A stretch of 64,000 bases of DNA from Dehalococcoidia bacterium (GTDB taxonomy: Bacteria > Chloroflexota > Dehalococcoidia > UBA2979). Every line of letters starts with the position of its first letter. Positions within the stretch are counted from its first letter, which is position 1. The stretch spans positions 608,001 to 672,000 of the forward strand of contig OZ219871.1 of the NCBI GenBank assembly GCA_964291495.2, given 5' to 3'. Of the stretch, positions 1 to 64,000 are shown piece by piece. The translations under genes and the position numbers were made by a program. The notes under the pieces were generated by a model. That model was not told the DNA's origin. It made no database searches and was given only the letters and a program-made list of their open reading frames with translations.

Positions 1-146
1 CTCCGCGTGGGATCGAGGGCGAGCGGCGCCGGTCCACCCGACACCTCGATCTCGTGCCGCTGCTCGAGGCGGCCGTTGGCGGGGTCCATGATGAAGCGCA
101 GGATCTTGTCGTCGCCCTGGAGTGATACGTAGACGAAGGTGGTCAT
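1..146 (-). CDS. Lactonase-family beta-propeller protein (6-phosphogluconolactonase-like), 5' part; runs off window edge
   Basis: ATG at 146 with GGGGAAGG RBS upstream; MTTFVYVSLQGDDKILRFIMDPANGRLEQRHEIEVSGGPAPLALDP resembles the Pgl/YbhE N-terminus. Confidence 0.65.
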   Translation of the reverse strand, partial: MTTFVYVSLQGDDKILRFIMDPANGRLEQRHEIEVSGGPAPLALDPTR

Positions 147-174
147 TCGTTGCCTTCCCCTCAGAACCTGTTGA

Positions 175-1422
175 CTAGATCGCGCCAGCAGCGCGTAGCG
201 ATTCGATCTCCGCGGCGTCGAGGCCGAGCTCGGCCAGCACCTCGGCGGTGTGCTCGCCGACGAGGGGGGCGCGGCGCGTGATCGCGAGTGGGGAGTCGGA
301 GTACAGCCCCCAGGTGCCGGGGTAGCGGAAGCTCTCGTCGAGCTCGGGGTGCTCGACATCGACCCAGTAGCCGCGGTCCTCCCAGTGCGGGTCGGCGAGG
401 ATCTCATCGACGCTGCGCACGGCGCCCCACGGCAGCCCGCGCTCCTGCGCGCCCCGGCAGGCCTCCTCGGCGGTGATCTGCGGAAAGAAGGCGTGCAGCA
501 CGTCGGCGATGTGCTCCTGGCTCTCCTCGACGACCCGCGCGTCGCGGTAACGCTCGTCGAGCAGGTCGGCGGCGGCGCCGTACTCGTCCATCCACTCGGC
601 GAAGATGCGGACCCGCTCGGGCGAGATCCGCTGGTTGAACATCGCGTTGATGTAGGTCCCGTCCTTGCAGAGGTACTGCGTCCGGGGGCGCGGCATGGAC
701 CAGGCGGAGTGGCGGCCCGTCTGGCGGCGGACGACGCGGCCCGTCGAGAAGTACGTCGGGATCGCCGACTCCGTGGTGAGCGAGCAGGCCTCGTGGATCG
801 AGACGTCGAGGTGCTGGCCCTCGCCGCTCATGTCGCGGTAGACGACCGCGGCGCTGATCGCGACGAGGGCGAAGTGGGAGCCGATGTGCCAGGCGTTGCC
901 GCCGCCCGGCGCGATCGGCGGCGCGTCCGGGTTGTCCTCCTCGTCGTAGCCGCACTGCGCCATCTGGCCGCCGGCCGCGAGCTGCACGAGGTCGGCCGTC
1001 CGGAAGTCGCGCCAGGGTCCGTCCTGGCCGAACGGCGTGAGCGAGCAGTAGATCAGCCGCGGGTCGGCGTTGCGCAACTCGTCCGGGCCGAGGCCGAGCG
1101 CAACCAGCCGGCCGGGTGGCTGCGTCTCGAGGAAGACGTCGGCCCCGGCGACGAGTCGACGCAGCAGCGCGGCGCCCTCGGCGCTCTCGATGTCGAGCGT
1201 GATCGCGCGCTTGCCGCTGTTGTAGTGCCAGAACGAGAGGCTGCGGTCGGGGTGCGGCTCGTCGCGGTAGTAGGGACCGACCCGGCGCTCGGGCGCGCCT
1301 GTCGGCGGCTCGACCTTGACCACGTCGGCGCCGAGGTCGGCAAGTAGCCGTCCGCACCACTGGCCCTGCTCGCCGGCCAGCTCGACCACGCGGAGATCGG
1401 CCAGCGGGCCGCCGGGCGTCAC
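175..1422 (-). CDS. Family III (CaiB/BaiF) CoA-transferase, BbsE-like subunit
   Basis: GPLADLRVVELA, LADLGADVVKVEPP, NSGKRAITLD, APLVGEHT; GTG start overlaps the TGA of the upstream gene (GTGA). Confidence 0.9.
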   Translation of the reverse strand: MTPGGPLADLRVVELAGEQGQWCGRLLADLGADVVKVEPPTGAPERRVGPYYRDEPHPDRSLSFWHYNSGKRAITLDIESAEGAALLRRLVAGADVFLETQPPGRLVALGLGPDELRNADPRLIYCSLTPFGQDGPWRDFRTADLVQLAAGGQMAQCGYDEEDNPDAPPIAPGGGNAWHIGSHFALVAISAAVVYRDMSGEGQHLDVSIHEACSLTTESAIPTYFSTGRVVRRQTGRHSAWSMPRPRTQYLCKDGTYINAMFNQRISPERVRIFAEWMDEYGAAADLLDERYRDARVVEESQEHIADVLHAFFPQITAEEACRGAQERGLPWGAVRSVDEILADPHWEDRGYWVDVEHPELDESFRYPGTWGLYSDSPLAITRRAPLVGEHTAEVLAELGLDAAEIESLRAAGAI

Positions 1423-2795
1423 GAGGCGGCTCCGGATCCGGCCGCCGCCTCGGCCTCGAGGTAGGGCTCGATGGGCAGGTTCTCCGGCCAGATCGAATCG
1501 TCGCGGTAGCCCTCGCCAAGCTCCTGCTCGCTGAGGCCGAGCAGGTCGCACAGCACCTCGCGGTTGTGCTCGCCGATGAGCGGCGCGGCGCGCCGCGAGC
1601 TGGTCTCGATCGCCGAGCCACGGAACGGGAGGTTCTGGTAGCCCATCGGGCCGAGGCCGGCGTGCGGGAGCTCGGTGAACATCTCGCGATGGCGGAGCTG
1701 CGGATCGCGCGTAACGCGGTCCTCGTTGCTCTGGACGGGCATGGCGGGCACGCCGGCCGCCTGGCAGCGCTCGGCCAGCTCGTACTTCTCGAGGGTCTGC
1801 GTCCACGCCTCAATCTGCCGGTCCAACTCCTCCTGGTGCTCGATGCGGCCGTCGTTGGTGGCGAAGCGCGGAGCGCGCGCCCACTCGGGGTCGCCCATCA
1901 CGCCGACGAGGGCGCGCCACTGCTCGTCATCGCGGCAGACGATCGCGCACCAGTCGTTGTAGCCGCCGGGGGCGGTGCGGTAGGCGTTGTGGGGGGCGAC
2001 CATCGGGCCGCGGTAGTTGTCGAGCAGCGGCGTGCCCGGCCAGTGGGTGCGGTTGCCCGGCGGGAAGCCCTCGCGGCGCATCGCCCGGCCGTTGACGGTC
2101 GCGTCGAGGATCGCCGCGCCGGAGAGCGCGATCCCGCTGCCGACCTGCGAGAGGTCGACGTGCTGGCCGCGGCCGGTCACGTGGCGGTGGTGCAGCGCGG
2201 TCATCACGGCGATCGCGCCGTAGATGCCGCCCGTGTCATCGAGGTAGGACCAGCCCCAGCCGGCGGGCGGCTCGCCCGGCAGCCCGGAGAGGAACGTCAT
2301 GCCAGAGAGCGCCTGCGCGCTGGGCCCGTAGGTGCGGAAGGGGTGATCGCGGCCGGTGTGTCCGAGGGCGGAGAGCGAGACGTAGATGATGTCCTGCTTG
2401 ATCTCGCGCAGCTGCTCGTAGCCGAGTTCCCAGCGCTGCATCACCCGCGAGGTGAAGTTCTCGATCACCACGTCCGAGACGGCGATCAGGCGCTTCAGCA
2501 GCTCGCGGCCGCGCGGGTTGCGGAGATTGAGGGTGACGCTGCGCTTGTTGACGTTCTTCTCGCTGAACCAGTGGCTGTTGTTGAGGTTCGGCTCGATGTG
2601 CTCGGGCCGGCCGGTGTTCGTGTAGCGGTCGTTGTGGTGGACGGAGCCGGGCGCGGGCCACTCGACCTTGATCACCTCCGCGCCAAGTGTGCCGAGGATG
2701 CGCGTGCCCCAGGGCCCGGCGCGCACCCAGCTGAGGTCGACGACGCGTACGCCCTCGAGGGCGCGCGCTCCGCTGCGGGGCGATTCGCTGCTCAT
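1419..2795 (-). CDS. Family III (CaiB/BaiF) CoA-transferase, BbsF-like subunit
   Basis: ALEGVRVVDLSWVRAGP, LGAEVIKVE, NVNKRSVTLNL, catalytic-position Asp in SYLDDTGG. Confidence 0.92.
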   Translation of the reverse strand: MSSESPRSGARALEGVRVVDLSWVRAGPWGTRILGTLGAEVIKVEWPAPGSVHHNDRYTNTGRPEHIEPNLNNSHWFSEKNVNKRSVTLNLRNPRGRELLKRLIAVSDVVIENFTSRVMQRWELGYEQLREIKQDIIYVSLSALGHTGRDHPFRTYGPSAQALSGMTFLSGLPGEPPAGWGWSYLDDTGGIYGAIAVMTALHHRHVTGRGQHVDLSQVGSGIALSGAAILDATVNGRAMRREGFPPGNRTHWPGTPLLDNYRGPMVAPHNAYRTAPGGYNDWCAIVCRDDEQWRALVGVMGDPEWARAPRFATNDGRIEHQEELDRQIEAWTQTLEKYELAERCQAAGVPAMPVQSNEDRVTRDPQLRHREMFTELPHAGLGPMGYQNLPFRGSAIETSSRRAAPLIGEHNREVLCDLLGLSEQELGEGYRDDSIWPENLPIEPYLEAEAAAGSGAAS

Positions 2796-2802
2796 CGCTG
2801 CC

Positions 2803-3273
2803 TCAGTTCTCGAAGCGCCAGCCGTCCGCCGCCTCGCCGCTGACGCGCCAACGCGGCACGACGAAGGCGTCGTCCGGCGCGTGATCGTAGACCACCTCGA
2901 CGGGGGCGCCGATCGCCGCGGCGTCCTCGTCGTCGACGAGCACGCCGCCGATGCGCACCGGCTCGCCGTTCGCGTTCGCGCAGTCGGGCAGCTCGACGAG
3001 CGCGACGACGTAGGGGACGGCCTCGCGGAAGGCCGCGAGCACCGGGTGGCAGACGACGACGTAGCCCGCGATCACGCCCCGGCCCTCGGCCTCGTGCCAG
3101 CCCAGGCTCATCGAGCGGCACGAGGGGCAGACCGGGCCGGGCGGGAACCAGCGGTGCGCGCAGTCCTCGCAGCTGCGGACGAGCAGGCGGTGCGCGGCCG
3201 TGCCCTCCCACCAGCCGACGCTATCGAGGTCGGGCTGGTGGTTGATGAGCGAGTAGTCGATCGGACCCGGCAT
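2803..3273 (-). CDS. DUF35 Zn-ribbon/OB-fold protein (thiolase partner)
   Basis: CEDC...CPSC Zn ribbon, PYVVALVEL, IGAPVEVVY; directly downstream of a thiolase-fold gene. Confidence 0.9.
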   Translation of the reverse strand: MPGPIDYSLINHQPDLDSVGWWEGTAAHRLLVRSCEDCAHRWFPPGPVCPSCRSMSLGWHEAEGRGVIAGYVVVCHPVLAAFREAVPYVVALVELPDCANANGEPVRIGGVLVDDEDAAAIGAPVEVVYDHAPDDAFVVPRWRVSGEAADGWRFEN

Positions 3274-3291
3274 CGTGCCTCCCCGGCGCTG

Positions 3292-4578
3292 CTAGCGGCG
3301 CAACGCGACGGACCAGCCCTGGGCGGTGCCGCCGCCGCCGACGCTGAACGCGATCGTCGGGGGGCTCGGGTTGTCCCGGTTGTCGCGCCGCCGGTCCTCA
3401 CGGCTGCGGACCTGGCGGCAGCCACCCGCGCGGTCGTAGCTGTGCTCGCCGTCCGCCCAGCCGGGGCAGTAGTCGTCGGCCTGGCCGCGCAGCTGGCGCG
3501 TCGTCTCGATCAGGTAGCCGGCGCCGTGCGCGTAGCCCTCGGAGAGCTGGCCGCCGTTGGTGTTCTGCGGCAACTCGCCGTCGAGGCCGATGCGCCCGTC
3601 GCCGATGAAGGCCCCGCCTTCGCCCTCGCCGCAGAAGCCGAACGCCTCGAGGTACTTCATCGGCGTGGTGGTGAAGTTGTCGTACATCGTCACGATGTCG
3701 ACATCGCCGCGGTCGATGCCGGCGTTCGCGAAAGCGCGCTCGCCGATGTGCTTGCTCCAGCCGGCGTTGACGTCCTCCAGCGCCCACACCCAGTCGGGGC
3801 GGTAGGACGAGGCGCGGGCGTTCCCGCCAAGGATGTAGACCGGCGGCTGCGCGAGATCTCGCGCCCGCTCCGCGGAGGTGAGGATCAGGCAGGCGGCGAC
3901 GTCGTTCTCCTGGCAGCAGTCGAGCAGCCGGAAGGGCTTGGTGATCCAGCGCGAGTTCTGGTGGTCGTCGATGGTAATGACCTCGCGGCGCGTGGCTTTC
4001 GGGTTGTTGGTCGCGGCCTGCCGCTGGGTGACGGCGAGCTCGGCCATGGTGAGCGTGCTGTAGCCGTAGCGGTGGAGGTAGGCCATCGCCTCCATCGCGA
4101 AGCGGGTGGGCGCGCCGCGGATCCCCCACGGGATCTGGTACTGGTTGATGCCGCTCGCGAGCTGCGGCCGTGCGGCTCCGGGTCCCGATCCTCGGGCGGT
4201 TGGGGCGCCGCCGCCCATGCGCACGCCGGAGCGCCCGTTCATCGAGCGGAAGATCGCGATCACCTCGCAGTGGCCGCCCTCGAGCAGGCCGACGGACTGG
4301 TGCACCAGCTGGCCGATGCTGTTGCCGCCGCCGAGGATGTCGACGCCGACGTTGGTGCGGATCCCGAGCGCGGTCGCGACCTGGTCGTTCGTGCAGGAGT
4401 CGCCGGCGGCGGTCTGGTGGCTGGTGATACCGTCGATCTCGTCGACGGCGAGGCCCGCGTCACGGGCGGCCTTGAGGATCGCCTCGCAAGCCATCGAGAG
4501 CGTGGTCCGGCCCGACCAGCGCGAGTACTCGGTCTCCCCGACGCCGACGATGCAGTAGCGGCCGCTGACCCGGCTCAT
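3292..4578 (-). CDS. Thiolase-fold protein (Ltp2/SCP2-like, lacks nucleophilic Cys)
   Basis: CIVGVGET, PFRLLDCCQEND, YDNFT, LPQNTNGGQLSEGY; ATG at 4578. Confidence 0.88.
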   Translation of the reverse strand: MSRVSGRYCIVGVGETEYSRWSGRTTLSMACEAILKAARDAGLAVDEIDGITSHQTAAGDSCTNDQVATALGIRTNVGVDILGGGNSIGQLVHQSVGLLEGGHCEVIAIFRSMNGRSGVRMGGGAPTARGSGPGAARPQLASGINQYQIPWGIRGAPTRFAMEAMAYLHRYGYSTLTMAELAVTQRQAATNNPKATRREVITIDDHQNSRWITKPFRLLDCCQENDVAACLILTSAERARDLAQPPVYILGGNARASSYRPDWVWALEDVNAGWSKHIGERAFANAGIDRGDVDIVTMYDNFTTTPMKYLEAFGFCGEGEGGAFIGDGRIGLDGELPQNTNGGQLSEGYAHGAGYLIETTRQLRGQADDYCPGWADGEHSYDRAGGCRQVRSREDRRRDNRDNPSPPTIAFSVGGGGTAQGWSVALRR

Positions 4579-4695
4579 CGCGCGCTCCCGCCCTCGAGGA
4601 GCACTATAGCGGCGTTGCGGGCTCGTGCCCGTGGTCGCGCTGCCTCTATCATCGCCCCGGCGGGCGCGAGGCCCGGCCTCAGCGGGGAGCAGCCG

Positions 4696-5460
4696 ATGTC
4701 GCTCATCGAGTACGAACAGCAGGACCACGTGGTGACGATCGCGCTCAACCGGCCCGAGCGCCTCAACGCGATGGGCGGCACGCTTCGCGACGACCTCTGC
4801 GAGGCGTGGGTGCGCTTCAACGAAGATCCCGAGGCGCGCGTCGCCATCTTCACTGGGCGCGGCCGCGCGTTCTGCGCCGGACGCGACCTCAAGGAGTCGC
4901 TCGAGGAGGGACACGGTGGGCGCAGGGGCTACACCGAGATCCTCAGCCAGGATCTCGTGCCGCAGACAGCGAAGCCAACGATCGCGGCGGTACACGGCTA
5001 CGCGATCGCTGCCGGGTTCGTGATGGCGCTGGGCTGCGACATGATCGTCGCCGCCGAGGGCACGAAGTTCCAGATGCAGCAGATCCGTCACGGCGGCACG
5101 ATCGGGCACTACAGCCTCGCGATCCTCGAGCAGCTGCCGTGGCAGTCGGCGATGGAGATGCTGCTCGGCGGCGTCGAGCTGGATGCGCAGCGCGCGCACG
5201 AGCTGGGGTTCGTGAATCACGTCGTCCCGCCCGACCAGCTGCTGGAGAAGGCGGGGGAGATGGCGGCGAATCTCGCGGCCCTGCCGCCCGTGCACCTCCA
5301 GCGGACCAAGCAACTGCTGACCGAGGTCCGCCCGCGGCCGACGCAGCAGGTTCGCGATCTGGAGCGTGAGACGCGCGAGTTCGTCGCGGGCCTCGAGGAC
5401 ACGACGGAGTCGATGAAGGCCTGGGTCGAACGCCGGCCGCCGGTCTACCGCGGACGCTGA
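4696..5460 (+). CDS. Enoyl-CoA hydratase/isomerase (crotonase) family protein
   Basis: LNRPERLNA, GRAFCAGRDL, KPTIAAVHGYA; GGGGAG RBS before ATG 4696. Confidence 0.9.
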   Translation: MSLIEYEQQDHVVTIALNRPERLNAMGGTLRDDLCEAWVRFNEDPEARVAIFTGRGRAFCAGRDLKESLEEGHGGRRGYTEILSQDLVPQTAKPTIAAVHGYAIAAGFVMALGCDMIVAAEGTKFQMQQIRHGGTIGHYSLAILEQLPWQSAMEMLLGGVELDAQRAHELGFVNHVVPPDQLLEKAGEMAANLAALPPVHLQRTKQLLTEVRPRPTQQVRDLERETREFVAGLEDTTESMKAWVERRPPVYRGR

Positions 5461-5481
5461 TCAGGAGAGGAGCGCACCTTC

Positions 5482-6669
5482 GTGAAGCTCGACATCTTTA
5501 CGGAGATCCAGAAGGCCCGCGCGAGCTGGGGCGACGACCACGAGCAGGACGTCATCGAGGAGTCCCTCGAGCAGGCTCGCCTCGCCGACGAGCTCGGCTA
5601 CGAGTGCTGGTGGCAAGTCGAGCATCACGGGGCGACGGAGTTCAGCTACAGCTCCGCGCCCGAGCTGCTGCTGACGGCCATCTCGCAGCAGACGAGCCGG
5701 CTGCGGCTGGGCCACTCGGGCGTGCTGGCCCCGTTCAAGGTGAACCACCCGATCCGCGTCGCCGAGCGCTCGGCGACGCTCGATCGGCTGAGTCACGGTC
5801 GCGCCGAGGTCGGATTCGCGCGCTCGGGCGGCCTCGAGTGGGAGACGTTCGGCGTCGACCCCGAGAGCTCGCTGGAGCAGGTCCGGCAGTGCATGCAGAT
5901 GGTGAAGGGGATGTGGACGGAGAGCCCCTTCTCCTTCCAGAGCGAGCTGTTCGAGATCCCGGAGCGCAACATCATCCCGAAGCCGTTGCAGCAGCCCCAC
6001 CCGCCGATGTGGCAGACCACCTCGAGCCCGGGCTCGTTCCGGATGGCGGGCGAGCTGGGCGTCGGCGTCCTCGCCACGACGCTGATGCAGCCGCTCGACG
6101 TGATGGCGAGCCTGCTCGGTGAGTACCGCGACGGCCTCAAGGACTGCGAGCCGGTCGGTGACTTCGTGAACGACCAGACCGCGGTGTTCACCTTCGTGCA
6201 CTGCGCCGAGACCACGCGCGAGGCGATCGAGAGCGGGGCCGCCGCCGCCGCGATGTGGTACGTGAACTCCGCCCCCGCCGTCTTCAAGGTGGACCCCGAG
6301 ATCTTCTACGACTCGATCCGCGGCGAGGTCCTCGAGGGCGCCGCCTCGCGCATCACGGTCAGCGAGGGCGAGACTGCGGCTCCGGCGAGCGACGAGGACC
6401 TCGATGATCCCAACCCGGTCGTGAGGCTGCTCCGCCACGCCGCGGCCGGGCGGGAGGTCTCGCCCGAGGAGGCCTACGAGACGCTCGACCCGCTGGACTC
6501 GGTGATCATCGGCGACGTCGAGACGTGCCGGCGGAAGATGCAGCGCTACAAGGACATCGGCGTGGACCGCCTGATGTGTTTCATGCAGATCGGCGATCTC
6601 CCGCACGACTCGATCATGCGGAGCCTGCGAATCACCGCCGAGGAGCTGATGCCCGCACTGGCGGACTAA
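5482..6669 (+). CDS. LLM-class flavin-dependent oxidoreductase
   Basis: ADELGYECWWQVEHH, HPIRVAERSATLDRLSHGR, PKPLQQPHPPMW; AGGAG RBS. Confidence 0.92.
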   Translation: MKLDIFTEIQKARASWGDDHEQDVIEESLEQARLADELGYECWWQVEHHGATEFSYSSAPELLLTAISQQTSRLRLGHSGVLAPFKVNHPIRVAERSATLDRLSHGRAEVGFARSGGLEWETFGVDPESSLEQVRQCMQMVKGMWTESPFSFQSELFEIPERNIIPKPLQQPHPPMWQTTSSPGSFRMAGELGVGVLATTLMQPLDVMASLLGEYRDGLKDCEPVGDFVNDQTAVFTFVHCAETTREAIESGAAAAAMWYVNSAPAVFKVDPEIFYDSIRGEVLEGAASRITVSEGETAAPASDEDLDDPNPVVRLLRHAAAGREVSPEEAYETLDPLDSVIIGDVETCRRKMQRYKDIGVDRLMCFMQIGDLPHDSIMRSLRITAEELMPALAD

Positions 6670-6678
6670 CCCGACCCG

Positions 6679-7761
6679 GTGACTCAGGCACGGCGCCGCA
6701 TCGACACCCGGCCCTTCCACGATCGCCTCGCCGAGATCGCGCTCGACGGCGACTACGACGAGGTCAACACGCGCCTCTACGCGGCCGGCTTCGGCGACGG
6801 CCTTCCCCTGGTCCCGCCGACGGAGGAGCGCATCGAAGCGATGCTGGCGGGCGGCGGCGTCCCGGCCTACTCGCAGCTCCCGATGCTGGCGCCCGGGCGC
6901 GTCGCGCCCACCGTCCGGGATGTCGCAGCGAACGCGGTGCTGGCGGGCTGCGCGCCCGAGCACCTCACAGTGGTCGCCGCCGCCGTCGAGGCGGTCGCTG
7001 ATCCCGATTTCAACCTGACCGGCATCCAGGCAACGACCGGCGCGGCGACCCCGCTTGTGATCGTCGGCGGGCCTGTCGTCGCGGAGGCCGGGCTGAACGC
7101 CGGGGCGAACAGCCTGGGGCAGGGCTCGCGCGCGAACGCGACGATCGGGCGGGCGCTCCGGCTGGTACTGCAGAACGTGGGGCTCGCCGTGCCCGGCATC
7201 TCGGACATGGCGACGCACGGTCAGCCCGGCAAGTACACCTGGTGCGTCGCGGAGAACGAGGCCGACAGCCCGTGGCCGCCGCTGCGAGTCGCGCTCGGCC
7301 TCCCCGCGGCCGCGAGCACGGTCACCGCCGTCGGGGCCGTAGGCAACGTCGAGGTGGTGCTGCCAGCGACGAGCCCGGAGGACGTCGCCGCCGTCCTCGC
7401 CGGCTCGATGACGATCGAGGGGAATGCCGGGGGCGAAGGGACATTCGGCGGCGGGGAGGCGCTCGTGCTGCTTCCCCCGGAGAGCGCCTGGTTCCTCGAT
7501 TCGCACGGTTGGGACCGGCGGCGGCTCCAGCGCGAGCTGTTCGCGCGGGCGAGCGTCAGCTACGAGGCGCTGACCCCGGCCATCGTGGAGCGCACGGTGG
7601 TGCGTCGCCGCGAGCTCGCGCTACCGGACGAGGGCGTCCTGCGGGTGGCCCGGACGTCGGAGGACGTGCTCATCGTCGTCACCGGCGGCGTGGGGACGAA
7701 GGCGACGTTCGTCCCGACCTGGCCCGGCGGGACGCGCGCGATCACCGTCACGCTGCCGTGA
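6679..7761 (+). CDS. Conserved hypothetical protein (DGLPLVPPT family, often associated with UGSC/thioredoxin-like proteins)
   Basis: GDGLPLVPPTEERIEAML, AANAVLAGC, NATIGRALRL, ATHGQPGKY, AENEADSPW; follows the LLM gene by 9 bp. Confidence 0.75.
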   Translation: MTQARRRIDTRPFHDRLAEIALDGDYDEVNTRLYAAGFGDGLPLVPPTEERIEAMLAGGGVPAYSQLPMLAPGRVAPTVRDVAANAVLAGCAPEHLTVVAAAVEAVADPDFNLTGIQATTGAATPLVIVGGPVVAEAGLNAGANSLGQGSRANATIGRALRLVLQNVGLAVPGISDMATHGQPGKYTWCVAENEADSPWPPLRVALGLPAAASTVTAVGAVGNVEVVLPATSPEDVAAVLAGSMTIEGNAGGEGTFGGGEALVLLPPESAWFLDSHGWDRRRLQRELFARASVSYEALTPAIVERTVVRRRELALPDEGVLRVARTSEDVLIVVTGGVGTKATFVPTWPGGTRAITVTLP

Positions 7762-7929
7762 GCCTGACCGGCACGCCGACGACGGGGGCCGGAGGTCCCG
7801 CGGTGGTCGCTCGTGTCCGCAATGCGAGACGCCACGGTCCGTTCACCGCATAGGCCTGGGACCGAAGCCGCGCCCGCCGGGGCGCTAGAATCGAGCCGAA
7901 CGCCACGAATCGTAGCCGGAGGGGTCACG

Positions 7930-9030
7930 ATGGAGATCAAGGCAGCGGTGCTCTACGAGGCGAACACCCCGCTGGTCGTCGAGCCCGTGCAGCTCGACGA
8001 CCCCAAGGACGGCGAGGTGCTGGTGCGCATCGGCGCGGCAGGCGTCTGCCACTCCGACTACCACGTGATGAAGGGTGAGTGGACGCCGCCGCTGCCGATG
8101 GTGCTCGGCCACGAGGCCGCCGGCACCGTCGAGCGGGTGGGCGCGGGAGTCGGACGGGTGCAGGCGGGCGACCGCGTGATCCTCAACTTCCGCCCCAACT
8201 GCGGCTGGTGCGCGCACTGCAGCCGCGGCGAGCCCGTGCTCTGCAACGGAGCGGACAGCGAGCGCTGGCTGCTGTTCGACGGCACCGCCCGGCTGCACAC
8301 CACGGCCGGTCGGGACCTCAACCACTTCGCGCGAGTCGCCTCGTTCGCCGAGTACGCCGTCGTCCCGGAGTCCGGCGCTGTGCCCGTCCGCGACGACGTG
8401 CCGCTCGACAAGGCGGCGCTGATCGGCTGCTCGGTGATGACCGGGGTCGGCGCGGTGATCAACACCGCGCGCGTCGAGGCCGGCAGCTCCGTGCTGGTGA
8501 TCGGCTGCGGCGGCGTCGGACTGAACTGCATCCAGGGCGCCGTGCTGGCCGGGGCGGAGCGGATCATCGCCGTCGACCTGAAGGCCAACAAGCTCGAGTA
8601 CGCCAGGCAGTTCGGCGCGACCGACCTCCTCGACGCGAGCGAGGGCGACACGGCGGCCCGGGTGCTGGAGCTGACCGGTGGCGGCGTGGACTACGCGTTC
8701 GAGGCGATCGGCTTCTCGAAGACGATCGTCGACTGCTACGAGTCGACGCGGCTCGGTGGCACGACGGTAGTCGTGGGGATGGCGCCGGAGGACGACATGA
8801 TGACCCTCCCCGCGCTCTCGCTCCCGCGCACGGAGAAGGTGCTGCGCGGCTCGTGGTACGGCTCCGCCCGCCCCTGGCTCGACCTCCCGAAGATGGTCGA
8901 GCTCTACATGGGCGGCCGCCTGCAGGTCGATCCGCTGGTCAGCCGCACCTACCCGCTCGACGAGATCAACGAGGCCTACGAGGCCCTCGATCGCGGCGAC
9001 GTCGCGCGCAGCGTGCTGCTGATGGACTGA
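7930..9030 (+). CDS. Zn-dependent alcohol dehydrogenase (MDR family)
   Basis: GVCHSD, GHEAAG, structural Zn CGWCAHC...C, GCGGVG; GGAGGGG RBS. Confidence 0.93.
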   Translation: MEIKAAVLYEANTPLVVEPVQLDDPKDGEVLVRIGAAGVCHSDYHVMKGEWTPPLPMVLGHEAAGTVERVGAGVGRVQAGDRVILNFRPNCGWCAHCSRGEPVLCNGADSERWLLFDGTARLHTTAGRDLNHFARVASFAEYAVVPESGAVPVRDDVPLDKAALIGCSVMTGVGAVINTARVEAGSSVLVIGCGGVGLNCIQGAVLAGAERIIAVDLKANKLEYARQFGATDLLDASEGDTAARVLELTGGGVDYAFEAIGFSKTIVDCYESTRLGGTTVVVGMAPEDDMMTLPALSLPRTEKVLRGSWYGSARPWLDLPKMVELYMGGRLQVDPLVSRTYPLDEINEAYEALDRGDVARSVLLMD

Positions 9031-9037
9031 GCCGCGC

Positions 9038-9063
9038 GGGGCCGATTCGTTCGTTCGGCCCCT
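9038..9063. terminator. Hairpin between convergent genes
   Basis: GGGGCCGA-ttcgttcgt-TCGGCCCC stem between the stops at 9030 (+) and 9076 (-). Confidence 0.45.
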
Positions 9064-9075
9064 GTCGGCCCGCGC

Positions 9076-10461
9076 TCAGTCGGCGCTCTCCGCCTCCGGG
9101 CCGTCCCTATCCTCCGGGGTTGTGCCCGCGGCGCCGCGCGGCTGGCGCGGCTCATCCCACCGGTTCAGCCGCCGGTTCAGCCGGCGTCCCAGCCGCCTGC
9201 CCAGCCAGAACAGCCCGGCAGCAAACGGCACGATCCACAGGAACGGGATCGCGACGCCGAGCGCCAGCACCCCCAGCCGGGCGAGCGTCACGACCGCGCT
9301 CCAGCTCCCGCGGAGCCCGTCGACGAAGGTCGGCAGGGAGTCATCCTCGATCACCTCGTACTCGAAGATGTCGTAGTCGGCGCCGACCGTGATGCGCAGC
9401 GGCTCGCCGTCCGGGTCAACTGCCACGGCGGAAACCTCCGGTACCGGCCCCGTCCCCAGCTCGGCCTCGGTCAGGAAGTAGCCGAGGAGTCGCTCGCCGG
9501 GCTGGAGCGGGCCTGCGACCGAGCCCTCGAGGGCGACGAAGTCGTCATCGTCGAGGTCGAGGCCGAAGTCGCGAATCTCGATCTCGGTCAGCGCGGCGTT
9601 CCCCGTGTTCTCGACCGAGACGCAGATCGTGATCGCCTCGCCCTCGTCGACCGCGAGGTCGTCGGCGGCGGGGCAGCGAGCGCCGTCGTCGTGCCCGGCG
9701 TAGGCCGTCTGCACGAGCTCGACGCTCGCCTCCGGGCGCTCGGGCGCCGGCTCCACCAGCGTGAGGAAGATCGTCGCCAGCGCGACCTGGTCCTGGAGCG
9801 TGCGCAGCTGCCCGCGCAGCCGCTCGAGGTCGGTCTCGCGGTTGAGCAACTGCGACTCGAGCTCGGCGACGGTCTCGAGGTCGGTTGCGTTCGCGAGGAA
9901 GTTGCGCAACCGCTCGACCGAGGCGCGGGCGGTGATGATGCGGCTTTCGAGGTCGACGACTCGCTCGGTCACGTCGTCCGCCGAGATCTGCTGACTCCTC
10001 AGCTTGCCGAGGGCCTCGAGGCGGCGCATTGCCTCCGTGAAGTCCTCCGGCAGCACCTTGAAGGTGAGCTCGGTGCGGGGCGCCGGATCGCTGGTCGTGT
10101 GCTGACCGAAGACGAGGCCACCGAGCCCCGCGATCGCCACCTGCGCCTGCTGCGTCGCCAGGCCAACGTCAGCCACCTCGACGAACATCGTGCCGACGTA
10201 CACGATCGAGCGCCCTGTCCCTACCTGCTGGAAGGCGAGCCGTTCGCCGTCCGCCCCACTCGGGGCGTCGGCGGTGACGACTGCGGCTGCGGTGGGCCTC
10301 GGGGCGGCGGTGGGCGCAGCGGCTACTGTCGCGATGGGTGCGGCGGTCGCCGCCGGGGGAGCGGACGCGTACTCCTCGCTGTCGTCGCCGGCGCTGCAGG
10401 CCATGAGCAGCGCCGCCACCAGCAGCAGCGGAATGAGGGCAAGCCCGATCCATCTCGCCAT
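9076..10461 (-). CDS. DUF4349-domain lipoprotein with C-terminal TM helix
   Basis: Lipobox LMAC, Ala/Pro/Thr linker, DVTERVVDLESRI...LESQL..RETDLERLRGQLRTLQDQVALATI, C-terminal hydrophobic helix; AAGGAG RBS. Confidence 0.8.
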   Translation of the reverse strand: MARWIGLALIPLLLVAALLMACSAGDDSEEYASAPPAATAAPIATVAAAPTAAPRPTAAAVVTADAPSGADGERLAFQQVGTGRSIVYVGTMFVEVADVGLATQQAQVAIAGLGGLVFGQHTTSDPAPRTELTFKVLPEDFTEAMRRLEALGKLRSQQISADDVTERVVDLESRIITARASVERLRNFLANATDLETVAELESQLLNRETDLERLRGQLRTLQDQVALATIFLTLVEPAPERPEASVELVQTAYAGHDDGARCPAADDLAVDEGEAITICVSVENTGNAALTEIEIRDFGLDLDDDDFVALEGSVAGPLQPGERLLGYFLTEAELGTGPVPEVSAVAVDPDGEPLRITVGADYDIFEYEVIEDDSLPTFVDGLRGSWSAVVTLARLGVLALGVAIPFLWIVPFAAGLFWLGRRLGRRLNRRLNRWDEPRQPRGAAGTTPEDRDGPEAESAD

Positions 10462-10619
10462 CGGGGACTCCTTCCGCTGCGGCGGCCGCCGCCCTCCGAT
10501 CAATAGTACGCAGGCAAGCCGCGGATGGTTCCCGGGTCCTGGATTCCGACGACGCAGCCGCCCCGATATGATCGATGCAGGGCGCGAATCCGCGACCGCC
10601 AACCGCTGCGAGGTGCGGG

Positions 10620-12035
10620 ATGAGATCGATGCGGCTTGCGCAGCTGCTGATCGCGCTGGCGGCGGCCACCTTCGTCGCCTGTACGGACGGGGAAGACGCG
10701 AGCCCGCCCGATGCGGGCCCAGACCCAACTCCGTCCGCTGCGCCCACCTCCGCGCCGGCCTCGCCTTCGCCCGCCTCGGGGCCGAGTGTCGAGCGAGACC
10801 TGAGCTTCCTCGCCGACTCCACTCCCGACTTCCAGACGGCGAGGATCAGGCGAGTCGGGGAGTCCGGCGACATCCGGTTCGCGTGGATGATCGTGGACAT
10901 GATGCGGTTCGTCCCGCCGGGACCCTCGGGCGTCCATGGAGCGCTGGTGACCGCCTTCGCAAGACTGACGGGACAGCCCGAGGACGCCGTCGACTTCTGG
11001 GTCAAGGCCAGCAACCACCTGCTGGCGAACGACGTCCCCGCACCGGACGGGTACCGGGAGTGGAAAGGCCGGGTCTACACCTGGTTCGTCGAGGAGTGGG
11101 CGCCGTTCTTCGACGACGCCGACGCCGACGTCGACTGGCGTCTGATCTCCTGGGGCGGCGTCGGGATCGACGATCGACCGATCAGGGGCTTCGAGGACCG
11201 CCCGATCGAGGAGGTCGACCCGTTCTGCGCCTGCATCCCGGCGCTCGAGGATCCCGCCGTCACCGACGCAGCAGGTGGCGCCTGGTACCCCGACGATCGG
11301 CTGGTCTTCGGCGTCGCGCTCAACGGCGAGGCGCGCGCCTACCCGCAGAACCAGATGCAGGTGCACGAGATGGTCAACGACACCCTCGGCGGCAGGCGAA
11401 TCGCCCTCGCCTACTGCACGCTCTGCGGCACGGCCCAGGCATTCCTCACCGACGTGCTCCCCGAGGGCGTCACGACGCCCACCGGCGCCCTTCAACTGCG
11501 CACGTCCGGCCTGCTGTCCCGATCCAACAAGGTGATGTTCGACCTGCACACGTTCTCGTTCTTCGACACGTTCCGGGGCCGCGCGATCAGCGGGCCGCTG
11601 CAAGACGCCGGCGTCGAACTGGAGCCGCTCACAGTCGCCGTCGCCACGTGGGGCGAGTGGAAGGCCGGCCACCCCGGGACGACGATCGTGGCGGAGGACG
11701 GCGGCATCGGGCGGAGCTACCGCGACGACCCGCTCGGAGGGCGAGACGACGACGGGCCGATCTTCCCGATCGGCGACGCGGACCCGCGCCTGCCGGTGCA
11801 GGACCAGGTCCTCGGCGTCCGAACCGACCGCGTTACGGTCGCGTTCCCCGAGGTGACCGTGCGGGCGGCGCTCGCCCAGGGCCTGCCCGTCGAGCACGAG
11901 GGCGTCACGGTGCGGCTCGTCGCGGGCGCGCTCGCCGCCTTCGATCGCGACGGCGAGCAGATCGCGACCCACCAGTCCTTCTGGTTCGCCTGGAGCCAGT
12001 TCTTCCCGGAGACCGAGCTGTGGTCCGGGAGCTAG
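10620..12035 (+). CDS. DUF3179-domain lipoprotein (Cys form)
   Basis: Lipobox FVAC; IPALEDP, EARAYP, HEMVNDTLGG, YCTLC, TSGLLSRSNKVMFD, FWFAWSQFFP. Confidence 0.88.
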   Translation: MRSMRLAQLLIALAAATFVACTDGEDASPPDAGPDPTPSAAPTSAPASPSPASGPSVERDLSFLADSTPDFQTARIRRVGESGDIRFAWMIVDMMRFVPPGPSGVHGALVTAFARLTGQPEDAVDFWVKASNHLLANDVPAPDGYREWKGRVYTWFVEEWAPFFDDADADVDWRLISWGGVGIDDRPIRGFEDRPIEEVDPFCACIPALEDPAVTDAAGGAWYPDDRLVFGVALNGEARAYPQNQMQVHEMVNDTLGGRRIALAYCTLCGTAQAFLTDVLPEGVTTPTGALQLRTSGLLSRSNKVMFDLHTFSFFDTFRGRAISGPLQDAGVELEPLTVAVATWGEWKAGHPGTTIVAEDGGIGRSYRDDPLGGRDDDGPIFPIGDADPRLPVQDQVLGVRTDRVTVAFPEVTVRAALAQGLPVEHEGVTVRLVAGALAAFDRDGEQIATHQSFWFAWSQFFPETELWSGS

Positions 12036-12092
12036 CGAGCGGCGGAGCGTCGCACCGACGCCTGCCGGTTACCGAGTGCTAGGATCGGGGCC

Positions 12093-13034
12093 GTGGCGAG
12101 CGTAGCCGTCATCGGCGCCGGGGCGGTCGGCTCCTACTACGGTGCGCGCCTCGCGCAGGCCGGGCACGACGTACGCTTCTTGCTCCGCCGCGACTACGAC
12201 GCCGTCGCCGAGCACGGCCTGCGCATCGAGTCACACTACGGCGACTTCGCCCTCGAGCGCCCCGCGATTGCCCGCGACCCGGCTGCCATCGGCCCGGTCG
12301 ACTGGGTGCTCTGCGGCCTCAAGACCACCGCCCTCGAGGATGCAGCCGCCCTGATCCGCCCCTGCCTCGCGCCCGGGACGCGCGTGCTCGCCATCATGAA
12401 CGGCCTTGGCATCGAGGAGCGCCTCGCGGTCTCGCTCGGCACGGAACGCGTCTTCGGCGGCCTCGCCTTCACCTGCATCAACCGGGGCGAACCCGGCGTG
12501 ATCCACCACATCGAGTACGGCCAGGTCGGCATCGCGCACCTCGGCGACGACCCCGCCGAGCTCGACTGCGCCCTCGCGCTCTGGCAGGACGCGACCGTCG
12601 AGATCGTCCGTCAGCCCTCGCTGCTGCGCGCGCGCTGGGAGAAGCTCTGCTGGAACGTCCCCTTCAACGGCCTCACCGTCGCCGCCGGCGGCGTCGACAC
12701 CGAGGCGATCGTCACCGACCCCGCACTGCGCGCCGAGGCGCGCGCGCTGATGGAAGAGGTCGTCGCTGCCGGCAACGCCAACCTCGCCGCCGCCGGCAGC
12801 CCCGAGCGCATCGACGGCGAAGCCGTGATCGCGCGGATGTTCACCCTCACCGACGCGATGGGGCCCTACCGGCCCAGCACCCTCATCGACTACCTCGAGG
12901 GCCGCGCGATCGAGGTGGACGCCATCTTTGCCGAGCCCGCCCGCCGCGCGCGCGCCCTTGGCGTCCCGACCCCGCGGATGGAGCTGCTGACCGCGCTCCT
13001 CGCCCGGCTCGACCCGGGCAGGCTCGAGGGCTGA
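12093..13034 (+). CDS. panE: Ketopantoate reductase (ApbA/PanE) family protein
   Basis: VIGAGAVG, MNGLG, WEKLCWNVPFN, RPSTLID, EVDAI; TAGGAT -10 lies 7 nt before the GTG. Confidence 0.8.
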   Translation: MASVAVIGAGAVGSYYGARLAQAGHDVRFLLRRDYDAVAEHGLRIESHYGDFALERPAIARDPAAIGPVDWVLCGLKTTALEDAAALIRPCLAPGTRVLAIMNGLGIEERLAVSLGTERVFGGLAFTCINRGEPGVIHHIEYGQVGIAHLGDDPAELDCALALWQDATVEIVRQPSLLRARWEKLCWNVPFNGLTVAAGGVDTEAIVTDPALRAEARALMEEVVAAGNANLAAAGSPERIDGEAVIARMFTLTDAMGPYRPSTLIDYLEGRAIEVDAIFAEPARRARALGVPTPRMELLTALLARLDPGRLEG

Positions 13035-13161
13035 CGGGCCGGCGCCTGCGGCTCGCGCGCGGCACGGTCGCCGGCACCGCCGGGATGCCGGGCTCGTTGG
13101 CGTCTGCGGCTGAGAGCGTCGAGACTATCTTCAGGGTTTCGCTGGATGCCGGAGGACCGAG

Positions 13162-14121
13162 ATGCACGCGCCGCTGCCCGTGATCGTGCAGGGGTTGGGG
13201 CCCATCGGGCTGCTCATCACCGAGGCCGCACTGGCGGACCCCTTCCTCGAGGTCGTCGGTGCGGTCGAGATCCGGCCGGAGCTGGCCGGACGGCCGCTCA
13301 CGGACTTCGTTGACGGCGCGCCCGGGATCACGGTGCGGCCCGCGCTCGCCGAGGCTGTGGCCGACTCGCGGTCGGACGGCGCCATCCTCATGCACTGCAC
13401 CGGCTCCCACCTCGATCGGGTCTCCCCGCAGATCGAGGAGGCGCTGCGGCAGGGGCTGCACGTCGTCTCGACCTGCGAGGAGCTGACGTTCGCCGAGGCG
13501 CGGCACGCCGAGATCGCGGCCGCCCTCGATCGACTCGCGAGAGGAGCGGAGCGGACGGTCGTCGCAACGGGTGTCAATCCCGGATTCCTGATGGATGCGC
13601 TCCCCGCCTCGCTGGCCTCGATCTCCCACGGCATCAGGTCGGTCGCGGTGCGCCGCGTACAGGATCCATCGAGGCGGCGGACACCGTTCCAGCAGAAGGT
13701 GGGCATGGGCCTCTCACCCGCGGAGTGGGAGGAGCGGCGCGCCGCGGGCGGCTTCGGCCACGTCGGTCTCATGGAGTCGGCTTGCCTGCTCGCCTCCGCG
13801 CTGGGCTGGGCAGTCGTCGACTGGCAACACGAGATGGTTCCCTGCCGCGCGGACCGTGGCGATCTGGTTACGGGCACCCTCGAGACGCTTGAGGGCTCGA
13901 CCTCCGACGGCCGCGCCATCCGCCTCCACTTCGAGGCGAACGCCGCGGTCGACGGGGAGTTCGACGAGATCGTCGTGGACGGCACCCCGCCCCTCACGCT
14001 GCGCTTCGAGGGCGGGGTCTTCGGTGACGACGCGACGGCGGCGGCGGTGCTGCGGGCCGCACGGGTGATCCCGAACACGCGCCGCGGGCTCATGACCGTC
14101 CTCGATCTGCCCCTGCGCTGA
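13162..14121 (+). CDS. Dihydrodipicolinate-reductase-like / 2,4-diaminopentanoate-dehydrogenase-like NAD(P)-dependent amine dehydrogenase family protein
   Basis: GLGPIG, VVSTCEEL, TGVNPGFLMDALP, FQQKVGMG, GHVGLMES, GDDATAA; GGAGGA RBS. Confidence 0.8.
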   Translation: MHAPLPVIVQGLGPIGLLITEAALADPFLEVVGAVEIRPELAGRPLTDFVDGAPGITVRPALAEAVADSRSDGAILMHCTGSHLDRVSPQIEEALRQGLHVVSTCEELTFAEARHAEIAAALDRLARGAERTVVATGVNPGFLMDALPASLASISHGIRSVAVRRVQDPSRRRTPFQQKVGMGLSPAEWEERRAAGGFGHVGLMESACLLASALGWAVVDWQHEMVPCRADRGDLVTGTLETLEGSTSDGRAIRLHFEANAAVDGEFDEIVVDGTPPLTLRFEGGVFGDDATAAAVLRAARVIPNTRRGLMTVLDLPLR

Positions 14122-14138
14122 GGCCACGACGCCCCGCG

Positions 14139-17100
14139 TTACTCCGGCTCGTCGAGGAACCCGGCGTCGGCGGGCTCGAGCAGGACGCCGGCGTCGACGC
14201 GCTCGCGAGCCTCGGCGAGGGCTGCCGTAACCTCGGCCGGCGGTGGGCTCGCCAGCTCGCCGCTGCGCAGGAAGAGCAGGGCGGCGCTCACCGGAGCGCC
14301 GACGGCGGCCTCGAGGGCGCGCTGGTAGAGGCCGATCTGCACGGCGTAGCGGCTTGCCACCTCCAGCGCCGAGGTGCCGTCCAGCCGGTCGCTCTTGAAG
14401 TCGACCACGTGCCAGCCGCCCGCGTCGCGGTAGACGAGGTCGATGCTGCCGTGGACGGGCACCCCGTCCCAGTCCCAGGCGAAGGGCAGCTCGAACCAGC
14501 GCTCGACGTCCGGCGAGGCCAGCGCCTCGGCGACCGGCGAGCCCGTGTAGCGGTCGAGCATCTCCCGGACCTCGGCGGCCAGCCGTTGCGCCGTCGCCTC
14601 GTCGAGGGCGCGGTCGCTCTGCTCGCGGGCGAGGTCTACGAGCCGCTCGTGGTCGAGGGAGTCGGGCGCGCCTCCGGAGACCTCGAGGGCGCGATGCACG
14701 ACGAGGCCGCGTAGCGCCGCGAGGCCGTCGCCGCGCCCGTAATGCTGCCGCTCGGTCTGCGGAGGGCGCAGCGCCGTGACGGGCGTGCTCGCGCGCAGCG
14801 GAATCACGGGCGGCCGCTCCAGCAGCGGCGGGACATAGTCCTGCTCCTCGGAGGCGGCGGGGGGCCGGAGGATGGGCGGTGCTTGCCGCCGCGCGAGGGC
14901 GCTCGTGTCCGGTGGCAGCGGCTCGCGCAGCTCGATCGCGCGCAGGGCGCCGCCCTCGTGGGCGTCGAGCACGGCGTGCAGCCAGCCGCCCCGGCCCGAC
15001 TCGTCGCCCGAGATGTTGAGATAGTCACCCGCCCGCGTGGCGGCGACGTAGAAGAGGCGCCGGTGCTCCTCGGCGTCCTCCTCCTCGTCGCGTCGCGCAA
15101 GGTGCTCGTAGAAGCCGGGACGGGGCCGCCTGTCGTCGTCCTCGTCGGGCTTCAGGGTCACGGAGACGCCGTCCTCGCGAGACCAGCGCACGGCGTCCCA
15201 GGACCGGATCGAGGCAAGATGCGCCTCCGGCACGAACACGATCGGGAACTCGAGGCCCTTCGCGCCGTGCACCGTCATCAGCTGCACCGCGTCGGGGCGG
15301 TCGAGCGTGGCCGGCCCCTCGCGCGGGTCGAGGTCGTCGCGGCGCTGCCCGAGGTAGGAGACCACCTCGGAGAGCGGGTGCCCGGCCAGGGTGCGCACGA
15401 TGCGCAGCAGCTTGCGGATGTTCGCGCGGGCCTGCTCGCCGCCGGCGAGCGGCGCCCACGACGCCTCGAAGGCGCTGCGCTCCAACGCCAGCTCGAGCAG
15501 CGCGTCGGCCGGCAGCGAGGCGGCGGCGCGGCGCAGCTCGGCGAGTGTCCCGGCGGCGTGCGCGCAGCGCGCGCGGTCGTCGCCGCCGACCTCCGGGGGC
15601 GGATCGGCGAGCGCAGCCCGGAGCGGCCTTCCTCGCTGGCCGCGCAGCGCCAGCAGCGTGTCGTCGGCGAGGGCGAAGAAGGGCGAGCGCAGCACGCCGC
15701 TGAGCGCGAGCTCGTCCTGCGGTTCCGCCAGCCAGCGCAGCAGGTTGATGCAGTCGAGCACCTCCTGCCGCGTGAAGAAGCCGGTGCCGCTTGGCGTCGC
15801 GGCCGCCACGCCGTGCGTGTCGAGGGCCTGCTGGAAGACGTGCACGTTGGCGAAGCGCCTCAGGAGGATCGCGATGTCGCCGGGCCGCGCCGGGCGCAAC
15901 CGGTCGTCGTGCCGGTCCCAGACCAGCCGCCCCTCGTCGAGCAGCCTCCGGATCTCCGCCGCGACGGCGTCCGCCTCGACGCGCCGCCGGTCGTAGCCGG
16001 AGGCTCCGCTCGCGACCTGCGTCAGCGTGAGGTGCGGGCCGCCCGATGGCGCGGCGGCGGGGCGGCCCGTCATCGGCGGCAGCGCCGCGAGGTCCAACTC
16101 AGTCCCCTCGAACACCTCGCCAAAGAGCTCGTTGATGCGGCTCACCAGGTCGTCGTGGCTGCGGAACGAGCGGCTGAGCGGGAGCAGCGGTCCGCCTCGC
16201 GAGGCCACGAGGTCCTGCAACGCCGTGAAGCGGCGCACGTCCGCTCCGCGGAAGCGGTAGATCGATTGCCGCGCGTCGCCGACGAGGAAGAGCGCGGGGC
16301 GCGGCCCGCCGCCGTCGCCCCCGGCGATCAGCTCGATCAGCTCCGCCTGCACCGGGTTGATGTCCTGCGACTCGTCGACCATGAGGTGGAGGAAACGCCC
16401 GCGCACCGCGGCGGCCACGGCCGGATGGTCGCGCAGCAGCGCGACGGCGCCGCGCTCCAGATCGAGGAAGTCGAGCGCGTTCTGCGCCTGCTTGGCCGCC
16501 TCGTAGCGCCGCGCCGCGTCCTCGAAGAGCGCCCGCAGCCCGGCGAGCACCCTGAGGGCCGGTCCGTCATGCTCGTTCCACACGGGCAGCTTGCCTGCGT
16601 CGTCGTTGAGCTCGCGCAGCTCGCGCATCGCATCCTTGACGTTGACGGCGGCGTCGGCGTTGCCCCCGCTCTGCAGGTTGGTTTGCGATCGCGCCTCGGC
16701 AAGGAGGGCGGCGAAGTCCCCCCACTCCTGCGCCTCGCAGGCCGCGGTGAGCGGCTGCAGGACGTCGGACGCCACCTCGGCGAGTCGCTCGCTCACGTTG
16801 CCCGCATCGCGCCTGATCTGCCCGGCGATCTCCCTGGCCTGCCTCCGGATCTCCGTCTGTCGCGGCCCGTAGTGCGCCTCGAGGACCGCGCGCACGCGGG
16901 CGGGCCATGCGGCGCTGTCCGCGCCCATTGCCGCGAAGGCGGCCCGGACGGCGTCCCGCTGCGCGACCATGCGCGGGAGCTGGAGGCCCGCGTGGTAGAC
17001 GCCGATCCCGAGCAGTGCGCGCGTCCGCTCGCCGCCTGCCTCGGCGGCCGCGTCGATCGCCTCGATGCAGGCGGCGCGGCGCAGCAGCTCCGCCTCGTCG

Positions 17101-17447
17101 TCGGCGAGGACGGCGGCCGCTGGGTCGAGCCCCGCCTCGACGGGGTGCTCGCGCAGCAGGCGCAGGCCCAGCGAGTGGACGGTCCCGATCGCCGCCTCGT
17201 CGAGCAGCGCGCGGTGCTGCTCCAGCGTGGGGTCCTCCATCACCTCTCGACGCACGCGGTCGCGCATCTCGGCGGCGGCCGCCTCGGTGAAGGTGATGGC
17301 CGCGATCTGCGGGATCGCGCACTCGCGCAGCAGCTGCACGTAGCGCTCGACGAGCACGCGCGTCTTGCCGCTGCCCGCGCCCGCCGAGACCGCGAGGTCC
17401 GAGGCCTCCGCCTCGATGATCGCCCGCTGCTCGGCGGTCAGGTCCAC
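14139..17447 (-). CDS. addA: AddA-type UvrD helicase with C-terminal PD-(D/E)XK nuclease
   Basis: LTAEQ, AGAGSGKT, TFTEAAAAEM, VDESQD, VGDARQSIYRFRGA, MTVHGAKGLEF, YVAATRA, GSIDL...VVDFKS; GTG at 17447 after GAGGTGG. Confidence 0.9.
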   Translation of the reverse strand: MDLTAEQRAIIEAEASDLAVSAGAGSGKTRVLVERYVQLLRECAIPQIAAITFTEAAAAEMRDRVRREVMEDPTLEQHRALLDEAAIGTVHSLGLRLLREHPVEAGLDPAAAVLADDEAELLRRAACIEAIDAAAEAGGERTRALLGIGVYHAGLQLPRMVAQRDAVRAAFAAMGADSAAWPARVRAVLEAHYGPRQTEIRRQAREIAGQIRRDAGNVSERLAEVASDVLQPLTAACEAQEWGDFAALLAEARSQTNLQSGGNADAAVNVKDAMRELRELNDDAGKLPVWNEHDGPALRVLAGLRALFEDAARRYEAAKQAQNALDFLDLERGAVALLRDHPAVAAAVRGRFLHLMVDESQDINPVQAELIELIAGGDGGGPRPALFLVGDARQSIYRFRGADVRRFTALQDLVASRGGPLLPLSRSFRSHDDLVSRINELFGEVFEGTELDLAALPPMTGRPAAAPSGGPHLTLTQVASGASGYDRRRVEADAVAAEIRRLLDEGRLVWDRHDDRLRPARPGDIAILLRRFANVHVFQQALDTHGVAAATPSGTGFFTRQEVLDCINLLRWLAEPQDELALSGVLRSPFFALADDTLLALRGQRGRPLRAALADPPPEVGGDDRARCAHAAGTLAELRRAAASLPADALLELALERSAFEASWAPLAGGEQARANIRKLLRIVRTLAGHPLSEVVSYLGQRRDDLDPREGPATLDRPDAVQLMTVHGAKGLEFPIVFVPEAHLASIRSWDAVRWSREDGVSVTLKPDEDDDRRPRPGFYEHLARRDEEEDAEEHRRLFYVAATRAGDYLNISGDESGRGGWLHAVLDAHEGGALRAIELREPLPPDTSALARRQAPPILRPPAASEEQDYVPPLLERPPVIPLRASTPVTALRPPQTERQHYGRGDGLAALRGLVVHRALEVSGGAPDSLDHERLVDLAREQSDRALDEATAQRLAAEVREMLDRYTGSPVAEALASPDVERWFELPFAWDWDGVPVHGSIDLVYRDAGGWHVVDFKSDRLDGTSALEVASRYAVQIGLYQRALEAAVGAPVSAALLFLRSGELASPPPAEVTAALAEARERVDAGVLLEPADAGFLDEPE

Positions 17448-20380
17448 TGCTTCCACCTCGTGAACTGGTTGACGCGGCAGATGTGCTTGAAGTCGCAGTA
17501 GCGGGGGCAGGGCGTGACCTGCGGGTTGACCCGGAAGTCGCCGGAGGCCACCGAGGCGCGCACGACCTCGGCGTGCCGCGCGGCGTCCTCGATCAGCGCG
17601 GCGTCCGCCGGGTCCGCGCTGTCGAGCGCCCACTCCTTCTCCCGGGGGTCGAGGTAGGCGTAGCGGGCGATCAGCCGCTCCACCTGCAGCTTCTCGCGCA
17701 GCTGCTCACGCGAGGCGAGCGCGTAGAGCTGGAGCTGCAGGCGGTCGCCACGCTCGACGGAGCGGCGCGTGATCCCGCGGCCGCTCTTGTAGTCGACGAT
17801 CTGCGCGAGGCCCGGTCCCACATCGACGCGGTCGATGTTGCCGCGCAGCCGCAGCGGCGGCTCGATGCCGGGCAGCGCGACGTCGACCTCCTCCTCGAGC
17901 CCGTGGACCGCCGTCGTGCCGAACGCCTCGTTCCACTCCGCCTCGCGGCGGATCAGCCGCTCAAGGTTGTCGGCGATGTCGTCCCAGTCGAGGCGCCAGA
18001 GTGCCGCCCGCCCGAAGTGGTGCTTGCCGGGTGCGCCCAGCCAGAGCTCCCGGCCATGCTCGCGCATGCGCCGGATCGCCTCGTCCGCTGTCGCCGGGAC
18101 GAGCGGGCGCTTGTCGTCCCTCAGCGGGCCCAGCACCGCCTCCATGATGTCGTGGACCACGGTCCCGCGAATCGCCGCGTCCGCCTCGGCCAGCTCGTCC
18201 TCGACCTCGTAGAGGCTCAGCCCGTAGCGGCCGAAGAACTGGAAGGCGCAGGTCCGGTAGCTCTCGATGCGCGTCGCGCTCCAGCGGACGTCGGGCCCGA
18301 CCAGCCGCTCCAGCGCGCCGCCCGCCGAGGTCAGGTCGCCCTCGTGGCGGCCGGCGTTCGCGAACGAGCTTCGCCGCTGCTCGATCGGCGCCGCCGTGCG
18401 CACGACCGGCCAGGCCGCCAGTCCCTCCGGCCGCCGCCGCTCGCCGCCCGGCCAGCGCGCGGTGAGCGTGACGGCCAGCTCACGCTGCGAGGCGGCCTCG
18501 CGCGGCTCGACCTCGGCGGACTCGTCGGCTGCCTCCTCCTCGTCGAAGTACCAGGAGGCGGGGACGGGGCGGCCGCCGTCGTCGAAGCGCGGCCGCCACA
18601 GCGAGGTCGCGCTATCGGCGCGCGACGAGGCGGAGCGCCACAGCTCGTCCTCCGTCGAGCGCGGCTCCGGGGGCAGTTCCAGGCCCGCCCCGCCCAGTTG
18701 CTCGCGCGCCTCGCGATCGAGCAGGCGTGCGGCGCGGCGCGGCGCGGGGAACTCGCCCTCCGCGAGGCCGCCGATGAAGACGTGCGCGAAGCGCAGCCCG
18801 TGCAGCGTGTGCATCGGCGCGAACAGCACGCCGCCGGCCTCGCGCAGCAGCACCGCGGGCCGCTGCATACGCCGCTCCAGCTCCGCGGCGAACGCCTCGA
18901 GCGTGAGCGGCGTACCGCCGAATCGCTCGTCGATCGCGCGCAGCGCGTCGAGGTCGGCGCGCAGCGCCGCCGTCTCGACCTCGAGGCTCTCGTAGCCCTC
19001 GACGGAGGCGCGGACGAGGCCGCCCGGTGCGAGCAGGGCCTCGTCAAGCGCTGCCGCCCACTCGCCCGCCGTGCGGGGCCCGCCGCCGAGCAGCGCGGTC
19101 AGCGCCTCGACGGCCTGCGCGAGGCCGTCGCGTGCGGCGCGCAGGCGGAGGGCGTAGTCCCCGCGACCGTCGGCGTCGGCGCGCTCGGCATCGTCGGCCA
19201 GCGCCTCCCGCAGCCGCTCGAGCTGCTCAAGGCCCGAGAGCAGGTTCCGCCTCCGTCCGATGCGCAGCAGGTGGTCGACGGTGTCGCCCTCGATGCCCCA
19301 ACGGCCGCGATCGAGGAAGGCGGAGCGCAGCAGCTCGGCCAGTCGCGTGAGCCGCCAGTCGTGCTCGGGCAGGCGCAGCAGCGCCAGCACCCAGGTCCCG
19401 AACGGCCTCGAGGCGAGGCGCTCGCCGGCGGCCGGGTCGAAGGGCAGCTCGTACTCGGCGAAGACGCGGCGGGCGAGCGCAAGGTGCTGCGAGGCCTGGC
19501 GGAAGGCCACGGCCACGTCCGAGGGCCGCAGCGCCTCCTCCTCGCCCAGCCGCTGCTTGATCGCACGCGCGATCCCGCGCAGCTGCGCCTCGGCGTCGAA
19601 GGCGCGGTGGGCGCTGCTGCCGGCGGCACCGTCGCGCTCCTCCAGCTCCTCGACGGCCGCGCCGCCGGCCACCACTTCGAGGCGCGACGCCGTCCAGCGC
19701 GCCCGCTCGCTCGCCTCGCGATCGATGGCGACGAGCACGCGGGTGCGGTCGGCCAGTGCGGTGACGAGCGACTGCTCGCGCGGGCTCAGGAACTCAAACG
19801 AGTCGACGAGCACGAGGCCCGGCGGATCGGGACCGCCCTCGATTGCCTCGGCGGCCAGCGATGGCGCCTCGCTGGGATCGTGCCACCGCCGCTGGGCGAG
19901 GTCGCGCCGGTAGGCGGCGTAGATGTCGGCGAGCGCGGCGAGGTCGTCGCTCTCCGCGCCCGCGGCGGCCGCCGCGAACGCCGCGGGCTCGACGTCGGCG
20001 GCAACCAGCTCCGTCACCGCCTCGGCGATCAGCGCGTGCAGGCCCGGCTTGTCGGCGATCGGTGCGAAGCGGCCGGCCTCGCCCGACGCGATGCGCTTCA
20101 GCGAGACGCGCCGCAGCAGGTCCGCCGCCACCTCGCGCGACAGCGTCCGACCGGCCGCGTGCCGGCGCGCGTACTGCGCCAGCGTCGAGACATCGAGGCT
20201 GAGGGCGACGCCGCACGCCGCGACCAAGCGGCGGCGGAACTGGTCGCCGTGCCGCGCCGTCGGCACGAGCACGAGCGTGGGGGCGAAGCGGTCGTCCTGG
20301 TAGCGCCTCGCGGCGTGCTCGACGAGCCGCCCGGTCTTCCCGGACCCGGCGGGCCCGCACACCATCACCAACTCGCCCAT
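17438..20380 (-). CDS. addB: AddB-type inactive helicase with Fe-S PD-(D/E)XK nuclease
   Basis: GPAGSGKT, SATRIESYRTCAFQFF, GNIDRVD...IVDYKSG, QLQLY, CPRYCDFKHIC (4-Cys staple); overlaps the addA start. Confidence 0.88.
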   Translation of the reverse strand: MGELVMVCGPAGSGKTGRLVEHAARRYQDDRFAPTLVLVPTARHGDQFRRRLVAACGVALSLDVSTLAQYARRHAAGRTLSREVAADLLRRVSLKRIASGEAGRFAPIADKPGLHALIAEAVTELVAADVEPAAFAAAAAGAESDDLAALADIYAAYRRDLAQRRWHDPSEAPSLAAEAIEGGPDPPGLVLVDSFEFLSPREQSLVTALADRTRVLVAIDREASERARWTASRLEVVAGGAAVEELEERDGAAGSSAHRAFDAEAQLRGIARAIKQRLGEEEALRPSDVAVAFRQASQHLALARRVFAEYELPFDPAAGERLASRPFGTWVLALLRLPEHDWRLTRLAELLRSAFLDRGRWGIEGDTVDHLLRIGRRRNLLSGLEQLERLREALADDAERADADGRGDYALRLRAARDGLAQAVEALTALLGGGPRTAGEWAAALDEALLAPGGLVRASVEGYESLEVETAALRADLDALRAIDERFGGTPLTLEAFAAELERRMQRPAVLLREAGGVLFAPMHTLHGLRFAHVFIGGLAEGEFPAPRRAARLLDREAREQLGGAGLELPPEPRSTEDELWRSASSRADSATSLWRPRFDDGGRPVPASWYFDEEEAADESAEVEPREAASQRELAVTLTARWPGGERRRPEGLAAWPVVRTAAPIEQRRSSFANAGRHEGDLTSAGGALERLVGPDVRWSATRIESYRTCAFQFFGRYGLSLYEVEDELAEADAAIRGTVVHDIMEAVLGPLRDDKRPLVPATADEAIRRMREHGRELWLGAPGKHHFGRAALWRLDWDDIADNLERLIRREAEWNEAFGTTAVHGLEEEVDVALPGIEPPLRLRGNIDRVDVGPGLAQIVDYKSGRGITRRSVERGDRLQLQLYALASREQLREKLQVERLIARYAYLDPREKEWALDSADPADAALIEDAARHAEVVRASVASGDFRVNPQVTPCPRYCDFKHICRVNQFTRWKQWT

Positions 20381-20609
20381 CACCCCCGATTGTAGCGAGC
20401 GCCGGGCCAGGTCTCGCGCATCTCCTCGGAGCTCGACATGGCCGTTACGAGCTTCCGGGAGCGCCCGCTCGCTACTGCTACCTCGAGGCGTTCCTCCGGG
20501 AGAGCGCCATGCGATCTGCTAGCCTTGCGCGACCCCGCCCGACTGCACGGTTACGGCGCGCAGGGTCGCCCGTGACGGACTCCGCGATGGACAGACCGGG
20601 GAGCAGACC

Positions 20610-21296
20610 ATGTCGGACCTGATCGAACACCTCCGATCCTTCAACCGGAAGGAGCGCTTCATCCTGCTGCGCGAGGCCCTCGGCACCGACACCCTGGGCG
20701 ACGACTTCCGCGAGCGGCTCGGCGAAGCCATCGGCGTTGAGGTCCCTGCCGATGCGTTCGTCGCGATGGACTACCACCTCGACTGGCTGCAGATGGCGCT
20801 CTACCTGGCGGGCAATCCCTCGCCGCCGGAGCGTATCCACAACGACGGACTCGTCTCCGGGAACCAGGAAGATGCGGACCTGATCATCGCGTTCGACGGG
20901 GATTCGACGACGCACGTCGCCCTGGTTGAAGCGAAGGTCGAGACGAACTGGACGAACAGGCAGCTCAAGTCGAAGGCCAAGCGGCTCAGCCGGATCTTTG
21001 GCGAAGGGCGGCCCGGGGTTCACCAAGCGACGCCCCACTATGTGCTCGCGTCACCCGACCCGCCCCCTCCGGGCATCAGCACGGCCGATTGGCCCGAGTG
21101 GATGAAGCCCCGTGAAGAGCCGGTCTGGATGTCACTCAAGAGGCCGGCCGGGCTGAAGAAGCCGACGCGGTGCACAACGCTCGGGAAGACCTCGCGGCGG
21201 GGCCGCTTCGTGAAAATCGAATCGGTGAGCGGCGACGACCAGCCAGCAGCACCAGGCGTCGGTCCGCACGAGATCGTGCACAACGGCCAGACGTAG
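20610..21296 (+). CDS. Hypothetical protein, putative PD-(D/E)XK nuclease fold
   Basis: GGGGAG RBS; QEDADLIIAF...LVEAK...Q resembles the D...ExK nuclease motif. Confidence 0.65.
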   Translation: MSDLIEHLRSFNRKERFILLREALGTDTLGDDFRERLGEAIGVEVPADAFVAMDYHLDWLQMALYLAGNPSPPERIHNDGLVSGNQEDADLIIAFDGDSTTHVALVEAKVETNWTNRQLKSKAKRLSRIFGEGRPGVHQATPHYVLASPDPPPPGISTADWPEWMKPREEPVWMSLKRPAGLKKPTRCTTLGKTSRRGRFVKIESVSGDDQPAAPGVGPHEIVHNGQT

Positions 21297-21367
21297 ACCG
21301 TCGACTCAGAGGGCTGGGTCTTGCTGCCCTCGGGCCGCCGAGATAAGCGCTACAAGTACCCGCTCGG

Positions 21368-21799
21368 TCAGCACCCCTGAGTGCGAAGCTGCTCGATCCG
21401 CCGCAGCACGGCCGTCACGAGCCCGGACTCGATCGCGTCCGCTACAGCGCCTTCGACGAAGCGCTCGGAGCGGATCACCACCGTGAGGAGGCGCACGAGG
21501 TCGAGCGCGGTCGCCTGCTCGATTGCCCCTCGATCGTCCCAGAGGCGCCGCGCCTCAGGCGTCTGCGCCCACTCGCCCCAATCGAAATCAGAGCGCACCC
21601 AGCCGTCGCGGTAGGCCACTTCAACGAACCGGGACGTGAGTTCCGAGTCCGAGAACCACGGCATGGTGAAGGTGCCGGGCTCCGTCTCGCCTCCCCCCTT
21701 CCAGGTTCCGAATTCGGCATCGGGCGCCTCGAAGGCGGGAAGGAGGGACGCCAGGCCATCGAGCCGCGGGCGGGCCGACTCGTCGTGCTGATCGGTCAA
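21368..21799 (-). CDS. DUF6508-like protein
   Basis: GWVRSDFDWGEW, LVRLLTVVIRSERFVEG, ESGLVTAVLRRI; AGGAGG RBS before TTG. Confidence 0.75.
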   Translation of the reverse strand: MTDQHDESARPRLDGLASLLPAFEAPDAEFGTWKGGGETEPGTFTMPWFSDSELTSRFVEVAYRDGWVRSDFDWGEWAQTPEARRLWDDRGAIEQATALDLVRLLTVVIRSERFVEGAVADAIESGLVTAVLRRIEQLRTQGC

Positions 21800-21920
21800 G
21801 GGTTCGTCCTCCTGTGCCGCCCGCCATTTCGGCTACGCGACGGCGCGCGCCACCCGGACGCCCGTCGTCCGCTCCGCGATCGTATCGTCGTTGACCACCA
21901 TTGCGGGAGACCGACAGCTC

Positions 21921-21983
21921 TTGACAGTCAATGCCACTTTCGCGTACACAGGCCGTGACAGCGGCAAGAGCGAGCGCTCACTC
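21921..21983 (+). promoter_or_regulatory. Promoter TTGACA-N18-TACACA plus palindromic operator GAGCGAGCGCTCACTC (21968-21983)
   Basis: Read directly; the same architecture recurs at 8 other intergenic regions. Confidence 0.75.
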
Positions 21984-22039
21984 CTCGCGCGTGGGCGGGC
22001 GCTCGGCTGGTATCGCGGCGACTGGTACGGGGGTTTCAC

Positions 22040-23269
22040 ATGAGGTTCGGCATCTTCTACGAGCTGGCGGTTCCGAAACCATGGACTCCCGAGAGCGAAC
22101 TCGAGGTCTACCAGACCTCACTCGAGCAGGTGCGGCTCGCCGACGAGCTCGGGTTCGACTCCGTGTGGGCCGTCGAGCATCACTTCCTCGAGGAGTACTC
22201 GCACTGCTCTGCCTCGGATGTCTTCCTCACGGCGTGCGCCGCGCAGACGAAGAATATCCGCATCGGCTTCGGCATTCGCCTGCTGCTCCCGCCGTTCAAC
22301 CACCCGGTCCGCACGGCGGAGACGGCGGCCGCGATCGACCTGATCAGCAACGGGCGCCTCGAGTTCGGCACCGGCCGCTCCCAGACCTGGAACGAGCTGG
22401 GCGGCTTCCTCTGCGACCCCGACGACACCAAGGACATGTGGGCCGAGGCGGTCGAGGCGATCCCGAAGATGTGGAAGGAAGAGTACTTCTCCTGGGACGG
22501 CAAGTACTTCAACGTGCCGCCCCGCAACGTCCTCCCGAAGCCCCTGCAGAAGCCGCACCCGCCGATGTGGGTCGCGGTCAGCAGTCCCGAGACTGCCATC
22601 CAGGCGGGCGAGCGGGGCCTCGGAATGCTCGGCGTCAGCGGCGCCGCGCCCGAGGAGCAGGCGAAGCGGATCAACACCTACCGGGAGCTCGTCAGGAACT
22701 GCGAGCCGGTCGGCGACTTCGTGAACGAGCGGGTGGGGACGCTGAACTGGCTCCACTGCTCCGAGGATCCGGACGAGGCGGCGATGTACGGCCAGCAGCT
22801 GGTGCAGGGATTCAACCAGCTGAACGCGCACTTCGTCGCGATCCGGCAGGTCTACCCCACGCGCGTCTACCGCGCGCCAGGTGGCGGCGCCCGGGCGCGG
22901 CGCGACCGGCGAGGGGCCGCCTCCCAGCGCGCCGAGGCAGCGAAGCGGCCGGCAGGGGGCGGACTCGCCTCGGCGAGCCAGGCGGGCACGTTCCGCCGGG
23001 ACGACCTGGCGATCGGCACGCCCGACCAGATCATCAAGAACATGAAGCGCTGGGAGGAGATGGGCGTCGACCTCGTGACCTGTCTCGTCAGCGTCGGCAC
23101 GCTCGTGCCGCAGGAGAAGATCCTGAAGTCCCTCAAGCTCTTCGCGGAAGAGGTGATCCCGGCCTTCGACAAGGGCGAAGACGAGCCGAAGCCGTACGAC
23201 CCCCGGGCCCGGGCGGCGACGAACGGCCGGTCGGGGAGCAAGGCGAAGAAGGCCGCCGCGGCATCGTAA
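22040..23269 (+). CDS. LLM-class flavin-dependent oxidoreductase
   Basis: MRFGIFYEL, ADELGFDSVWAVEHH, GRLEFGTGR, PKPLQKPHPPMW. Confidence 0.93.
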   Translation: MRFGIFYELAVPKPWTPESELEVYQTSLEQVRLADELGFDSVWAVEHHFLEEYSHCSASDVFLTACAAQTKNIRIGFGIRLLLPPFNHPVRTAETAAAIDLISNGRLEFGTGRSQTWNELGGFLCDPDDTKDMWAEAVEAIPKMWKEEYFSWDGKYFNVPPRNVLPKPLQKPHPPMWVAVSSPETAIQAGERGLGMLGVSGAAPEEQAKRINTYRELVRNCEPVGDFVNERVGTLNWLHCSEDPDEAAMYGQQLVQGFNQLNAHFVAIRQVYPTRVYRAPGGGARARRDRRGAASQRAEAAKRPAGGGLASASQAGTFRRDDLAIGTPDQIIKNMKRWEEMGVDLVTCLVSVGTLVPQEKILKSLKLFAEEVIPAFDKGEDEPKPYDPRARAATNGRSGSKAKKAAAAS

Positions 23270-23305
23270 GGGCGATCGCGAGGACGCTGGAGGAAGGAGC
23301 CCGCA

Positions 23306-24049
23306 ATGCCTGAGTACGGGCGGTTTGGCGTCGACAAGCTCCCGTTCACGACGCCATTCCTGGCGCCGCTCTACCCCGCGCCTCCCTGGATGCTCGAGGA
23401 CAGCGAAATCCTCCTGATGAGCTACGAGATCGACAAGGATCTCGCGGAGAGTTCGCTGCCGCCGGCACTCTCGCGCTCGTACCCGCCGTACGGGCACATC
23501 ATGGTCTCGTACTACCCCTCGAGCCCGGTCGGGCCGTTCGGCCAGGCGACGCAGATGATCGTCTGCCGCTGGCGGACCACCGCGCGCGCGTTCCCGCTCT
23601 TCACCATCGTCAGCACGGAGGCGGCCTGTGCGGCCTTCCGCGAGTTCTGGGCCTTCCCGGCGAAGCTCGGCGAGGTGACGCTGGAACGAAACGGCGATAC
23701 TGTCAGCGCCTCAATCGGGCGAAACGGCGATGTGCTCGCGAGCGTGCGGATGACGGACCTGGAAGAGGTCACCGCCGGCGAGATGCGCTACGACCCGATG
23801 ATGAACGCGCGCGTGGTGCGCGCCGCCCGGGAGGAAGACGACCCGCCCGTCCTCGAACTGGATCAGATCGACCCCGACTACACGTACAAGCAGACGTGGC
23901 GCGGCCAGGGCGCGGTCGAGTTCCCGGCGGCGAGCGAGGCCGACCCGTGGCACCTGATGCAGAACCGTAACCACATCGCCACGACGTTCGCCGTCTGTGA
24001 CACGCAGCTCGGTTTCGCGCGCTACGTCGTCTCGTTCGACGAGCCCTGA
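23306..24049 (+). CDS. Acetoacetate decarboxylase-like fold protein
   Basis: PLYPAPPW, SPVGPF, REFWAFPAKLG, WRGQGAVEF...DPW; AAGGAG RBS. Confidence 0.8.
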   Translation: MPEYGRFGVDKLPFTTPFLAPLYPAPPWMLEDSEILLMSYEIDKDLAESSLPPALSRSYPPYGHIMVSYYPSSPVGPFGQATQMIVCRWRTTARAFPLFTIVSTEAACAAFREFWAFPAKLGEVTLERNGDTVSASIGRNGDVLASVRMTDLEEVTAGEMRYDPMMNARVVRAAREEDDPPVLELDQIDPDYTYKQTWRGQGAVEFPAASEADPWHLMQNRNHIATTFAVCDTQLGFARYVVSFDEP

Positions 24050-24090
24050 TCACGATTCGCCCGGCGGAGGCTCGATCGCGAGTGCCTGCG

Positions 24091-24196
24091 GAGACCTTCG
24101 CGTAACCCTCTCCTCGGGGCAGCGAGCGCATCCCCTCCGGTCCCCTCCCCAGGGGGAGGGGCCGGAGCGGGCTTGTGGGAGTTTCGCAAGGGTCTC
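24091..24196. mobile_element. 106-bp MITE-like element with imperfect TIRs and 5-bp CTGCG target duplication
   Basis: Left end GAGACCTTCGCGTAACCC, right end reverse complement GAGACCCTTGCGAAACTC; CTGCG at 24086-24090 and 24197-24201; related copy at 30757. Confidence 0.7.
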
Positions 24197-24208
24197 CTGC
24201 GCGACAGG

Positions 24209-24865
24209 CTAGTCGTTCAGGTGGTCGAGTCCGCGCCGCAGCAGCGTGAACGCCTCGTCCAGCAGGTCGGCCGGGCGGTCCACGCCCCCGGCGTAGAGCC
24301 ACCGCCTGCGCATCGCGCGAATCGAGCCGACCACGGCGCCGGCGGCCAGCTGCGCGCGGGGGTCGTCCGGCTGTAGTCCGTACTCCTCGGCGATGACCGG
24401 CGCGAGGATGTCCTCGCGCTGCGCGTCGAGGGCAGCCATGCGCGCCGACAGCGCCGGGACCTCGAGCAGGAGCCTGCCGACGCGCACGTCGTAGTGCGGG
24501 TGCTCGTAACCCATGACGCGCAGCACGTCGCGCGAAGCGCGCCGCACGCGATCGACCAGGGTCTCGCCCGGAAACCGGGTCGCCAGTGACTCGCGGTAGG
24601 TCTCCGTGAGCTCGTCGCTGTCGAAGAAGATCACGTCTTCCTTGGACCTGAAGTAGCGGAAGTAGGTGCGCTCGGAGACACCGGCCTCGCTGGCGATCTC
24701 CTCGACGGTCGTCTCGTCGTAGCCGCGCTCCGAGAAGAGGCGGATGGCCGCCCGCGCCAGCCCCTCGCGCGTCCGCAGCTTCTTCTGCTCGCGCAGCGAG
24801 GCGGGCTTCGGCGTTCGCTTCCCGCCTCTCGGCGGGTCCGCTGTCTCGAGATGAGGTGATGGCAT
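24209..24865 (-). CDS. TetR/AcrR family transcriptional regulator
   Basis: LREQKKLRTREGLARAAIRLFSERGYDETTVEEIASEAGVSERTYFRYFRSKEDV. Confidence 0.93.
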   Translation of the reverse strand: MPSPHLETADPPRGGKRTPKPASLREQKKLRTREGLARAAIRLFSERGYDETTVEEIASEAGVSERTYFRYFRSKEDVIFFDSDELTETYRESLATRFPGETLVDRVRRASRDVLRVMGYEHPHYDVRVGRLLLEVPALSARMAALDAQREDILAPVIAEEYGLQPDDPRAQLAAGAVVGSIRAMRRRWLYAGGVDRPADLLDEAFTLLRRGLDHLND

Positions 24866-24962
24866 CACGCTCTCCAGGCGCGTGGCGAGGCTGCTCGCTA
24901 GAATCTTGTCACCCGCTGTCAAGTTTGGCAACACGCCGGGGCCGCGCGCCCGGCCCCTTCGC

Positions 24963-25023
24963 TTGACACCGGCGCCGAGGGTCGGGTACACGGTGGCGCA
25001 AGCGCGCGAGCGAGCGCTCACTC
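24963..25023 (+). promoter_or_regulatory. Promoter TTGACA-N18-TACACG plus operator GAGCGAGCGCTCACTC (25008-25023)
   Basis: Operator identical to the one at 21968. Confidence 0.75.
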
Positions 25024-25050
25024 CTGTCGCGGCGGGTCAAGGAGGGTCCG

Positions 25051-26244
25051 ATGAGTCCGACCGGCCAGATCCTGGCTGACCTCAAGGTCATCGACCTGAC
25101 CACGAACGTGGCCGGACCGGTCGCAGCGCGCCTGTTCGGCGAGCTGGGCGCCGATGTGGTTCATGTCGAGCCGCCGCACGGAGACGACGGCCGCAACTCA
25201 ACGACGGCGTTCCTCGGACGTGAAGGCGTATTCCACTCCGTTGGGAACCGCAACAAGCGCGGCGTTGTGATCGACCTCAAGACACCACGCGGGTGCGAGG
25301 TCATGAAGAGCCTGCTCCAGCAGGCGGACTTCTTCGTCGAGAACATGACGAAGGGCACCCTCGATGACCTCGGGCTGGGCTGGGACACGCTGCACGCACT
25401 CAACCCGCGGCTGATCCAGATCTCAATCACCGGCTGGGGTCAGAGCGGCCCGCTCGCGTACGAGCCGGGGTACGACGTCCTCGTGCAGGCCTTCACGGGC
25501 GCCGTGCGGTCGGAGAACGGCGAGTTCCGCGCGCTGGGCGGGCTCCGCGGTGACCCGACGGCGCCGCTGCTGGGCGCCTTCGCCGCGATGGGCGCGCTCT
25601 ACGAGCGGGAACGAACCGGCAAAGGGGCGCTGGTCACCAGTTCCGTGCTGCAGGGCGCCGTCCACATGGCGGGCGCCGGCATGGTGATCGCGCACGACGA
25701 ACCCCCGAAGGAGGAGAACGGCCGTGGCCCGGTCGGCGGCCTCGGAGGGCTCGGCCCGTTCTGGGCAGCCGACGGGAAGGGCGTCTTCCTCTGCGCCTGG
25801 AACGACCGCCAGTTCGTCGATCTCTGCGACCTCGCGGGCTTCCCCGAGGTCGGCGCCGATCCGGCGTACGCCACCCGCTTCCTGAGGTCGGGAGAGAGCG
25901 GCGCGAGGCTGAACGCCCTCTTCGGAGAGTGGGTCGCCTCCAAGAATCGCGACGAGATCGTCGAGGAGATGCGCGCGCGGCGCATCCCCGTCTCGCCGGT
26001 CAATCAAACCCTCGACGAGCTGCAGGACGATCCGCACATCCTCGACAACGACCTGATCACCTCGCTCGATCATCCGACGAAGGGCCGCCTGAGCATGATC
26101 GGGGCGATGTACGAGATCGACGGGGACGGCCCGCAGTACCGGCCGGCCCCGCTGCTGGGCGAGCACACGGACGACGTGCTCGGGGACTACGGCTTCTCGC
26201 CGGAGCAGATCAGCGAGTTGCGGGAGTGCGGCGCGGTCGCCTGA
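25051..26244 (+). CDS. Family III CoA-transferase
   Basis: DLKVIDLTTNVAGP, LGADVVHVEPP, NRNKRGVVIDLK, APLLGEHT; AAGGAGG RBS. Confidence 0.92.
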   Translation: MSPTGQILADLKVIDLTTNVAGPVAARLFGELGADVVHVEPPHGDDGRNSTTAFLGREGVFHSVGNRNKRGVVIDLKTPRGCEVMKSLLQQADFFVENMTKGTLDDLGLGWDTLHALNPRLIQISITGWGQSGPLAYEPGYDVLVQAFTGAVRSENGEFRALGGLRGDPTAPLLGAFAAMGALYERERTGKGALVTSSVLQGAVHMAGAGMVIAHDEPPKEENGRGPVGGLGGLGPFWAADGKGVFLCAWNDRQFVDLCDLAGFPEVGADPAYATRFLRSGESGARLNALFGEWVASKNRDEIVEEMRARRIPVSPVNQTLDELQDDPHILDNDLITSLDHPTKGRLSMIGAMYEIDGDGPQYRPAPLLGEHTDDVLGDYGFSPEQISELRECGAVA

Positions 26245-26331
26245 GCGAGCGCGCCCGGCGTGCAGCCCGGACCGTTCGTAGCCGGCCTGTGATGCCCGGC
26301 CTCGCCCGTGACCGGACCTGGAGTGGCGACG

Positions 26332-28092
26332 ATGCCCGAGGTTGAGCCCGCGCGGCCGCGGCGACCGCGCCGCGTGCTCGTCGAGAAGAGCGTCACGGTC
26401 CCGCTCCGCGACGGGGTCAGAACCTACGGAGACCTCTACCGTCCCCTCGGGATCGGGCCCGTGCCGGCAGTGGTCTCTCGCACTCCGTACAACAAGGAGG
26501 TCGCCGGCCAGGGCGGTGGCGGCCTCTCCCCCCTCAAGTCCGCGGAACGTGGCTACGCGGTGCTCGTCGTCGACACGCGGGGTCGCGCCTCCTCGGAGGG
26601 CGAGTTCCGTCCGTTCGAGACCGAAGGCCCGGACGGCTACGACACGGTGGAGTGGGCGGCGGCGCAGCCATGGTGCGACGGGAACGTCGCGCTCCACGGC
26701 GGCTCCTACGGGGGTGTGACCGCCCTGCTGGGCGCGCGCGAGCGGCCACCCTCGCTTCGCTGCGTGGTCGCGACCAGCACCGGCGACGACTACTACGACG
26801 GCTGGATCTTCAGCGGCGGAGCCTTCCAGCTCGGGTTCGCGGCCACCTGGACGATGACCCTCGCCTCGACGAGCCTGATCCTGCGACCCGACTACGCTCG
26901 GCAGGTGACCGCCGAGCAGCAGGCGGAGCTGCGCCGCACCATCGCCGCCGGCCTCGAACCGCTGTGGACGCGGCCGCTCTCGGCGCTGGCGGGCATCTCG
27001 GCCGCGAACGTCGCGCCGTGGTGGGCGAGCTGGCTGGAGCACGAGCGGCGCGACGGCTACTGGGCGGACCTGAGCCCCAGCGGGCACTACGACTCGTTCG
27101 AGGTGCCCGTCCTGCACGTCGGCGGCTGGTTCGACGTCTTCGGAACGGGTGCGGTGCGGAACTACCAGGGCATCAGCGCCGCCGGCCGGACCGATCAGCT
27201 GCTGGTGGTCGGTCCCTGGGCGCACACCGAGTCCGGTCCCGCCCTGGGGGAGATGACGTTCGGACGCTCCGGAGCGCGAGAGGCGGCCGACATCGTCGGC
27301 GAGACCAACCGCTTCCTCGAGCGGCACCTGCGGCCGGGCAGGGAGGCCGCCCCCGCGAACGCCACCCCGGTGCGCTACTTCCTCATGGGCGCGAACGAGT
27401 GGCGGCTGGACAGCTCGTGGCCGCCCGCCGAGGCGCGCCCGAGGCGGCTCTACCTCGCGAGCGGCGGGAAGGCCAACACCCTGCACGGCGACGGCGCCCT
27501 GGTCGAGGCACCCCCAACAGAGGGGGCGGCCTCCGATCGCTACGTCTACGACCCGGACCAGCCCGTCGAGACCCACGGCGGCCCGATCGTCCACATGGCG
27601 ATCGGGCCGGCGGGCCCGCGCGATCAGCGTGAGATCGAGGCACGGGACGATGTGCTGTGCTACACGACGGCGCCGCTGGAGCAGCCCGTGACGATCGCGG
27701 GCCTCGTCCGCGCCAGCCTCTGGGCGGTGTCGGACTGCCCGGACACCGACTGGACGGCGAAGCTGGTCGAGGTGCTGCCGGACGGGCGCGCGGTAGGCAT
27801 CTGCGACGGGGTGATCCGCGCGCGCTTCCGGAACTCGCTGGAGGAGCCGCAGTTGCTCGAGCCGGGCAGGCCCGAGCGGTACGAGATCACGCTCGGCCAT
27901 CTGGCGCACCGCTTCGCGGCCGGTCATCGGGTGCGCCTCGAGATCTCAAGCTCGAACTTTCCGCGATTCGATCGGAACCCGAACACCGGCGAGCCGCTGG
28001 GCAGCGCCTCGACGGCGAGGATCGCCACGCAACACGTGCTCCACGACGAGTCGCACCACTCGTACCTCGAGTTCGACGCGCTGGCGGAGTAG
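26332..28092 (+). CDS. CocE/NonD family hydrolase
   Basis: PLRDGV, RTPYNK, DTRGRASSEG, GGSYGG, GGWFD, GPWAH, SSSNFPRFDRNPN. Confidence 0.92.
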   Translation: MPEVEPARPRRPRRVLVEKSVTVPLRDGVRTYGDLYRPLGIGPVPAVVSRTPYNKEVAGQGGGGLSPLKSAERGYAVLVVDTRGRASSEGEFRPFETEGPDGYDTVEWAAAQPWCDGNVALHGGSYGGVTALLGARERPPSLRCVVATSTGDDYYDGWIFSGGAFQLGFAATWTMTLASTSLILRPDYARQVTAEQQAELRRTIAAGLEPLWTRPLSALAGISAANVAPWWASWLEHERRDGYWADLSPSGHYDSFEVPVLHVGGWFDVFGTGAVRNYQGISAAGRTDQLLVVGPWAHTESGPALGEMTFGRSGAREAADIVGETNRFLERHLRPGREAAPANATPVRYFLMGANEWRLDSSWPPAEARPRRLYLASGGKANTLHGDGALVEAPPTEGAASDRYVYDPDQPVETHGGPIVHMAIGPAGPRDQREIEARDDVLCYTTAPLEQPVTIAGLVRASLWAVSDCPDTDWTAKLVEVLPDGRAVGICDGVIRARFRNSLEEPQLLEPGRPERYEITLGHLAHRFAAGHRVRLEISSSNFPRFDRNPNTGEPLGSASTARIATQHVLHDESHHSYLEFDALAE

Positions 28093-28120
28093 CCACAGGC
28101 GGTCCTTTGCCTGTCGTTCG

Positions 28121-28184
28121 TTGACAGGGGAATCACGCCTTTGGTATCAAGAGGCCCCTCCCGCGAGCGAGCGAGTGCTCGCTT
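28121..28184 (+). promoter_or_regulatory. Promoter TTGACA-N18-TATCAA plus operator GAGCGAGTGCTCGCTT (28169-28184)
   Basis: Read directly. Confidence 0.72.
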
Positions 28185-28289
28185 GTGCCGCATTCGGGAG
28201 CGGGACCACAGGCGCCGGGGAGAGCCGGACGAGCCAGCGGCACGGTGCGCCCACGCACTCACCCGGGATACGAACCGAAAGGACCCAGC

Positions 28290-29048
28290 ATGGCAGAGCG
28301 AGAGCCCCTCGACGTTATTGACGCGATCTTCTCGACCCCGGCAATGCGCTACCTGAAGACCGATCCGATCCCCGACGAGATCATCTGGGCGATCCTCGAC
28401 GCTGCGATCCGGGCTCCCAGCGGGACGAACACCCAGCGCTGGGGCTGGATGGTCGTCCGCGACCAGGAGACGAAGAACGAGATCGCGAAGATCTACCGGG
28501 ACACCTGGGCCCGCGCGAACCGCATCGTGGGTCATGGCCCCGAGCGAACTCGCGACGAGGAGTTCACGGCGAACAAGAAGGTGGAGTTCGGCGCCGCGAA
28601 CTACAACTCCGTCGAGCACCTCGCCGACCACTTCGAGTACGCGCCGGTGCTGATTGTCCCCTTCATGATCCAGAGCGGGCTGCGACCGGGCGACGACCCC
28701 GACGCGGACCCCGTGGTCAGGCCGTTCCAGGGCAGTCCGCTCATGGGCGGCTCGATCTACCAGGCCGTCCAGAACATGCAGCTCGCGGCGCGCGCCTACG
28801 GCATCGGGAGCACCTACACGAGCGTGGCGAACACCGAGGAACACGAGCCGCGGATGAAGGAGTTGCTGGGGTTGCCCGTCAACACCCGCACGATGTGCAT
28901 CATCCCGCTCGGGTACCCGCTCGACGTCGATGAGCTGGCCGAGGTCGGCGCGAGCCCGGCCCGCGCCCGCTTCTTCAGGCCGAACCGCATCCCTGTCGAC
29001 GAGGTGACGCACTGGGATCGGTTCGGAGAGCAGATGGACCGCGAGTAG
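28290..29048 (+). CDS. Nitroreductase-family flavoprotein
   Basis: AMRYLKTDPIP, AAIRAPSGTNTQRW, SIYQAVQNMQLAARAYGIG, IPLGYP. Confidence 0.9.
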   Translation: MAEREPLDVIDAIFSTPAMRYLKTDPIPDEIIWAILDAAIRAPSGTNTQRWGWMVVRDQETKNEIAKIYRDTWARANRIVGHGPERTRDEEFTANKKVEFGAANYNSVEHLADHFEYAPVLIVPFMIQSGLRPGDDPDADPVVRPFQGSPLMGGSIYQAVQNMQLAARAYGIGSTYTSVANTEEHEPRMKELLGLPVNTRTMCIIPLGYPLDVDELAEVGASPARARFFRPNRIPVDEVTHWDRFGEQMDRE

Positions 29049-29214
29049 GCGGGATTCCCGGCGCGGACTGCGGCCGGCTTGCGGCCCCCGGCCGTGAGCG
29101 AACCGCGGTCCGCCCGTCATCGCCCACGGGCGCGCCGGCGCGCCGCAGCCCGTCGTGGGTCAGCCCGTTGAACATGCCGGGCTGCCCCGCGACGGGGGGA
29201 GCAAGGACATTCGC

Positions 29215-29910
29215 ATGGTGGACAGGGAGCCCCTCGACGTTCTCGAGGCGATTCACTCGACTCGCTCAATCCGGTTCCTCAAGCCGGACCCGATCCCGGA
29301 CGAGGTGATCTGGGCGATCCTCGATGCCGCGATCCGCGGGCCGAACGGGTCCAACATGCAGCGCTGGGGCTGGATCGTCGTCACGGATCCGGAGAAGAAG
29401 AAGAAGCTCGCGGACTTCTACCGGGACGGCTGGAACCTCGCGAATCGCGTCGACAAGCGAAGCCGCGAGGAGCGGTTCGCAATCGCGAGCACGAACCAGC
29501 TCGGTTACCAGGGCTACCTCGGTGTCGAGTACCTCGCCGACCACCTCGAGGACGCTCCGGTGTTCATCATTCCGGTGACGATCGGGGCGCGACCCAGCCT
29601 GCGGTCGGGGTCTTCGATTTACGGGGCCGTCCAGAACCTGCAACTCGCGGCGCGGGCGTTCGGCATCGGCACGACGTTCACGTCCGCACACGCGATCGAA
29701 GACCATGCCGAGGAGACGAGGGAGTTGCTCGGCCTGCCGGAGAACGCCGTCGACATGTGCCTGATTCCGCTCGGCTATCCGATGAGCGAAGAGGAGCTGG
29801 CGGCGGTGGGCGCGAGCCCGAACCAGGGCCGGTTCGGTGTCCCACGCCGCGTGCCGGTCGAGCAGGTGACGTACTGGGATTCCTGGGGCGAGCAGAAGGC
29901 GCGGACATGA
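29215..29910 (+). CDS. Nitroreductase-family flavoprotein (tandem paralog)
   Basis: RSIRFLKPDPIP, AAIRGPNGSNMQRW, SIYGAVQNLQLAARAFGIG, IPLGYP. Confidence 0.9.
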   Translation: MVDREPLDVLEAIHSTRSIRFLKPDPIPDEVIWAILDAAIRGPNGSNMQRWGWIVVTDPEKKKKLADFYRDGWNLANRVDKRSREERFAIASTNQLGYQGYLGVEYLADHLEDAPVFIIPVTIGARPSLRSGSSIYGAVQNLQLAARAFGIGTTFTSAHAIEDHAEETRELLGLPENAVDMCLIPLGYPMSEEELAAVGASPNQGRFGVPRRVPVEQVTYWDSWGEQKART

Positions 29911-30074
29911 GCTACTCATTCGCCTGCGGTGACACGGGGCTGATCTGCGACGGCGAGTTCAGCGCCGACACCGAAGCTGAACTCCTGCAGCAGATCGATG
30001 AGCACTACCGGGTCGCCCACCTCGGCGCCAGGCCGATGGAGTACCGACTGAGGCAGCTGATCAAGTCGGAGTAG
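29907..30074 (+). CDS. DUF1059-like small metal-binding protein
   Basis: MSYSFACGDTGLICDGEFSADTEAELLQQIDEHYRVAH (C-x6-C...H-x4-H); ATGA overlap with the upstream stop. Confidence 0.78.
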   Translation: MSYSFACGDTGLICDGEFSADTEAELLQQIDEHYRVAHLGARPMEYRLRQLIKSE

Positions 30075-30109
30075 CGCGCCAGACCGCCCGGGCCAACGCG
30101 CGTCCGGGG

Positions 30110-30661
30110 TCAGTCGAGCAGCCCCATGTCCCGCAACTCGGAGAGGCCCGCGAGGACCTCGGCGTGTCGCACCCACCCCCGCAACATCTCGGGCGTCGTC
30201 CCGAACTCCGGGGCGATCGCGACGATCGCCGCCCACTGCGACTGGCGCCGCGGCTCCTGATCGAAGACCTCACGGACGGCCTGCTCGCGAGTCTCCGCCG
30301 GGTAGCTGCGTCCTCGCGTCACCGCACCATCCTCGAGGTCAGTCCGCTCGATGTGGATGAAGTCGAAGCCGGCGCTCGAGGCGGTCCAGCGGTCGACGGG
30401 CGAGTCGCCGATGTGCAGGTAGTGAGCGGCGCGGAACGTCTCGCGCAGCGACTCCAGGTGCTGTTTGAGCACGGCGAAGTGCACCGGCACCCCGTGCCGC
30501 CTCCAGAGCTCCTGCTGCGAGTGGAGCGGGCGGTCGGAGCAGCTGCCGACGACGAAGCCCAGGCGGAGGGCGCGGCGTACCGCCTCCAGCGGGAGCAGTC
30601 CCGGAGGATCGCCGATCTCGAGCGTGCCATCGATGTCGAAGCTGATCAGCCGAGCCGTCAT
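30110..30661 (-). CDS. HAD-like hydrolase fused to an IS3-family OrfA-like HTH
   Basis: N-terminal ISFDIDGTL and HIGDSPVD; C-terminal YPAETREQAVR...SQWAAIVAIAPEFGTTPEMLRGWVR. Confidence 0.75.
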   Translation of the reverse strand: MTARLISFDIDGTLEIGDPPGLLPLEAVRRALRLGFVVGSCSDRPLHSQQELWRRHGVPVHFAVLKQHLESLRETFRAAHYLHIGDSPVDRWTASSAGFDFIHIERTDLEDGAVTRGRSYPAETREQAVREVFDQEPRRQSQWAAIVAIAPEFGTTPEMLRGWVRHAEVLAGLSELRDMGLLD

Positions 30662-30756
30662 GCCCGAGGTTCCCGCCCGCGCAAGTCTTCACCATCGCTC
30701 GCGGGCGTCGCAAGCCCGAGGCGCCGGCCGCTTGCACCGCTGATGCAGGGCCAGCG

Positions 30757-30954
30757 GAGACCTTCGCGCAACCCTCTCCTCGGGGCAGCGAGCGCATCCC
30801 CTCCGGTCCCCTCTCCCCGAGGGAGAGGGTCAGGGTGAGGGAGGATCCGACCTCTGGAGTTTCGTTGCGCCGTCGGTACTTTCGAAGGGGCGCGGGAGTC
30901 CTCCCCCTCACCCCCGCCCTCTCCCCAGGGAGAGGGGGCCGGATCGGCCTTGCG
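30757..30954. repeat. Longer copy of the 24091 element with two CCCTCTCCC/GGGAGAGGG REP-like hairpins forming a large inverted repeat
   Basis: First ~57 nt match 24091 except for one base; arms gggagagggtcagggtgagggagga and tcctccccctcacccccgccctctccc; no intact right TIR. Confidence 0.75.
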
Positions 30955-30965
30955 CATGCTCGGAG

Positions 30966-32654
30966 TCACGAGGGCAGGAGGTGGAGCCGCAGCGCGGACG
31001 GGTGCTCTCGGTCGTGCAGCACCTCCTGGATGGCGACGCGGCTCTCGGTCTCGGTCGCCACGGGCCGGCCCGTGTTCGGATTGGGGTCGAACTTGGGGAA
31101 GTTCGAGCTCGACACCTCGAGGCGAACCCGATGGCCTGCCTCGAAGCGGCACGCCGTGTGGCCGAGGTCGATCGAGTAGCGCGTCGGGCGGCCCGGCTGC
31201 AGCGGGCGAGGGTCGGCGAGCGAGTCCCGGTAGCGCGCGCGGATGATGCCGTCGCAGAGCAGCACCGCGCGCCCGTCCGGGTGCACGTCGACGAGCTTGC
31301 CCGTCCAGTCGGTGTCCTCGGCATCAGTGCTCGCCCAGAGCTCGAGCGTCACGGGACCGGCGACCACGAGCGGCTCGTCGAGGGGCGGCGTCGTATAGCA
31401 GAGCACGTCGTCGCGCGCCTCGACAGTGCGTTGGTCGCGCGGGCCGGCCGGGTCCGTCGTCGGCGCCGGCCGCTCCGGGTCGTAGAGATAGCGGTCGGCG
31501 CGTTCCCCGGATGCGGGTGGCTCTTCCGCGAGGAGCCCGTCGCCGCGGTCGCTGTTCGCGCGTCCGTTGCTGTGGAGATAGAGCGCACGCGGCTCGGACT
31601 CCGGCGGTGGCCAGTCGTCCGCGTCGCACCAGCGGTTGGCGCCCAGCAGGAAGTAGCGGACGCGCGGGAGCCGCGGATCGCCGCCTCGCAGGTGCTGGTC
31701 GATGAAGCGGTTGAAGGCGGCGACCACGCCGGCGCCCGCGGCCGAGCCCGCCGGTCCGAAGTCCAGCTCTGCGAAGTACCGGTCGTAGTGCGTGTGCGCC
31801 CAGGGGCCGATCCAGAGGTGCTGCGCGGCGCGCTGCTGAGCGGACAGCGCCCGGAAGTTCCGCATCGTGCCGTGGGCGAAGAGGTCCCACCAGCCGCTGA
31901 CGTGGAACATCGGCACGTCGTAGTCCGAGTAGTCGCGCGCCGGACTGAGCCGCTGCCAGTACTCGTCGTGGCGGTCGTGCTCGAGCCAGTCGGACCACCA
32001 GGGCGCGATCCCCGGCAGCGACAGCCCGGGCGCCGAGGCGAGGGGGCGGACGTAGCCCTGGATGCCCCCGCCTGTCAGCGCCGCGCCGAGGCGCTCGCGG
32101 ATCTCGCCATCGAGGTCCATGCGCTGCGCGTTGACCGCGGCGACGCCCAGCGCCCAGCCGAGCGCGAAGCTCAGCTTGAACGCCCCGCCCTGGTACACCC
32201 AGTCACGGTAGAGGTCGTCCACCGTGATCATTGGAATCGCACAGCGCAGGGATGGTGGCCGCTCGCGCGCGGCGAGCAGTGTGGTGACGCCGAGGTAGGA
32301 CGGTCCGTAAACCCCCACGTTGCCGTCGCACCACGGCTGCGCGGCGGTCCACTCGATGGTGTCGTAGCCGTCGGGGCCCTCGTCCTGGAACGGGGTGAAC
32401 GTCCCCTCGGATCCGAACCGGCCCCGGACGTCCGTACTGACGACGGCGTAGCCGCGCTCCGCGAGCTTCCCGGGGGAGGGCAGCGTCCCCACCGCCCGCA
32501 GCTCGACTTCCTTGTCGTACGGGTTGCGCGTGACCAGCGCCGGGACCGCGCTCCCGTCCGCGGGCCGGTAGAGGTCGCCGACGGTGCGCGTGCCGTCACG
32601 CAGCGGGATCGGCACATCCTTCTCGATCAGGATCCGCGAGACGCGACTCACCAC
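30966..32654 (-). CDS. CocE/NonD family hydrolase
   Basis: PLRDGT, RNPYDK, DVRGRFGSEG, GPSYLG, GPWAH, SSSNFPKFDPNPN. Confidence 0.92.
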   Translation of the reverse strand: MVSRVSRILIEKDVPIPLRDGTRTVGDLYRPADGSAVPALVTRNPYDKEVELRAVGTLPSPGKLAERGYAVVSTDVRGRFGSEGTFTPFQDEGPDGYDTIEWTAAQPWCDGNVGVYGPSYLGVTTLLAARERPPSLRCAIPMITVDDLYRDWVYQGGAFKLSFALGWALGVAAVNAQRMDLDGEIRERLGAALTGGGIQGYVRPLASAPGLSLPGIAPWWSDWLEHDRHDEYWQRLSPARDYSDYDVPMFHVSGWWDLFAHGTMRNFRALSAQQRAAQHLWIGPWAHTHYDRYFAELDFGPAGSAAGAGVVAAFNRFIDQHLRGGDPRLPRVRYFLLGANRWCDADDWPPPESEPRALYLHSNGRANSDRGDGLLAEEPPASGERADRYLYDPERPAPTTDPAGPRDQRTVEARDDVLCYTTPPLDEPLVVAGPVTLELWASTDAEDTDWTGKLVDVHPDGRAVLLCDGIIRARYRDSLADPRPLQPGRPTRYSIDLGHTACRFEAGHRVRLEVSSSNFPKFDPNPNTGRPVATETESRVAIQEVLHDREHPSALRLHLLPS

Positions 32655-32728
32655 AGCGCCCTCGCCGTCAGCTCATGATCGCGTCGGTGCTGGCGGCCGC
32701 GCCGCGACGCCGCCGCCGCGACCTCCCC

Positions 32729-34036
32729 TTACGCCGTCGCCTGCAGCGCTTCGACGGGCTGCCGCCAGCCGGGGTCGACCTCGAACGGGTTGGCGATCCC
32801 GATCTCCTTCGCGTAGTCCTTGAGGGCGGGGATGACCTCCTCGCCCATCAGGCGGATGCTGCGCATGCTCTCCTTGTGGGTCATGGCGCCCTCGCCGTCC
32901 CAGAAGAAGATCGAGCCGATCCGCAGGAAGTCCATGACCTCCTTCACCCGCGCGATCACGGTCTCCGGCGAACCGACGACGATCGCGTTCGCGGCGACGA
33001 GTTCGTCGTAGCTCCTGCTCGCGCGCTTGGCGCGGCGGGCCGCCGCGGTGTCGTTCTCCGGCGTCACGACCTGGCGGCCCGAGGAGACGCCGCCGGGGCC
33101 GCTGCGGGTGTCCGCTCCCACGGTGGGCAGCAGCCGCGCGCGGTCGATCATCCCGGGCAGGTTCTGCATGAAGCCCCGGACCTGGCCCTCGTTCCCCTCG
33201 TTGAAGGGGTTGTTCGCGCCGAGGACGAAGTTCTTCCCCACGTCGTAGGCAAGCTCGTCGGTCTCGTCGACGTGGACCTTGATCAGGTAGCCGAAGTGCT
33301 GCGAGTCGGCCTCGTAGCCCTCCTCGCGCGCGACTTCGCTGTAGTACTCGAACGCCGCCTTCGTGGCGTTGATCTCGGTGGCGAGCATGATGTACGGGTA
33401 GCGCCGCCGAGCCGCCCACTCCATGGAGTTCTTGCTGATCAGGCCGCAGGCCATCTGCGCGGGCATCGGCTTCTGATACGGGAGCACCCAGGGATTCACC
33501 GCGCGGTAGTGGAAATGCTGCCCCTCCCAGCGGAACGGCCCGGGGGTGGTCCAGGCCTTCTCGATCAGCGCGTGCGCCTCCTCGAGCCGCTCGAAGTTGT
33601 AGGGCGGCTGCGCGGTGTGGGCCACGCTCTCGCGTCCGGTGCCGCGGACCCAGCCGTTGACGAGGCGGCCGCGCGAGATCAGGTCGATCTCGGCGAGCTG
33701 CTCGGCGAGCAGCAGCGGGTCGTCCCAGAGCGGGAGGATGTTGCCGAGCATCACGATCTTCACGCGCTCCGTGATGCGCGCGAGGATGCCCGCCTCGATA
33801 TTCGGCTGCGCGCCCATGCAGAACGGCCCGTTGTGGTGCTCGTTCAGCATGATCGCGTCGAAGCCCACCTCCTCGGCATAGCAGTGCTCGTCGAAGTAGC
33901 GATGGTAGAGGCCGGAGGCGACGTCGCTGTCGAACAGCGAGTTGCTGAGGTCCATGTCCGTCGTATTGCGTCGGCGCGACCTCAGATCCTCAACCGGATC
34001 CTGGTAGGCGCGTTCCACGAACTTGCCGATGAACAT
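32729..34036 (-). CDS. LLM-class flavin-dependent oxidoreductase
   Basis: AEEVGFDAIMLNEHH, LAEQLAEIDLISRGRL, AWTTPGPFRWEG, SIRLMGEEVIP. Confidence 0.92.
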   Translation of the reverse strand: MFIGKFVERAYQDPVEDLRSRRRNTTDMDLSNSLFDSDVASGLYHRYFDEHCYAEEVGFDAIMLNEHHNGPFCMGAQPNIEAGILARITERVKIVMLGNILPLWDDPLLLAEQLAEIDLISRGRLVNGWVRGTGRESVAHTAQPPYNFERLEEAHALIEKAWTTPGPFRWEGQHFHYRAVNPWVLPYQKPMPAQMACGLISKNSMEWAARRRYPYIMLATEINATKAAFEYYSEVAREEGYEADSQHFGYLIKVHVDETDELAYDVGKNFVLGANNPFNEGNEGQVRGFMQNLPGMIDRARLLPTVGADTRSGPGGVSSGRQVVTPENDTAAARRAKRASRSYDELVAANAIVVGSPETVIARVKEVMDFLRIGSIFFWDGEGAMTHKESMRSIRLMGEEVIPALKDYAKEIGIANPFEVDPGWRQPVEALQATA

Positions 34037-34077
34037 CCCGAACTCCGTTCCTCAGGGCAGGCTCGGCAGGTGGTCGC

Positions 34078-35283
34078 TCAGGCGACCGCTCCAGCCTCGC
34101 GCAACGCCGAGACTTCCTCTCCGCTGTAACCGAGCTCCGTCAGCACCTCGTCCGTGTGCTCGCCGAAGAGCGGCGCGGGGTCCATGCGCCCGTGGTCACC
34201 GTCGACTTCCAGCATGCCCCGCAGCTGCCAGAGCCGGCCCTTCGTCGGGTGCTCGATCGCCTTGTACATCTCGTTCCCGACGACCTGGGGATCGTCGAAG
34301 AGCTCCTCGACGCTCATGCGCATCGGTGACGCAGGCACCTTGTTGTGAGCGAGCAACTCCACGAGGTCGTCGAGTTGCATCGTGGAGATCCAGTGGCCGA
34401 GCAGCTCGTTGACCTCGGCGCCGTGGATCGAGCGCTGCAGCCTCGTGGCGTACTCGGGGCTCTCGCCCAGGTACGCGAGGTTCGCGAGCTCGCAGAGCTT
34501 CTTGAACTGCTTGTCGTTCCAGGCGCTGAGGTAGATCCAGCCACCGTCGGCGGTCTTGAATACGCCCAGCCCGCCCAGCCCGGCGAGGCCGTCGCCTCGC
34601 GGGGCCGCCGGCGGCGTGTCGTCGTCCTCGGCGATGACACGGAACGCGCCCACGAGGTGCATCGCCGCGTGGAAGATCGACGTGGTCACCAGGGAGCCTT
34701 CACCGGTGAGCTCGCGCTTCCGCAGACCCGACATCGCGCAGATGGTCGCGAGCAGCGCCGCGGTGGGATCGGGACCACCGCCTTTCAGCTCCGGGGGTTC
34801 GTCCTCACGTTGCGGCGGGCGGACGATGCCGCTGTAGGCCGCGGCGAGCACGGCGTAGCCGGGCTCGTTGGCCAGCGGGCCCTGTGTGCCCCAGCCGCTG
34901 ACCGTGACCTGCACCAACCGCGGATTGACCTTCTTCAGTTCCTCGTAGCCCAGCCCGAGCGCCTCGAGCGAGCCCGGGACGGTCGCCTCGATGAAGATGT
35001 CGGTGTCCTGCAGCAACCGCTTCAGCACGGCCTGACCGCCAGCGGTCTTCACGTCGATGACGACGCCCCGCTTGCTGCGGTTGCAGGTCGAGTAGAGCGT
35101 GCCTTCGCGGCCGAGGAAGGGCGTGGTGGAATTGCGCCCGTCATCGCCCCATGGGGGCTCGATGTGGACCACGTCCGCGCCCATCTCTGCCAGCATGCGC
35201 GCGGCCAGCGGTCCGGCGATATTCGTCGTCAGGTCAACGACCTTGACGCCGCTCATGGGGCCTATCGGGGGTGCTGCGGTCAT
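34078..35283 (-). CDS. Family III CoA-transferase (paralog of 25051)
   Basis: KVVDLTTNIAGP, GDDGRNSTTPFLGREG, NRSKRGVVIDVK; GGAGGA RBS. Confidence 0.92.
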   Translation of the reverse strand: MTAAPPIGPMSGVKVVDLTTNIAGPLAARMLAEMGADVVHIEPPWGDDGRNSTTPFLGREGTLYSTCNRSKRGVVIDVKTAGGQAVLKRLLQDTDIFIEATVPGSLEALGLGYEELKKVNPRLVQVTVSGWGTQGPLANEPGYAVLAAAYSGIVRPPQREDEPPELKGGGPDPTAALLATICAMSGLRKRELTGEGSLVTTSIFHAAMHLVGAFRVIAEDDDTPPAAPRGDGLAGLGGLGVFKTADGGWIYLSAWNDKQFKKLCELANLAYLGESPEYATRLQRSIHGAEVNELLGHWISTMQLDDLVELLAHNKVPASPMRMSVEELFDDPQVVGNEMYKAIEHPTKGRLWQLRGMLEVDGDHGRMDPAPLFGEHTDEVLTELGYSGEEVSALREAGAVA

Positions 35284-35435
35284 CTTCGAATCCTCCCGCC
35301 TCGTCACCCTGCGGGGACTTCCTGCCGGTGCGGTGCGCCTGCCCCTCGTTCGCGTCACCCGAGGTGGTCCCGAGCTGTCTGCCCGGACCGGGCGCTCCGC
35401 GTACACAAACCCCTCGCCTCGCCCGGCGGGCGAGC

Positions 35436-35490
35436 GAGCGAGCACTCGCTTACCCTCGTGTTCGTACACGGCGTGAGGCCGGCCTGTCAA
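35436..35490 (-). promoter_or_regulatory. Promoter TTGACA-N18-TACGAA plus operator AAGCGAGTGCTCGCTC (35436-35451)
   Basis: Read directly on the minus strand. Confidence 0.72.
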
Positions 35491-35667
35491 GCACGGCGGA
35501 CGCGGCAGCGGGCCGGTCGGCGGAGGCTCCTCGAGCGCCCGCGGGCGCCCTCGGGTGCGTGTCCGTCGTTGCCGCCCGGCGATCGATCGTGATAGAACGC
35601 TCCTGCGCTGAGCGTGCGCCCGCACAGGTCTGACGCCGCCCGCCCCGCCTGCACGAAGGACGAATCA

Positions 35668-36855
35668 GTGAGCCCCTCATCAGCCGATGCCACGTACACC
35701 GTCAAGGACCAGGTCGCCATCGTCGGCATCGGCGAGACCACCTACTACAAGCGAGGCACCTCGCCGGTCCCGGAGTTCGTGCTCGCCTGCGAGGCGATCC
35801 TCAAGGCGGCCGACGACGCCGGCATCGACGTCCACGAGATCGATGGCTTCGCGTCCTACAGCAACGACCGTAACGACCCGGTACGGATCGGCAACGCGCT
35901 CGGCATCCGCGACATGGCCTTCACCAACATGTTCTGGGGCGGGGGCGGGGGCGGCGTCTGCGGCGCGGTCGGCAACGCGGCCGCGGCGCTCGTCGCGGGC
36001 TACGCGAAGTACGTCGTGGCGTACCGGGCGCTGGCGCAGGGGCAGTTCGGCCGCTTCGGGCAGTCGCACGCCACGGGCGCCGTCACCGGCGCGGCGGCCT
36101 ACGTCAATCCGTACGGCCTGATGACGCCCGCGCAGCAGATCGCGCTGCGCACGCAGCGCTTCATGCACGAGCACGACGTCACCCAGGACGCGCTCGCCGC
36201 GATCTCGCTCGCCTCGTACACCCACGCGCAGCGCAATCCGCGGGCCGTGATGTACGGGCGGCCGCTCACGCGCGAGGACTACGACCAGTCACGCTGGATC
36301 GTCGAGCCCTTCCACCTCTTCGACTGCTGCCAGGAGAACGACGGCGCCGCCGCGGTCATCCTGACCACGGCGGAGCGTGCGCAGGACTTGCAGCAGAAGC
36401 CGGCCTGGGTGATGGGTGCGGCGCAGGGCTCGGACGCCCGCTTCTCGCTGCCGACGCACAATGCGCCCGACTACCCGAGCGCGAACTTCAAGCCCGTCGC
36501 GCGACGGCTCTTCGAGATGGCGGGGATCGGCCCTCAGGACGTGGATGTGGCGCAGGTCTACGAGAACTTCACCGGCGGGACGATGCTGAGCATGGTCGAG
36601 CACGGTCTCTGCGAGCCCGACGAGGTGCAGGAGTTCTGCACCGAGGCCAACCTCACCTGGCCGGACGGCGGCCTCCCGCTCAACACCAGCGGCGGGAACC
36701 TCGCCGAGTGCTACATGCACGGCCTCGAGCTCGTGAATGAGGCGGTCCGGCAGGTGCGGGGAACTTCGACCTGCCAGGTGGAGGGCGCCGAGATCGCGCT
36801 GGTCGCCGGGGGGCCCGTCACGGCGCCAGTCAGCGATCTGATCCTGCACGGCTGA
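35668..36855 (+). CDS. Thiolase-fold protein (Ltp2/SCP2-like, lacks nucleophilic Cys)
   Basis: VAIVGIGET, FWGGGGGG, LFDCCQENDG, YENFT, LNTSGGNLAECY. Confidence 0.88.
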   Translation: MSPSSADATYTVKDQVAIVGIGETTYYKRGTSPVPEFVLACEAILKAADDAGIDVHEIDGFASYSNDRNDPVRIGNALGIRDMAFTNMFWGGGGGGVCGAVGNAAAALVAGYAKYVVAYRALAQGQFGRFGQSHATGAVTGAAAYVNPYGLMTPAQQIALRTQRFMHEHDVTQDALAAISLASYTHAQRNPRAVMYGRPLTREDYDQSRWIVEPFHLFDCCQENDGAAAVILTTAERAQDLQQKPAWVMGAAQGSDARFSLPTHNAPDYPSANFKPVARRLFEMAGIGPQDVDVAQVYENFTGGTMLSMVEHGLCEPDEVQEFCTEANLTWPDGGLPLNTSGGNLAECYMHGLELVNEAVRQVRGTSTCQVEGAEIALVAGGPVTAPVSDLILHG

Positions 36856-36878
36856 TCGTTGGAAGCGGGGAGGCACCC

Positions 36879-37337
36879 ATGACCGAGCAGCGGCACGGCG
36901 CCTACTACCTTCCGGACGGGGTTCCGCAGCCGGCGCCCGCTCCCGACGGGATGGACGCCCCCTACTGGGAGGCAACGCGCCGGCACGAGCTGGTGGTCCA
37001 GCACTGCGAGGCCTGCGAGCGGTTCCAGTGGGAGCCCGAGTGGATCTGCGGGGCCTGCCAGTCCTTCGACCTGGCCTGGCGCCCGGTTCCCGCCAGAGGC
37101 ACGATCTTCGCCTGGGAGCGCGTCTGGCACCCCGTCCACCCCGCACTCGCCGAGGGCGTCCCCTACCTCGTCGTGCTCGTCGAGCTGCCCGAGGCCGGCA
37201 ACGTCCGGATGGTGGGCAACCTCCTCGGGGATCCGCACCAACAGGTGCGGACCGGCGCGGAGGTCAACGCAGTCTTCGAGGACCACGAGGACGACGGCTA
37301 CACACTCGTCCAGTGGGAGCTTGCTTCCGCGAGCTGA
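36879..37337 (+). CDS. DUF35 Zn-ribbon/OB-fold protein
   Basis: PYWEA, CEAC...CGAC, PYLVVLVEL. Confidence 0.9.
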   Translation: MTEQRHGAYYLPDGVPQPAPAPDGMDAPYWEATRRHELVVQHCEACERFQWEPEWICGACQSFDLAWRPVPARGTIFAWERVWHPVHPALAEGVPYLVVLVELPEAGNVRMVGNLLGDPHQQVRTGAEVNAVFEDHEDDGYTLVQWELASAS

Positions 37338-37344
37338 CAAGAGT

Positions 37345-37368
37345 TGAGGCCGGCGATAGCCGGCCTCA
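37345..37368. terminator. Hairpin between convergent genes
   Basis: TGAGGCCGGC-gata-GCCGGCCTCA perfect 10-bp stem. Confidence 0.6.
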
Positions 37369-37395
37369 GCGCATGATCCGCGGGCCGGCCGCCTG

Positions 37396-38025
37396 CTAGG
37401 ACACGCCCGACTTCTCGCGGCGCTCGGGAAGCACGTCGGCGAGGATCAGGTCGAACTGCGCGTCGAAGTACGAGGACACGTCGAAGTCGTCCTTGAGCGC
37501 CCAGCCCTTCAGCGCCCACATGTGCGCGAGCATGATGATGTTGTGGGCGACCAGTTCCGGGTTCACCGGGCGGAACTGCCCCGCGTCCATGCCCTGCCGG
37601 ATGATTTCCGCCAGGAAGTCGCGCTCGCGCAGCTCGCTCTGCTTCAAGACCTCGAGGTGCTCGGGCAGCATCGAAGCCGACTCGCGGTAGAGGAGTGCGA
37701 CCTCGCGCCGCAGGCCCGCCACGGCGTTGAAGAAGTGCTCGGCCGCGGCGTGCAGCGTCTCGAGCGGCGTCTCACGCGGCTCGACCGCGCGCAGGCCGTC
37801 CGAGAGGTCCTCCATGATCGCGGAGGCGATCAGGTAGAGCACGTCCTCCTTGCGGGAGATGTAGAGGTAGAGGGTGCCCATCGTGATGTCGGCGGCCGCG
37901 GCAATGTCGCGGATCGACGTGCGGTGGAACCCTTTTTCGAGCATGACGCCGGTCGCGGTCGAGACGATCTGTTGCCGCCGACCGGCCAGAAGAGCCTCAT
38001 CCGCCACCTTCGCGGGTACAACCAT
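37396..38025 (-). CDS. TetR/AcrR family regulator (FadR/YsiA/KstR2-like)
   Basis: RRQQIVSTATGVMLEKGFHRTSIRDIAAAADITMGTLYLYISRKEDVL; IIRQGMDAGQFR; GAGGAG RBS. Confidence 0.93.
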   Translation of the reverse strand: MVVPAKVADEALLAGRRQQIVSTATGVMLEKGFHRTSIRDIAAAADITMGTLYLYISRKEDVLYLIASAIMEDLSDGLRAVEPRETPLETLHAAAEHFFNAVAGLRREVALLYRESASMLPEHLEVLKQSELRERDFLAEIIRQGMDAGQFRPVNPELVAHNIIMLAHMWALKGWALKDDFDVSSYFDAQFDLILADVLPERREKSGVS

Positions 38026-38060
38026 TGCCCGTTCTCCTCACCGCGGGGAAACCTCTGAGA

Positions 38061-38121
38061 TTGACGGGATCATACGGTCGTTGCTAGGTTAGCGACAAGT
38101 GAGCGATCGCTCGCTTGTCGC
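38061..38121 (+). promoter_or_regulatory. Promoter TTGACG-N18-TAGGTT plus 30-bp palindromic operator GCGACAAGTGAGCGATCGCTCGCTTGTCGC (38092-38121)
   Basis: 14 of 15 pairs symmetric; lies between the divergent TetR and LLM genes. Confidence 0.8.
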
Positions 38122-38255
38122 ACAAACTCGCACCCGTGGGCGGCCCTCGCTCCACCCCTCGGGGACTGCATTCGAGCCGCCATCCGCCGGGTTCTGATTC
38201 GATAGTCTGGCGTTGTGAGCGCTGCGACACTCGGTTCGAGAAAGGAGGGGTCACG

Positions 38256-39377
38256 ATGAAGATCGGCCTCGCCATCCCGCAGTACGCGCGCTGGTTCCGG
38301 GGGGAGCCGGCGTTCCGCGTGCTGGAGAAGGCCAAGGAAACGAACCTCGAGTCCCTCTGGCTCGTCGACCACATCATCCTCACACCCACGCAGGCCGTCG
38401 GCTACGGCACGGGGACGATGGACGTCTGGACGGCGTGCGCATACTTCGCGGGCGCCTGCGACGCGATCGACTACCACCCCTACTTCAGCCAGGCCGTCGC
38501 GGTCATCCCCTGGCGCCCGCCGATCCAGCAGGCGCAGGTGCTCGCGACCATCGACCACCTCACCCACGGCCGGCTGATGATCGGCGCCGGCAGCGGCCAC
38601 ATCGTCGAGGCGTCCGAGGCCATGCGACAGCCGTTCGACGAGCGCACGGCGATGACCGACGAGTACCTCAAGTGCATGATCGCGCTCTGGAAGAACCGCG
38701 TCGCGAGCTTCCACGGCAAGTACGCCAGCTTCGACGAGATGACCATCATGGTCCGGCCCACGCAGGAGCCCCACCCGCCCATCATCTACGGAGGGCGCGG
38801 GCCACGGCCGTTCCGGCGCATCGGCGAGTACTGCCAGGGCTATCTGCCCGGCGTCGGCGCTCTCAACACCCCCTCGACCCGTGCCGGGCCGATCGGCGAG
38901 CAGCCCTCGTACTTCGCCGGCAAGCCGATCTTTCCCTGGGACGCCGAGGAGCTGACCGGCACCCAGCGGCTGGCGCGGGATCTCGAGGAGCTGCAGATGT
39001 ACTGGGACCGCTACGGCCGCACGGGCAAGCCCTACGTCGCGATCACGATCCAGTGCCAGATCACCGACCGCCGGGACGACGAGGAAGAGAGCGAGGTGGC
39101 TCGCGGGTTGGTCAAGGAGGGCGAGCTCAGCTTCAGGTCGACCTATCCGGTCGTCCACGTCGACGATCTCGTGCAGACGATCCGCGACTGCGCCGAAGTC
39201 GGCGTCGACCACATCGGGATCCGCCCGGGCGCCTACCGCTACCGCGACCTCGACCAGGTCGGGAACCTGCTGCACCAGATGGAGCTGATGGCCGAGCATG
39301 TGCTTCCGAAGGTCACGCTGACCCCCGGCCCGATCGGCCCGTTCTCCTACGCCGACTCGATCGAGGGCGTGGACTAG
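38256..39377 (+). CDS. LLM-class flavin/F420-dependent oxidoreductase
   Basis: SLWLVDHI, LATIDHLTHGRLMIGAGSG, RPTQEPHPPIIYGG; AAAGGAGG RBS. Confidence 0.9.
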   Translation: MKIGLAIPQYARWFRGEPAFRVLEKAKETNLESLWLVDHIILTPTQAVGYGTGTMDVWTACAYFAGACDAIDYHPYFSQAVAVIPWRPPIQQAQVLATIDHLTHGRLMIGAGSGHIVEASEAMRQPFDERTAMTDEYLKCMIALWKNRVASFHGKYASFDEMTIMVRPTQEPHPPIIYGGRGPRPFRRIGEYCQGYLPGVGALNTPSTRAGPIGEQPSYFAGKPIFPWDAEELTGTQRLARDLEELQMYWDRYGRTGKPYVAITIQCQITDRRDDEEESEVARGLVKEGELSFRSTYPVVHVDDLVQTIRDCAEVGVDHIGIRPGAYRYRDLDQVGNLLHQMELMAEHVLPKVTLTPGPIGPFSYADSIEGVD

Positions 39378-39393
39378 GAGCGGCGGCGGACCG

Positions 39394-40728
39394 CTAGGCG
39401 ACGGCGCCCGCAGCCCGCAGCTCGGCGATCTCGTCCGCGGAGAGCCCCGCGCTCCGCAGAATCTCGTCGGTGTGCTTCCCGAGGACCGGGGCCGGGCCGG
39501 CGGGCTGGACAGTGGACTTCGACATCTCGAACACCCCGCCGAGTTGCCGCTGCGGGCCGGTCAACTCGTCCTCGATCTCCGCCATCAGGTGTGACGCCTG
39601 CGGGTCGTCGGCGACCTCGCCGGGCAGGTGCACCGGCGCGACGGGCACGCCGGCGTCGAGCAGCTCGCGCACGACCTCGGCGACGGTACGGCTGCGCACC
39701 GCCTCGACGACGGCCAGCCGGGTCTGCTCGACGCGCGCCTTCACCTCCGGGTCGAACGGATCGACGCCCGGCTCGTCGCTCCCGTCGTCGGGAATGTTGA
39801 GCGCGCCGCGCGCGAGCGTGCGCATCGCCGGGGTGTACGCGCCCATGAACACCGGCCCGTCCTTGGCCATGTAGCCGGCGAGGAACGGCCCGCGGATCGA
39901 GGAGTGCGCGACCACCACGCGGTTGTCCGTCGGCCCGCGGCCGGGTTCCCGCGCGCTCCCGAGGCTTGGGGGTCCGCTCGCCTTGTAGTCCCGCAACACC
40001 GAGGCGTAGTCGTCGCCCGCCTCGAAGCGCTCATGCGCCTTCTCGACGCGAGGGCCGTAGAGCGTCGGGTCGCGGCCGGGATCCTGGCTGACCAGGCCGC
40101 CGATCAGGATCATGGCGGAGCGCAGCAGGGCGACGTCGACGAACTGCCCCTCGCCGGTCCGGTCGCGGTGGTAGAGCGCCGAGGTGACCCCGACGACGGT
40201 CGAGAGTCCGGTGACGGCGTCGATCGTCCCTCCGTGCGTGCCCATCGGCCCGCCGAACTCGTCGATCACGCCGACCTCCGCCATGTAGCCGGAGTAGGCC
40301 TGCGCGACCATGTCGATGAGCGGCTCATCGACACGCGGCCCGTGGCTCCCGAAGCCCGATATCTGGGCATAGACCAGGTCCGGGCGGTATTGCGCGAGGG
40401 TCTCGTAGTCGAGTTCCAACCGGCGGATCACGTTCGGCCGGAAGTTGATGACGACGACGTCGAAGGACGGGATGATGCGGTGGATCAGCGAGCGGCCGCG
40501 CGGGTCGGCGAGGTTCACCACGAGGCTGCGCTTGCCCCGGTTGAGGAACTGGAATCCCTTGCTCGTGCCCTGGACCACGGCCGCGGCGCCGCGCATCCCC
40601 TCGCCGCCCGGAGGCTCGATCTTGACCACCTCCGCGCCGAGGTCGCCCAGCACGACTCCGGCCAGCGGTCCGGCGATGATCTGCGAGAACTCGAGCACCC
40701 GCACGCCATGCAGCGGACCCGGCGCCAT
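39394..40728 (-). CDS. Family III CoA-transferase
   Basis: GPLHGVRVLEFSQIIAGP, NRGKRSLVVNL, TIDAVTG, APVLGKHT. Confidence 0.92.
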   Translation of the reverse strand: MAPGPLHGVRVLEFSQIIAGPLAGVVLGDLGAEVVKIEPPGGEGMRGAAAVVQGTSKGFQFLNRGKRSLVVNLADPRGRSLIHRIIPSFDVVVINFRPNVIRRLELDYETLAQYRPDLVYAQISGFGSHGPRVDEPLIDMVAQAYSGYMAEVGVIDEFGGPMGTHGGTIDAVTGLSTVVGVTSALYHRDRTGEGQFVDVALLRSAMILIGGLVSQDPGRDPTLYGPRVEKAHERFEAGDDYASVLRDYKASGPPSLGSAREPGRGPTDNRVVVAHSSIRGPFLAGYMAKDGPVFMGAYTPAMRTLARGALNIPDDGSDEPGVDPFDPEVKARVEQTRLAVVEAVRSRTVAEVVRELLDAGVPVAPVHLPGEVADDPQASHLMAEIEDELTGPQRQLGGVFEMSKSTVQPAGPAPVLGKHTDEILRSAGLSADEIAELRAAGAVA

Positions 40729-40840
40729 GGTTGGGCTCCCTTCGTCGTCTGTCATCCGCGCGCCCCGTAGGCGACCGTGCTGAAGGCGTCCGTGAACGCG
40801 AGAGCCCGGTGCTGAGCCCTCGAGTGGCCGCGAGCGCTCA

Positions 40841-41257
40841 TCAGCTCGCTGGACGGAAATAGGGTAGCGTGACGCCTTCCGCGAGGTCCCTGAAGACGAC
40901 CTCCACGGGCAGCCCGATGCGCACGTCGGCCGGCTCGCAATCCACGACGTTGCTCATCATGACTGGCCCCTCGTCCAGCCTGATCATCGCGATCACGTAG
41001 GGGGCGTCGTCAACCCAGGCCTCGCTGACCGGGCGGTGCACGACGGTGTAGGTGTAGACCTCGCCCCTGCCGCTCACCTCGGCCCAGTCGTAGTCCAGGC
41101 CCATGCAGTCCGGCGCGTGGCACATGGGGCTGGGGTAGAAGCGGAACGTCCCGCAGGCGTCGCAGCGCTGCAGGCGCAACTCGTGATTGTTCAGGGCATC
41201 CCAGTACGGCTCGGAGCCGGGCGTGAACTGGGGAAGCGGCTTTGCGAGGTCGGCCAC
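40841..41257 (-). CDS. DUF35 Zn-ribbon/OB-fold protein
   Basis: PYWDA, CDAC...CHAPDC, PYVIAMIRLDEG, IGLPVEVVF. Confidence 0.92.
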   Translation of the reverse strand: MADLAKPLPQFTPGSEPYWDALNNHELRLQRCDACGTFRFYPSPMCHAPDCMGLDYDWAEVSGRGEVYTYTVVHRPVSEAWVDDAPYVIAMIRLDEGPVMMSNVVDCEPADVRIGLPVEVVFRDLAEGVTLPYFRPAS

Positions 41258-41259
41258 CG

Positions 41260-42480
41260 TTAGTTCCTCCCAAGCAACGCGACGCTGTAGCTGGACAGGC
41301 TCTCGGAGACGCCGCTCACCATCGCGACCTCGGCGCCCTCGACCTGGCGCTCGCCGGCGTCGCCGCGGAGTTGCGTGACCGCCTCGATGAGGGCGGGAAT
41401 CGAGTTCCCGAGGCCGTTGTCGCCCTCGGAGAGCAGGCCGCCGTGGGTGTTGAGGGGGAGCGCGCCGCCGAGTTCGAGTCGGCCGTCCGCCACGAAGTCG
41501 CCGGCCTCGCCCTTCGCGCAGAAGCCGTAGTCCTCGAGCTGCAGGAGCACGGTGGTCGTGAAGGAGTCGTTCAGCTCGGCGACGTCCACATCCTCCGGGC
41601 CGAGTCCGGCCTGCGTGAAGGCCTGCTCGGCGGCGATCTTCCCCACCGTGCGCACGAGATCGAACTCGCTGTCGGACCCGCGGCAGAGGTGACCCATGTG
41701 CTGGAAGGACTGCGCCTGGCCGGAACCGAGGACCCAGACCGGCTTCTGGACGGCATCTCGCGCGCGCTCCGCCGACGTGACGATGAAGGCGGAGGCGCCG
41801 TCCGCGATGTAGGAGCAGTCGAGCAGGCGGAGCGGCTCGGCGATCATCTTCGAGCTCAGCACGTCATCGACGCTGATCGGCGTGCGCAGCAGGGCCCGCT
41901 CGTTGAGCGCGGCGTGCTTGCGGGCCGCCACGGCGATGGCCGCCAGTTGCTCGCTGGTGGTGCCGAATTCCTGCATGTGCCGCTGCGTCACCATCGCGGC
42001 CAGCGCCGGCAGGTGCAGGCCGTAGGGGAACTCGTACTCCATCGAGATCGGCTCGCGGCTGTGGTAGATGGACTCGGAGAGGTCGACTCCCGAGAGGCCG
42101 ATCGGTGTGCGGTGCGAGGACGAGCGCCAGGTCCCGCCGCCGACCACGATGACGTTCTTGCACTGATCGTGGTACACGGCCGAGCGGGCCTTGTTGACGG
42201 CCAGGCCCACCATCAGGCCGCCGACCAGCGGGAAGTCGCAGAGGCTCTTCCCGAAGTTGGCGCTCCCCAGCTGCTCGGTCAGCTCGGTGTGGAAGCGCAT
42301 GCTGCCGTTGGGCGGATAGACCAGGAAGCCGTCTATGTCGCTCTTCGTGAGCTCGGCTTCCTCCATCGCATTCTTGATTGCCTCCATGTAGAGGCTCATC
42401 CCGGAGCGCCCGTCGGGGTTGCGCATCTCGGTGCTGCCGATGCCGATGATGGCGGCCTCTCGCGAAAGGGTCTCGATCAT
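41260..42480 (-). CDS. Thiolase-fold protein (no nucleophilic Cys)
   Basis: AAIIGIGST, PLRLLDCS, NDSFT, LNTHGGLLSEG. Confidence 0.88.
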   Translation of the reverse strand: MIETLSREAAIIGIGSTEMRNPDGRSGMSLYMEAIKNAMEEAELTKSDIDGFLVYPPNGSMRFHTELTEQLGSANFGKSLCDFPLVGGLMVGLAVNKARSAVYHDQCKNVIVVGGGTWRSSSHRTPIGLSGVDLSESIYHSREPISMEYEFPYGLHLPALAAMVTQRHMQEFGTTSEQLAAIAVAARKHAALNERALLRTPISVDDVLSSKMIAEPLRLLDCSYIADGASAFIVTSAERARDAVQKPVWVLGSGQAQSFQHMGHLCRGSDSEFDLVRTVGKIAAEQAFTQAGLGPEDVDVAELNDSFTTTVLLQLEDYGFCAKGEAGDFVADGRLELGGALPLNTHGGLLSEGDNGLGNSIPALIEAVTQLRGDAGERQVEGAEVAMVSGVSESLSSYSVALLGRN

Positions 42481-42496
42481 GCCGCGCTCCTCACGA

Positions 42497-42925
42497 TCAG
42501 GCCTCCGGTTCCGTGATGGGCCGGAAGAATGGCAATGTGACCTCGTCGGTCAGATCCTCGAAGACGACCTCCATCCGCATCCCGATCTTCACGTCGAACG
42601 CGGGGATGTCGACGGCCCGGCTGAACATCACGGGCCCCTCGTCCAGCTCGATCAGGACGAGGGCGTAGGGTGCGAGGTCCGCCCACATCTCGTTGGGCGC
42701 CCGCACGACGACCGTCAGCGTGTAGACCGTTCCCTTGCCGCTGGACTGCACCCAGTCGAAGTCCATCGAGAGGCAATCGAAGGCCTGGCAGATCGGGCCG
42801 GGATAGAAGCGATGGTACCCGCAGTCGCGGCAGCGCTGGATCAGCAACTCGTGCCGGCGGCAGCCCTCCCAGTACTCCTTCGAGTCGGGGGTGACGCCGG
42901 GAACCGGTCTGTTGTACTCGGCCAC
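42497..42925 (-). CDS. DUF35 Zn-ribbon/OB-fold protein
   Basis: YWEG, CRDC...CQAFDC, PYALVLIELDEG. Confidence 0.92.
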   Translation of the reverse strand: MAEYNRPVPGVTPDSKEYWEGCRRHELLIQRCRDCGYHRFYPGPICQAFDCLSMDFDWVQSSGKGTVYTLTVVVRAPNEMWADLAPYALVLIELDEGPVMFSRAVDIPAFDVKIGMRMEVVFEDLTDEVTLPFFRPITEPEA

Positions 42926-42926
42926 G

Positions 42927-44150
42927 TCACTCCCCCTGCAGGATGGTGCACCCGAAGTTGGAGGCCACGCCCGAGGCGCCTCCGATGCAGACCATCGGCT
43001 TCTCCGCGGCCTGCCGCTCGCCCGCTTCGCCGCGCGCCTGGGAGATCCCCTCGTACATGACGAACAGCGTTCCGTTGCCGGGCTGGCCCTCCGAGAGCAG
43101 GCCGCCGTGCGTGTTGAGGGGCAGCTCGCCGCCGAGCTCGAGGCGGCCGCCCTCGGCGAACGGGCCGCCCTCGCCCTTCTCGCAGAAGCCGAAGTCCTCG
43201 ATCGCGAGCAGGGCCGTGGTCGTGAAGCTGTCGTAGACCTGGAGGCAATCGATATCGCTGCGCGAGACGCCGGCCTCGCCGAAGGCCTGGTCCCCCGCCA
43301 TCTTGCCCACGGTGCGCACGATGTCGAAGCCCTCGGGGGACGGGGTGCAGAGGTTGCCGACGTGGTAGTAGGACATGCCGTGGCCGGCCCCGAGGATCCA
43401 GACCGGCGGCTTCGGGCTGTCGTACGCCCGGTCCGCCGAGGTCACGATGTAGGCGGTGGCGGTGCCCGGGGCGATGTACGCGCAGTCGAGCAGGTGGTGC
43501 GGCCAGCTGATCCAGCGTGAGTTCATGACGTCGTCGATCGTAATCGGGTCTCGCAGGCAAGCCCGCTCGTTCATCGTGGCGTGCTTCCGGCAGGCCACGG
43601 CGATGGCGGCCAGTTGCTCGCTCGTGGTCCCGAACTCGTACATATGCCGGGCGCCGACCGGCGCGTAGATCGAGTAGGCGCCGCCGGTCCCGTAGGGCAT
43701 CTCCCAGTCGAAGGGGTGAGGGCTGCGCATCGACTCGCGGTAGGGCCGGACGGCCGCGCCCATGTCCCTGCCGCGGCCGATGTACTGCTCGCGCCAGTTG
43801 CCGCCGTCCAGCACCATCACGTAGTTGGCGAGGCCCTGCTGCAGGTACCAGCGGGCCTGGTTGTTGGCGTAGCCGCTGCTCATCCCGCCCGTGTGGGGCA
43901 GGTCGATCACCTTCGCGTAGGTTCCGAAGCCCAGGTACTCCGCGAAGCGGTACTGGAGCCTTGGGTCGGACCCGAAGCCGGCCACCTGGGTGGTGATGAT
44001 GCCGTCGATGTCGCTCTTCTGGAGGCCGGCGTCCTCGATCGCCATCTTGGCGGCCTGGGCAAGGAGTTCGGCGACGGTGTGCTCTTCCACGTTGAAGCCG
44101 GTGGTCCGGCCGGCCCCGACGATCGCGGTCTGTCTTGACATCTTTGACAT
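42927..44150 (-). CDS. Thiolase-fold protein (no nucleophilic Cys)
   Basis: TAIVGAG, HTGGMSSG, HLLDCA, YDSFT, LNTHGGLLSEG. Confidence 0.88.
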   Translation of the reverse strand: MSKMSRQTAIVGAGRTTGFNVEEHTVAELLAQAAKMAIEDAGLQKSDIDGIITTQVAGFGSDPRLQYRFAEYLGFGTYAKVIDLPHTGGMSSGYANNQARWYLQQGLANYVMVLDGGNWREQYIGRGRDMGAAVRPYRESMRSPHPFDWEMPYGTGGAYSIYAPVGARHMYEFGTTSEQLAAIAVACRKHATMNERACLRDPITIDDVMNSRWISWPHHLLDCAYIAPGTATAYIVTSADRAYDSPKPPVWILGAGHGMSYYHVGNLCTPSPEGFDIVRTVGKMAGDQAFGEAGVSRSDIDCLQVYDSFTTTALLAIEDFGFCEKGEGGPFAEGGRLELGGELPLNTHGGLLSEGQPGNGTLFVMYEGISQARGEAGERQAAEKPMVCIGGASGVASNFGCTILQGE

Positions 44151-44218
44151 AGTCACATCCCGTAGGGAGGCCGTGCCGGGAGTCTCACAGGCTACTCCCA
44201 CCAACGACGGTGATGACT

Positions 44219-44259
44219 GGGCAAGCGCTCACTTACCATACGCTTCGCCGGGTCGTCAA
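44219..44259 (-). promoter_or_regulatory. Promoter TTGACG-N18-TAAGTG with overlapping operator AAGTGAGCGCTTGCCC (44219-44234)
   Basis: Read directly on the minus strand. Confidence 0.68.
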
Positions 44260-44372
44260 GTCGCGGTGAAGCGCGGCGCAGCGCCCGCTATCGGTGCGCA
44301 CGACCCGCTCCGGCGGATTGATCAACGCCCGGTGAGCCGTGAGCCCGGAGCCCAGGGAACGGATGCAGGCAC

Positions 44373-45176
44373 ATGACGACCGACACTCCCGCTCAACTCG
44401 CACAGCCGCCCGCCGCATCGATCGAGGTCTGCGGCGGGAACGTCTCGTACCTGCGCAAAGGCGCGGGCGCGCCGCTGGTGGTTCTGCACCACTCGATCAG
44501 CAGCCACGGCTGGCTCCCGCTGCACGAGCGCCTGGCCGAGCGTTTCGCCGTCCACGTCCCGGACCTGCCCGGCTGGGGCGACTCCGACCGTCCGGACTGG
44601 GCGCGCAGCGTGCGCGACATCGCGATCCTCGTGGAGTTGTGGATGGACGCGCTGGACCTCGGCCGCGTGACGCTCGTCGGCTGCGGTCTTGGCGGCTGGG
44701 TGGCGGCCGAGCTCGCGACGATGAACCAGCGCCGCCTCGCCGGGTTGGTGCTGGTGGGCGCGGCCGGCATCCGCCCTCGCGAGGGCGCGATCGTCGATCA
44801 ACTGGTGGTCGACTACGTGGAGTACGTCAATAGCGGGTTCCACGACGAGGCGGAGTTCGACCGCTACTTCGGGCAGGACCCGCCGCGCGAGACCCGCATG
44901 CTGCTGTACGGCGGTCGCGAGATGACGATGCGCATCACCTGGAAGCCCTGGATGTTCAACGACGCGCTGCCCGTGCTGTTGGCCGGCGTGCAGACCCCGG
45001 TGCTGGTCGCGTGGGGCGCGAACGACGCGATCGTCCCGCTCGACTGCGGGGAGCAGTTCGCCGAGGCGGCGCCGAACGCGACGCTCCGCGTCATCGAGGA
45101 CGGCGGCCACTTCCTGGACTTCGAACGCCCGGACGCCCTCGCCGCGCTGATCGAGGACTTCGCCGGGGGAGCGTAG
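44373..45176 (+). CDS. Alpha/beta hydrolase-fold protein lacking the nucleophilic Ser
   Basis: PDLPGWGDS, elbow GCGLGG, WGANDAIVP, GHF. Confidence 0.88.
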   Translation: MTTDTPAQLAQPPAASIEVCGGNVSYLRKGAGAPLVVLHHSISSHGWLPLHERLAERFAVHVPDLPGWGDSDRPDWARSVRDIAILVELWMDALDLGRVTLVGCGLGGWVAAELATMNQRRLAGLVLVGAAGIRPREGAIVDQLVVDYVEYVNSGFHDEAEFDRYFGQDPPRETRMLLYGGREMTMRITWKPWMFNDALPVLLAGVQTPVLVAWGANDAIVPLDCGEQFAEAAPNATLRVIEDGGHFLDFERPDALAALIEDFAGGA

Positions 45177-45212
45177 CCGTTCAGGGCGCGAGACGCTCGA
45201 TCCGCGATCGCC

Positions 45213-46112
45213 TTACTCGCCGCGGAGGCGCGGGTCCAGGATGTCGCGCAGCGCGTCGCCGGCGAGGTTCCAGCTCAGTACGGTGAGGCTGATGAACACG
45301 CCCGGCCAGATCGCGAACCAGGGAGCGGACAGGAAGTAGACCCGCGCGGTCCCGCTCAACATGCTGCCCCAGGCCGGCGCCGGCGGCGGGACGCCGACGC
45401 CGAGGAAGCTCAACGTGGCCTCCGCCAGTACTGCCGCGGCCATGCTGATGCTGGTCAGGATGATCACAATCGGCATCAGGTTGGGGAGGATGTGCCGGAA
45501 GGCGATCCGCAGGTTTCCCGCTCCGATGGTGCGGGCCGCCTCCACGTAGTCGCGCTCCTTGAGGGAGAGGACCGCCGCCCGCACGATCCGGCTCGTGGCC
45601 GGAATGAAGCCGATGCCGATCGCGATGATCGTTTGCCTGAGTCCCGGACCGAGTGCCGCGATGATGGTGAGCACGAAGATGAGGCCCGGGAAGGCGAGCC
45701 AGGCGTCCATGATCCGCTGGACGACGAGATCGAACGTCCGGCCTGCGTAGCCGCTTGCGAGCCCGACACACATCCCCAGGAAGGTTCCGATCGTGACGGC
45801 GCCGATTCCAACAGCGAGCGAGATTCTGGAGCCATGGATGATTCGGCTCCAGAGGTCCCGCCCGAGGTTGTCGGTGCCCATCAAGTGGCTTTGCGTCGGC
45901 GCCGCGAGGATCGCGCTCGTGTCCTGCTCGAGGGGACCGTAGGGCGACACGACATCGGCGAAGAGCGCCATGAAGACGAGCGCCAGCAGGAGCAGCGCGG
46001 CGACTGCGCCCAGCGGCTTCCGCCGCGCAAGTCGCCCCACCTTCCGCACGGAGGAGTCTGTACGAGATAGCATGCCTTCCGAGGCGCGGAGCCCTCGCGG
46101 TGCTGTGGCCAT
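45213..46112 (-). CDS. Dpp/Opp-type ABC transporter permease (DppC-like)
   Basis: GTDNLGRD, DYVEAARTIGA, HILPN, EATLSFLG, WGSML. Confidence 0.93.
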   Translation of the reverse strand: MATAPRGLRASEGMLSRTDSSVRKVGRLARRKPLGAVAALLLLALVFMALFADVVSPYGPLEQDTSAILAAPTQSHLMGTDNLGRDLWSRIIHGSRISLAVGIGAVTIGTFLGMCVGLASGYAGRTFDLVVQRIMDAWLAFPGLIFVLTIIAALGPGLRQTIIAIGIGFIPATSRIVRAAVLSLKERDYVEAARTIGAGNLRIAFRHILPNLMPIVIILTSISMAAAVLAEATLSFLGVGVPPPAPAWGSMLSGTARVYFLSAPWFAIWPGVFISLTVLSWNLAGDALRDILDPRLRGE

Positions 46113-46140
46113 CACCCTTCCCCTCGCGCGGTCGCCGGAC

Positions 46141-47109
46141 CTACTCGTAGCGGATCCGCGGATCCAGGAACCCGTAGCTGAGATCCACAACCAGGTTGGT
46201 GAACAGGAATCCGAGCGCGGCGAACAGCACCGCGGACTGGACCACCGGGTAGTCGCGCTGATTGATCGCCGTGAGGATGAACTGGCCGACGCCCGGAAGC
46301 CCGAACACGTTCTCGATCACGACTGACCCGCCGATCAGGCCGCCGATCTGCAGACCGATCACCGTCACTACGGGGATCAGGCTGTTGCGGAGCACGTGCC
46401 GGTAGATCACCACGCGCTCGGTCAGGCCCTTGGAGCGGGCCGTGCGGACGTAGTCCTGGCGCAGCACCTCCAGCACCTCCGACCTCGACATTCGCATGAT
46501 CGACGCGGAGAGCGACCAGCCGAGGGTGAGGCTGGGTAACGCGAATTTCTCGAGGTTCTCGGCGGGGTTGTCGAGGAACGAGGTGTAGCCGGGTGGCGCC
46601 AGATAGTTCCACCACAGCGCGGGTAACAGGATCACGAGCAGGGCGATCCAGAAGTTCGGCAGCGACAGCCCGAGGATCCCGATCAGCCTGCCGACGTAGT
46701 CGACCGGCGAGTCCTGGTACACCGCGGAAACCACGCCCACCACGAGTCCGGTGGCAATCGCCACGCTGATACTCATCACGAGCAACTCGATCGTGACGGG
46801 GAGGCGCCGGCGCATCTCGCTGATCACCGTCTTGCGCGTCCAGTAGGAGGTTCCGAAGTCCAGCCTCGCCATCTCCGCCACCCAGACTGCGTACTGGACG
46901 AAGATCGGCTCGTGGATGCCCAGTTCGCGGCGCAGCTCGTCGATGACCTCGGGGTCGGTCTCCCCCTCCAGTATCAGGTCGTCGCCGGTGTAGGCCTGCA
47001 GCAGCGCGGCGTCGCCGGGCATGAGCCGGACGAGCAGGAAGAGGATCACCGACAGGCCGACGAGGGTGGGGATCATCGCGACGAGCCTGCGCACAATGTA
47101 CTGCGTCAC
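46141..47109 (-). CDS. Dpp/Opp-type ABC transporter permease (DppB-like)
   Basis: YIVRRL, MPGD, DYVRTARSKGL, HVLRNSLIP, RDYPVVQ, LDPRIRY. Confidence 0.93.
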   Translation of the reverse strand: MTQYIVRRLVAMIPTLVGLSVILFLLVRLMPGDAALLQAYTGDDLILEGETDPEVIDELRRELGIHEPIFVQYAVWVAEMARLDFGTSYWTRKTVISEMRRRLPVTIELLVMSISVAIATGLVVGVVSAVYQDSPVDYVGRLIGILGLSLPNFWIALLVILLPALWWNYLAPPGYTSFLDNPAENLEKFALPSLTLGWSLSASIMRMSRSEVLEVLRQDYVRTARSKGLTERVVIYRHVLRNSLIPVVTVIGLQIGGLIGGSVVIENVFGLPGVGQFILTAINQRDYPVVQSAVLFAALGFLFTNLVVDLSYGFLDPRIRYE

Positions 47110-47254
47110 TCGCGCACCGCCCGCTCTCTACCGAGTATGCGGCATGTCGCACGCGCCGACGGCTCGCGCGACGCTGCCGGCACGGCTCCGGGACGAACCG
47201 GCCGTGGCTCCCCTCGAACCCGTCTCGGTCATCCTTCCCGAGTGGACTTGATGT

Positions 47255-47294
47255 CACAGCGGGGCGAGCAGGCTCAGGTGCTCGCCCCGCTGTG
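47255..47294 (-). terminator. Perfect 16-bp stem-loop just downstream of the substrate-binding protein gene
   Basis: CACAGCGGGGCGAGCA-ggctcagg-TGCTCGCCCCGCTGTG. Confidence 0.65.
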
Positions 47295-47314
47295 TCGATG
47301 GCCTGACCCGTTGG

Positions 47315-49183
47315 TCAGGACAGCCTGTTCTCCGGCGCCTCCTTGACGTCCATCCAGATCCAGCTCGGGTTCATGATCGACTGCCGCTGCGCGCGGTTGT
47401 CACGCCAGTCGTACACCCAGGGCTGCCACATCCTGATCAGCGACGGCGCCGAGATGGAAGCCCAGAGCACTCCGTCGATCATCGCTTGCTCGAGCTGCTG
47501 GAAGATCGCACCGCGCGCCTCCATGTCGAACTCCACCTTCGCAGCGTCGATCAGGGAGTCGATCTTGGGGTCGTTGTACCCACGGGACTTGGCGCCGGCG
47601 CCGCTGGAGTGGTACTGCGCAACCGCGGTGCTGGGCCGCGCGACGCCACCGGCAAGGTGGACGTACATGCCGTCGATCTCGGCGGGCTGCGCGCCTATCG
47701 CCTTACCGTACGAGGCCGTGTCCATCGGCACCAGGGTAAGGTCCATCCCCAGCACTTCCTTCAGCTGCGGCTGCACGGCTTCCCCGTAGACAGGCGCAAC
47801 CGCGAGCCGGGTGTTGAACACGAGGTCCGCACTCAGACCGTCCGCGAAGCCGGCAGCGGCCATCAGCTTCACTGCCTCGGCCCGGTCTTCGTCTTTCTCC
47901 GCGCGATATCCGGGCTGCTGGAGCAGCTCCGCGTTCGTGAGCGTGTACCCCACCCGCTCGATCGTCATCGGCCCGGAGATCACGCCGTCGCCGAAGTTTG
48001 CGGCGGCGTCCACGTCCTGGCGGCTGATCGCCAGATGCACGGCCTGCCGGACCCGGAGATCGCCGAACGGCGGCCGGTGCTGGTTGAAGCCAATGCCGTA
48101 GATGTAGTCCGAAGGGAAGCCGCTCGTGTTCGCCTCCGGTACGGCGTCCAGGATCGGCTTCGCCTGGATGCGGTCGTTGCGGCTCAGGATGTCGAGCTCG
48201 CCCGCGATGAACGAGGCCGACTGCGTCGCGTCGTCGCCCGGAGAGATGCGCAGCCCGTCGAGGTAGGGCCTGCCCACCTCGCCGCCGGGATGCCCACCGC
48301 CCCAGTAGTCCTCGAAGCGGGTGACCGTCGTGACCGAGTCCGCCTGCCAGTCCTTGACGCGGAACGGTCCGGTGCCGGCGGACTCGCTCGAGAAGTCGAG
48401 GCCCGCGGCCTCGGCGCTCCTCGGCATGATCGCGACCTGCGAGATGTACGAGTTCACCGCCTCGAGGAACTCGGCGTTCGGACCCGGCGAAACCAGCCTG
48501 ATCGACTGCGCGTCAACGACTTCGAACCCCGCGATGAATCGCTTCCAGTTGTTCCGGATCGCGTCTTCCGCGGTCGCCCGCTCGTACGTGAACCCCACGT
48601 CGTCGGCGCTCAGCGTCGCTCCGTTGTGGAACTTCACGCCCTGGCGGATCGACAGGGTGTACGTGACGTCGTCCTGCTGTTCCCAGCTCTCCGCGAGCCA
48701 GGGGACGATGCTGTAGGGGCTGCGCCACTCCTCGTTGGTGAAGTCCGTGTTGAGGAGCGACTCGTAGAACATCTTGCCCATGATCGTGTTGATGCCGACC
48801 GAGGTGTCGGTGTAGTAGGGGTCGATGTTCGTGCCCTGGTAGCCGGCGGGCTGAATGAACTGCAGGAAGCCGCCGTGCTTCGTGGCCACCTCCGGCGCGG
48901 CAGTCGCCGTCGGCGTGGCGGCCTGCAATGCAGGCGTTGGGGTGGGGGTGGCAGCGGGGGCCTCGGTAGCGGCCGGGGCCTCAGTGGCGGCGGCCGGAGC
49001 CTCGGTAGCAGCCGGTGCGGCCGTGGCGGCGGGGGCCGCCGGGGCGTCGTCATCGTCGTCGTCGCCGCAGCCGATGATCGCCGCAAGGCCGAGCCCGAAA
49101 CCGCCGATGGCGGTCGATTTGAGCAGGCGGCGTCGCGAGAGTAGACCGAGATAGCCCGCGGAACTCGTGGTCTCGTTCTTCAT
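47315..49183 (-). CDS. ABC substrate-binding protein (family 5), Tat lipoprotein
   Basis: SRRRLLK Tat motif, IIGC lipobox, PWLAESW, GVKFHNG, GTGPF, PPFGDLRVRQA. Confidence 0.92.
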   Translation of the reverse strand: MKNETTSSAGYLGLLSRRRLLKSTAIGGFGLGLAAIIGCGDDDDDDAPAAPAATAAPAATEAPAAATEAPAATEAPAATPTPTPALQAATPTATAAPEVATKHGGFLQFIQPAGYQGTNIDPYYTDTSVGINTIMGKMFYESLLNTDFTNEEWRSPYSIVPWLAESWEQQDDVTYTLSIRQGVKFHNGATLSADDVGFTYERATAEDAIRNNWKRFIAGFEVVDAQSIRLVSPGPNAEFLEAVNSYISQVAIMPRSAEAAGLDFSSESAGTGPFRVKDWQADSVTTVTRFEDYWGGGHPGGEVGRPYLDGLRISPGDDATQSASFIAGELDILSRNDRIQAKPILDAVPEANTSGFPSDYIYGIGFNQHRPPFGDLRVRQAVHLAISRQDVDAAANFGDGVISGPMTIERVGYTLTNAELLQQPGYRAEKDEDRAEAVKLMAAAGFADGLSADLVFNTRLAVAPVYGEAVQPQLKEVLGMDLTLVPMDTASYGKAIGAQPAEIDGMYVHLAGGVARPSTAVAQYHSSGAGAKSRGYNDPKIDSLIDAAKVEFDMEARGAIFQQLEQAMIDGVLWASISAPSLIRMWQPWVYDWRDNRAQRQSIMNPSWIWMDVKEAPENRLS

Positions 49184-49305
49184 GTGTGTGCACCCCTCTC
49201 CGAGCGACCCGCTGAGTCACTTCACGATGCGCGCGTGCGCGCGGTGACTCGGGCTCGGCAGCTTGCTGGACTCTCTAGATGTAGTCGCCTCCCTCGTGAT
49301 GCGGT

Positions 49306-49368
49306 TAGCGAGCGCCCGCTATATGCGCGCGCGTGGTATGCCTACCACCCACGCGGTAAGGGTGTCAA
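49306..49368 (-). promoter_or_regulatory. Promoter TTGACA-N18-TAGGCA plus operator TAGCGGGCGCTCGCTA (49306-49321)
   Basis: Read directly on the minus strand. Confidence 0.68.
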
Positions 49369-49478
49369 GACTCGCGCGGCCTGCAGAGCGCCCGGCGGCG
49401 GGGCCCGGACGGAGGCGAGAGCGGCGCCTGCGCTACTCTGAATGGAGCATCGCTCCGAGCAGCCGAGGGATCAGTTCC

Positions 49479-51110
49479 ATGCCCAGGCGCCTGCTCGCAG
49501 TCGCCCGTCCCGCCCTCGCCGCCGTCGCGCTGCTGGCCGCCGCGTGCGGCGGGGCCGGCGAGCTGGAGGAAGCCGCTCCGCCGCCCGCTACCGCTGCGCC
49601 CGAGACCCCGGCGGAGCCCCGCCAGACCCCCGAGGCGACGCCGGCCGCCGTCGGCGAGACGCCGGCAGCGGCCACGTCTGAGCCCGAGGCTCCGGCAGCA
49701 GCCGGGGAGGCGGCCGATGCCTCGCCGATCGGCGACGGCGAGGCGCTGGACCTGATGGGCAGCCTCGCCGGCGAGCAGGCTTCACCCTCCGCCCGGGACG
49801 CCCTCGATCGCGTCCTCGCGGCCGCCGACGAGCGCTTCGTCGCGGTGCTGATCGAGGTGATGTGGGCGCGCGGGGTCGGGCTCGTCGCCGAGGGGCCCGC
49901 TCCCGAGGAGTACGCGGCGGCCCTGACGCAACTCACCGGCGAGGAGTTCGGCCCGAGTTATCGGCGCTGGTCCGTGTGGTACGGCGCGACCTCGATCGTG
50001 CCGCCGCCCGGCTACACGAGCTGGAAGGGCAGGCTGCTCTCCGGGATCGACGAGGGCTTCGCCGCCTTCCTCCAGGACGGCCACCCCGCGACCATCCGCA
50101 CGGAGGAGATCGTCTGGGGCGGCGTGCCCATCGACGGCATCCCGCCGCTGGACAGCCCCGCGACGGTCGCGCCGGACGGGGCCCACATCGAGCTCGCCGA
50201 TGCCGTGTTCGGCATCGTCGTCAACGGCGAGGCGCGAGCCTATCCGCTGCGGATCATGGACTGGCACGAGTTGGTGAACGACGTGGTCGGCGGCGTCCCG
50301 GTCTCCCTCGCCTACTGCCCGCTCTGCGGCTCCGGCATCGCCTATGACGGCCGGGCTCCCAACGGCCAGACCTACACCTTCGGCACGTCCGGCCTGCTCT
50401 ACCGCAGCAACAAGCTGATGTACGACCGGGTGACCCGCACGCTCTGGAACCAGTTCACCGGCGAGCCCGTCCTCGGGGCTCTCGCGGCCGAGCGCGACCG
50501 CGAGGGCGGACCGCTGCGGCTCTCGCTGCTCTCCCTCGTCGTGACCACCTGGGGGGACTGGCTCGCGCAGCACCCGGAGACGACAGTCCTCGATATCAAC
50601 ACCGGCTTCTCGCGGCCCTACGAGCCGGGCTTGCCCTACGGCAACTATTTCCAGAGCCGGGGCACGATGTTCCCGATCTGGAGCCGCAGCGACCTGGTGA
50701 GCGCCAAGGACTTTGTCTACGGACTGCGCATCGGCGCGGACCGCAAGGCCTACCCGTTCCTCGCACTCACCGAGGAGGTCGTCGTGAACGACACGGTCGG
50801 CGAGCGGCCGGTGCTGCTCGTCGCGGCCCGTGGCGAGGTGATCACCGAGGGCGTGCACCGCGAGCCGCCCAGCCCCAACGCCTACTACTCGGGCGCGGAG
50901 GTTCGCGCCTTCGAGCGCGGCGACCGCACGTTCACCGCCGGCGCCGATCCCGACACCCTGCGCGACGCCGCCGGCGGCGTGTGGCGGGTCACGGAGGAGG
51001 CCGTGCTCGGACCGAACGGCGAGCGCCTCGAGCGGATCGCGGGGCACCTCGCGTACTGGTTCGGCTGGTACAGCTTCTACCCGGAGACGGAGGTGTACGG
51101 GCTCGATTAG
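49479..51110 (+). CDS. DUF3179-domain lipoprotein (Cys form)
   Basis: Lipobox AAAC; [56 protein letters not shown]. Confidence 0.9.
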
Positions 51111-51170
51111 TGGCGGTTCCGGCGAGAGCGGGCCGTGCGCCCTCGGCGCAGGGGCCGGCGTGCGCTGTGA

Positions 51171-51226
51171 TTGACATCGCCGGGCCGCCCATAGTAAACG
51201 TGGTCAACCTGAACGCCCGCTCAGTT
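51171..51226 (+). promoter_or_regulatory. Promoter TTGACA-N18-TAAACG plus degenerate operator ACCTGAACGCCCGCTCAGTT
   Basis: Same promoter geometry; weaker palindrome. Confidence 0.55.
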
Positions 51227-51332
51227 GTGCCCCGATGCGGCCTCGATCGCGCGGGAGCACGGGCGCGGATCGCCCACCGGCGGGCGGCAGGAACCGAACC
51301 TGGCAGGTACGCAGCAGAGTCCGGAGGGTGCA

Positions 51333-52559
51333 ATGGCGGATCAGCGACTCGCAGTTGTCGGCATCGGCGGCACTCCCTACGGCAACGCCGAGGGCTACCC
51401 GGTGACCAGCCTGCACGTGGAGGCGGCGAAGCGGGCGATGGACGACGCCGGCCTCAGCAAGCGCGACATCGACGGCCTCATCGTGTGCGACCACAGCCCG
51501 GACGTGAAGACGGCCTACCGCACCGCCGAGCACATGGGCATGGCCACCTGGCCGAAGCAGTTCCTGACGGCGGTGACCAACGGCGGCGTCGCCGCCGCGA
51601 TGGCCAACGATCTGGCGGCCCACGCCCTCAGGAGCGGCGAGGCCACCAACGTGCTCATCGTGGGCGGCGGGTCCGGGCGCGTGCGCCGCCAGGCGCAGGC
51701 GTCCCTAGCTCCCACGACCCCGGCCCAGTCCTATGTCGAGCGGGTCGCGGGACGCGGCCAGGAGACGATGTCCCTCGAGTTCGACGTGCCCTATGGCCCG
51801 TTCGGCGTCATCTCCTTCTACGCGCTGGCGGCCCAGCGCCACATGTACGAGTACGGCACGACCTCCGAGCAGATGGCGGCCGTCTCGGTGGCCTGTCGCA
51901 AGCACGCCTACATGAACCCCCGGGCCATGAAGCGAGAGCCGATCACGATCGATGACGTGATCAACTCGCCCTACATCTGCGAGCCGTTCCACCTGCTCGA
52001 CTGCTGCCTGCCCGCGGGCGGATCGGACGCCTACATCGTCACGACCGAGGACCGCGCGAGGGATCTGCGGCACCCGCCGATCTGGATGGACGGCATCGGG
52101 CACGCCCACTCGGCCTACCACACCGGGCTGCTCTGCACCCGCTCCGACTACGGGTTCGACATGATCCGGCAGGTGGGCAAGGTGGCGGGCGAACGCGCCT
52201 TCGCCCAGGCCGGGATCGAGCCCAAGGACGTCGACCTCGTGCAGCTGTACGACAGCTTCACCATGACCGTGCTGATGCAGCTCGAGGACTTCGGCTTCGC
52301 GCCCAAGGGCGAGGGCGGCCCCTTCGCCGAGGGCGGCCGCCTCGAGCTTGGAGGCGAGCTCCCGCTCAACACCAACGGCGGCATGCTCTCCATGGGTCAG
52401 TCCGGCGTGGGCTCCACGGTGATGTTCATGAACGAGGCCGTGGCGCAGCTGCGAGGAGACTGCGGCGAGCTGCAGGTCGCCGACGCCAAACACGCGCTGG
52501 TGGGCAGCGTCTCGGGCACCATGAGCAACTACGGCGCCACGATCTTCGCCGCCGACTGA
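51333..52559 (+). CDS. Thiolase-fold protein (no nucleophilic Cys)
   Basis: LAVVGIGGT, TNGGVAA, FHLLDCC, YDSFT, LNTNGGMLSMG; GGAGG RBS. Confidence 0.88.
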   Translation: MADQRLAVVGIGGTPYGNAEGYPVTSLHVEAAKRAMDDAGLSKRDIDGLIVCDHSPDVKTAYRTAEHMGMATWPKQFLTAVTNGGVAAAMANDLAAHALRSGEATNVLIVGGGSGRVRRQAQASLAPTTPAQSYVERVAGRGQETMSLEFDVPYGPFGVISFYALAAQRHMYEYGTTSEQMAAVSVACRKHAYMNPRAMKREPITIDDVINSPYICEPFHLLDCCLPAGGSDAYIVTTEDRARDLRHPPIWMDGIGHAHSAYHTGLLCTRSDYGFDMIRQVGKVAGERAFAQAGIEPKDVDLVQLYDSFTMTVLMQLEDFGFAPKGEGGPFAEGGRLELGGELPLNTNGGMLSMGQSGVGSTVMFMNEAVAQLRGDCGELQVADAKHALVGSVSGTMSNYGATIFAAD

Positions 52560-52614
52560 GGCGGTCGGCGGAAACACCAGCCACGGCCCGCGCGAGTAGC
52601 GAAACGGAAGAACG

Positions 52615-53061
52615 ATGGCGACCGACAGCGACGCAGGATCCGCCGAGTACCGCAGAGAGATCCCGATCCCCAGCCCCGTCTCGCAGCCCTACTGGGATGC
52701 CTGCCGGCGGCATGAACTGAGAGGGCAGCGCTGCCGCACGTGCAACTGGCTCTGGATGTATCCGAGCCGCATGTGCCACAACCCGGACTGCAACACCCTG
52801 GACGACTACGACTGGGAGCAACTGGCCGGGACCGGCACGGTCTGGACCTTCACCGTCAACCATCGCGCCCCCAACGCCGAGTGGGAGGACGACCTGCCCT
52901 ACGTCTTCGGAGTGATCGAGCTGGACGAGGGCGTCATGATCACCAGCAACGTGATCGGCTGCGACCCGAGCGAGGTGCACATCGGCATGCCCGTGGAGGT
53001 GGTCTTCGAGGACGTCTCCGACGAGATCTCCCTGCCGAAGTTCAGGCCGCGCTCGACCTGA
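52615..53061 (+). CDS. DUF35 Zn-ribbon/OB-fold protein
   Basis: PYWDA, CRTC...CHNPDC, PYVFGVIELDEG, IGMPVEVVF. Confidence 0.92.
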   Translation: MATDSDAGSAEYRREIPIPSPVSQPYWDACRRHELRGQRCRTCNWLWMYPSRMCHNPDCNTLDDYDWEQLAGTGTVWTFTVNHRAPNAEWEDDLPYVFGVIELDEGVMITSNVIGCDPSEVHIGMPVEVVFEDVSDEISLPKFRPRST

Positions 53062-53101
53062 CGCCGCGCGGACGGGACTGGGTAGGCCGGGCTGGGCGGC
53101 G

Positions 53102-54325
53102 CTAGTCGCGCTGCAGAATCGTGCACCCGAAGTTGGAGGCCACGCCCGAGGCGCCTCCGATGCAGACCATCGGCTTCTCCGCGGCCTGCCGCTCGCCCGC
53201 CTCGCCGCGCGCCTGCGAGATACCCTCGTACATTACCGCGAGGGTCCCGTTGCCCGACTGACCTTCCGAGAGCAGGCCGCCGTGCGTGTTGAGCGGCAAC
53301 TCGCCCCCGAGCTCGATGCGCCCGCCCTCGACGAAGGGACCGCCCTCGCCCTTCCCGCAGAAGCCGAAGTCCTCGATCGCCAGCAGGGCCGTGGTCGTGA
53401 AGCTGTCGTAGACCTGCAGACAGTCGATGTCGCTGCGCGAGACGCCGGCCTCGCCGAAGGCCTGGTCCCCGGCCATCTTGCCGACCGTCCGCACGATGTC
53501 GAAGCCCTCCGGAGACGGCGTACAGAGGTTGCCGACGTGGTAGTAGGACATGCCGTGCCCGGCCCCGAGGATCCAGACCGGAGGCTTTGGGCTGTCGTGC
53601 GCTCGCTCCTCCGAAGTCACGATGTAGGCGGTGGCAAAGCCGGGGGCGATGTAGGCGCAGTCGAGCAGGTGGTGCGGCCAGCTGATCCAGCGCGAGGTCA
53701 TGACATCCTCGATTGTGATCGGGTCGCGCAGGCAGGCGCGCTCGTTCATCGTCGCGTGCTTGCGGCAGGCCACGGCGATGGCCGCCAGTTGCTCGCTCGT
53801 GGTCCCGAACTCGTACATGTGCCTGGCCGCCACCGGGGCGTATATCGAATAGGCCCCACCCGTCCCGTAGGGCATCTCCCAGTCGTACGGGTGGGGGCTG
53901 CGCATCGACTCCCGGTAGGGCCGGACGGCGGCGCCGAAGGTGCGGCCGCGTCCGATGTAGTTTTCGCGGCCCCTGCCGCCGTCGAGCACCATCACGTAGT
54001 TGGCGAGGCCCTGCTCCAGATACCAGCGGGCCTGGTTGTTGGCGTAGCCGCTGCTCATCCCGCCGGTGTGCGGCAGGTCGATGACCTTCGCGTAGTTCCC
54101 GAAGCCCAGGTACTCGGCGAAGCGGTACTGCAACCTGGGGTCGGACCCGAATCCGGCCACCTGCGTGGTGATGATGCCGTCGATGTCGCTCTTCCGGAGG
54201 CCGGCGTCCTCGATAGCCGTCCTGGCTGCCCGGGCCAGCAGTTCGGGGACGGTGTGTCCTTCGACGTTGAAGCCGGTGGTCCGGGCCGCACCGACGATCG
54301 CCGCCTGTCTCGACAAGTTCGCCAT
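53102..54325 (-). CDS. Thiolase-fold protein (close paralog of 42927-44150)
   Basis: Long identical stretches shared with 42927-44150, e.g. QVAGFGSDPRLQYRFAEYLGFG. Confidence 0.9.
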   Translation of the reverse strand: MANLSRQAAIVGAARTTGFNVEGHTVPELLARAARTAIEDAGLRKSDIDGIITTQVAGFGSDPRLQYRFAEYLGFGNYAKVIDLPHTGGMSSGYANNQARWYLEQGLANYVMVLDGGRGRENYIGRGRTFGAAVRPYRESMRSPHPYDWEMPYGTGGAYSIYAPVAARHMYEFGTTSEQLAAIAVACRKHATMNERACLRDPITIEDVMTSRWISWPHHLLDCAYIAPGFATAYIVTSEERAHDSPKPPVWILGAGHGMSYYHVGNLCTPSPEGFDIVRTVGKMAGDQAFGEAGVSRSDIDCLQVYDSFTTTALLAIEDFGFCGKGEGGPFVEGGRIELGGELPLNTHGGLLSEGQSGNGTLAVMYEGISQARGEAGERQAAEKPMVCIGGASGVASNFGCTILQRD

Positions 54326-54373
54326 TGGTCTCCTCCGGTGGTGTGGGTCGCCGGTACGCGTGGCCGGGACAGG

Positions 54374-55648
54374 CTAGGCCACGGCGCCCGCTTCCCTGAG
54401 CGCCCCGATCTCGTCGTCGGAGAGACCCGCTTCGCGCAGGATCTCCTCGGTGTGCCGCCCCAGGACCGGAGCCGGGCCGGCGGGCCCCACGGCGGCCGCT
54501 GACATCTCGAAGATCCCGCTGAGCTGGCGCTGCGGGCCGGTCAGTTCGTCCTCGACCTCCACCATCAACTCGGCGGCCTGCGGGTCGTCGGCGACCTCCG
54601 CGGGCAGGAGCACGCGCGAGACCGGTACGCCGGCATCGAGCAGCTCGCTCAGGATCTCGTTCACGGTGCGGCGGCCGACCGCCTCGGCGATCGCCTGCCG
54701 GATTCCGAGGGAGCGCGCATGCACGGTCGGGTCGAGCGGATTGAAACCGGCGGCGTCGCCCCCGTCGTCCGGGATGCTCAGTACCTGGCGTGTCGCCGCG
54801 CGCATCCCCGGCGTGTACGCGCCGATGAAGACCGGTCCGTCCTTCGCCATGTATCCGCCCAGGAAGGGCCCGAAGATCGCCGCGAGGCTGGCCCGGGTCG
54901 CCTTGTAGCCGCGCAGCACGGAGCTGTAGTCGTCGCCCGCGGCGAAGCGCTCGTGCGCCTCCTCCAGGCTGTGGCCTTGCAGCACCGAATCGCTGACGGG
55001 CTCCTGCATGACCAGGCCGCCGATCATCACGATCGCGGACCGCAGCGAGGCCACGTCGACGAGCTGGCCCTCGCCGGACCGGGCGCGGTGGTAGAGCGCC
55101 GAGTTGACCCCGATGACCGCGGAGAGCCCGGTCGCGGCATCGATCGTCCCGCCGTGCGTGCCCATTGGCGCGCCGAACTCGTCGACGACGCCGAGCTCGG
55201 CCATGTAGCCGGAGTACGCCTGGGCGGCCAGGTCGGGCAGGGGCTCGTCCGCGCGCGGCCCGTGCCTCCCGAAGCCCGAGATCTGGACGTAGATCAGGTC
55301 CGGCCGCAGTCGCGAGAGGGTCTCGTAGTCGAGCTCCCGCTCGCGGACCGCAACCGGCCCAAGGTTGATGACGACGACGTCGAACGACGGGACGATGCGG
55401 TGGATCAGGGCGCGCCCCCGCGGGTCGTCGAGGTTCACGACCAGGCTGTGCTTGCCCCGGTTCAGGAACTGGAAGTCCTTGCTCGACCCGGCGGCCCCGT
55501 TCTCGCCACGTCGCATCGCGTCGCCGCCCGGAGGCTCGACCTTGACCACCTCCGCGCCGAGGTCCGCGAGCGTGCTGCCCGCCAGCGGTCCGGCGACGAC
55601 CTCGGAAAACTCGAGCACGCGCACGCCGTGGAGGGGACCTGGCGCCAT
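54374..55648 (-). CDS. Family III CoA-transferase (close paralog of 39394-40728)
   Basis: MAPGPLHGVRVLEFS, PMGTHGGTIDA, EDELTGPQRQL shared with the 39394 gene. Confidence 0.92.
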   Translation of the reverse strand: MAPGPLHGVRVLEFSEVVAGPLAGSTLADLGAEVVKVEPPGGDAMRRGENGAAGSSKDFQFLNRGKHSLVVNLDDPRGRALIHRIVPSFDVVVINLGPVAVRERELDYETLSRLRPDLIYVQISGFGRHGPRADEPLPDLAAQAYSGYMAELGVVDEFGAPMGTHGGTIDAATGLSAVIGVNSALYHRARSGEGQLVDVASLRSAIVMIGGLVMQEPVSDSVLQGHSLEEAHERFAAGDDYSSVLRGYKATRASLAAIFGPFLGGYMAKDGPVFIGAYTPGMRAATRQVLSIPDDGGDAAGFNPLDPTVHARSLGIRQAIAEAVGRRTVNEILSELLDAGVPVSRVLLPAEVADDPQAAELMVEVEDELTGPQRQLSGIFEMSAAAVGPAGPAPVLGRHTEEILREAGLSDDEIGALREAGAVA

Positions 55649-55843
55649 GGTCGGCTCCCCCTTGCTAGCGGCGCCGTCCGCCGGGCGGCGGCGAATTCCA
55701 CGCTCGAGTCGCCACCAGGAATCTATCGAGGCAGCGCTCGCTCGCCAACCCAACCCGCGTCACCGGAGGTCAGGCCGGTTCCGCCGACGAGGCCGCGGGC
55801 CCAGCCTGCGTCGGCAGCACGGTGGATGCCCGGACCGAAGTGA

Positions 55844-57514
55844 CTAGAACGCGACCGTCTGCTGGTACTCGCCGAAGGCGCGCCGCATCACGCCCATGAT
55901 CTCGCCGAGCGTGGCGTAGGCGTTCACCGCGTCGAGGAGGCTCGGCATCACGTTGGTGTGCGGGTCGGCGCAGGCCTGCTCGAGCGCCCGCAGCGTGTCC
56001 GCGACCTGCTGCTGGTCGCGCTCGGCTCGCACGCGGTTGAGCCGCGTCATGTGGCGCTCGAAGCTCTCCTCGTTGATGCGGATCGTGGGCACCCCCGTGT
56101 CGTCGTCCATCAGGTACTCGTTCACGCCCACGATGACGCGCTCGCGCGCCTCGATCTCCTGCTGGTAGCGCCAGGCCGCCTCGGCGATCTCGCGGTGGAA
56201 GAACCCGGTTTCGAGGGCGCTGACGACGCCGCCGAGGTCGTCGATCTTGTCGAAGTAGCGGAGGCACTCGCGCTCCATCTCGTCGGTCAGCGCCTCGACG
56301 AAGTAGCTGCCGCCGAGCGGATCGACGGTGTTGGTGGCGCCGGACTCGTGGAGGAGCACCTGCTGGGTGCGGAGGGCGAGGCGGGCTGCCTCGTCGGAGG
56401 GCAGCGCGAGCGCCTCGTCCAGGGAGTTCGTGTGCAGGCTCTGCGTCCCGCCGAGCGCGGCCGCGAGCGACTGCACGGTCGAGCGCACGATGTTCACCTC
56501 GGGCTGCTGCTTGGTAAGCGAGCAGCCGGCGGTCTGCGCGTGGAAGCGCATCCAGAGGCTGCGCTCGTTCTTCGCGCCGAAGCGCTCCTTCATCACCCGC
56601 GACCAGATCCGGCGGGCCGCGCGCAGCTTCGCAATCTCCTCGAAGAAGTCGTTGTGGATGTTGAAGAAGAACGAGATGCGAGGCGCGATCGCGTCCACAT
56701 CGAGGCCGCGGTCGACGCACCACTGGACGTACTCGATCCCGTCCCGCAGCGTGAACGCCAGCTCCTGCGCCGCCGTCGAACCCGCTTCGCGGATGTGGTA
56801 GCCGGAGACGGAGATGCTGTTCCACTTCGGCATCTGCTCGCTGGCGAACTCGATGGTGTCGACCACCAGGCGCATCGAGGGTTCCGGCGGGAAGACGAAC
56901 TCGTTCTGGGCGATGTACTCCTTGAGGATGTCGTTCTGCAGCGTGCCGCCGAGCTCGCTGCGCGGTACGCCCGCCTTCTCCGCCGTCGCGATGTACATCG
57001 CCCAGATCACGGGCGCTGGCGAGTTGATCGTCATTGAGGTGGTGATCTGGTCGAGGGCGATCCCGTCGAACAGCACCTCCATGTCGGCGAGCGAGGACAC
57101 GCCGACGCCGCAGTGGCCGAACTCTCCCGCCGCCCACTCGTCGTCCGCGTCGTAGCCCATCAGCGTCGGCATGTCGAAGGCGACGGAGAGCCCCGTCTCG
57201 CCATGATCGAGCAGGTAGCGGTAACGCTCGTTGGTCTCCTCGGCGGAGCCGAACCCGGCGAACATGCGGATCGTCCAGGGCTTGCCGCGGTAGCCGGTGG
57301 GGTGGATGCCGCGTGTGAACGGATACTCGCCGGGGTTGCCGAGATCCTCGCTGTAGCTCAAGTCCGGGATGTCGACGGGGCTGTAGAGGCGCTCGACCGG
57401 GTGACTCGATGTCGTCATGAACGGGCCGGGAAGCTCGCGCCCGCTCGTGCGGACGCGCTCCTCGTACTCCGCCCGGCGTGACGCGAGCTCCTCCGGCGAG
57501 TCGACATCAGGCAC
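55844..57514 (-). CDS. Methylmalonyl-CoA mutase family large (substrate-binding) subunit with isobutyryl-CoA-mutase-type signature
   Basis: [60 protein letters not shown]; no DxHxxG B12 domain. Confidence 0.92.
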
Positions 57515-57572
57515 TGCTCAGCTCCATTCGATGCTGCGTGATGTTGCCCCGGCGGACGGCTGCCGGGCCGCC

Positions 57573-57621
57573 GAGTGAGCGTCCGCTCGTGATTCTCGGC
57601 GGGCCCGTTGGAGTGTGTCAA
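57573..57621 (-). promoter_or_regulatory. Promoter TTGACA-N18-GAGAAT plus operator GAGCGGACGCTCACTC (57573-57588)
   Basis: Read directly on the minus strand, upstream of the mutase gene. Confidence 0.65.
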
Positions 57622-57787
57622 GCAGCGCTCTTCGGCGGCGACACGACCGGCGGGAATGCTGCGGCATGAGCGAGTTGGCGGCAACCTTGGCGGCAGGCAT
57701 CCAGCGTTGTTGGCGCGGTCCGAAGTCCGGGCGGACCAGGGCTCTCGCCGACCGGCGGCAGCCCCTCGGCGAGCCGCACCTCGAGGG

Positions 57788-57856
57788 CGCCCCGGGCGCG
57801 ATGTCCATGCAGTGGACCTCGTGCCCGTGCTCGACGAGCTTGCGCATCACGCGCGA
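57788..57856 (-). pseudogene. Remnant of an NAD-dependent epimerase/dehydratase N-terminus
   Basis: ARVMRKLVEHGHEVHCMDIAPGA with coding-like codon usage; GxxGxxG motif and the rest of the protein are absent. Confidence 0.45.
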
Positions 57857-57993
57857 CGTCTGCGGCCGCCGTGAAGACGTACTCCCGCGTCGCCCAGGCC
57901 GCGCGAAGATGGACCTCGACGCAGCCGCTACGTATTGTCACTGCGGGCGCAAGCGCGAGGCCGCCGCGTTCGAGCATCGAAGGAGATGCAGTC

Positions 57994-59226
57994 ATGAAGT
58001 CCTTCCAGTTCCATCTCATGCCCTACCCGTATCTGCCTGGCACCGACCGCGAGTTCACGGACACGTACTCCAGCACCTGGGTGGACCTCCCGAACGAGCT
58101 CTTCGACAGCGAGCGCGGGCCGGGGGTCTACCGGTCCTACCTCCAGGACCTGGTCTGGGCGGAGCAGGTGGGGTTGGACGGCGTCGTGGTGAACGAGCAC
58201 CACCAGAACGCCTACGGCATCATGCCGTCGCCCAACCTGATCGCCGCCGCGCTCTCGCAGATCACGTCGCGCGTCAAGGTCGCCGTCCTCGGTAACGCGG
58301 TGCCGCTGCTGGAGGAGCCGCAGAAGATCGCGGAAGAGTTCGCGATGCTCGATCAACTGCTCGACGGGCGCTTCATCGGCGGGCTCGTGATTGGCACGGG
58401 GATGGAGTACTACTCCTACGGCACCAACCCCACGTTCGCGCGCGAGAAGTACCGCGAGGGCCTGGCGCTGATCCTGCAAGCGTGGACCCAGCCCGGGCCG
58501 ACGCAGTTCCACGGCGAGCACTTCCAGAACGCCTACCTCAATCCCTGGCCACGCCCGAAACAGCAGCCGCACCCGCCGATCTGGGTGCCCGGCGGGACCA
58601 GCCTCGAGACGATGGAGCTTTGCGTCGACAACGACTTCACGTACTGCATTACCGTGAACCCGGCGAAGGACGGATTGCGGGCTGCGGCGGAGACCTACCA
58701 GAAGGTGTTCGAGGACCGCGGCAAGCCCTACAACCCGGACAAGCTCGCCTGGCTGGTGCCGACCTACGTCACCACCTCGAGCGAGGCCGCCGAGGAAGAG
58801 GCGCACGACTCGTATCGCTACTTCACACGCCGCCTGCTGCTCGGGTTCGGCGGCGACGGGCGCGTCTGGACGGCTCCCGGCTACACCTCCGAGCGGTCTC
58901 GCGCCTCGTCGGGCGAGCGGATGAGGCAGATCATGGCGGGCCGCGGCGAGGGCCGCCCGGTCTGGGACGACCTCGACAACGGTGGGGTGATCCTGACCGG
59001 AAGCCCGGAGAAGGTGACGAACGAGTTCGTCGAACTCTGCACCGACTACGGGGTCGGCCACATCCTGCACCTCTTCCGCTTCGGGAACCTGCCCGAGGAC
59101 CTGGGCAGGCGAAGCGTGAAGATGTACGCAGAGGAGTGCCTGCCGACGATCCGCGAGCAGGTCGACAAGAATCTCAAGCAGAAGTGGCCCGCCTACACCG
59201 GCGAGGGCGCGGAGTGGAACTTCTAG
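57994..59226 (+). CDS. LLM-class flavin-dependent oxidoreductase
   Basis: FHLMPY, AEQVGLDGVVVNEHHQ, IAEEFAMLD, WPRPKQQPHPPIW; AAGGAG RBS. Confidence 0.92.
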   Translation: MKSFQFHLMPYPYLPGTDREFTDTYSSTWVDLPNELFDSERGPGVYRSYLQDLVWAEQVGLDGVVVNEHHQNAYGIMPSPNLIAAALSQITSRVKVAVLGNAVPLLEEPQKIAEEFAMLDQLLDGRFIGGLVIGTGMEYYSYGTNPTFAREKYREGLALILQAWTQPGPTQFHGEHFQNAYLNPWPRPKQQPHPPIWVPGGTSLETMELCVDNDFTYCITVNPAKDGLRAAAETYQKVFEDRGKPYNPDKLAWLVPTYVTTSSEAAEEEAHDSYRYFTRRLLLGFGGDGRVWTAPGYTSERSRASSGERMRQIMAGRGEGRPVWDDLDNGGVILTGSPEKVTNEFVELCTDYGVGHILHLFRFGNLPEDLGRRSVKMYAEECLPTIREQVDKNLKQKWPAYTGEGAEWNF

Positions 59227-59258
59227 GCGCCCTCGCGGCGCGCTGAGCGGGGGATGCG

Positions 59259-60095
59259 GTGGCACTCACACAGGAGACGATCCAGGTCGCGGACATTGAG
59301 ATCGGCGCGGCGAGGGCCGGGAACGGCGACACCGTGGTCTATCTGCACGACATCCTCGGAGACATCCACGGTCAACCGGAGGGTACTGAGGACAGCCTCC
59401 GCTTCCTCGAGAAGCTGTCCGAGCGCTTCGACGTGATCGCACCGGCGATCCCCGGCTACCGCGCCTCGCTTGAGGCTCAGGAAGCCGTCTACGACCTCGA
59501 GGACATGGCGCTGATCTTCGACGACCTTCTGGCGTCGCTCGGCAGCGGGAAGGCTTCGGTCGTCGGGCTCGGCCTCGGTGGCTGGGTGGCCGCCGAAGTG
59601 GCCACACGCAACCCGGAGCGCATCGGGAAGCTCGTGTTGATCTCACCCGCCGGCATCTCGCTTCCGGAGACCCCGATCAACCGCCTGATCTTCCCCGCCT
59701 TCAGCCCTCGCGCACGGTCGGGGTTCGGCGAGATGCGCACGCTGCTGTTCGGCGACCCGGAATCGGAGTTCGCCAAGCGGCTGATTCCGGACCCGCCCGG
59801 CCTCAGCCCCGAGTGGCAGCAGACGATGCGTTACTGCGCCAAGGGATCGGCACGCATCGGCTGGAAGCCCCAGTTCCTGTACAACCGCCGGCTCCCGCAG
59901 CGGCTGCGGCGCGTGACCGCCGACACGATGATCATCGCCTCGCGCACGGACGAGCTTGTACCGTTCGAGAACTTCCAGACGTACGTTGACGGCATCGCGG
60001 GCGCCGAGCTGGTCGAGATGGAGGGCAGCCATATGCTCCCGTTCGACCATCCCGACGAGGTAGCTGCGAACGTCGCGGAGTTCGTCAGTGGCTAG
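59259..60095 (+). CDS. Alpha/beta hydrolase-fold protein lacking the nucleophilic Ser
   Basis: VYLHD, PAIPGY, elbow GLGLGG, DELVP, SHM. Confidence 0.85.
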   Translation: MALTQETIQVADIEIGAARAGNGDTVVYLHDILGDIHGQPEGTEDSLRFLEKLSERFDVIAPAIPGYRASLEAQEAVYDLEDMALIFDDLLASLGSGKASVVGLGLGGWVAAEVATRNPERIGKLVLISPAGISLPETPINRLIFPAFSPRARSGFGEMRTLLFGDPESEFAKRLIPDPPGLSPEWQQTMRYCAKGSARIGWKPQFLYNRRLPQRLRRVTADTMIIASRTDELVPFENFQTYVDGIAGAELVEMEGSHMLPFDHPDEVAANVAEFVSG

Positions 60096-60137
60096 CCGCC
60101 CGCGTCACCCGCGCCGGAGCTCCGGAGCCGGGGTGCG

Positions 60138-60323
60138 ATGAGCGACGAGGGAGCCACCACGGTCGAGCGCTGCGAGGAGTGCGGCGATCCACTGGAGTCC
60201 CCCGAGGACCGCGGCACCAACGCGGACGGGTCGCGCTCAGCCCGGTTCTGCCGGCTCTGCTACCGGGACGGTCAGTTCGTCGAGAGCCTGCCGGGACGCG
60301 GGGACGCCCTCTCCCCGCGCTGA
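60138..60323 (+). CDS. Small putative zinc-ribbon protein (Zn_ribbon_2-like), possibly truncated
   Basis: CEECGDPL...GTNADGS...FCRLCYRDGQF. Confidence 0.7.
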   Translation: MSDEGATTVERCEECGDPLESPEDRGTNADGSRSARFCRLCYRDGQFVESLPGRGDALSPR

Positions 60324-60445
60324 GTCCAGAGGCGGCGCACGCCTCGCTCGTTCGCCGGCGCCGTCCGATTCGCGCCCTGGAAGGGAACAGCTCCGCCACG
60401 GGCCCAACCTGCGTGTGTGTACGCACGTGGCCTGGCAGGCGTTGA

Positions 60446-60619
60446 CCGCGTGGACAGGGCGAGCAACAGCAGGCGATGGAGTACCTCGACGCCGTCGGGG
60501 AGCTGTTGAGCCGCTCCGGGGACAAGCTCTACCTCGACCGCGCGCTGTCGAAGAAGCAGATCCTGAGGGCCTGGCAAGCACTGGCGGGCCGCCACCAGGG
60601 CGTAGAATCCGGAAGGTAG
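60446..60619 (+). pseudogene. Orphan C-terminal fragment of a TPR-like helical protein
   Basis: QQAMEYLDAVGELLSRSGDKLYLDRALSKKQILRA in coding-like codons; in-frame stop just upstream and no clear RBS. Confidence 0.4.
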
Positions 60620-60655
60620 AGCCATCGCGGACTCGATGGCGCGAGGAGCAATGAG

Positions 60656-61912
60656 ATGGACTGGAGGGACAGCGCGGACCAGGCGGCGTTTCGCGCCGGT
60701 GTGCGGACGTTCATGCAGGAGAGACTGCCGCCGCGCTATAAGGCGAGTTCCGCCTCGTACAGCCGGCAGGAGATCCCGAGCCCGGTGGAGACGCTCATCA
60801 TGCCCGGCGCGTCGTGGGAGACGGACCGCATGTCGGGCGACCCCGAGGTCCGCAGGCAGTGCCAGGACTGGGTTGAGGCGCTCAACGAGCAGGGCTGGGT
60901 CGCCGCGCACTGGCCCCGCGAACTCGGCGGCGCCGGGCTCTCGACGATCGAGCAGTACATCCTGAACGAAGAGCGCACGATAGCCGATGCGCCACGGGTG
61001 GGAGGCACCGGCGCGATGTTCCTCGGCAGCCTGCTGATGGTGCACGGCACGCCCGAGCAGCGGGCCCGCCACATGCCGGCGATCGCCGCCGGCGAGATCA
61101 ACTGGGCGCAGGGCTACTCCGAGCCCGGCGCCGGCTCCGACCTCGGCTCGCTGTCGCTGCGCGCCGTCCGCGATGGCGACGAGTACGTGCTGAACGGGCA
61201 GAAGATCTGGTCGACCCCGCAGACCGCCGACGCCATGTACGCGCTCGTGCGGACGGACCCGGACGCGCCCAAGCACCGCGGCATCTCGTTCCTGATGATC
61301 GAGGACTTCCGCATCCCCGGCATCTCGTGGCGGCCGCTCATGAACGCCTGCTTTGACCACTCCAGCTTCGGTGAGACGTTCTTCGAGGACGCCCGCGTGC
61401 CGGCGACGAACCTGATTGGCGAGGAGAATCGCGGCTGGTACGTCGCCATGACGCTCATGGACTTCGATCGCGCCAGCATCTCCAACACGGCCGAGCAGCG
61501 CCTCGACATGCAGGAGCTGATCGGCTTCGCGACCGGTGAGGGCAGGGACCTCGTGCGGATCGGGGAGCGGCCGGTGCTGCGCGGCGAGATCGCCGACCGC
61601 ATGATCGAGGTCGAGGTGGGCTACAACCTGTCGCTGCGGCTCGCGTGGATGCAGTCATCCGGCCTGATCCCCAACTACGAGGCGTCGATGGGCAAGATGT
61701 TCTCGACGGAGCTGCTGCAGCGCGTCGCGCGAAGCGGCGCGAAGACGTTCGGCCTCTACGCCAACCTCTGGCCGGGGGATGAACACGCTCCGCTGGCCGG
61801 CAAGCACACCTATCAGTACCTGCGGACCATTCCCAGAACCATCTCCGGCGGCAGTTCCGAGATCCAGCGCAACGTCATCGCCACGCGCGGTCTGGGTCTG
61901 CCGCGCGGGTAG
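60656..61912 (+). CDS. Acyl-CoA dehydrogenase family protein
   Basis: WPRELGG, WAQGYSEPGAGSDL, NGQKIWS, PKHRGIS, GEENRGW, SGGSSEIQRNVIA. Confidence 0.93.
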   Translation: MDWRDSADQAAFRAGVRTFMQERLPPRYKASSASYSRQEIPSPVETLIMPGASWETDRMSGDPEVRRQCQDWVEALNEQGWVAAHWPRELGGAGLSTIEQYILNEERTIADAPRVGGTGAMFLGSLLMVHGTPEQRARHMPAIAAGEINWAQGYSEPGAGSDLGSLSLRAVRDGDEYVLNGQKIWSTPQTADAMYALVRTDPDAPKHRGISFLMIEDFRIPGISWRPLMNACFDHSSFGETFFEDARVPATNLIGEENRGWYVAMTLMDFDRASISNTAEQRLDMQELIGFATGEGRDLVRIGERPVLRGEIADRMIEVEVGYNLSLRLAWMQSSGLIPNYEASMGKMFSTELLQRVARSGAKTFGLYANLWPGDEHAPLAGKHTYQYLRTIPRTISGGSSEIQRNVIATRGLGLPRG

Positions 61913-61949
61913 CGAGCGCAGTCCGTCCGCGATCGCGCGGGCGTTGCGG

Positions 61950-62732
61950 CTAGCGACCTCGGAACACTGGCTTGCGCTTCTCGACGAACGCCTGCGCCGC
62001 CTCGCGCGTGTCGTCGAGGGTTCGGAGATAGGCCATCGCGCCCGGCATTCCGATCTCGGTCTGGTACGTGCTCGTGCGGGGGCGCGCCATCCGCAGCTGC
62101 TCCTTCGTCGTCTGCACGTGCACGGGCGGCAGACCTGCGATTTCCTCGGCGAGCTCGAGCGCACGTGGCAGCACCTCGTCGGGCGGCACCAGGTGGTTCG
62201 CAAGCCCCAGCTCGTACGCTCGCTGAGCGCTGATGGTGTGCCCGCGCAACACGATCTCCACGCCGGGCAGCCACGGCAGATTGCACAGGATCGGCACGAA
62301 CGCCGGGCCGATGATCCCGGTCGGCAGCTCCGACATCGCGAACCGCGCGTCGTCGGCGCACACGGCAATGTCCGACCCGATCACCATGTACCAGCCGAAG
62401 CCCCAGGCGCCGCCGTTGACGGCGGCGATGATCGGCTTGTCCGTGTCGGGAACCCCCAGGTACTCCATCCGTGCGACGGGCGCGTCCGCCGCATCGAGCG
62501 GCGGCGGGCCCCCGGCCGCCTGGTCCTGGATGTCCCTCCCCGCGCAGAAGACACGGCCGGCGCCGGTCAGCACCCCGACACGCGCGTCGTCGTCGTTGAC
62601 GAACTCGTACCAGGCCCGGGCGAGGTCGTGCCCCATCTGCGCGCCACGCGCATTCAGTCGCTCGGGGCGGTTCATGGTCACCGTGGCGACGTGCCCGCTC
62701 TTCTCGTACTCGACGAACCCGTGCGTTGCCAT
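61950..62732 (-). CDS. Enoyl-CoA hydratase/isomerase family protein
   Basis: NRPERLNA, FCAGRDI, KPIIAAVNG, AFVEKRKPVFRGR. Confidence 0.9.
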   Translation of the reverse strand: MATHGFVEYEKSGHVATVTMNRPERLNARGAQMGHDLARAWYEFVNDDDARVGVLTGAGRVFCAGRDIQDQAAGGPPPLDAADAPVARMEYLGVPDTDKPIIAAVNGGAWGFGWYMVIGSDIAVCADDARFAMSELPTGIIGPAFVPILCNLPWLPGVEIVLRGHTISAQRAYELGLANHLVPPDEVLPRALELAEEIAGLPPVHVQTTKEQLRMARPRTSTYQTEIGMPGAMAYLRTLDDTREAAQAFVEKRKPVFRGR

Positions 62733-62958
62733 CACCCGGTCCCTCCGCGCATCCGCGATCCTCGGGCGATCCTAGCAGCAGGGCATCCGGGCGATGGGCG
62801 CGGGCTGTACGAGAATCGAGGCCATGACGGGCACCCATCGCGCATCGGGGCGCCACGGCATTCCCTGCGCCTCGGCCAAGTGAGTCCGGCTGGTCACGAG
62901 ACGGGCGGGCTAGAATCGGCCACGAGAAACACGCGACGACCGTAAGGGAGTGGTTCCG

Positions 62959-63735
62959 ATGTCTGTCCTGCTGTACGAGAAGCGAGATTCCTACGCCATC
63001 TTCACGCTGAACCGCCCGGAACGGCTCAACGCCAGCGGCCTCCAGATGCGCGCGGCAATCGAGGAGGCGGTCGCGGACTTCGACGCCGACCCCGCCATGC
63101 GAGCCGGCATCGTGACCGGCGCGGGCAGGGCGTTCAGCGCCGGGATGGACCTGAAGGAGGCCGCCGAGCGGGCTGCGAGCGGTGAGCCGGTCGGAGGAAA
63201 CAGGCCGGACGGCTCGACGCCGCGTTCGCCCCTCTCCAGCAGCCCGAAGCCGTTCATCGCCGCGGTCAACGGGCTGGCGCTCGGCGGCGGCCTCGAGCGC
63301 GCGCTCGACTGCGACATCCGGATCTGCTCGACCGAGGCGTACTTCGGGCTGTTCGAGGTGAAGCGGGGCATCATGGCCGGCTACGCCGTCCATCATCTCC
63401 CGCGACTCGTCGGCTCGGCCGCGGCGAGCTACGTGCTGCTCACGGGCGACCGCATCGAGCCCGAGCAGGCGCTGCAGTGGGGCATCGTCTCCGAGGTCGT
63501 GCCGCCGGAGCGGCTCCTGCCGCGAGCGATCGAGATCGCCGAGCTGATCGCCTCCAACGCACCCCTCTCGGTCAAGGGCACGAAGTCGATGCTGCACTTC
63601 TGGCGCAACACGGGCATGGCGGAGAGCCACCGCGCGTACCAGTGGATCGCCGGAGCCGTCTTCGAGTCCGAGGATGCGAAGGAGGGCCCGACGGCGTTCG
63701 CCGAGAAGCGCGAGCCGAACTGGCAGGGACGCTAG
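62959..63735 (+). CDS. Enoyl-CoA hydratase/isomerase family protein
   Basis: LNRPERLNA, AFSAGMDL, GGGLE, FGLFEV, AFAEKREPNW. Confidence 0.92.
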   Translation: MSVLLYEKRDSYAIFTLNRPERLNASGLQMRAAIEEAVADFDADPAMRAGIVTGAGRAFSAGMDLKEAAERAASGEPVGGNRPDGSTPRSPLSSSPKPFIAAVNGLALGGGLERALDCDIRICSTEAYFGLFEVKRGIMAGYAVHHLPRLVGSAAASYVLLTGDRIEPEQALQWGIVSEVVPPERLLPRAIEIAELIASNAPLSVKGTKSMLHFWRNTGMAESHRAYQWIAGAVFESEDAKEGPTAFAEKREPNWQGR

Positions 63736-63797
63736 CGGTAGCTCCCACGTCCGCCGCGGCCCGCCGGCTCGCCTGCAAGGGTCACCCGCACGCCCCG

Positions 63798-64000
63798 TCA
63801 GTAGTCGCGCGGTAGCCGGAGCCCCTGGAAGGCGATGATGTTGCGCTGGATCTCGTTGCTGCCACCCGCGATGGTGATCCCGACGTTGGATTCCAGGGTG
63901 GTGTTGATCCAGCCCCCGAGGGGAGCGCGCTCCGACTCCCAGGTGATGGTTGCCGCCGGCCCCGCGATCTCCATCCCGAACTCCGCGATCCGCCGCTCGA
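63798..64000 (-). CDS. Acyl-CoA dehydrogenase, 3' end; start lies beyond the window
   Basis: ...TIAGGSNEIQRNIIAFQGLRLPRDY-stop (TGA 63798-63800). Confidence 0.85.
   Translation of the reverse strand, partial: ERRIAEFGMEIAGPAATITWESERAPLGGWINTTLESNVGITIAGGSNEIQRNIIAFQGLRLPRDY

Follow-up and report, generated by a model that had tools for sequence, protein, structure and literature searches.

Eight promoters in a 36-kb island of catabolic genes, from an uncultured Dehalococcoidia bacterium, carry a 16-bp palindrome that is most likely the operator of TetR-B, a TetR-family repressor encoded in the island itself; we predict this from sequence. The regulon appears to be real, of the ordinary switch kind and seemingly without prior description, in a group for which, by our account, no regulon has been described. 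We scanned a 64-kb window, i.e., the whole stretch of DNA analysed, and 18 fetched loci (L001-L018). The consensus is GAGYGAGC/GCTCRCTC, with the half-site GAGYGAGC, and all eight strong matches are intergenic. About 16 bp are common to the sites and their flanks carry almost no information. The island encodes luciferase-like monooxygenases (LLMs), family III CoA-transferases, SCP-x-type thiolase/DUF35 pairs and CocE/NonD hydrolases, together with nitroreductase-family proteins, an ADC-like protein, an Opp/Dpp-type importer and an acyl-CoA mutase. The regulators, sites and genes are as follows:

37396-38025, minus strand: TetR-B, the proposed repressor, 209 aa, with TetR_N (PF00440) and TetR_C_24.
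24209-24865, minus strand: TetR-A, an MftR-like TetR (TetR_C_14, PF17754).
21968..21983: operator 1, GAGCGAGCGCTCACTC, 24.2 bits, 17 nt past the -10 of TTGACA (21921-21926)-18 nt-TACACA (21945-21950); predicted targets LLM 22040-23269 and ADC-like gene 23306-24049 (plus strand).
25008..25023: operator 2, GAGCGAGCGCTCACTC, 15 nt past the -10 of TTGACA (24963)-18 nt-TACACG; predicted targets CoA-transferase 25051-26244 and CocE hydrolase 26308-28092 (plus strand).
28169..28184: operator 3, GAGCGAGTGCTCGCTT, 22.9 bits, 18 nt past the -10 of TTGACA (28121)-18 nt-TATCAA; predicted targets nitroreductase-family genes 28290-29048 and 29155-29910 (plus strand).
35436..35451: operator 4, GAGCGAGCACTCGCTT, 9 nt past the -10 of minus-strand TTGACA (35490)-18 nt-TACGAA; predicted targets CoA-transferase 34078-35283, LLM 32729-34036 and CocE 30966-32654 (minus strand), with the divergent thiolase-like/DUF35 pair 35668-37337 (plus strand) a possible target.
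38097..38116: operator 5, the 20-bp AAGTGAGCGATCGCTCGCTT, two overlapping 16-mers at 38097 and 38101; towards LLM 38256-39377 it lies 6-10 nt past the -10 of plus-strand promoter TTGACG (38061)-18 nt-TAGGTT, and towards TetR-B it overlaps the -35 (38098-38093) of the TetR-B promoter TTGTCG-18 nt-TATGAT.
44219..44234: operator 6, GGGCAAGCGCTCACTT, 16.9 bits, overlapping the -10 (TAAGTG, 44235-44230) of minus-strand promoter TTGACG (44259); predicted targets two thiolase-like/DUF35 pairs, 42927-44150, 42497-42925, 41260-42480 and 40841-41257 (minus strand), and probably CoA-transferase 39394-40755 (minus strand).
49306..49321: operator 7, TAGCGAGCGCCCGCTA, 18.6 bits, 17 nt past the -10 of minus-strand promoter TTGACA (49368)-18 nt-TAGGCA; predicted targets SBP_bac_5 47315-49183 and permeases 46141-47109 and 45213-46190 (minus strand).
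57573..57588: operator 8, GAGTGAGCGTCCGCTC, 17.9 bits, 3 nt past the -10 of minus-strand promoter TTGACA (57621)-18 nt-GAGAAT; predicted target acyl-CoA mutase large subunit 55844-57514 (minus strand), and possibly CoA-transferase 54374-55648 and thiolase-like 53102-54325 (minus strand).
51207..51222: degenerate candidate, ACCTGAACGCCCGCTC, 6 nt past the -10 of TTGACA (51171)-18 nt-TAAACG, upstream of thiolase-like 51333-52559 and DUF35 52615-53061.
55728..55743: borderline candidate, GAGGCAGCGCTCGCTC, between the mutase gene and CoA-transferase 54374-55648.

The original prediction counted nine palindromes and a weaker copy. All ten quoted 16-mers lie exactly where it placed them; eight are strong, and the other two are weak matches that we regard as uncertain operators: 51207 falls outside the top 30 matches of the window position weight matrix (PWM) and reaches 11.1 bits with the external PWM described below, and 55728, at 13.9 bits, is level with the best coding match. 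Co-repression is predicted for the eight transcription units with strong sites; whether the regulon takes in the 51333 thiolase operon, DUF3179, the two alpha/beta hydrolases or the LLM at 57994 is uncertain. The TetR-B divergent region, said to hold the best site, does not: its own-promoter 16-mer scores 22.0 bits vs 24.2 elsewhere. It is, instead, the sole double-register site.

The motif is enriched in intergenic DNA relative to coding and shuffled sequence, a comparison proposed with the prediction and made here window-wide. Allowing up to 3 mismatches, the degenerate consensus matches 52 times, against 22.7 +/- 5.0 in 100 dinucleotide shuffles, none of which attains 52 (maximum 36); zero-mismatch matches occur at three loci. 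In an unbiased 8-mer count, AGCGAGCG is the top intergenic word, present in 10 intergenic regions and 10.3-fold enriched (11 in 6,411 intergenic vs 9 in 56,947 coding positions). A symmetric PWM gives the strong sites, which are also its training set, 16.9-24.2 bits, outranking all other window positions. Its best coding match scores 13.8 bits (position 1871), 9 of the 10 matches of at least 12 bits are intergenic (P=1.4e-8), and the best score in simulated windows averages 14.6 with a maximum of 22.7. In leave-one-out scoring, five of the eight sites are unbeaten, while 44219 is outscored by 3 positions, 49306 by 5 and 57573 by 1. An external PWM, built only from five distant-locus sites that had themselves been detected with the window PWM, places seven of the eight strong sites at ranks 1-7 and 44219 11th. 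No site turns up in the similar gene cluster that lies at 0.2-9 kb, which counts against the reading.

The expectation that sites lie at or just downstream of a -10 is borne out: every strong site lies 0-19 nt past the -10 of a promoter of the form TTGAC(A/G)-18 nt-(-10 hexamer). Of the window's 39 TTGAC(A/G) hexamers, 10 fall between genes; in eight cases a -10-like hexamer comes 18 nt later, with a strong operator 0-19 nt beyond it. One of the remaining two precedes the degenerate 51207 and the other (24922, upstream of TetR-A) has no operator after it. A strict promoter scan of 21.8-58.1 kb found just 2 promoter-like sites, both abutting operators. Since the promoter spacers have no common sequence, the promoters are not copies of one cassette. 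These features bear on the idea that, instead of protein operators, the palindromes are hairpins in a transcribed 5'-UTR, or else a small repeat or mobile element present in several copies. Several sites would be transcribed, at 9-18 nt past the -10, and a perfect GC-rich palindrome is able to fold; however, sites occur over the -35 (TetR-B promoter), within the -35/-10 spacer (L012), on the -10 (44219) and as far as about 18 nt past the -10, the shared sequence stops at the palindrome, and spacers are unrelated. Rfam families have zero matches across the entire window, and the 20 largest of 27 direct-repeat families of at least 30 nt (a limit that a 16-bp site falls below) in 20-64 kb include none at the sites. 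We consider this explanation very improbable.

Phylogenetic footprinting, suggested with the prediction, agrees with it: between the window with L001-L003 and L004-L006, two groups with 92% TetR identity and rearranged gene order, the operators and -35/-10 hexamers are conserved islands amid poorly alignable spacers. The half-sites AGYGAGC-N4-GCTCACT of operator 5 are kept in 7/7 sequences (footprint A2), the 44219 16-mer is invariant in 6/6 aligned sequences (footprint A4), and operator 4 is covered by alignment A3. In L004-L006 the LLM-ADC pair is preceded by a 16-mer identical to operator 1; operator 3 is conserved in L001-L003, and operator 7 lies outside the coverage of the fetched loci. 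The choice of TetR-B as regulator is supported by its orthologues: in 6/6 close loci the gene is preceded, at about 90 bp, by a site scoring at least 20.6 bits, and a site lies within 250 bp of the gene in 4/6 distant Dehalococcoidia loci (44-58% identity), namely L008, L009, L011 and L012. Promoter-like hexamers adjoin the site at the L008 TetR and those in L009, L011 and L012, and five of the eight motif matches in the distant loci fall within 3.0 of 90.7 kb (P=2e-6). L007 (55% identity) and L010 have no site of at least 12 bits near the TetR-B homologue gene, and L013-L018 have zero such matches. Motif-bearing loci keep the recognition helix MG(T/A)LYLYI, as do L007 and L010, that of L007 being the same as that of L008; the helix differs in motif-free L013-L016, where the HTH region is alignable.

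Could another factor, either TetR-A or an unlinked regulator such as a LacI-type protein, own the palindrome? We hold this to be quite unlikely. The two homologues without a nearby site speak for it, as do a zero-mismatch site (25008) within the TetR-A/CoA-transferase divergent region and the central 12 bp of the palindrome, which equal the symmetric lac operator core; GTGAGCGCTCAC appears in lac-operator papers. However, site 25008 is positioned for the plus-strand CoA-transferase promoter, 86 bp from the candidate -35 of TetR-A, a scan of 51 window proteins turned up no LacI-family or other regulator gene, and TetR_C_14 is absent from the proteins scanned in the four distant loci where the motif adjoins TetR-B homologues. 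Helix 3 of TetR-A, SERTYFRYF, differs from the TetR-B recognition helix, TMGTLYLYI. Its closest named family is MftR, the mycofactocin regulator, with which it shares PF17754 and a TIGR03968 match (106 bits, 1.8e-30) that stays below the equivalog cut-off of 224.9; no mycofactocin genes are seen in the window. MftR is released by long-chain acyl-CoAs and its operator, T-N2-GGCA-N5-TGCC-N2-A, is unrelated to the island palindrome (PMC8728441). TetR-A probably does not bind the palindrome, and its role may be a different one.

We return to TetR-B, which we think likely, short of certain, to switch the island through the palindrome in response to an acyl-CoA. The sequences directly show the sites, their places at promoters, their conservation and their occurrence alongside TetR-B orthologues; we infer its binding, the repression, the class of effector and the direction of the response. 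Between 21.9 and 57.6 kb, TetR-B dimers would sit on at least eight TTGAC(A/G)-18-nt promoters, covering the -10, the start of transcription or the first transcribed bases, block RNA polymerase and hold the island shut. At its own 20-bp operator two offset dimers may bind, as in Bacillus FadR. TetR-B would also curb its own production. Its DNA affinity would be altered, and the island switched, by an intermediate of the pathway, for which an acyl-CoA thioester is the likeliest candidate. A CoA ester is plausible by analogy: Foldseek with the AF2 model (pLDDT 91.9, nine helices) and phmmer with the sequence give AibR-isovaleryl-CoA, KstR2, PfmR and FadR-acyl-CoA as top relatives. The ligand response could have either sign, since AibR, a close structural relative, needs its CoA ligand for DNA binding and represses solely in the isovaleryl-CoA-bound state (PMC5389471). 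The same regulator and operator might therefore work by AibR-type logic, with TetR-B binding only when loaded with a CoA thioester, giving end-product or feedback repression and not substrate induction. We judge this unlikely: AibR is the top structural and second-best sequence match of TetR-B, yet at just 24-26% identity, and the importer, hydrolases, monooxygenases and CoA-transferases among the targets suggest catabolism, while in FadR, KstR2 and MftR-type control of genes of this sort the ligand frees the regulator from DNA (PMC5397183, PMC8728441).

Among known systems, AibR of Myxococcus xanthus, KstR2 of Mycobacterium and PfmR of Thermus are CoA-thioester-binding TetRs and the best neighbours of TetR-B in structure and sequence, at 21-26% identity and with operators unrelated in sequence (for AibR, ACCTACCGGTCGGTAGGT, PMC5389471). 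The invariant W170 and near-invariant K173 of TetR-B align with the pantothenate-holding Trp/Lys of AibR helix 8, the numbering offset being inferred; AibR differs as a ligand-dependent repressor. TetR-B is below the NCBIfam FadR, KstR and MftR cut-offs, and it is not a FadR orthologue (52 bits vs the NF053878 cut-off of 200).

In DNA, the nearest published match is the SlmA-binding sequence (SBS) of E. coli, where the prediction had named the FadR box. SlmA belongs to the TetR family and binds as a dimer of dimers. In 10.1101/264192, the SBS oligonucleotide AAGTAAGTGAGCGCTCACTTACGT includes AAGTGAGCGCTCACTT, a palindromised form of the island motif and nearly identical to it. We regard binding by a SlmA-like chromosome-organising or nucleoid-occlusion TetR as extremely improbable: SlmA uses scattered chromosomal sites, whereas all strong sites here are at promoters of one catabolic island, the nearest folds of TetR-B are acyl-CoA sensors, and no SlmA-named molecule and no detectable close sequence relation is found among 55 PDB sequences matching TetR-B at E<=1e-3.

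The likeness to the Bacillus FadR (YsiA) box holds in architecture. FadR is an acyl-CoA-responsive TetR, and the B. halodurans operator, GATGAATGAAT*ACTCATTCAT, combines two inverted repeats of 16 bp, one shifted 4 bp against the other, in which each monomer reads ATGA(A/G)T with DNA contacts from Gly42/Thr43/Tyr45/Tyr47 (PMC5397183). The TetR-B operator is GC-rich, most island sites are single-register, and the island targets LLMs, type III CoA-transferases, thiolase/DUF35, CocE and mutase genes, not classical fad genes. Both operators have halves of 4-bp-phased GAnn repeats (ATGAATGAAT vs GAGYGAGC) and a 16-bp inverted-repeat unit, and the 20-bp TetR-B operator is two-register like the IR1/IR2 dimer-of-dimers site of FadR. 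TetR-B shares the G-T-x-Y-x-Y recognition-helix pattern, with G50, T51, Y53 and Y55 fitting the FadR contacts as a pattern and not as a residue-level alignment. FadR governs, and TetR-B would govern, a multi-operon regulon of CoA-dependent catabolism.

The hexamer TTGAC(A/G) occurs 39 times in the window; 10 of these occurrences are intergenic, with none beyond 21.9–57.6 kb. Eight of the 10 are followed by an 18-nt spacer, a −10-like hexamer and, 0–19 nt further on, a strong copy of a 16-bp palindrome with the half-site GAGYGAGC (sites named by their start: 21968, 25008, 28169, 35436, 38101, 44219, 49306 and 57573).

Promoters with a strong operator
21921, + strand
24963, + strand
28121, + strand
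38061, + strand
57621, − strand
49368, − strand
44259, − strand
35490, − strand

Seven of these −10-like hexamers start with TA and the eighth is GAGAAT. The two other intergenic hexamers lie at 51171, where the degenerate site 51207 follows, and at 24922, before the second TetR gene of the region (TetR-A, 24209–24865, − strand), where no operator follows. In the eight promoters and in that at 51171 the −35 is nearly perfect and the spacer always 18 nt, and the final T is missing from most of the −10 hexamers (TACACA, TACACG, TACGAA, TAAGTG, TAGGCA, TAAACG). Since the spacers show no sequence relation to one another, these would be independent promoters and not one copied cassette. Repressors act at sites that cover the −10 or the transcription start or lie early in the transcribed region. 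A strict sigma-70 scan of 21.8–58.1 kb returned only two promoter-like sites, both abutting operators, one of which belongs to the proposed repressor gene (TetR-B, 37396–38025, − strand, 209 aa).

Promoter-like sites of the strict sigma-70 scan
38098..38069, − strand, TTGTCG-18-TATGAT, TetR-B promoter, −35 overlapping the operator 38097–38116
57621..57592, − strand, TTGACA-18-GAGAAT

All ten 16-mers of the original prediction, i.e., the eight strong sites, 51207 and the borderline 55728, were found at their coordinates, and all are intergenic with best-guess gene starts. Allowing up to three mismatches, the consensus matches 52 times in the window against 22.7 ± 5.0 in shuffled sequence, and none of 100 shuffles reaches 52. 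When no prior motif was used, the commonest intergenic 8-mer by spread was AGCGAGCG, present in 10 intergenic regions and 10.3-fold enriched over coding sequence. A symmetric PWM gives the eight sites 16.9–24.2 bits, all eight being intergenic, followed by 55728 (13.9 bits) and a coding match at 1871 (13.8 bits). Because this PWM was trained on the same eight sites, two controls were applied. With leave-one-out, five of the eight are unbeaten, and 44219, 49306 and 57573 are outscored by 3, 5 and 1 positions, respectively; with an external PWM built from five sites at distant loci only, ranks 1–7 are taken by seven of the eight window sites and 44219 ranks 11th. Nine of the 10 matches of at least 12 bits are intergenic (P = 1.4e-8, a conservative value since the enoyl-CoA hydratase gene 4697–5461 was counted as intergenic, making the intergenic total too large). 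A match at 4519 was rejected as an intergenic site, as it lies inside the thiolase gene 3292–4577. Of the nine sites proposed originally, eight are strong; 51207 falls outside the PWM top 30, a score that does not support it as a full ninth site, and its promoter context keeps it as a degenerate candidate.

A chance origin of the palindromes is rejected by the shuffles, the 8-mer enrichment, the PWM and the leave-one-out and external controls. An origin from a repeat or mobile element is rejected as well: only about 16 bp are common to the sites, the spacers are unrelated, and the listed direct-repeat families (at least 30 nt) all lie away from them. An Rfam scan of the whole window returned no known RNA family.

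Half-sites are also seen elsewhere. One direct repeat (70 nt, 94% identity) has its two copies at 24081–24150, after the acetoacetate-decarboxylase-like (ADC) gene, and at 30747–30816, between 30110–30661 and a CocE gene; both copies are intergenic and hold a AGCGAGCG half-site inside CCTCTCCTCGGGGCAGCGAGCGCATCCCCTCCGG. At 20392–20474, between an AddB-like gene and the unannotated gene 20610–21296, there are two inverted TAGCGAGCG half-sites about 66 bp apart, the right one (11.6 bits) being similar to the 49306 variant, with no TTGACA promoter nearby.

The closest relatives of TetR-B come from Dehalococcoidia/Chloroflexota MAGs, and a profile of its relatives (alignment A1) yielded 18 loci (L001–L018) in species-representative genomes. 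In the six close loci (L001–L006), with TetRs 92–98% identical to TetR-B, gene order is altered in L004–L006, where the thiolase/DUF35 pair has the opposite orientation and the operon of luciferase-like monooxygenase (LLM) and ADC directly follows the CocE gene. The inverted pair immediately follows TetR-B and is read from the same strand (e.g., L004 10817–12647), and these three loci carry an additional site, GAGCGTGCGCTTGCTC (15.4 bits), near the start of an alpha/beta hydrolase gene (e.g., L004 2877). In three alignments of orthologous spacers (A2 with seven sequences; A3 and A4 with six each, both without L002), the operator and the −35/−10 hexamers are invariant blocks, while the remainder is barely alignable between the two groups. 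At the TetR-B promoter itself the conserved block is AGYGAGC-N4-GCTCACT, i.e., two overlapping 16-bp registers (seven of seven in A2).

Which of the two TetRs reads the motif? In each of the six close loci, the TetR gene is preceded at about 90 bp by a site scoring 20.6 bits or more, and four of six distant Dehalococcoidia loci (L007–L012, 44–58% identity) have one within 250 bp of the gene; L007 and L010 have none within that distance.

Sites at distant loci
L008: divergent region upstream of the TetR gene
L009: right after the −10-like TATGGA, before a 2-oxoacid:ferredoxin oxidoreductase/CoA-transferase/importer operon
L011: 2 nt after TTGACA-17-TAGCGT, before an LLM/importer/hydrolase operon
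L012: in the spacer after TTGACA, before an importer/LLM/hydrolase operon

Of the eight matches of at least 12 bits in L007–L012, five are in the flanks of TetR genes, which make up 3.0 of the 90.7 kb (P = 2e-6). The remaining loci (L013–L018), whose TetRs are at most 40% identical or fragments, show no PWM match of at least 12 bits. The recognition helix reads MG(T/A)LYLYI or a near variant in L001–L012 and differs in L013–L016 (SVGLIYRYV, SLPVTYHYI, SVPVTYQFV). TetR-A has SERTYFRYF at this position and an MftR-type C-terminal domain, scoring 106 bits against TIGR03968 (MftR), below the cut-off of 224.9. The MftR operator consensus, T-N2-GGCA-N5-TGCC-N2-A (PMC8728441), does not match the motif; the perfect site near TetR-A (25008) is positioned for the opposite-strand CoA-transferase promoter, and a search of 24850–25060 for an operator of TetR-A's own gave GC-rich short palindromes only, none testably conserved. 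From the locus co-occurrence, the helix differences, the MftR operator mismatch and the placement of 25008, we assign the motif to TetR-B, as originally predicted, and regard this protein with moderate-to-good confidence as its putative reader. Its candidate operator at its own gene, 38097–38116 on the −35, is present in seven of seven aligned sequences and co-occurs with the gene in the four distant orthologue loci. We class TetR-A as a neighbour or second-tier regulator. Two TetR-B-type genes stand in tandem at L010 1152–2503, and two protein clusters (P0004 and P0007) with 92% and 89% identity to TetR-B have a longest contig of one and the same length, 2,456,249; this hints at paralogous TetR-B copies in some genomes.

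TetR-B has an N-terminal HTH (PF00440, 6.6e-10) and an all-helical ligand domain (TetR_C_24), the architecture of TetR-family regulators, which have about nine helices in the whole protein. Its AF2 model (pLDDT 91.9) shows nine helices, and 472 of 500 Foldseek matches have E ≤ 0.001, the top matches listed being all TetR-family regulators. TetR proteins dimerise. The best PDB sequence matches are, in order, 3dcf, AibR (5k7f), 3lwj, PfmR (3vpr), KstR2 and then Bacillus FadRs; the best fold matches are AibR with isovaleryl-CoA, KstR2, PfmR and the FadRs of Bacillus, Clostridium and Sulfolobus. Functionally characterised proteins among these top matches all sense a CoA thioester, which for KstR2 and PfmR we presume beyond their PDB titles. 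Such sensing is reported for AibR (PMC5389471) and B. halodurans FadR (PMC5397183), as it is for MftR (PMC8728441). In a HMMER alignment to AibR, Y53 of TetR-B corresponds to the base-contacting Tyr51, and W170/K173 match Trp169/Lys172 (with a +3 numbering offset inferred from Lys47/Tyr51), which hold pantothenate in AibR (PMC5389471). A1 shows W170 in every sequence and K173 conserved to at least 90%; AibR Lys131/132 are not kept, their equivalents being E131/L132. TetR-B stays below the NCBIfam cut-offs of FadR, KstR and MftR, with 52.2 bits against NF053878 (Bacillus-type FadR, cut-off 200) and 22.3 bits against NF033703 (KstR, cut-off 280). By these scores it is not a Bacillus FadR (YsiA) orthologue and falls short of the KstR model for the KstR/KstR2 steroid regulators; TetR-B is a separate orthologue group.

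The gene map, made from third-position GC and start-codon context at a window GC of 66–76% throughout, with 51 proteins scanned and annotated by Pfam and NCBIfam, bears out the gene list given originally for the island.

Gene content, 21.9–60 kb
LLMs: 5
Family III CoA-transferases: 4
CocE/NonD hydrolases: 2
Nitroreductase-family proteins: 2
Acetoacetate-decarboxylase-like protein: 1
Thiolase-like genes (PF22691): 5, with DUF35 (ChsH2-type OB/zinc-ribbon): 4, mostly adjacent pairs
Alpha/beta hydrolases: 2
Family-5 binding protein with two permeases
DUF3179 protein: 1
Methylmalonyl-CoA-mutase-type large subunit, 556 aa
TetR genes: 2

Among the 51 proteins, no ABC ATPase domain was found for the importer 45213–49183 (binding protein and two permeases) and no B12-binding subunit gene adjacent to the mutase large subunit 55844–57514. 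A segmental duplication links 39393–44150 and 53073–55650: between these two minus-strand operons, thiolase-like and CoA-transferase genes are 80–86% identical in DNA (families D1–D5). A second cluster of the same families lies at 175–9030 (three CoA-transferases, DUF35, thiolase 3292–4577, enoyl-CoA hydratase 4697–5461, LLM 5482–6669, alcohol dehydrogenase), where the PWM and promoter-hexamer scans found neither operator nor TTGACA promoter. An AddA/AddB-like helicase-nuclease pair (UvrD helicase and PD-(D/E)XK domains, 14139–20383) separates both catabolic clusters.

Eight transcription units, about 19–23 genes, carry promoter and operator.

Units with promoter and operator
LLM-ADC
CoA-transferase-CocE
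Two nitroreductase-family genes
CoA-transferase-LLM-CocE
LLM 38256, with TetR-B divergent
Thiolase/DUF35 twice, probably with CoA-transferase 39394
Binding protein and two permeases
Mutase, possibly with CoA-transferase 54374 and thiolase 53102

Thiolase/DUF35 35668–37337, the 51333 operon and LLM 57994 are at most possible members, as are DUF3179 and hydrolases 44373 and 59259.

For Dehalococcoidia of this type, cultures are absent or scarce, and expansions of monooxygenases and CoA-transferases have been tied by gene content alone to the degradation of recalcitrant organic matter. The units could plausibly compose one pathway: import would be followed by flavin-dependent oxygenation, with nitroreductase-like proteins as flavin reductases, then hydrolysis of an ester or lactone, CoA transfer, and thiolytic or retro-aldol cleavage together with mutase rearrangement. 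This scheme agrees with that drawn from SAR202 gene content (PMC5395668), a paper whose main text, as available, does not contain the stem "regulat". The common operator independently indicates that some 20 genes of these families work together. Tentatively, and with rather less than even confidence, we propose that TetR-B is a CoA-thioester-sensing master switch, conserved across Dehalococcoidia, which would unite the expanded paralogue families of this island, itself of the kind proposed for SAR202-type Chloroflexota (luciferase-like/FMN monooxygenases, CaiB-type CoA-transferases, thiolase/DUF35 pairs, CocE esterases, nitroreductase-like flavin reductases, an acyl-CoA mutase and an ABC importer) as one pathway. 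With one such repressor over a single pathway, its effector would name the substrate class of the island. The 209-aa putative repressor and a 20-bp duplex could be a practical route to the inducer among CoA thioesters, hence to the pathway substrate, and motif and TTGACA-18-nt promoters taken together would allow regulon mapping in complete genomes of relatives.

The central 12 bp of the operator equal what we take to be the symmetric lac operator core. An SlmA-binding oligonucleotide, AAGTAAGTGAGCGCTCACTTACGT, contains a palindromised form of the operator (10.1101/264192). Both resemblances are confined to DNA. SlmA is absent by name among the 55 PDB sequences matching TetR-B at E ≤ 1e-3, and all eight strong sites of the window are at promoters, which speaks against TetR-B being an SlmA nucleoid-occlusion factor. 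A literature search by motif core matched only lac-operator and SlmA papers, and no description of this operator or TetR regulon in these bacteria was found in a search that most subscription journals and supplements lay outside.

For architecture, the comparison is with B. halodurans FadR, whose operator, GATGAATGAAT*ACTCATTCAT, consists of two 16-bp inverted repeats with a 4-bp offset and is bound by two dimers, each monomer reading ATGA(A/G)T with base contacts from Gly42 and Tyr45 (PMC5397183). In the window half-site GAGYGAGC, both the 4-bp phasing and the YGAG core are those of the FadR operator, and G50-T51-x-Y53-x-Y55 of TetR-B fits Gly42/Thr43/Tyr45/Tyr47 as a pattern, not as a residue-level alignment. 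The two-repeat layout recurs at TetR-B's own operator and in L009; at the other sites of the window a third GAGY repeat is weak at best. Given the shared phasing, core and G-T-x-Y-x-Y pattern, the earlier description as a "GC-shifted FadR box" is fair for architecture but not for orthology, in view of the FadR score. If our tentative proposal is right, the operator would show that Bacillus FadR, E. coli SlmA and Chloroflexota have one TetR recognition code in common, made of YGAG repeats phased by 4 bp. The mechanism itself, a TetR repressor on a palindromic operator, is conventional; the operator and its regulon are apparently new in these bacteria.

Follow-up and report, generated by a model that had tools for sequence, protein, structure and literature searches.

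A probably co-regulated catabolic gene island, restricted to one genus, in an uncultured Dehalococcoidia bacterium

Gene content of the island

Pfam and NCBIfam scans of the 31 GC3-supported open reading frames in positions 21921-60095 of the window (the whole stretch of DNA analysed, 64,000 nucleotides) detected four luciferase-like monooxygenases (LLMs), two nitroreductase-fold proteins, two CocE/NonD hydrolases, two alpha/beta hydrolases, four family III CoA-transferases, five thiolase-like proteins, four DUF35 proteins, one acetoacetate decarboxylase-like (ADC-family) protein, one MCM-family large subunit, two TetR regulators, an SBP_bac_5 protein with OppB- and OppC-like permeases and a DUF3179 protein. 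This bears out the gene content described in the initial annotation. A ~36-kb catabolic gene block at this locus is probably a co-regulated unit.

LLM1 (22040..23269, + strand; 186 bits) has FMN luciferase types as its nearest solved structures (7bip, 130 bits) and matches 3,6-DKCMO at 28 bits only, its best matches being generic luciferase-like enzymes. It is followed by the ADC-family protein (23306..24049, +), the sole copy in the genome. LLM2 (32729..34036, -) is LuxA-like and closest to FMN luciferase types, and LLM3 (38115..39377, +) is closest to an F420-type subfamily (TIGR03619, 132 bits, below the cut-off of 167). CofE, which bears on the F420-like LLM3, is encoded in the genome. NR1 (28185..29048, +; probable start, judged from aligned relatives, near 28290) and its tandem paralog NR2 (29155..29910, +) are nitroreductase-fold flavoproteins that match NfsA/Frp-type flavin reductases weakly. 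LLM1 and NR1/NR2 may form a type II (two-component) Baeyer-Villiger monooxygenase, a class that pairs an FMN-dependent LLM related to the diketocamphane monooxygenases with a flavin reductase. Two of the genome's three CocE genes lie in the island, namely CocE1 (26308..28092, +; TIGR00976, 454 bits) and CocE2 (30966..32654, -), a full-length relative of Rhodococcus cocaine esterase (383 bits, E 3e-113). The remaining genes of this kind are the alpha/beta hydrolase ABH1 (44373..45176, +) and LLM4-ABH2 (57871..60095, +); the latter pair has no promoter/operator pair of its own, is missing from the islands of five relatives and is probably outside the regulon.

CoAT1 (25051..26244, +; 307 bits) and CoAT2 (34078..35256, -; start revised to ~35256) are family III enzymes, and CoAT2 heads a unit that ends in the hypothetical gene hyp30110 (30110..30661, -), which has a weak DUF7124 match and is conserved in relatives. 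Thl1 (35614..36855, +; start probably near 35677) adjoins DUF35_1 (36879..37337, +), a zinc ribbon plus OB fold. An operon on the opposite strand, Thl3-DUF35_3-Thl2-DUF35_2-CoAT3 (39394..44204, -), is accompanied by Thl4 and DUF35_4 (51225..53061, +) and by CoAT4-Thl5 (53102..55753, -), recent duplicates of CoAT3 and Thl3. Nucleotide identities within the in-island pairs are 86% (Thl3/Thl5), ~80% (CoAT3/CoAT4), ~77% (NR1/NR2) and 74% (CocE1/CocE2). The mutase large subunit (55844..57514, -) completes the set. No hydratase or acyl-CoA dehydrogenase for making a 3-hydroxyacyl-CoA was found in the island, and the window showed no genes for steroid ring degradation.

The binding protein and permeases (45213..49183, -) stay with the island in relatives. 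The nearest solved relatives of the binding protein are one uncharacterised protein and the agrocinopine protein AccA (80-108 bits). A complete Opp/Dpp-type ABC importer, with binding protein, two permeases and two ATPases, was rejected because no ABC ATPase (ABC_tran) gene is present in the span 21921-60095. The DUF3179 gene lies at 49263..51110 (+).

Genome totals are ~126 family III CoA-transferases (~1 per 24 kb), 52 LLMs, 34 Cys-less thiolase-folds and only four AMP-binding ligases, with three strong Thiolase_N matches in the whole assembly. The statement in the initial annotation that acyl-CoA ligases and Cys-containing thiolases are lacking is true of the window, in which no AMP-binding ligase or strong Thiolase_N match was found; it distinguishes the island little, since these counts make both the composition and the lack of a ligase genome-wide traits. 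The CoA-transferase/thiolase-like/DUF35/LLM module recurs ~17-25 times in the genome: of the 29 DUF35 genes, 25 are next to a gene for a thiolase-like protein; a CoA-transferase lies no more than 5 kb away in 19 cases, and an LLM no more than 10 kb away likewise in 19.

A shared promoter-proximal operator

A 16-bp palindrome, RAGYGAGCGCTCRCTC, lies just 3' of TTGACA-type promoters ahead of seven units (sites at 21968, 25008, 28169, 35436, 38097/38101, 44219 and 57573), and every site is intergenic and promoter-proximal. With up to three mismatches allowed, the pattern GAGCGAGCGCTCACTC gave 18 matches versus 4.42 +/- 2.43 expected, a count reached in 0 of 100 shuffles. The top ten PWM matches in the 3.08-Mb genome are the eight window sites (one in two registers) and C5:768409.

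The promoter and operator of LLM1-ADC (21921..21983, +; operator 21968-21983, GAGCGAGCGCTCACTC) are invariant in all six genomes compared, and the -35 TTGACA at 21921 coincides with the start that had been proposed for the island. On the same strand are the promoter and operator of CoAT1-CocE1 (24963..25023; -35 at 24963, operator 25008-25023), divergent from TetR1, those of NR1-NR2 (28121..28184; -35 at 28121, operator 28169-28184), and those between TetR2 and LLM3 (38061..38116; -35 at 38061), where the operator (38097-38116) falls within a near-perfect 30-bp palindrome. On the minus strand, the CoAT2-LLM2-CocE2-hyp30110 unit is preceded by an operator at 35436-35451 and a -35 at 35490 (35436..35495); this operator faces CoAT2 in this genome, and the Thl1 start is ~240 nt off, with no recognisable -35. 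The Thl3 operon (44219..44263, -) has its operator at 44219-44234, right after the -10, with a -35 at 44259, and is divergent from ABH1. The mutase gene (57573..57626, -) has an operator at 57573-57588, right after the -10 GAGAAT, and a -35 at 57621.

All seven units keep their operator sites in each of the five related genomes examined, and a PWM score of at least 16 was found nowhere else in the 290 kb fetched from these relatives. The genomes are not near-clonal (protein identities 70-98%); in their alignments the two promoter boxes (-35 and -10) and the operator stand out as islands of identity within diverged intergenic DNA, and unit order and orientation vary with promoter and operator retained. 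Of 18 genomes of the same genus, 6 contain the island as a block and the others have only paralog-level matches or LLM3 alone; the block is wholly present or wholly absent, in keeping with the co-conservation expected of it. Because promoter and operator are kept in five related genomes despite changed unit order, and because the genes occur block-wise, the co-regulation claimed in the initial annotation is well supported, with footprints conserved in six genomes. Its operator-linked set must be narrowed to the seven units: no operator-like site was found ahead of the importer block, DUF3179, Thl4/DUF35_4 or Thl5 (best intergenic PWM scores -23 to 3.3), and a site at 55728 ahead of CoAT4 is weak and was not found in the five relatives. 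Relatives of the island occur in sponge metagenomes.

A palindrome that is shared, overlaps promoters, is conserved in relatives and adjoins a regulator gene points to a TetR-repressed regulon. TetR1 (24209..25021, -; true start probably downstream of 25021) has an MftR-like C-terminal domain, and TetR2 (37396..38025, -) weakly resembles Bacillus FadR (52 bits); the two share only 25% identity over 79 residues. The operator is most likely bound by one or both of these putative repressors, and an acyl-CoA or the substrate would most likely release them.

Active-site residues of the thiolase-fold proteins and the mutase

The nucleophilic Cys of thiolases is lacking in all five thiolase-like proteins of the span and in six of six in the window; the Cys residues of 7yvy (EAACASGG) and BbsB align to Thr or Gly of Thl4. 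None has the N-terminal nucleophilic Cys (C[AS]SG-like) of SCP-x or canonical thiolases, and these identities were rejected. In a MAFFT alignment of genome paralogs, 34 of 34 have no Cys at the nucleophile column, in a stretch that aligns poorly and in which one has a Cys one residue earlier. Judged by these residues, the thiolase-fold/DUF35 proteins would be incapable of thiolase activity and are most likely C-C lyases.

Thl1 aligns with the Ltp2-type thiolase fold of 6ok1 (267 bits), with VYENF over LYDHF, AECYMHG over GEAYIHG and Gly at the nucleophile column. It thus has the Ltp2 combination of no nucleophilic Cys, a base Tyr and a second Tyr (Tyr344 column), and is the only one of the five with the Tyr/Tyr pair. 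The Ltp2 His296 position is Asn in Thl1; according to the available portion of PMC12329534, replacing His296 of Ltp2 has a 14-fold effect only, and CtSal C304S has no detectable activity. Thl3, Thl4 and Thl5 have YDSF and, in the Tyr344 column, a Gln; Thl2 has NDSF and is also without the base Tyr. An Ltp2- or Sal-type aldolase was rejected for Thl2-5 because the general acid is absent, there being neither Tyr344 nor the Cys304 of YDCY. With Ser for the CtSal Cys and Gln for the Ltp2 Tyr in Thl3-5, and no base Tyr in Thl2, their lyase activity is putative; Thl2-5 match neither of the solved aldolase types, and Thl3 and Thl2 appear to be of an uncharacterised type. The Ltp2-DUF35 retro-aldolases invoked in the initial annotation are therefore matched by Thl1 in its residues and not by Thl2-5. 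Gene adjacency is only suggestive of a Thl1/DUF35_1 complex that cleaves a 3-hydroxyacyl-CoA.

The mutase has Phe and Gln (WTIRMFAGF and EYIAQNEF) where MCM has the Tyr and Arg that contact the substrate carboxylate, and the pair lines up with the Phe and Gln of an IcmF equivalog (1812 bits; cut-off 1500), as had been proposed in calling it ICM-type; the other two genome paralogs and human MCM have RQYAGF and ..R.TYIF. Identity to IcmF is 34% only, and the best PDB match is HcmA (534 bits). Methylmalonyl-CoA mutase was rejected on the Phe/Gln pair and on NF006944 (630 bits versus a cut-off of 876), and 2-hydroxyisobutyryl-CoA mutase on the 4r3u alignment, in which Phe and Ala replace Ile (Tyr89 position) and the Asp of GISTDFD.

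The mutase is without a B12-binding domain, and no B12-binding subunit or MeaB was found near the window. The assembly (93.7% complete) holds one B12-binding PF02310 gene (C6:456296-456787) and one gene for the G-protein chaperone MeaB, both beside the MCM operon, so that three mutase large subunits share one B12-binding gene. An adjacent small subunit was present in only 2 of 80 loci of the mutase clade within the fetched flanks. The shared operator is confined to this genus, being intact in six of seven loci whose mutase shares 90% identity or more and absent from all 11 more distant loci tested. The clade itself is common across Chloroflexota, where its members stand in unrelated or in fatty-acid/branched-chain contexts, so the mutase may be a housekeeping ICM placed secondarily in the island.

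Proposed function and comparison with known systems

We give a probability of roughly 60% to the full reading of the locus as a genus-restricted accessory catabolic island with a TetR-type regulon. Each of seven predicted sigma-70-type promoters has the shared 16-bp palindrome right past its -10. LLM1 and LLM2 would act as flavin monooxygenases, and within the regulon NR1/NR2 alone are candidates for the NAD(P)H:flavin reductase role. Oxygenation or Baeyer-Villiger insertion, together with the hydrolysis of esters by CocE1, CocE2 and perhaps ABH1, beside an operator, would yield carboxylic acids, which the family III CoA-transferases would activate without ATP. C-C cleavage by the thiolase-fold/DUF35 candidate lyases (Thl1 by Ltp2-type retro-aldol reaction) and decarboxylation by the genome's only ADC-type decarboxylase would then precede isomerisation of a short branched acyl-CoA by the ICM-type mutase, which would have to borrow the single B12-binding subunit and the MeaB whose genes adjoin the MCM operon, on a different contig. 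That the substrate is branched or alicyclic is speculative, if chemically reasonable. The several recent duplicates in the island suggest that its modules serve a family of related substrates in parallel, not as one linear route.

It is possible, though we doubt it, that the locus is no pathway at all and holds co-repressed, redundant parallel modules that handle many loosely related acids. The four duplicate pairs, the repetition of the same module around the 29 DUF35 genes and the huge genome-wide expansion of families such as the ~126 CoA-transferases agree with this, as does the SAR202 paralog-expansion scheme of Landry et al., so far as the accessible text of PMC5395668 goes; the retention of single-copy ADC, mutase and hyp30110 genes under the operator in six of six genomes fits a defined route better. 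A biosynthetic island, in which thiolase-fold/DUF35 pairs condense, ICM supplies butyryl- or isobutyryl-CoA and the NonD-like hydrolase and LLMs tailor a product, is very unlikely. DUF35 proteins do take part in complexes that form C-C bonds (the PDB matches include PhlABC and the archaeal thiolase/HMG-CoA synthase complex), and ICM is credited with building-block supply for Streptomyces polyketide antibiotics; against this, no PKS, NRPS or KAS-III partner is encoded in the island, its thiolase-folds lack the acyl-accepting Cys, and the binding-protein importer, esterases, decarboxylase and TetR repression indicate catabolism. Chance neighbourhood of paralog families with ordinary GC-rich palindromes is scarcely credible despite the high family densities and near-palindromes such as GCGCGAGCGCTCGC elsewhere in the genome, given the operator count unmatched by shuffling, the promoter-proximal sites and their 7/7 conservation in five genomes amid diverged flanks and reshuffled units.

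The accessory catabolic island that we favour overlaps with the scheme of Landry et al. 2017 (PMC5395668) for oxidation of recalcitrant DOM by SAR202, which, in the text available, runs from Baeyer-Villiger oxygenation through lactone/ester hydrolysis and ATP-free CoA activation to oxidation. Both concern Chloroflexota with large FMN/F420 LLM and CaiB/BaiF-type CoA-transferase paralog families; that scheme, as far as the text consulted extends, rests on genome-wide counts, whereas a defined regulon is described here, and the host genus may or may not belong to SAR202. Thiolase, DUF35 and nitroreductase have 0 occurrences in the available text of PMC5395668, and mutase appears only as MCM. Relative to that text, the island adds the conserved operator, the thiolase-fold/DUF35 lyase candidates, the ADC and the ICM-type mutase. 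The suggestion that no such pathway has been described hence fails for LLM oxygenation, esterase and CaiB-type CoA transfer, and stands for the thiolase-fold/DUF35 and ICM parts, which are absent from the accessible text of that paper and from the literature searched.

The steroid side-chain aldolases TcLtp2-ChsH2(DUF35) and CtSal-Shy(DUF35) (6ok1, 9myr), as presented in PMC12329534, likewise pair a Cys-less thiolase fold with a DUF35 protein. As in Ltp2, Thl1 retains two tyrosines, one in the motif equivalent to YDHF and the other at the second position, whereas Thl2-5 lack both the Tyr that serves as acid in Ltp2 and the Cys that does so in Sal; unlike in the steroid system, the island DUF35 proteins are free-standing and not fused to a MaoC hydratase. 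With ICM/IcmF the mutase shares Phe and Gln, in an RMF instead of an RQF motif. Like the large subunit of two-subunit ICM, the island mutase carries no B12 domain, although it has no adjacent small subunit. In the Bbs pathway of benzylsuccinate beta-oxidation a family III CoA-transferase likewise works with a thiolase-fold/DUF35 pair, but BbsB keeps the catalytic Cys in our alignment and the island proteins do not. KstR/KstR2 and CamR are TetR repressors that each control a catabolic regulon through palindromes at many of its promoters; the operator sequence and gene set of the island differ from those of these regulons and of Bbs.

Gene content and genomic setting of the island

The window spans C5:608001-672000 of a Dehalococcoidia assembly (G000) of 3.08 Mb with 71% GC, 8 contigs and 93.7% completeness, and the island within it is the putative catabolic gene cluster at 21921-60095. 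The nearest public relatives of the window are MAGs titled Dehalococcoidia or Chloroflexi bacterium. Because the GC content of the genome is high, ORFs with strong third-position GC were kept and then scanned against Pfam and NCBIfam. The resulting gene order is LLM1 (LLM denoting luciferase-like monooxygenases), ADC, TetR1, the family III CoA-transferase CoAT1, CocE1, the nitroreductase-fold genes NR1 and NR2, hyp30110 (a small hypothetical gene), CocE2, LLM2, CoAT2, the thiolase-like Thl1, DUF35_1, TetR2, LLM3, CoAT3, DUF35_2, Thl2, DUF35_3, Thl3, the alpha/beta hydrolase ABH1, OppC-like, OppB-like, SBP_bac_5, DUF3179, Thl4, DUF35_4, Thl5, CoAT4, an MCM-family large subunit (556 aa), LLM4 and ABH2. 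This agrees with the gene inventory of the initial annotation, and its statement that acyl-CoA ligases and canonical thiolases are missing holds across 21921-60095. The same scan found no ABC ATPase in the span.

Searches with window proteins (tblastn) placed approximately 126 family III CoA-transferase loci in the 3.08 Mb, together with 52 LLM, 34 thiolase-like, 29 DUF35, 52 ECH, 31 ACAD, 1 ADC, 3 CocE and 7 nitroreductase-fold genes. In the whole assembly, AMP-binding acyl-CoA ligase genes number just 4 and strong canonical thiolases 3, and ATP-dependent activation seems to have been almost wholly replaced by CoA transfer in this organism. DUF35 genes abut a thiolase-like gene in 25 of 29 cases; a CoA-transferase lies no more than 5 kb away from 19 of the 29, and an LLM no more than 10 kb away from 19. 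Since these traits are genome-wide, neither the composition of the island nor its missing ligase is specific to it; its specific features are the operator, inheritance as a block and its single-copy genes (ADC, CocE and the mutase). Another such module occupies the window's left flank (175-6669), with two CoA-transferases, a DUF35 protein, an LLM and an Ltp2-like thiolase-fold protein (YDNF plus Tyr), and no operator was found within it.

Several repeats were observed in the island. A recent segmental duplication relates 39393-44204 to 53073-55753, with 86% nucleotide identity between Thl3 and Thl5 and approximately 80% between CoAT3 and CoAT4, and NR1/NR2 and CocE1/CocE2 are older duplicates (74-77%). 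A 70-nt intergenic repeat occurs at 24081-24150 and 30747-30816 in copies that are 94% identical and end in a CCCCTCCCC/GGGGAGGGG hairpin. It was rejected as an island-specific element, as blastn returned dozens of copies genome-wide, which mark it as dispersed and REP/MITE-like. Toward its 5' end, the gene for the binding protein (minus strand) contains an imperfect 39-nt tandem repeat at 48947-49042 that would encode a low-complexity linker past the N-terminus of that protein.

The operator and its conservation in relatives

A palindrome search of the intergenic regions identified one 16-mer twice, at 21968 and 25008, and variants of it at 28169, 35436, 38097/38101, 44219 and 57573. With up to three mismatches allowed, the pattern occurs 18 times in the window, where 4.42 +/- 2.43 matches were expected; 0 of 100 shuffles reached that number, and 6 of the 28 genome-wide sites within two substitutions of the idealised palindrome fall in this 34-kb stretch. 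A matrix was trained on eight window sites, namely the seven operators plus 55728; its ten best genome scores fall on the eight training sites, for which the result is circular, and on C5:768409. Alignment of five promoter regions from six genomes revealed a TTGACA or TTGACG box, a spacer of approximately 17 nt and a -10-like hexamer followed by the operator, conserved amid intergenic DNA that has otherwise diverged. In G000 each operator has its -35 box 25-48 nt upstream, and the start coordinate chosen in the initial annotation, 21921, marks the first such box. The predicted island promoters show a classic arrangement, in which the repressor site covers the start of transcription.

Seven units carry a conserved operator: LLM1-ADC; CoAT1-CocE1, divergent from TetR1; NR1-NR2; CoAT2-LLM2-CocE2-hyp30110; LLM3, divergent from TetR2; Thl3-DUF35_3-Thl2-DUF35_2-CoAT3, divergent from ABH1; and the mutase. 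Multi-unit DNA matches of 80-93% identity were found in 6 of 18 same-genus genomes (G001, G002, G009, G011, G012 and G014); the others have only paralog-level matches (~70-75%) or LLM3 alone. When 55-60 kb around the island were compared from five of the six, all seven units were present in each, at 70-98% protein identity and each with its operator, and unit order and orientation varied between the islands. The 290 kb from these five relatives contained no further operator matches scoring at least 16. Retention of all seven operators in 5/5 relatives, despite the rearranged units, argues strongly for the proposed co-regulation.

The importer had also been linked to the operator, which was not borne out: the best intergenic scores around the transporter, DUF3179, Thl4/DUF35_4 and Thl5 range from -23 to 3.3, and no operator was found there. 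The site at 55728, before CoAT4, was rejected as an operator, as it scores 18.2 in G000 and is absent from 5 relatives. LLM4-ABH2 is absent from the relatives' islands and is without a -35/operator pair of its own. The start of Thl1 in G000 is approximately 240 nt from the nearest operator, one that faces CoAT2; Thl1 follows TetR2 on the same strand in G014 and G011, and the two are adjacent on opposite strands in G012. The unlinked genes still accompany the island in 5/5 relatives.

Outside the window, at a distance of 96 kb, C5:768409 (locus L096, position 9409) is a perfect 24-bp palindrome containing the operator, flanked by an OppB-like permease gene on one side and an SBP_bac_5-ECH-CoAT-CoAT operon on the other, with a FecCD-type transporter nearby. 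This locus is kept with its site in G014 (score 19.9) and kept in G011 with no site scoring at least 14; G012 has part of it, and G009 and G001 lack it.

Several kb of the island are covered by contigs of two runs labelled as sponge metagenomes, from different studies; one contig of 5792 nt has 290 differing letters over 40669-46054, and another of 5141 nt has 279. An RNA-library run from a sponge metagenome (X23) yielded contigs only 250-470 nt long on at least seven genes, differing at 4-31 letters apiece; those hit were hyp30110, CoAT2, TetR2, LLM3, CoAT3, DUF35_2 and Thl2/DUF35_3. These were rejected as evidence of transcription because DNA carry-over is possible. Depth bins, which pool paralogs at 88% likeness, were likewise set aside.

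Thiolase-fold proteins, partner enzymes and the mutase

In PDB alignments, the nucleophilic Cys of 7yvy (EAACASGG) and BbsB aligns with Thr or Gly of Thl4, and the nucleophile column in the window's six paralogs holds Gly, Leu, His, Thr, His or a gap. None of the six can therefore be a thiolase. Two solved aldolase types are described in a recent report (JBC 2025, PMC12329534): TcLtp2, with Y294-D-H-F plus Tyr344, and CtSal, with Y302-D-C304-Y plus Gln352, in which a C304S variant is inactive. The initial annotation had regarded the thiolase/DUF35 pairs as Ltp2-DUF35 retro-aldolases. Residues favor this for Thl1, which has YENF and AECYMHG, matches 6ok1 with 267 bits and is predicted to be Ltp2-like, but not for Thl2-5, the other four of the span's five proteins. 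Thl3, Thl4 and Thl5 have YDSF with Gln and Thl2 has NDSF, and judged by these motifs the four belong to an uncharacterised thiolase-fold type, paired with DUF35, that fits neither solved aldolase; its closest solved structure, 4u4e, is labelled only 'Thiolase'. A MAFFT-based reading of the 34 thiolase-folds of the genome likewise found no Cys at the aligned nucleophile column and divided them into 11 Tyr/Tyr Ltp2-like, 5 YDCY/Gln Sal-like, 4 YDSF/Gln, 6 YDGF/Arg, 4 His-type and 4 others. A tandem array at C5:577628-581600 comprises three of the YDGF/Arg genes.

Ester hydrolysis can be assigned with good confidence, since CocE2 is related over its full length to Rhodococcus cocaine esterase (383 bits). 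Among luciferase-like enzymes, LLM1 and LLM2 come closest to the FMN type; LLM3 leans to an F420 subfamily, below its cut-off, and the genome carries CofE, so some LLMs may have roles other than oxygenation. NR1 and NR2 weakly match nitroreductase/NADH-oxidase/BluB/IYD-type proteins. We infer that they are flavin-reductase partners from the shared operator, from the scanned ORFs of the span, none of which matched the Flavin_Reduct family, and from their nitroreductase-type fold, to which the Vibrio luciferase reductases also belong. For the binding protein (SBP_bac_5), the closest matches are agrocinopine AccA and an uncharacterised protein, and their scores of 80-108 bits indicate no ligand.

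The best PDB match of the mutase is HcmA (534 bits), from which it differs by Phe for the HcmA Ile and Ala for the HcmA Asp of GISTDFD. Human MCM and both other G000 large subunits (C6:458125 and C5:1514376) have RQYAGF and ..R.TYIF, and the corresponding window motifs are RMFAGF and AQNEFVF. Aligned with a reference IcmF from a same-class genome (1812 bits against an NCBIfam equivalog cut-off of 1500), the window protein places Phe on Phe and Gln on Gln at 34% overall identity, which supports its earlier designation as a putative ICM-type mutase. The IcmF tally took in one genome flagged as unpublished, G174, and none of the conclusions depends on that genome. The literature numbers of these specificity positions we take to be Tyr89/Arg207 and Ile90/Asp117. 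The genome has three acyl-CoA mutase large subunits, two of Tyr/Arg MCM type and one Phe/Gln. In the assembly, the B12-binding small subunit and MeaB are each encoded once, within the MCM operon on C6 (C6:455450-459663); the second MCM-type large subunit is at C5:1514376-1515905. With one B12-binding gene, the window mutase must use a subunit encoded elsewhere, or its subunit gene is unassembled.

Phe and Gln occur in 78/80 mutase loci, a count that is biased because one search peptide contained RMF. Operator presence upstream of the mutase was checked at 18 of the 80. It was found at 6 of the 7 loci with a mutase identity of 90% or more; the seventh, L004, from the same genus, has a one-base variant (score 11.3 vs 17.8), and no other island gene was found there by tblastn with window proteins within 10 kb on either side. 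The operator was absent at all 11 more distant loci (best scores <=9.5). An old association of mutase and island was considered, and synteny outside the genus does not support it: at 12 distant loci scanned (L008, L010, L011, L013, L014, L021, L026, L034, L038, L054, L075 and L080) the neighbors are unrelated housekeeping genes or ordinary fatty-acid/branched-chain genes, such as E2-ACAD-mutase-thiolase in L080 and thiolase/SDR/ECH in L038. The mutase's tie to the island is recent, and these contexts, with the operator distribution, make its clade look like a general Chloroflexota ICM that this genus put under the island operator. In another Chloroflexota genome, an IcmF-like frame at G033:C22:108412-111114 (L099) is broken by two in-frame TAG codons.

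A proposed ATP-free route and its published counterpart

Based upon sequence comparisons, the island is best filed as a putative catabolic regulon of TetR type within a Chloroflexota genome rich in paralogs; unusual among its members are thiolase-fold/DUF35 lyase candidates of an uncharacterised type and an apparently recruited ICM-type mutase. The initial annotation was largely right; the single linear pathway and the substrate class it proposed are hypotheses. We put at about one in five the probability that the island gives sponge-associated Dehalococcoidia an inducible, ATP-free means of breaking down alicyclic or quaternary-carbon compounds that bear esters. Such a route would begin with flavin-dependent oxygen insertion, followed by CocE-type hydrolysis and CoA transfer. 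Cleavage of the C-C bond would then fall to a new catalytic class, thiolase-fold lyases (YDSF/Gln) without either known general acid, and the final isomerisation to the ICM-type mutase, which would have its B12-binding subunit and MeaB in common with the two MCM paralogs. If so, the two TetRs and the binding protein would be direct handles on the natural substrate of SAR202-style paralog expansions.

Chloroflexota that carry very many LLM and CoA-transferase paralogs are believed to feed on recalcitrant organic matter, and to our knowledge no substrate, regulon or induction signal has yet been tied to these paralogs. The island is a bounded, conserved, operator-defined set of approximately 19 genes with a linked binding protein and two repressors that are candidate ligand sensors, all expressible and screenable, and the diet of these paralogs thereby becomes testable without culture. 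It also points to the recruitment of an ICM-type mutase into a catabolic regulon, and to a genome in which CoA-transferases have almost wholly replaced acyl-CoA ligases.

Open-access full texts contained nothing related for SAR202 with thiolase. Among the open-access papers listed for DUF35 with Chloroflex*, none concerns such a cluster by title and abstract, and no paper listed in a further search combines DUF35 with these taxa. The closest published system is the SAR202 scheme of Landry et al. 2017 (PMC5395668), which comprises LLM Baeyer-Villiger oxygenation, an esterase and CaiB/BaiF-type CoA transfer; the text of that paper makes no mention of thiolase, DUF35 or nitroreductase. The earlier view that no such pathway had been described is upheld, within that text and the open-access papers listed, for the thiolase-fold/DUF35 and ICM parts, and the LLM, esterase and CoA-transfer part is already laid out in the SAR202 scheme.
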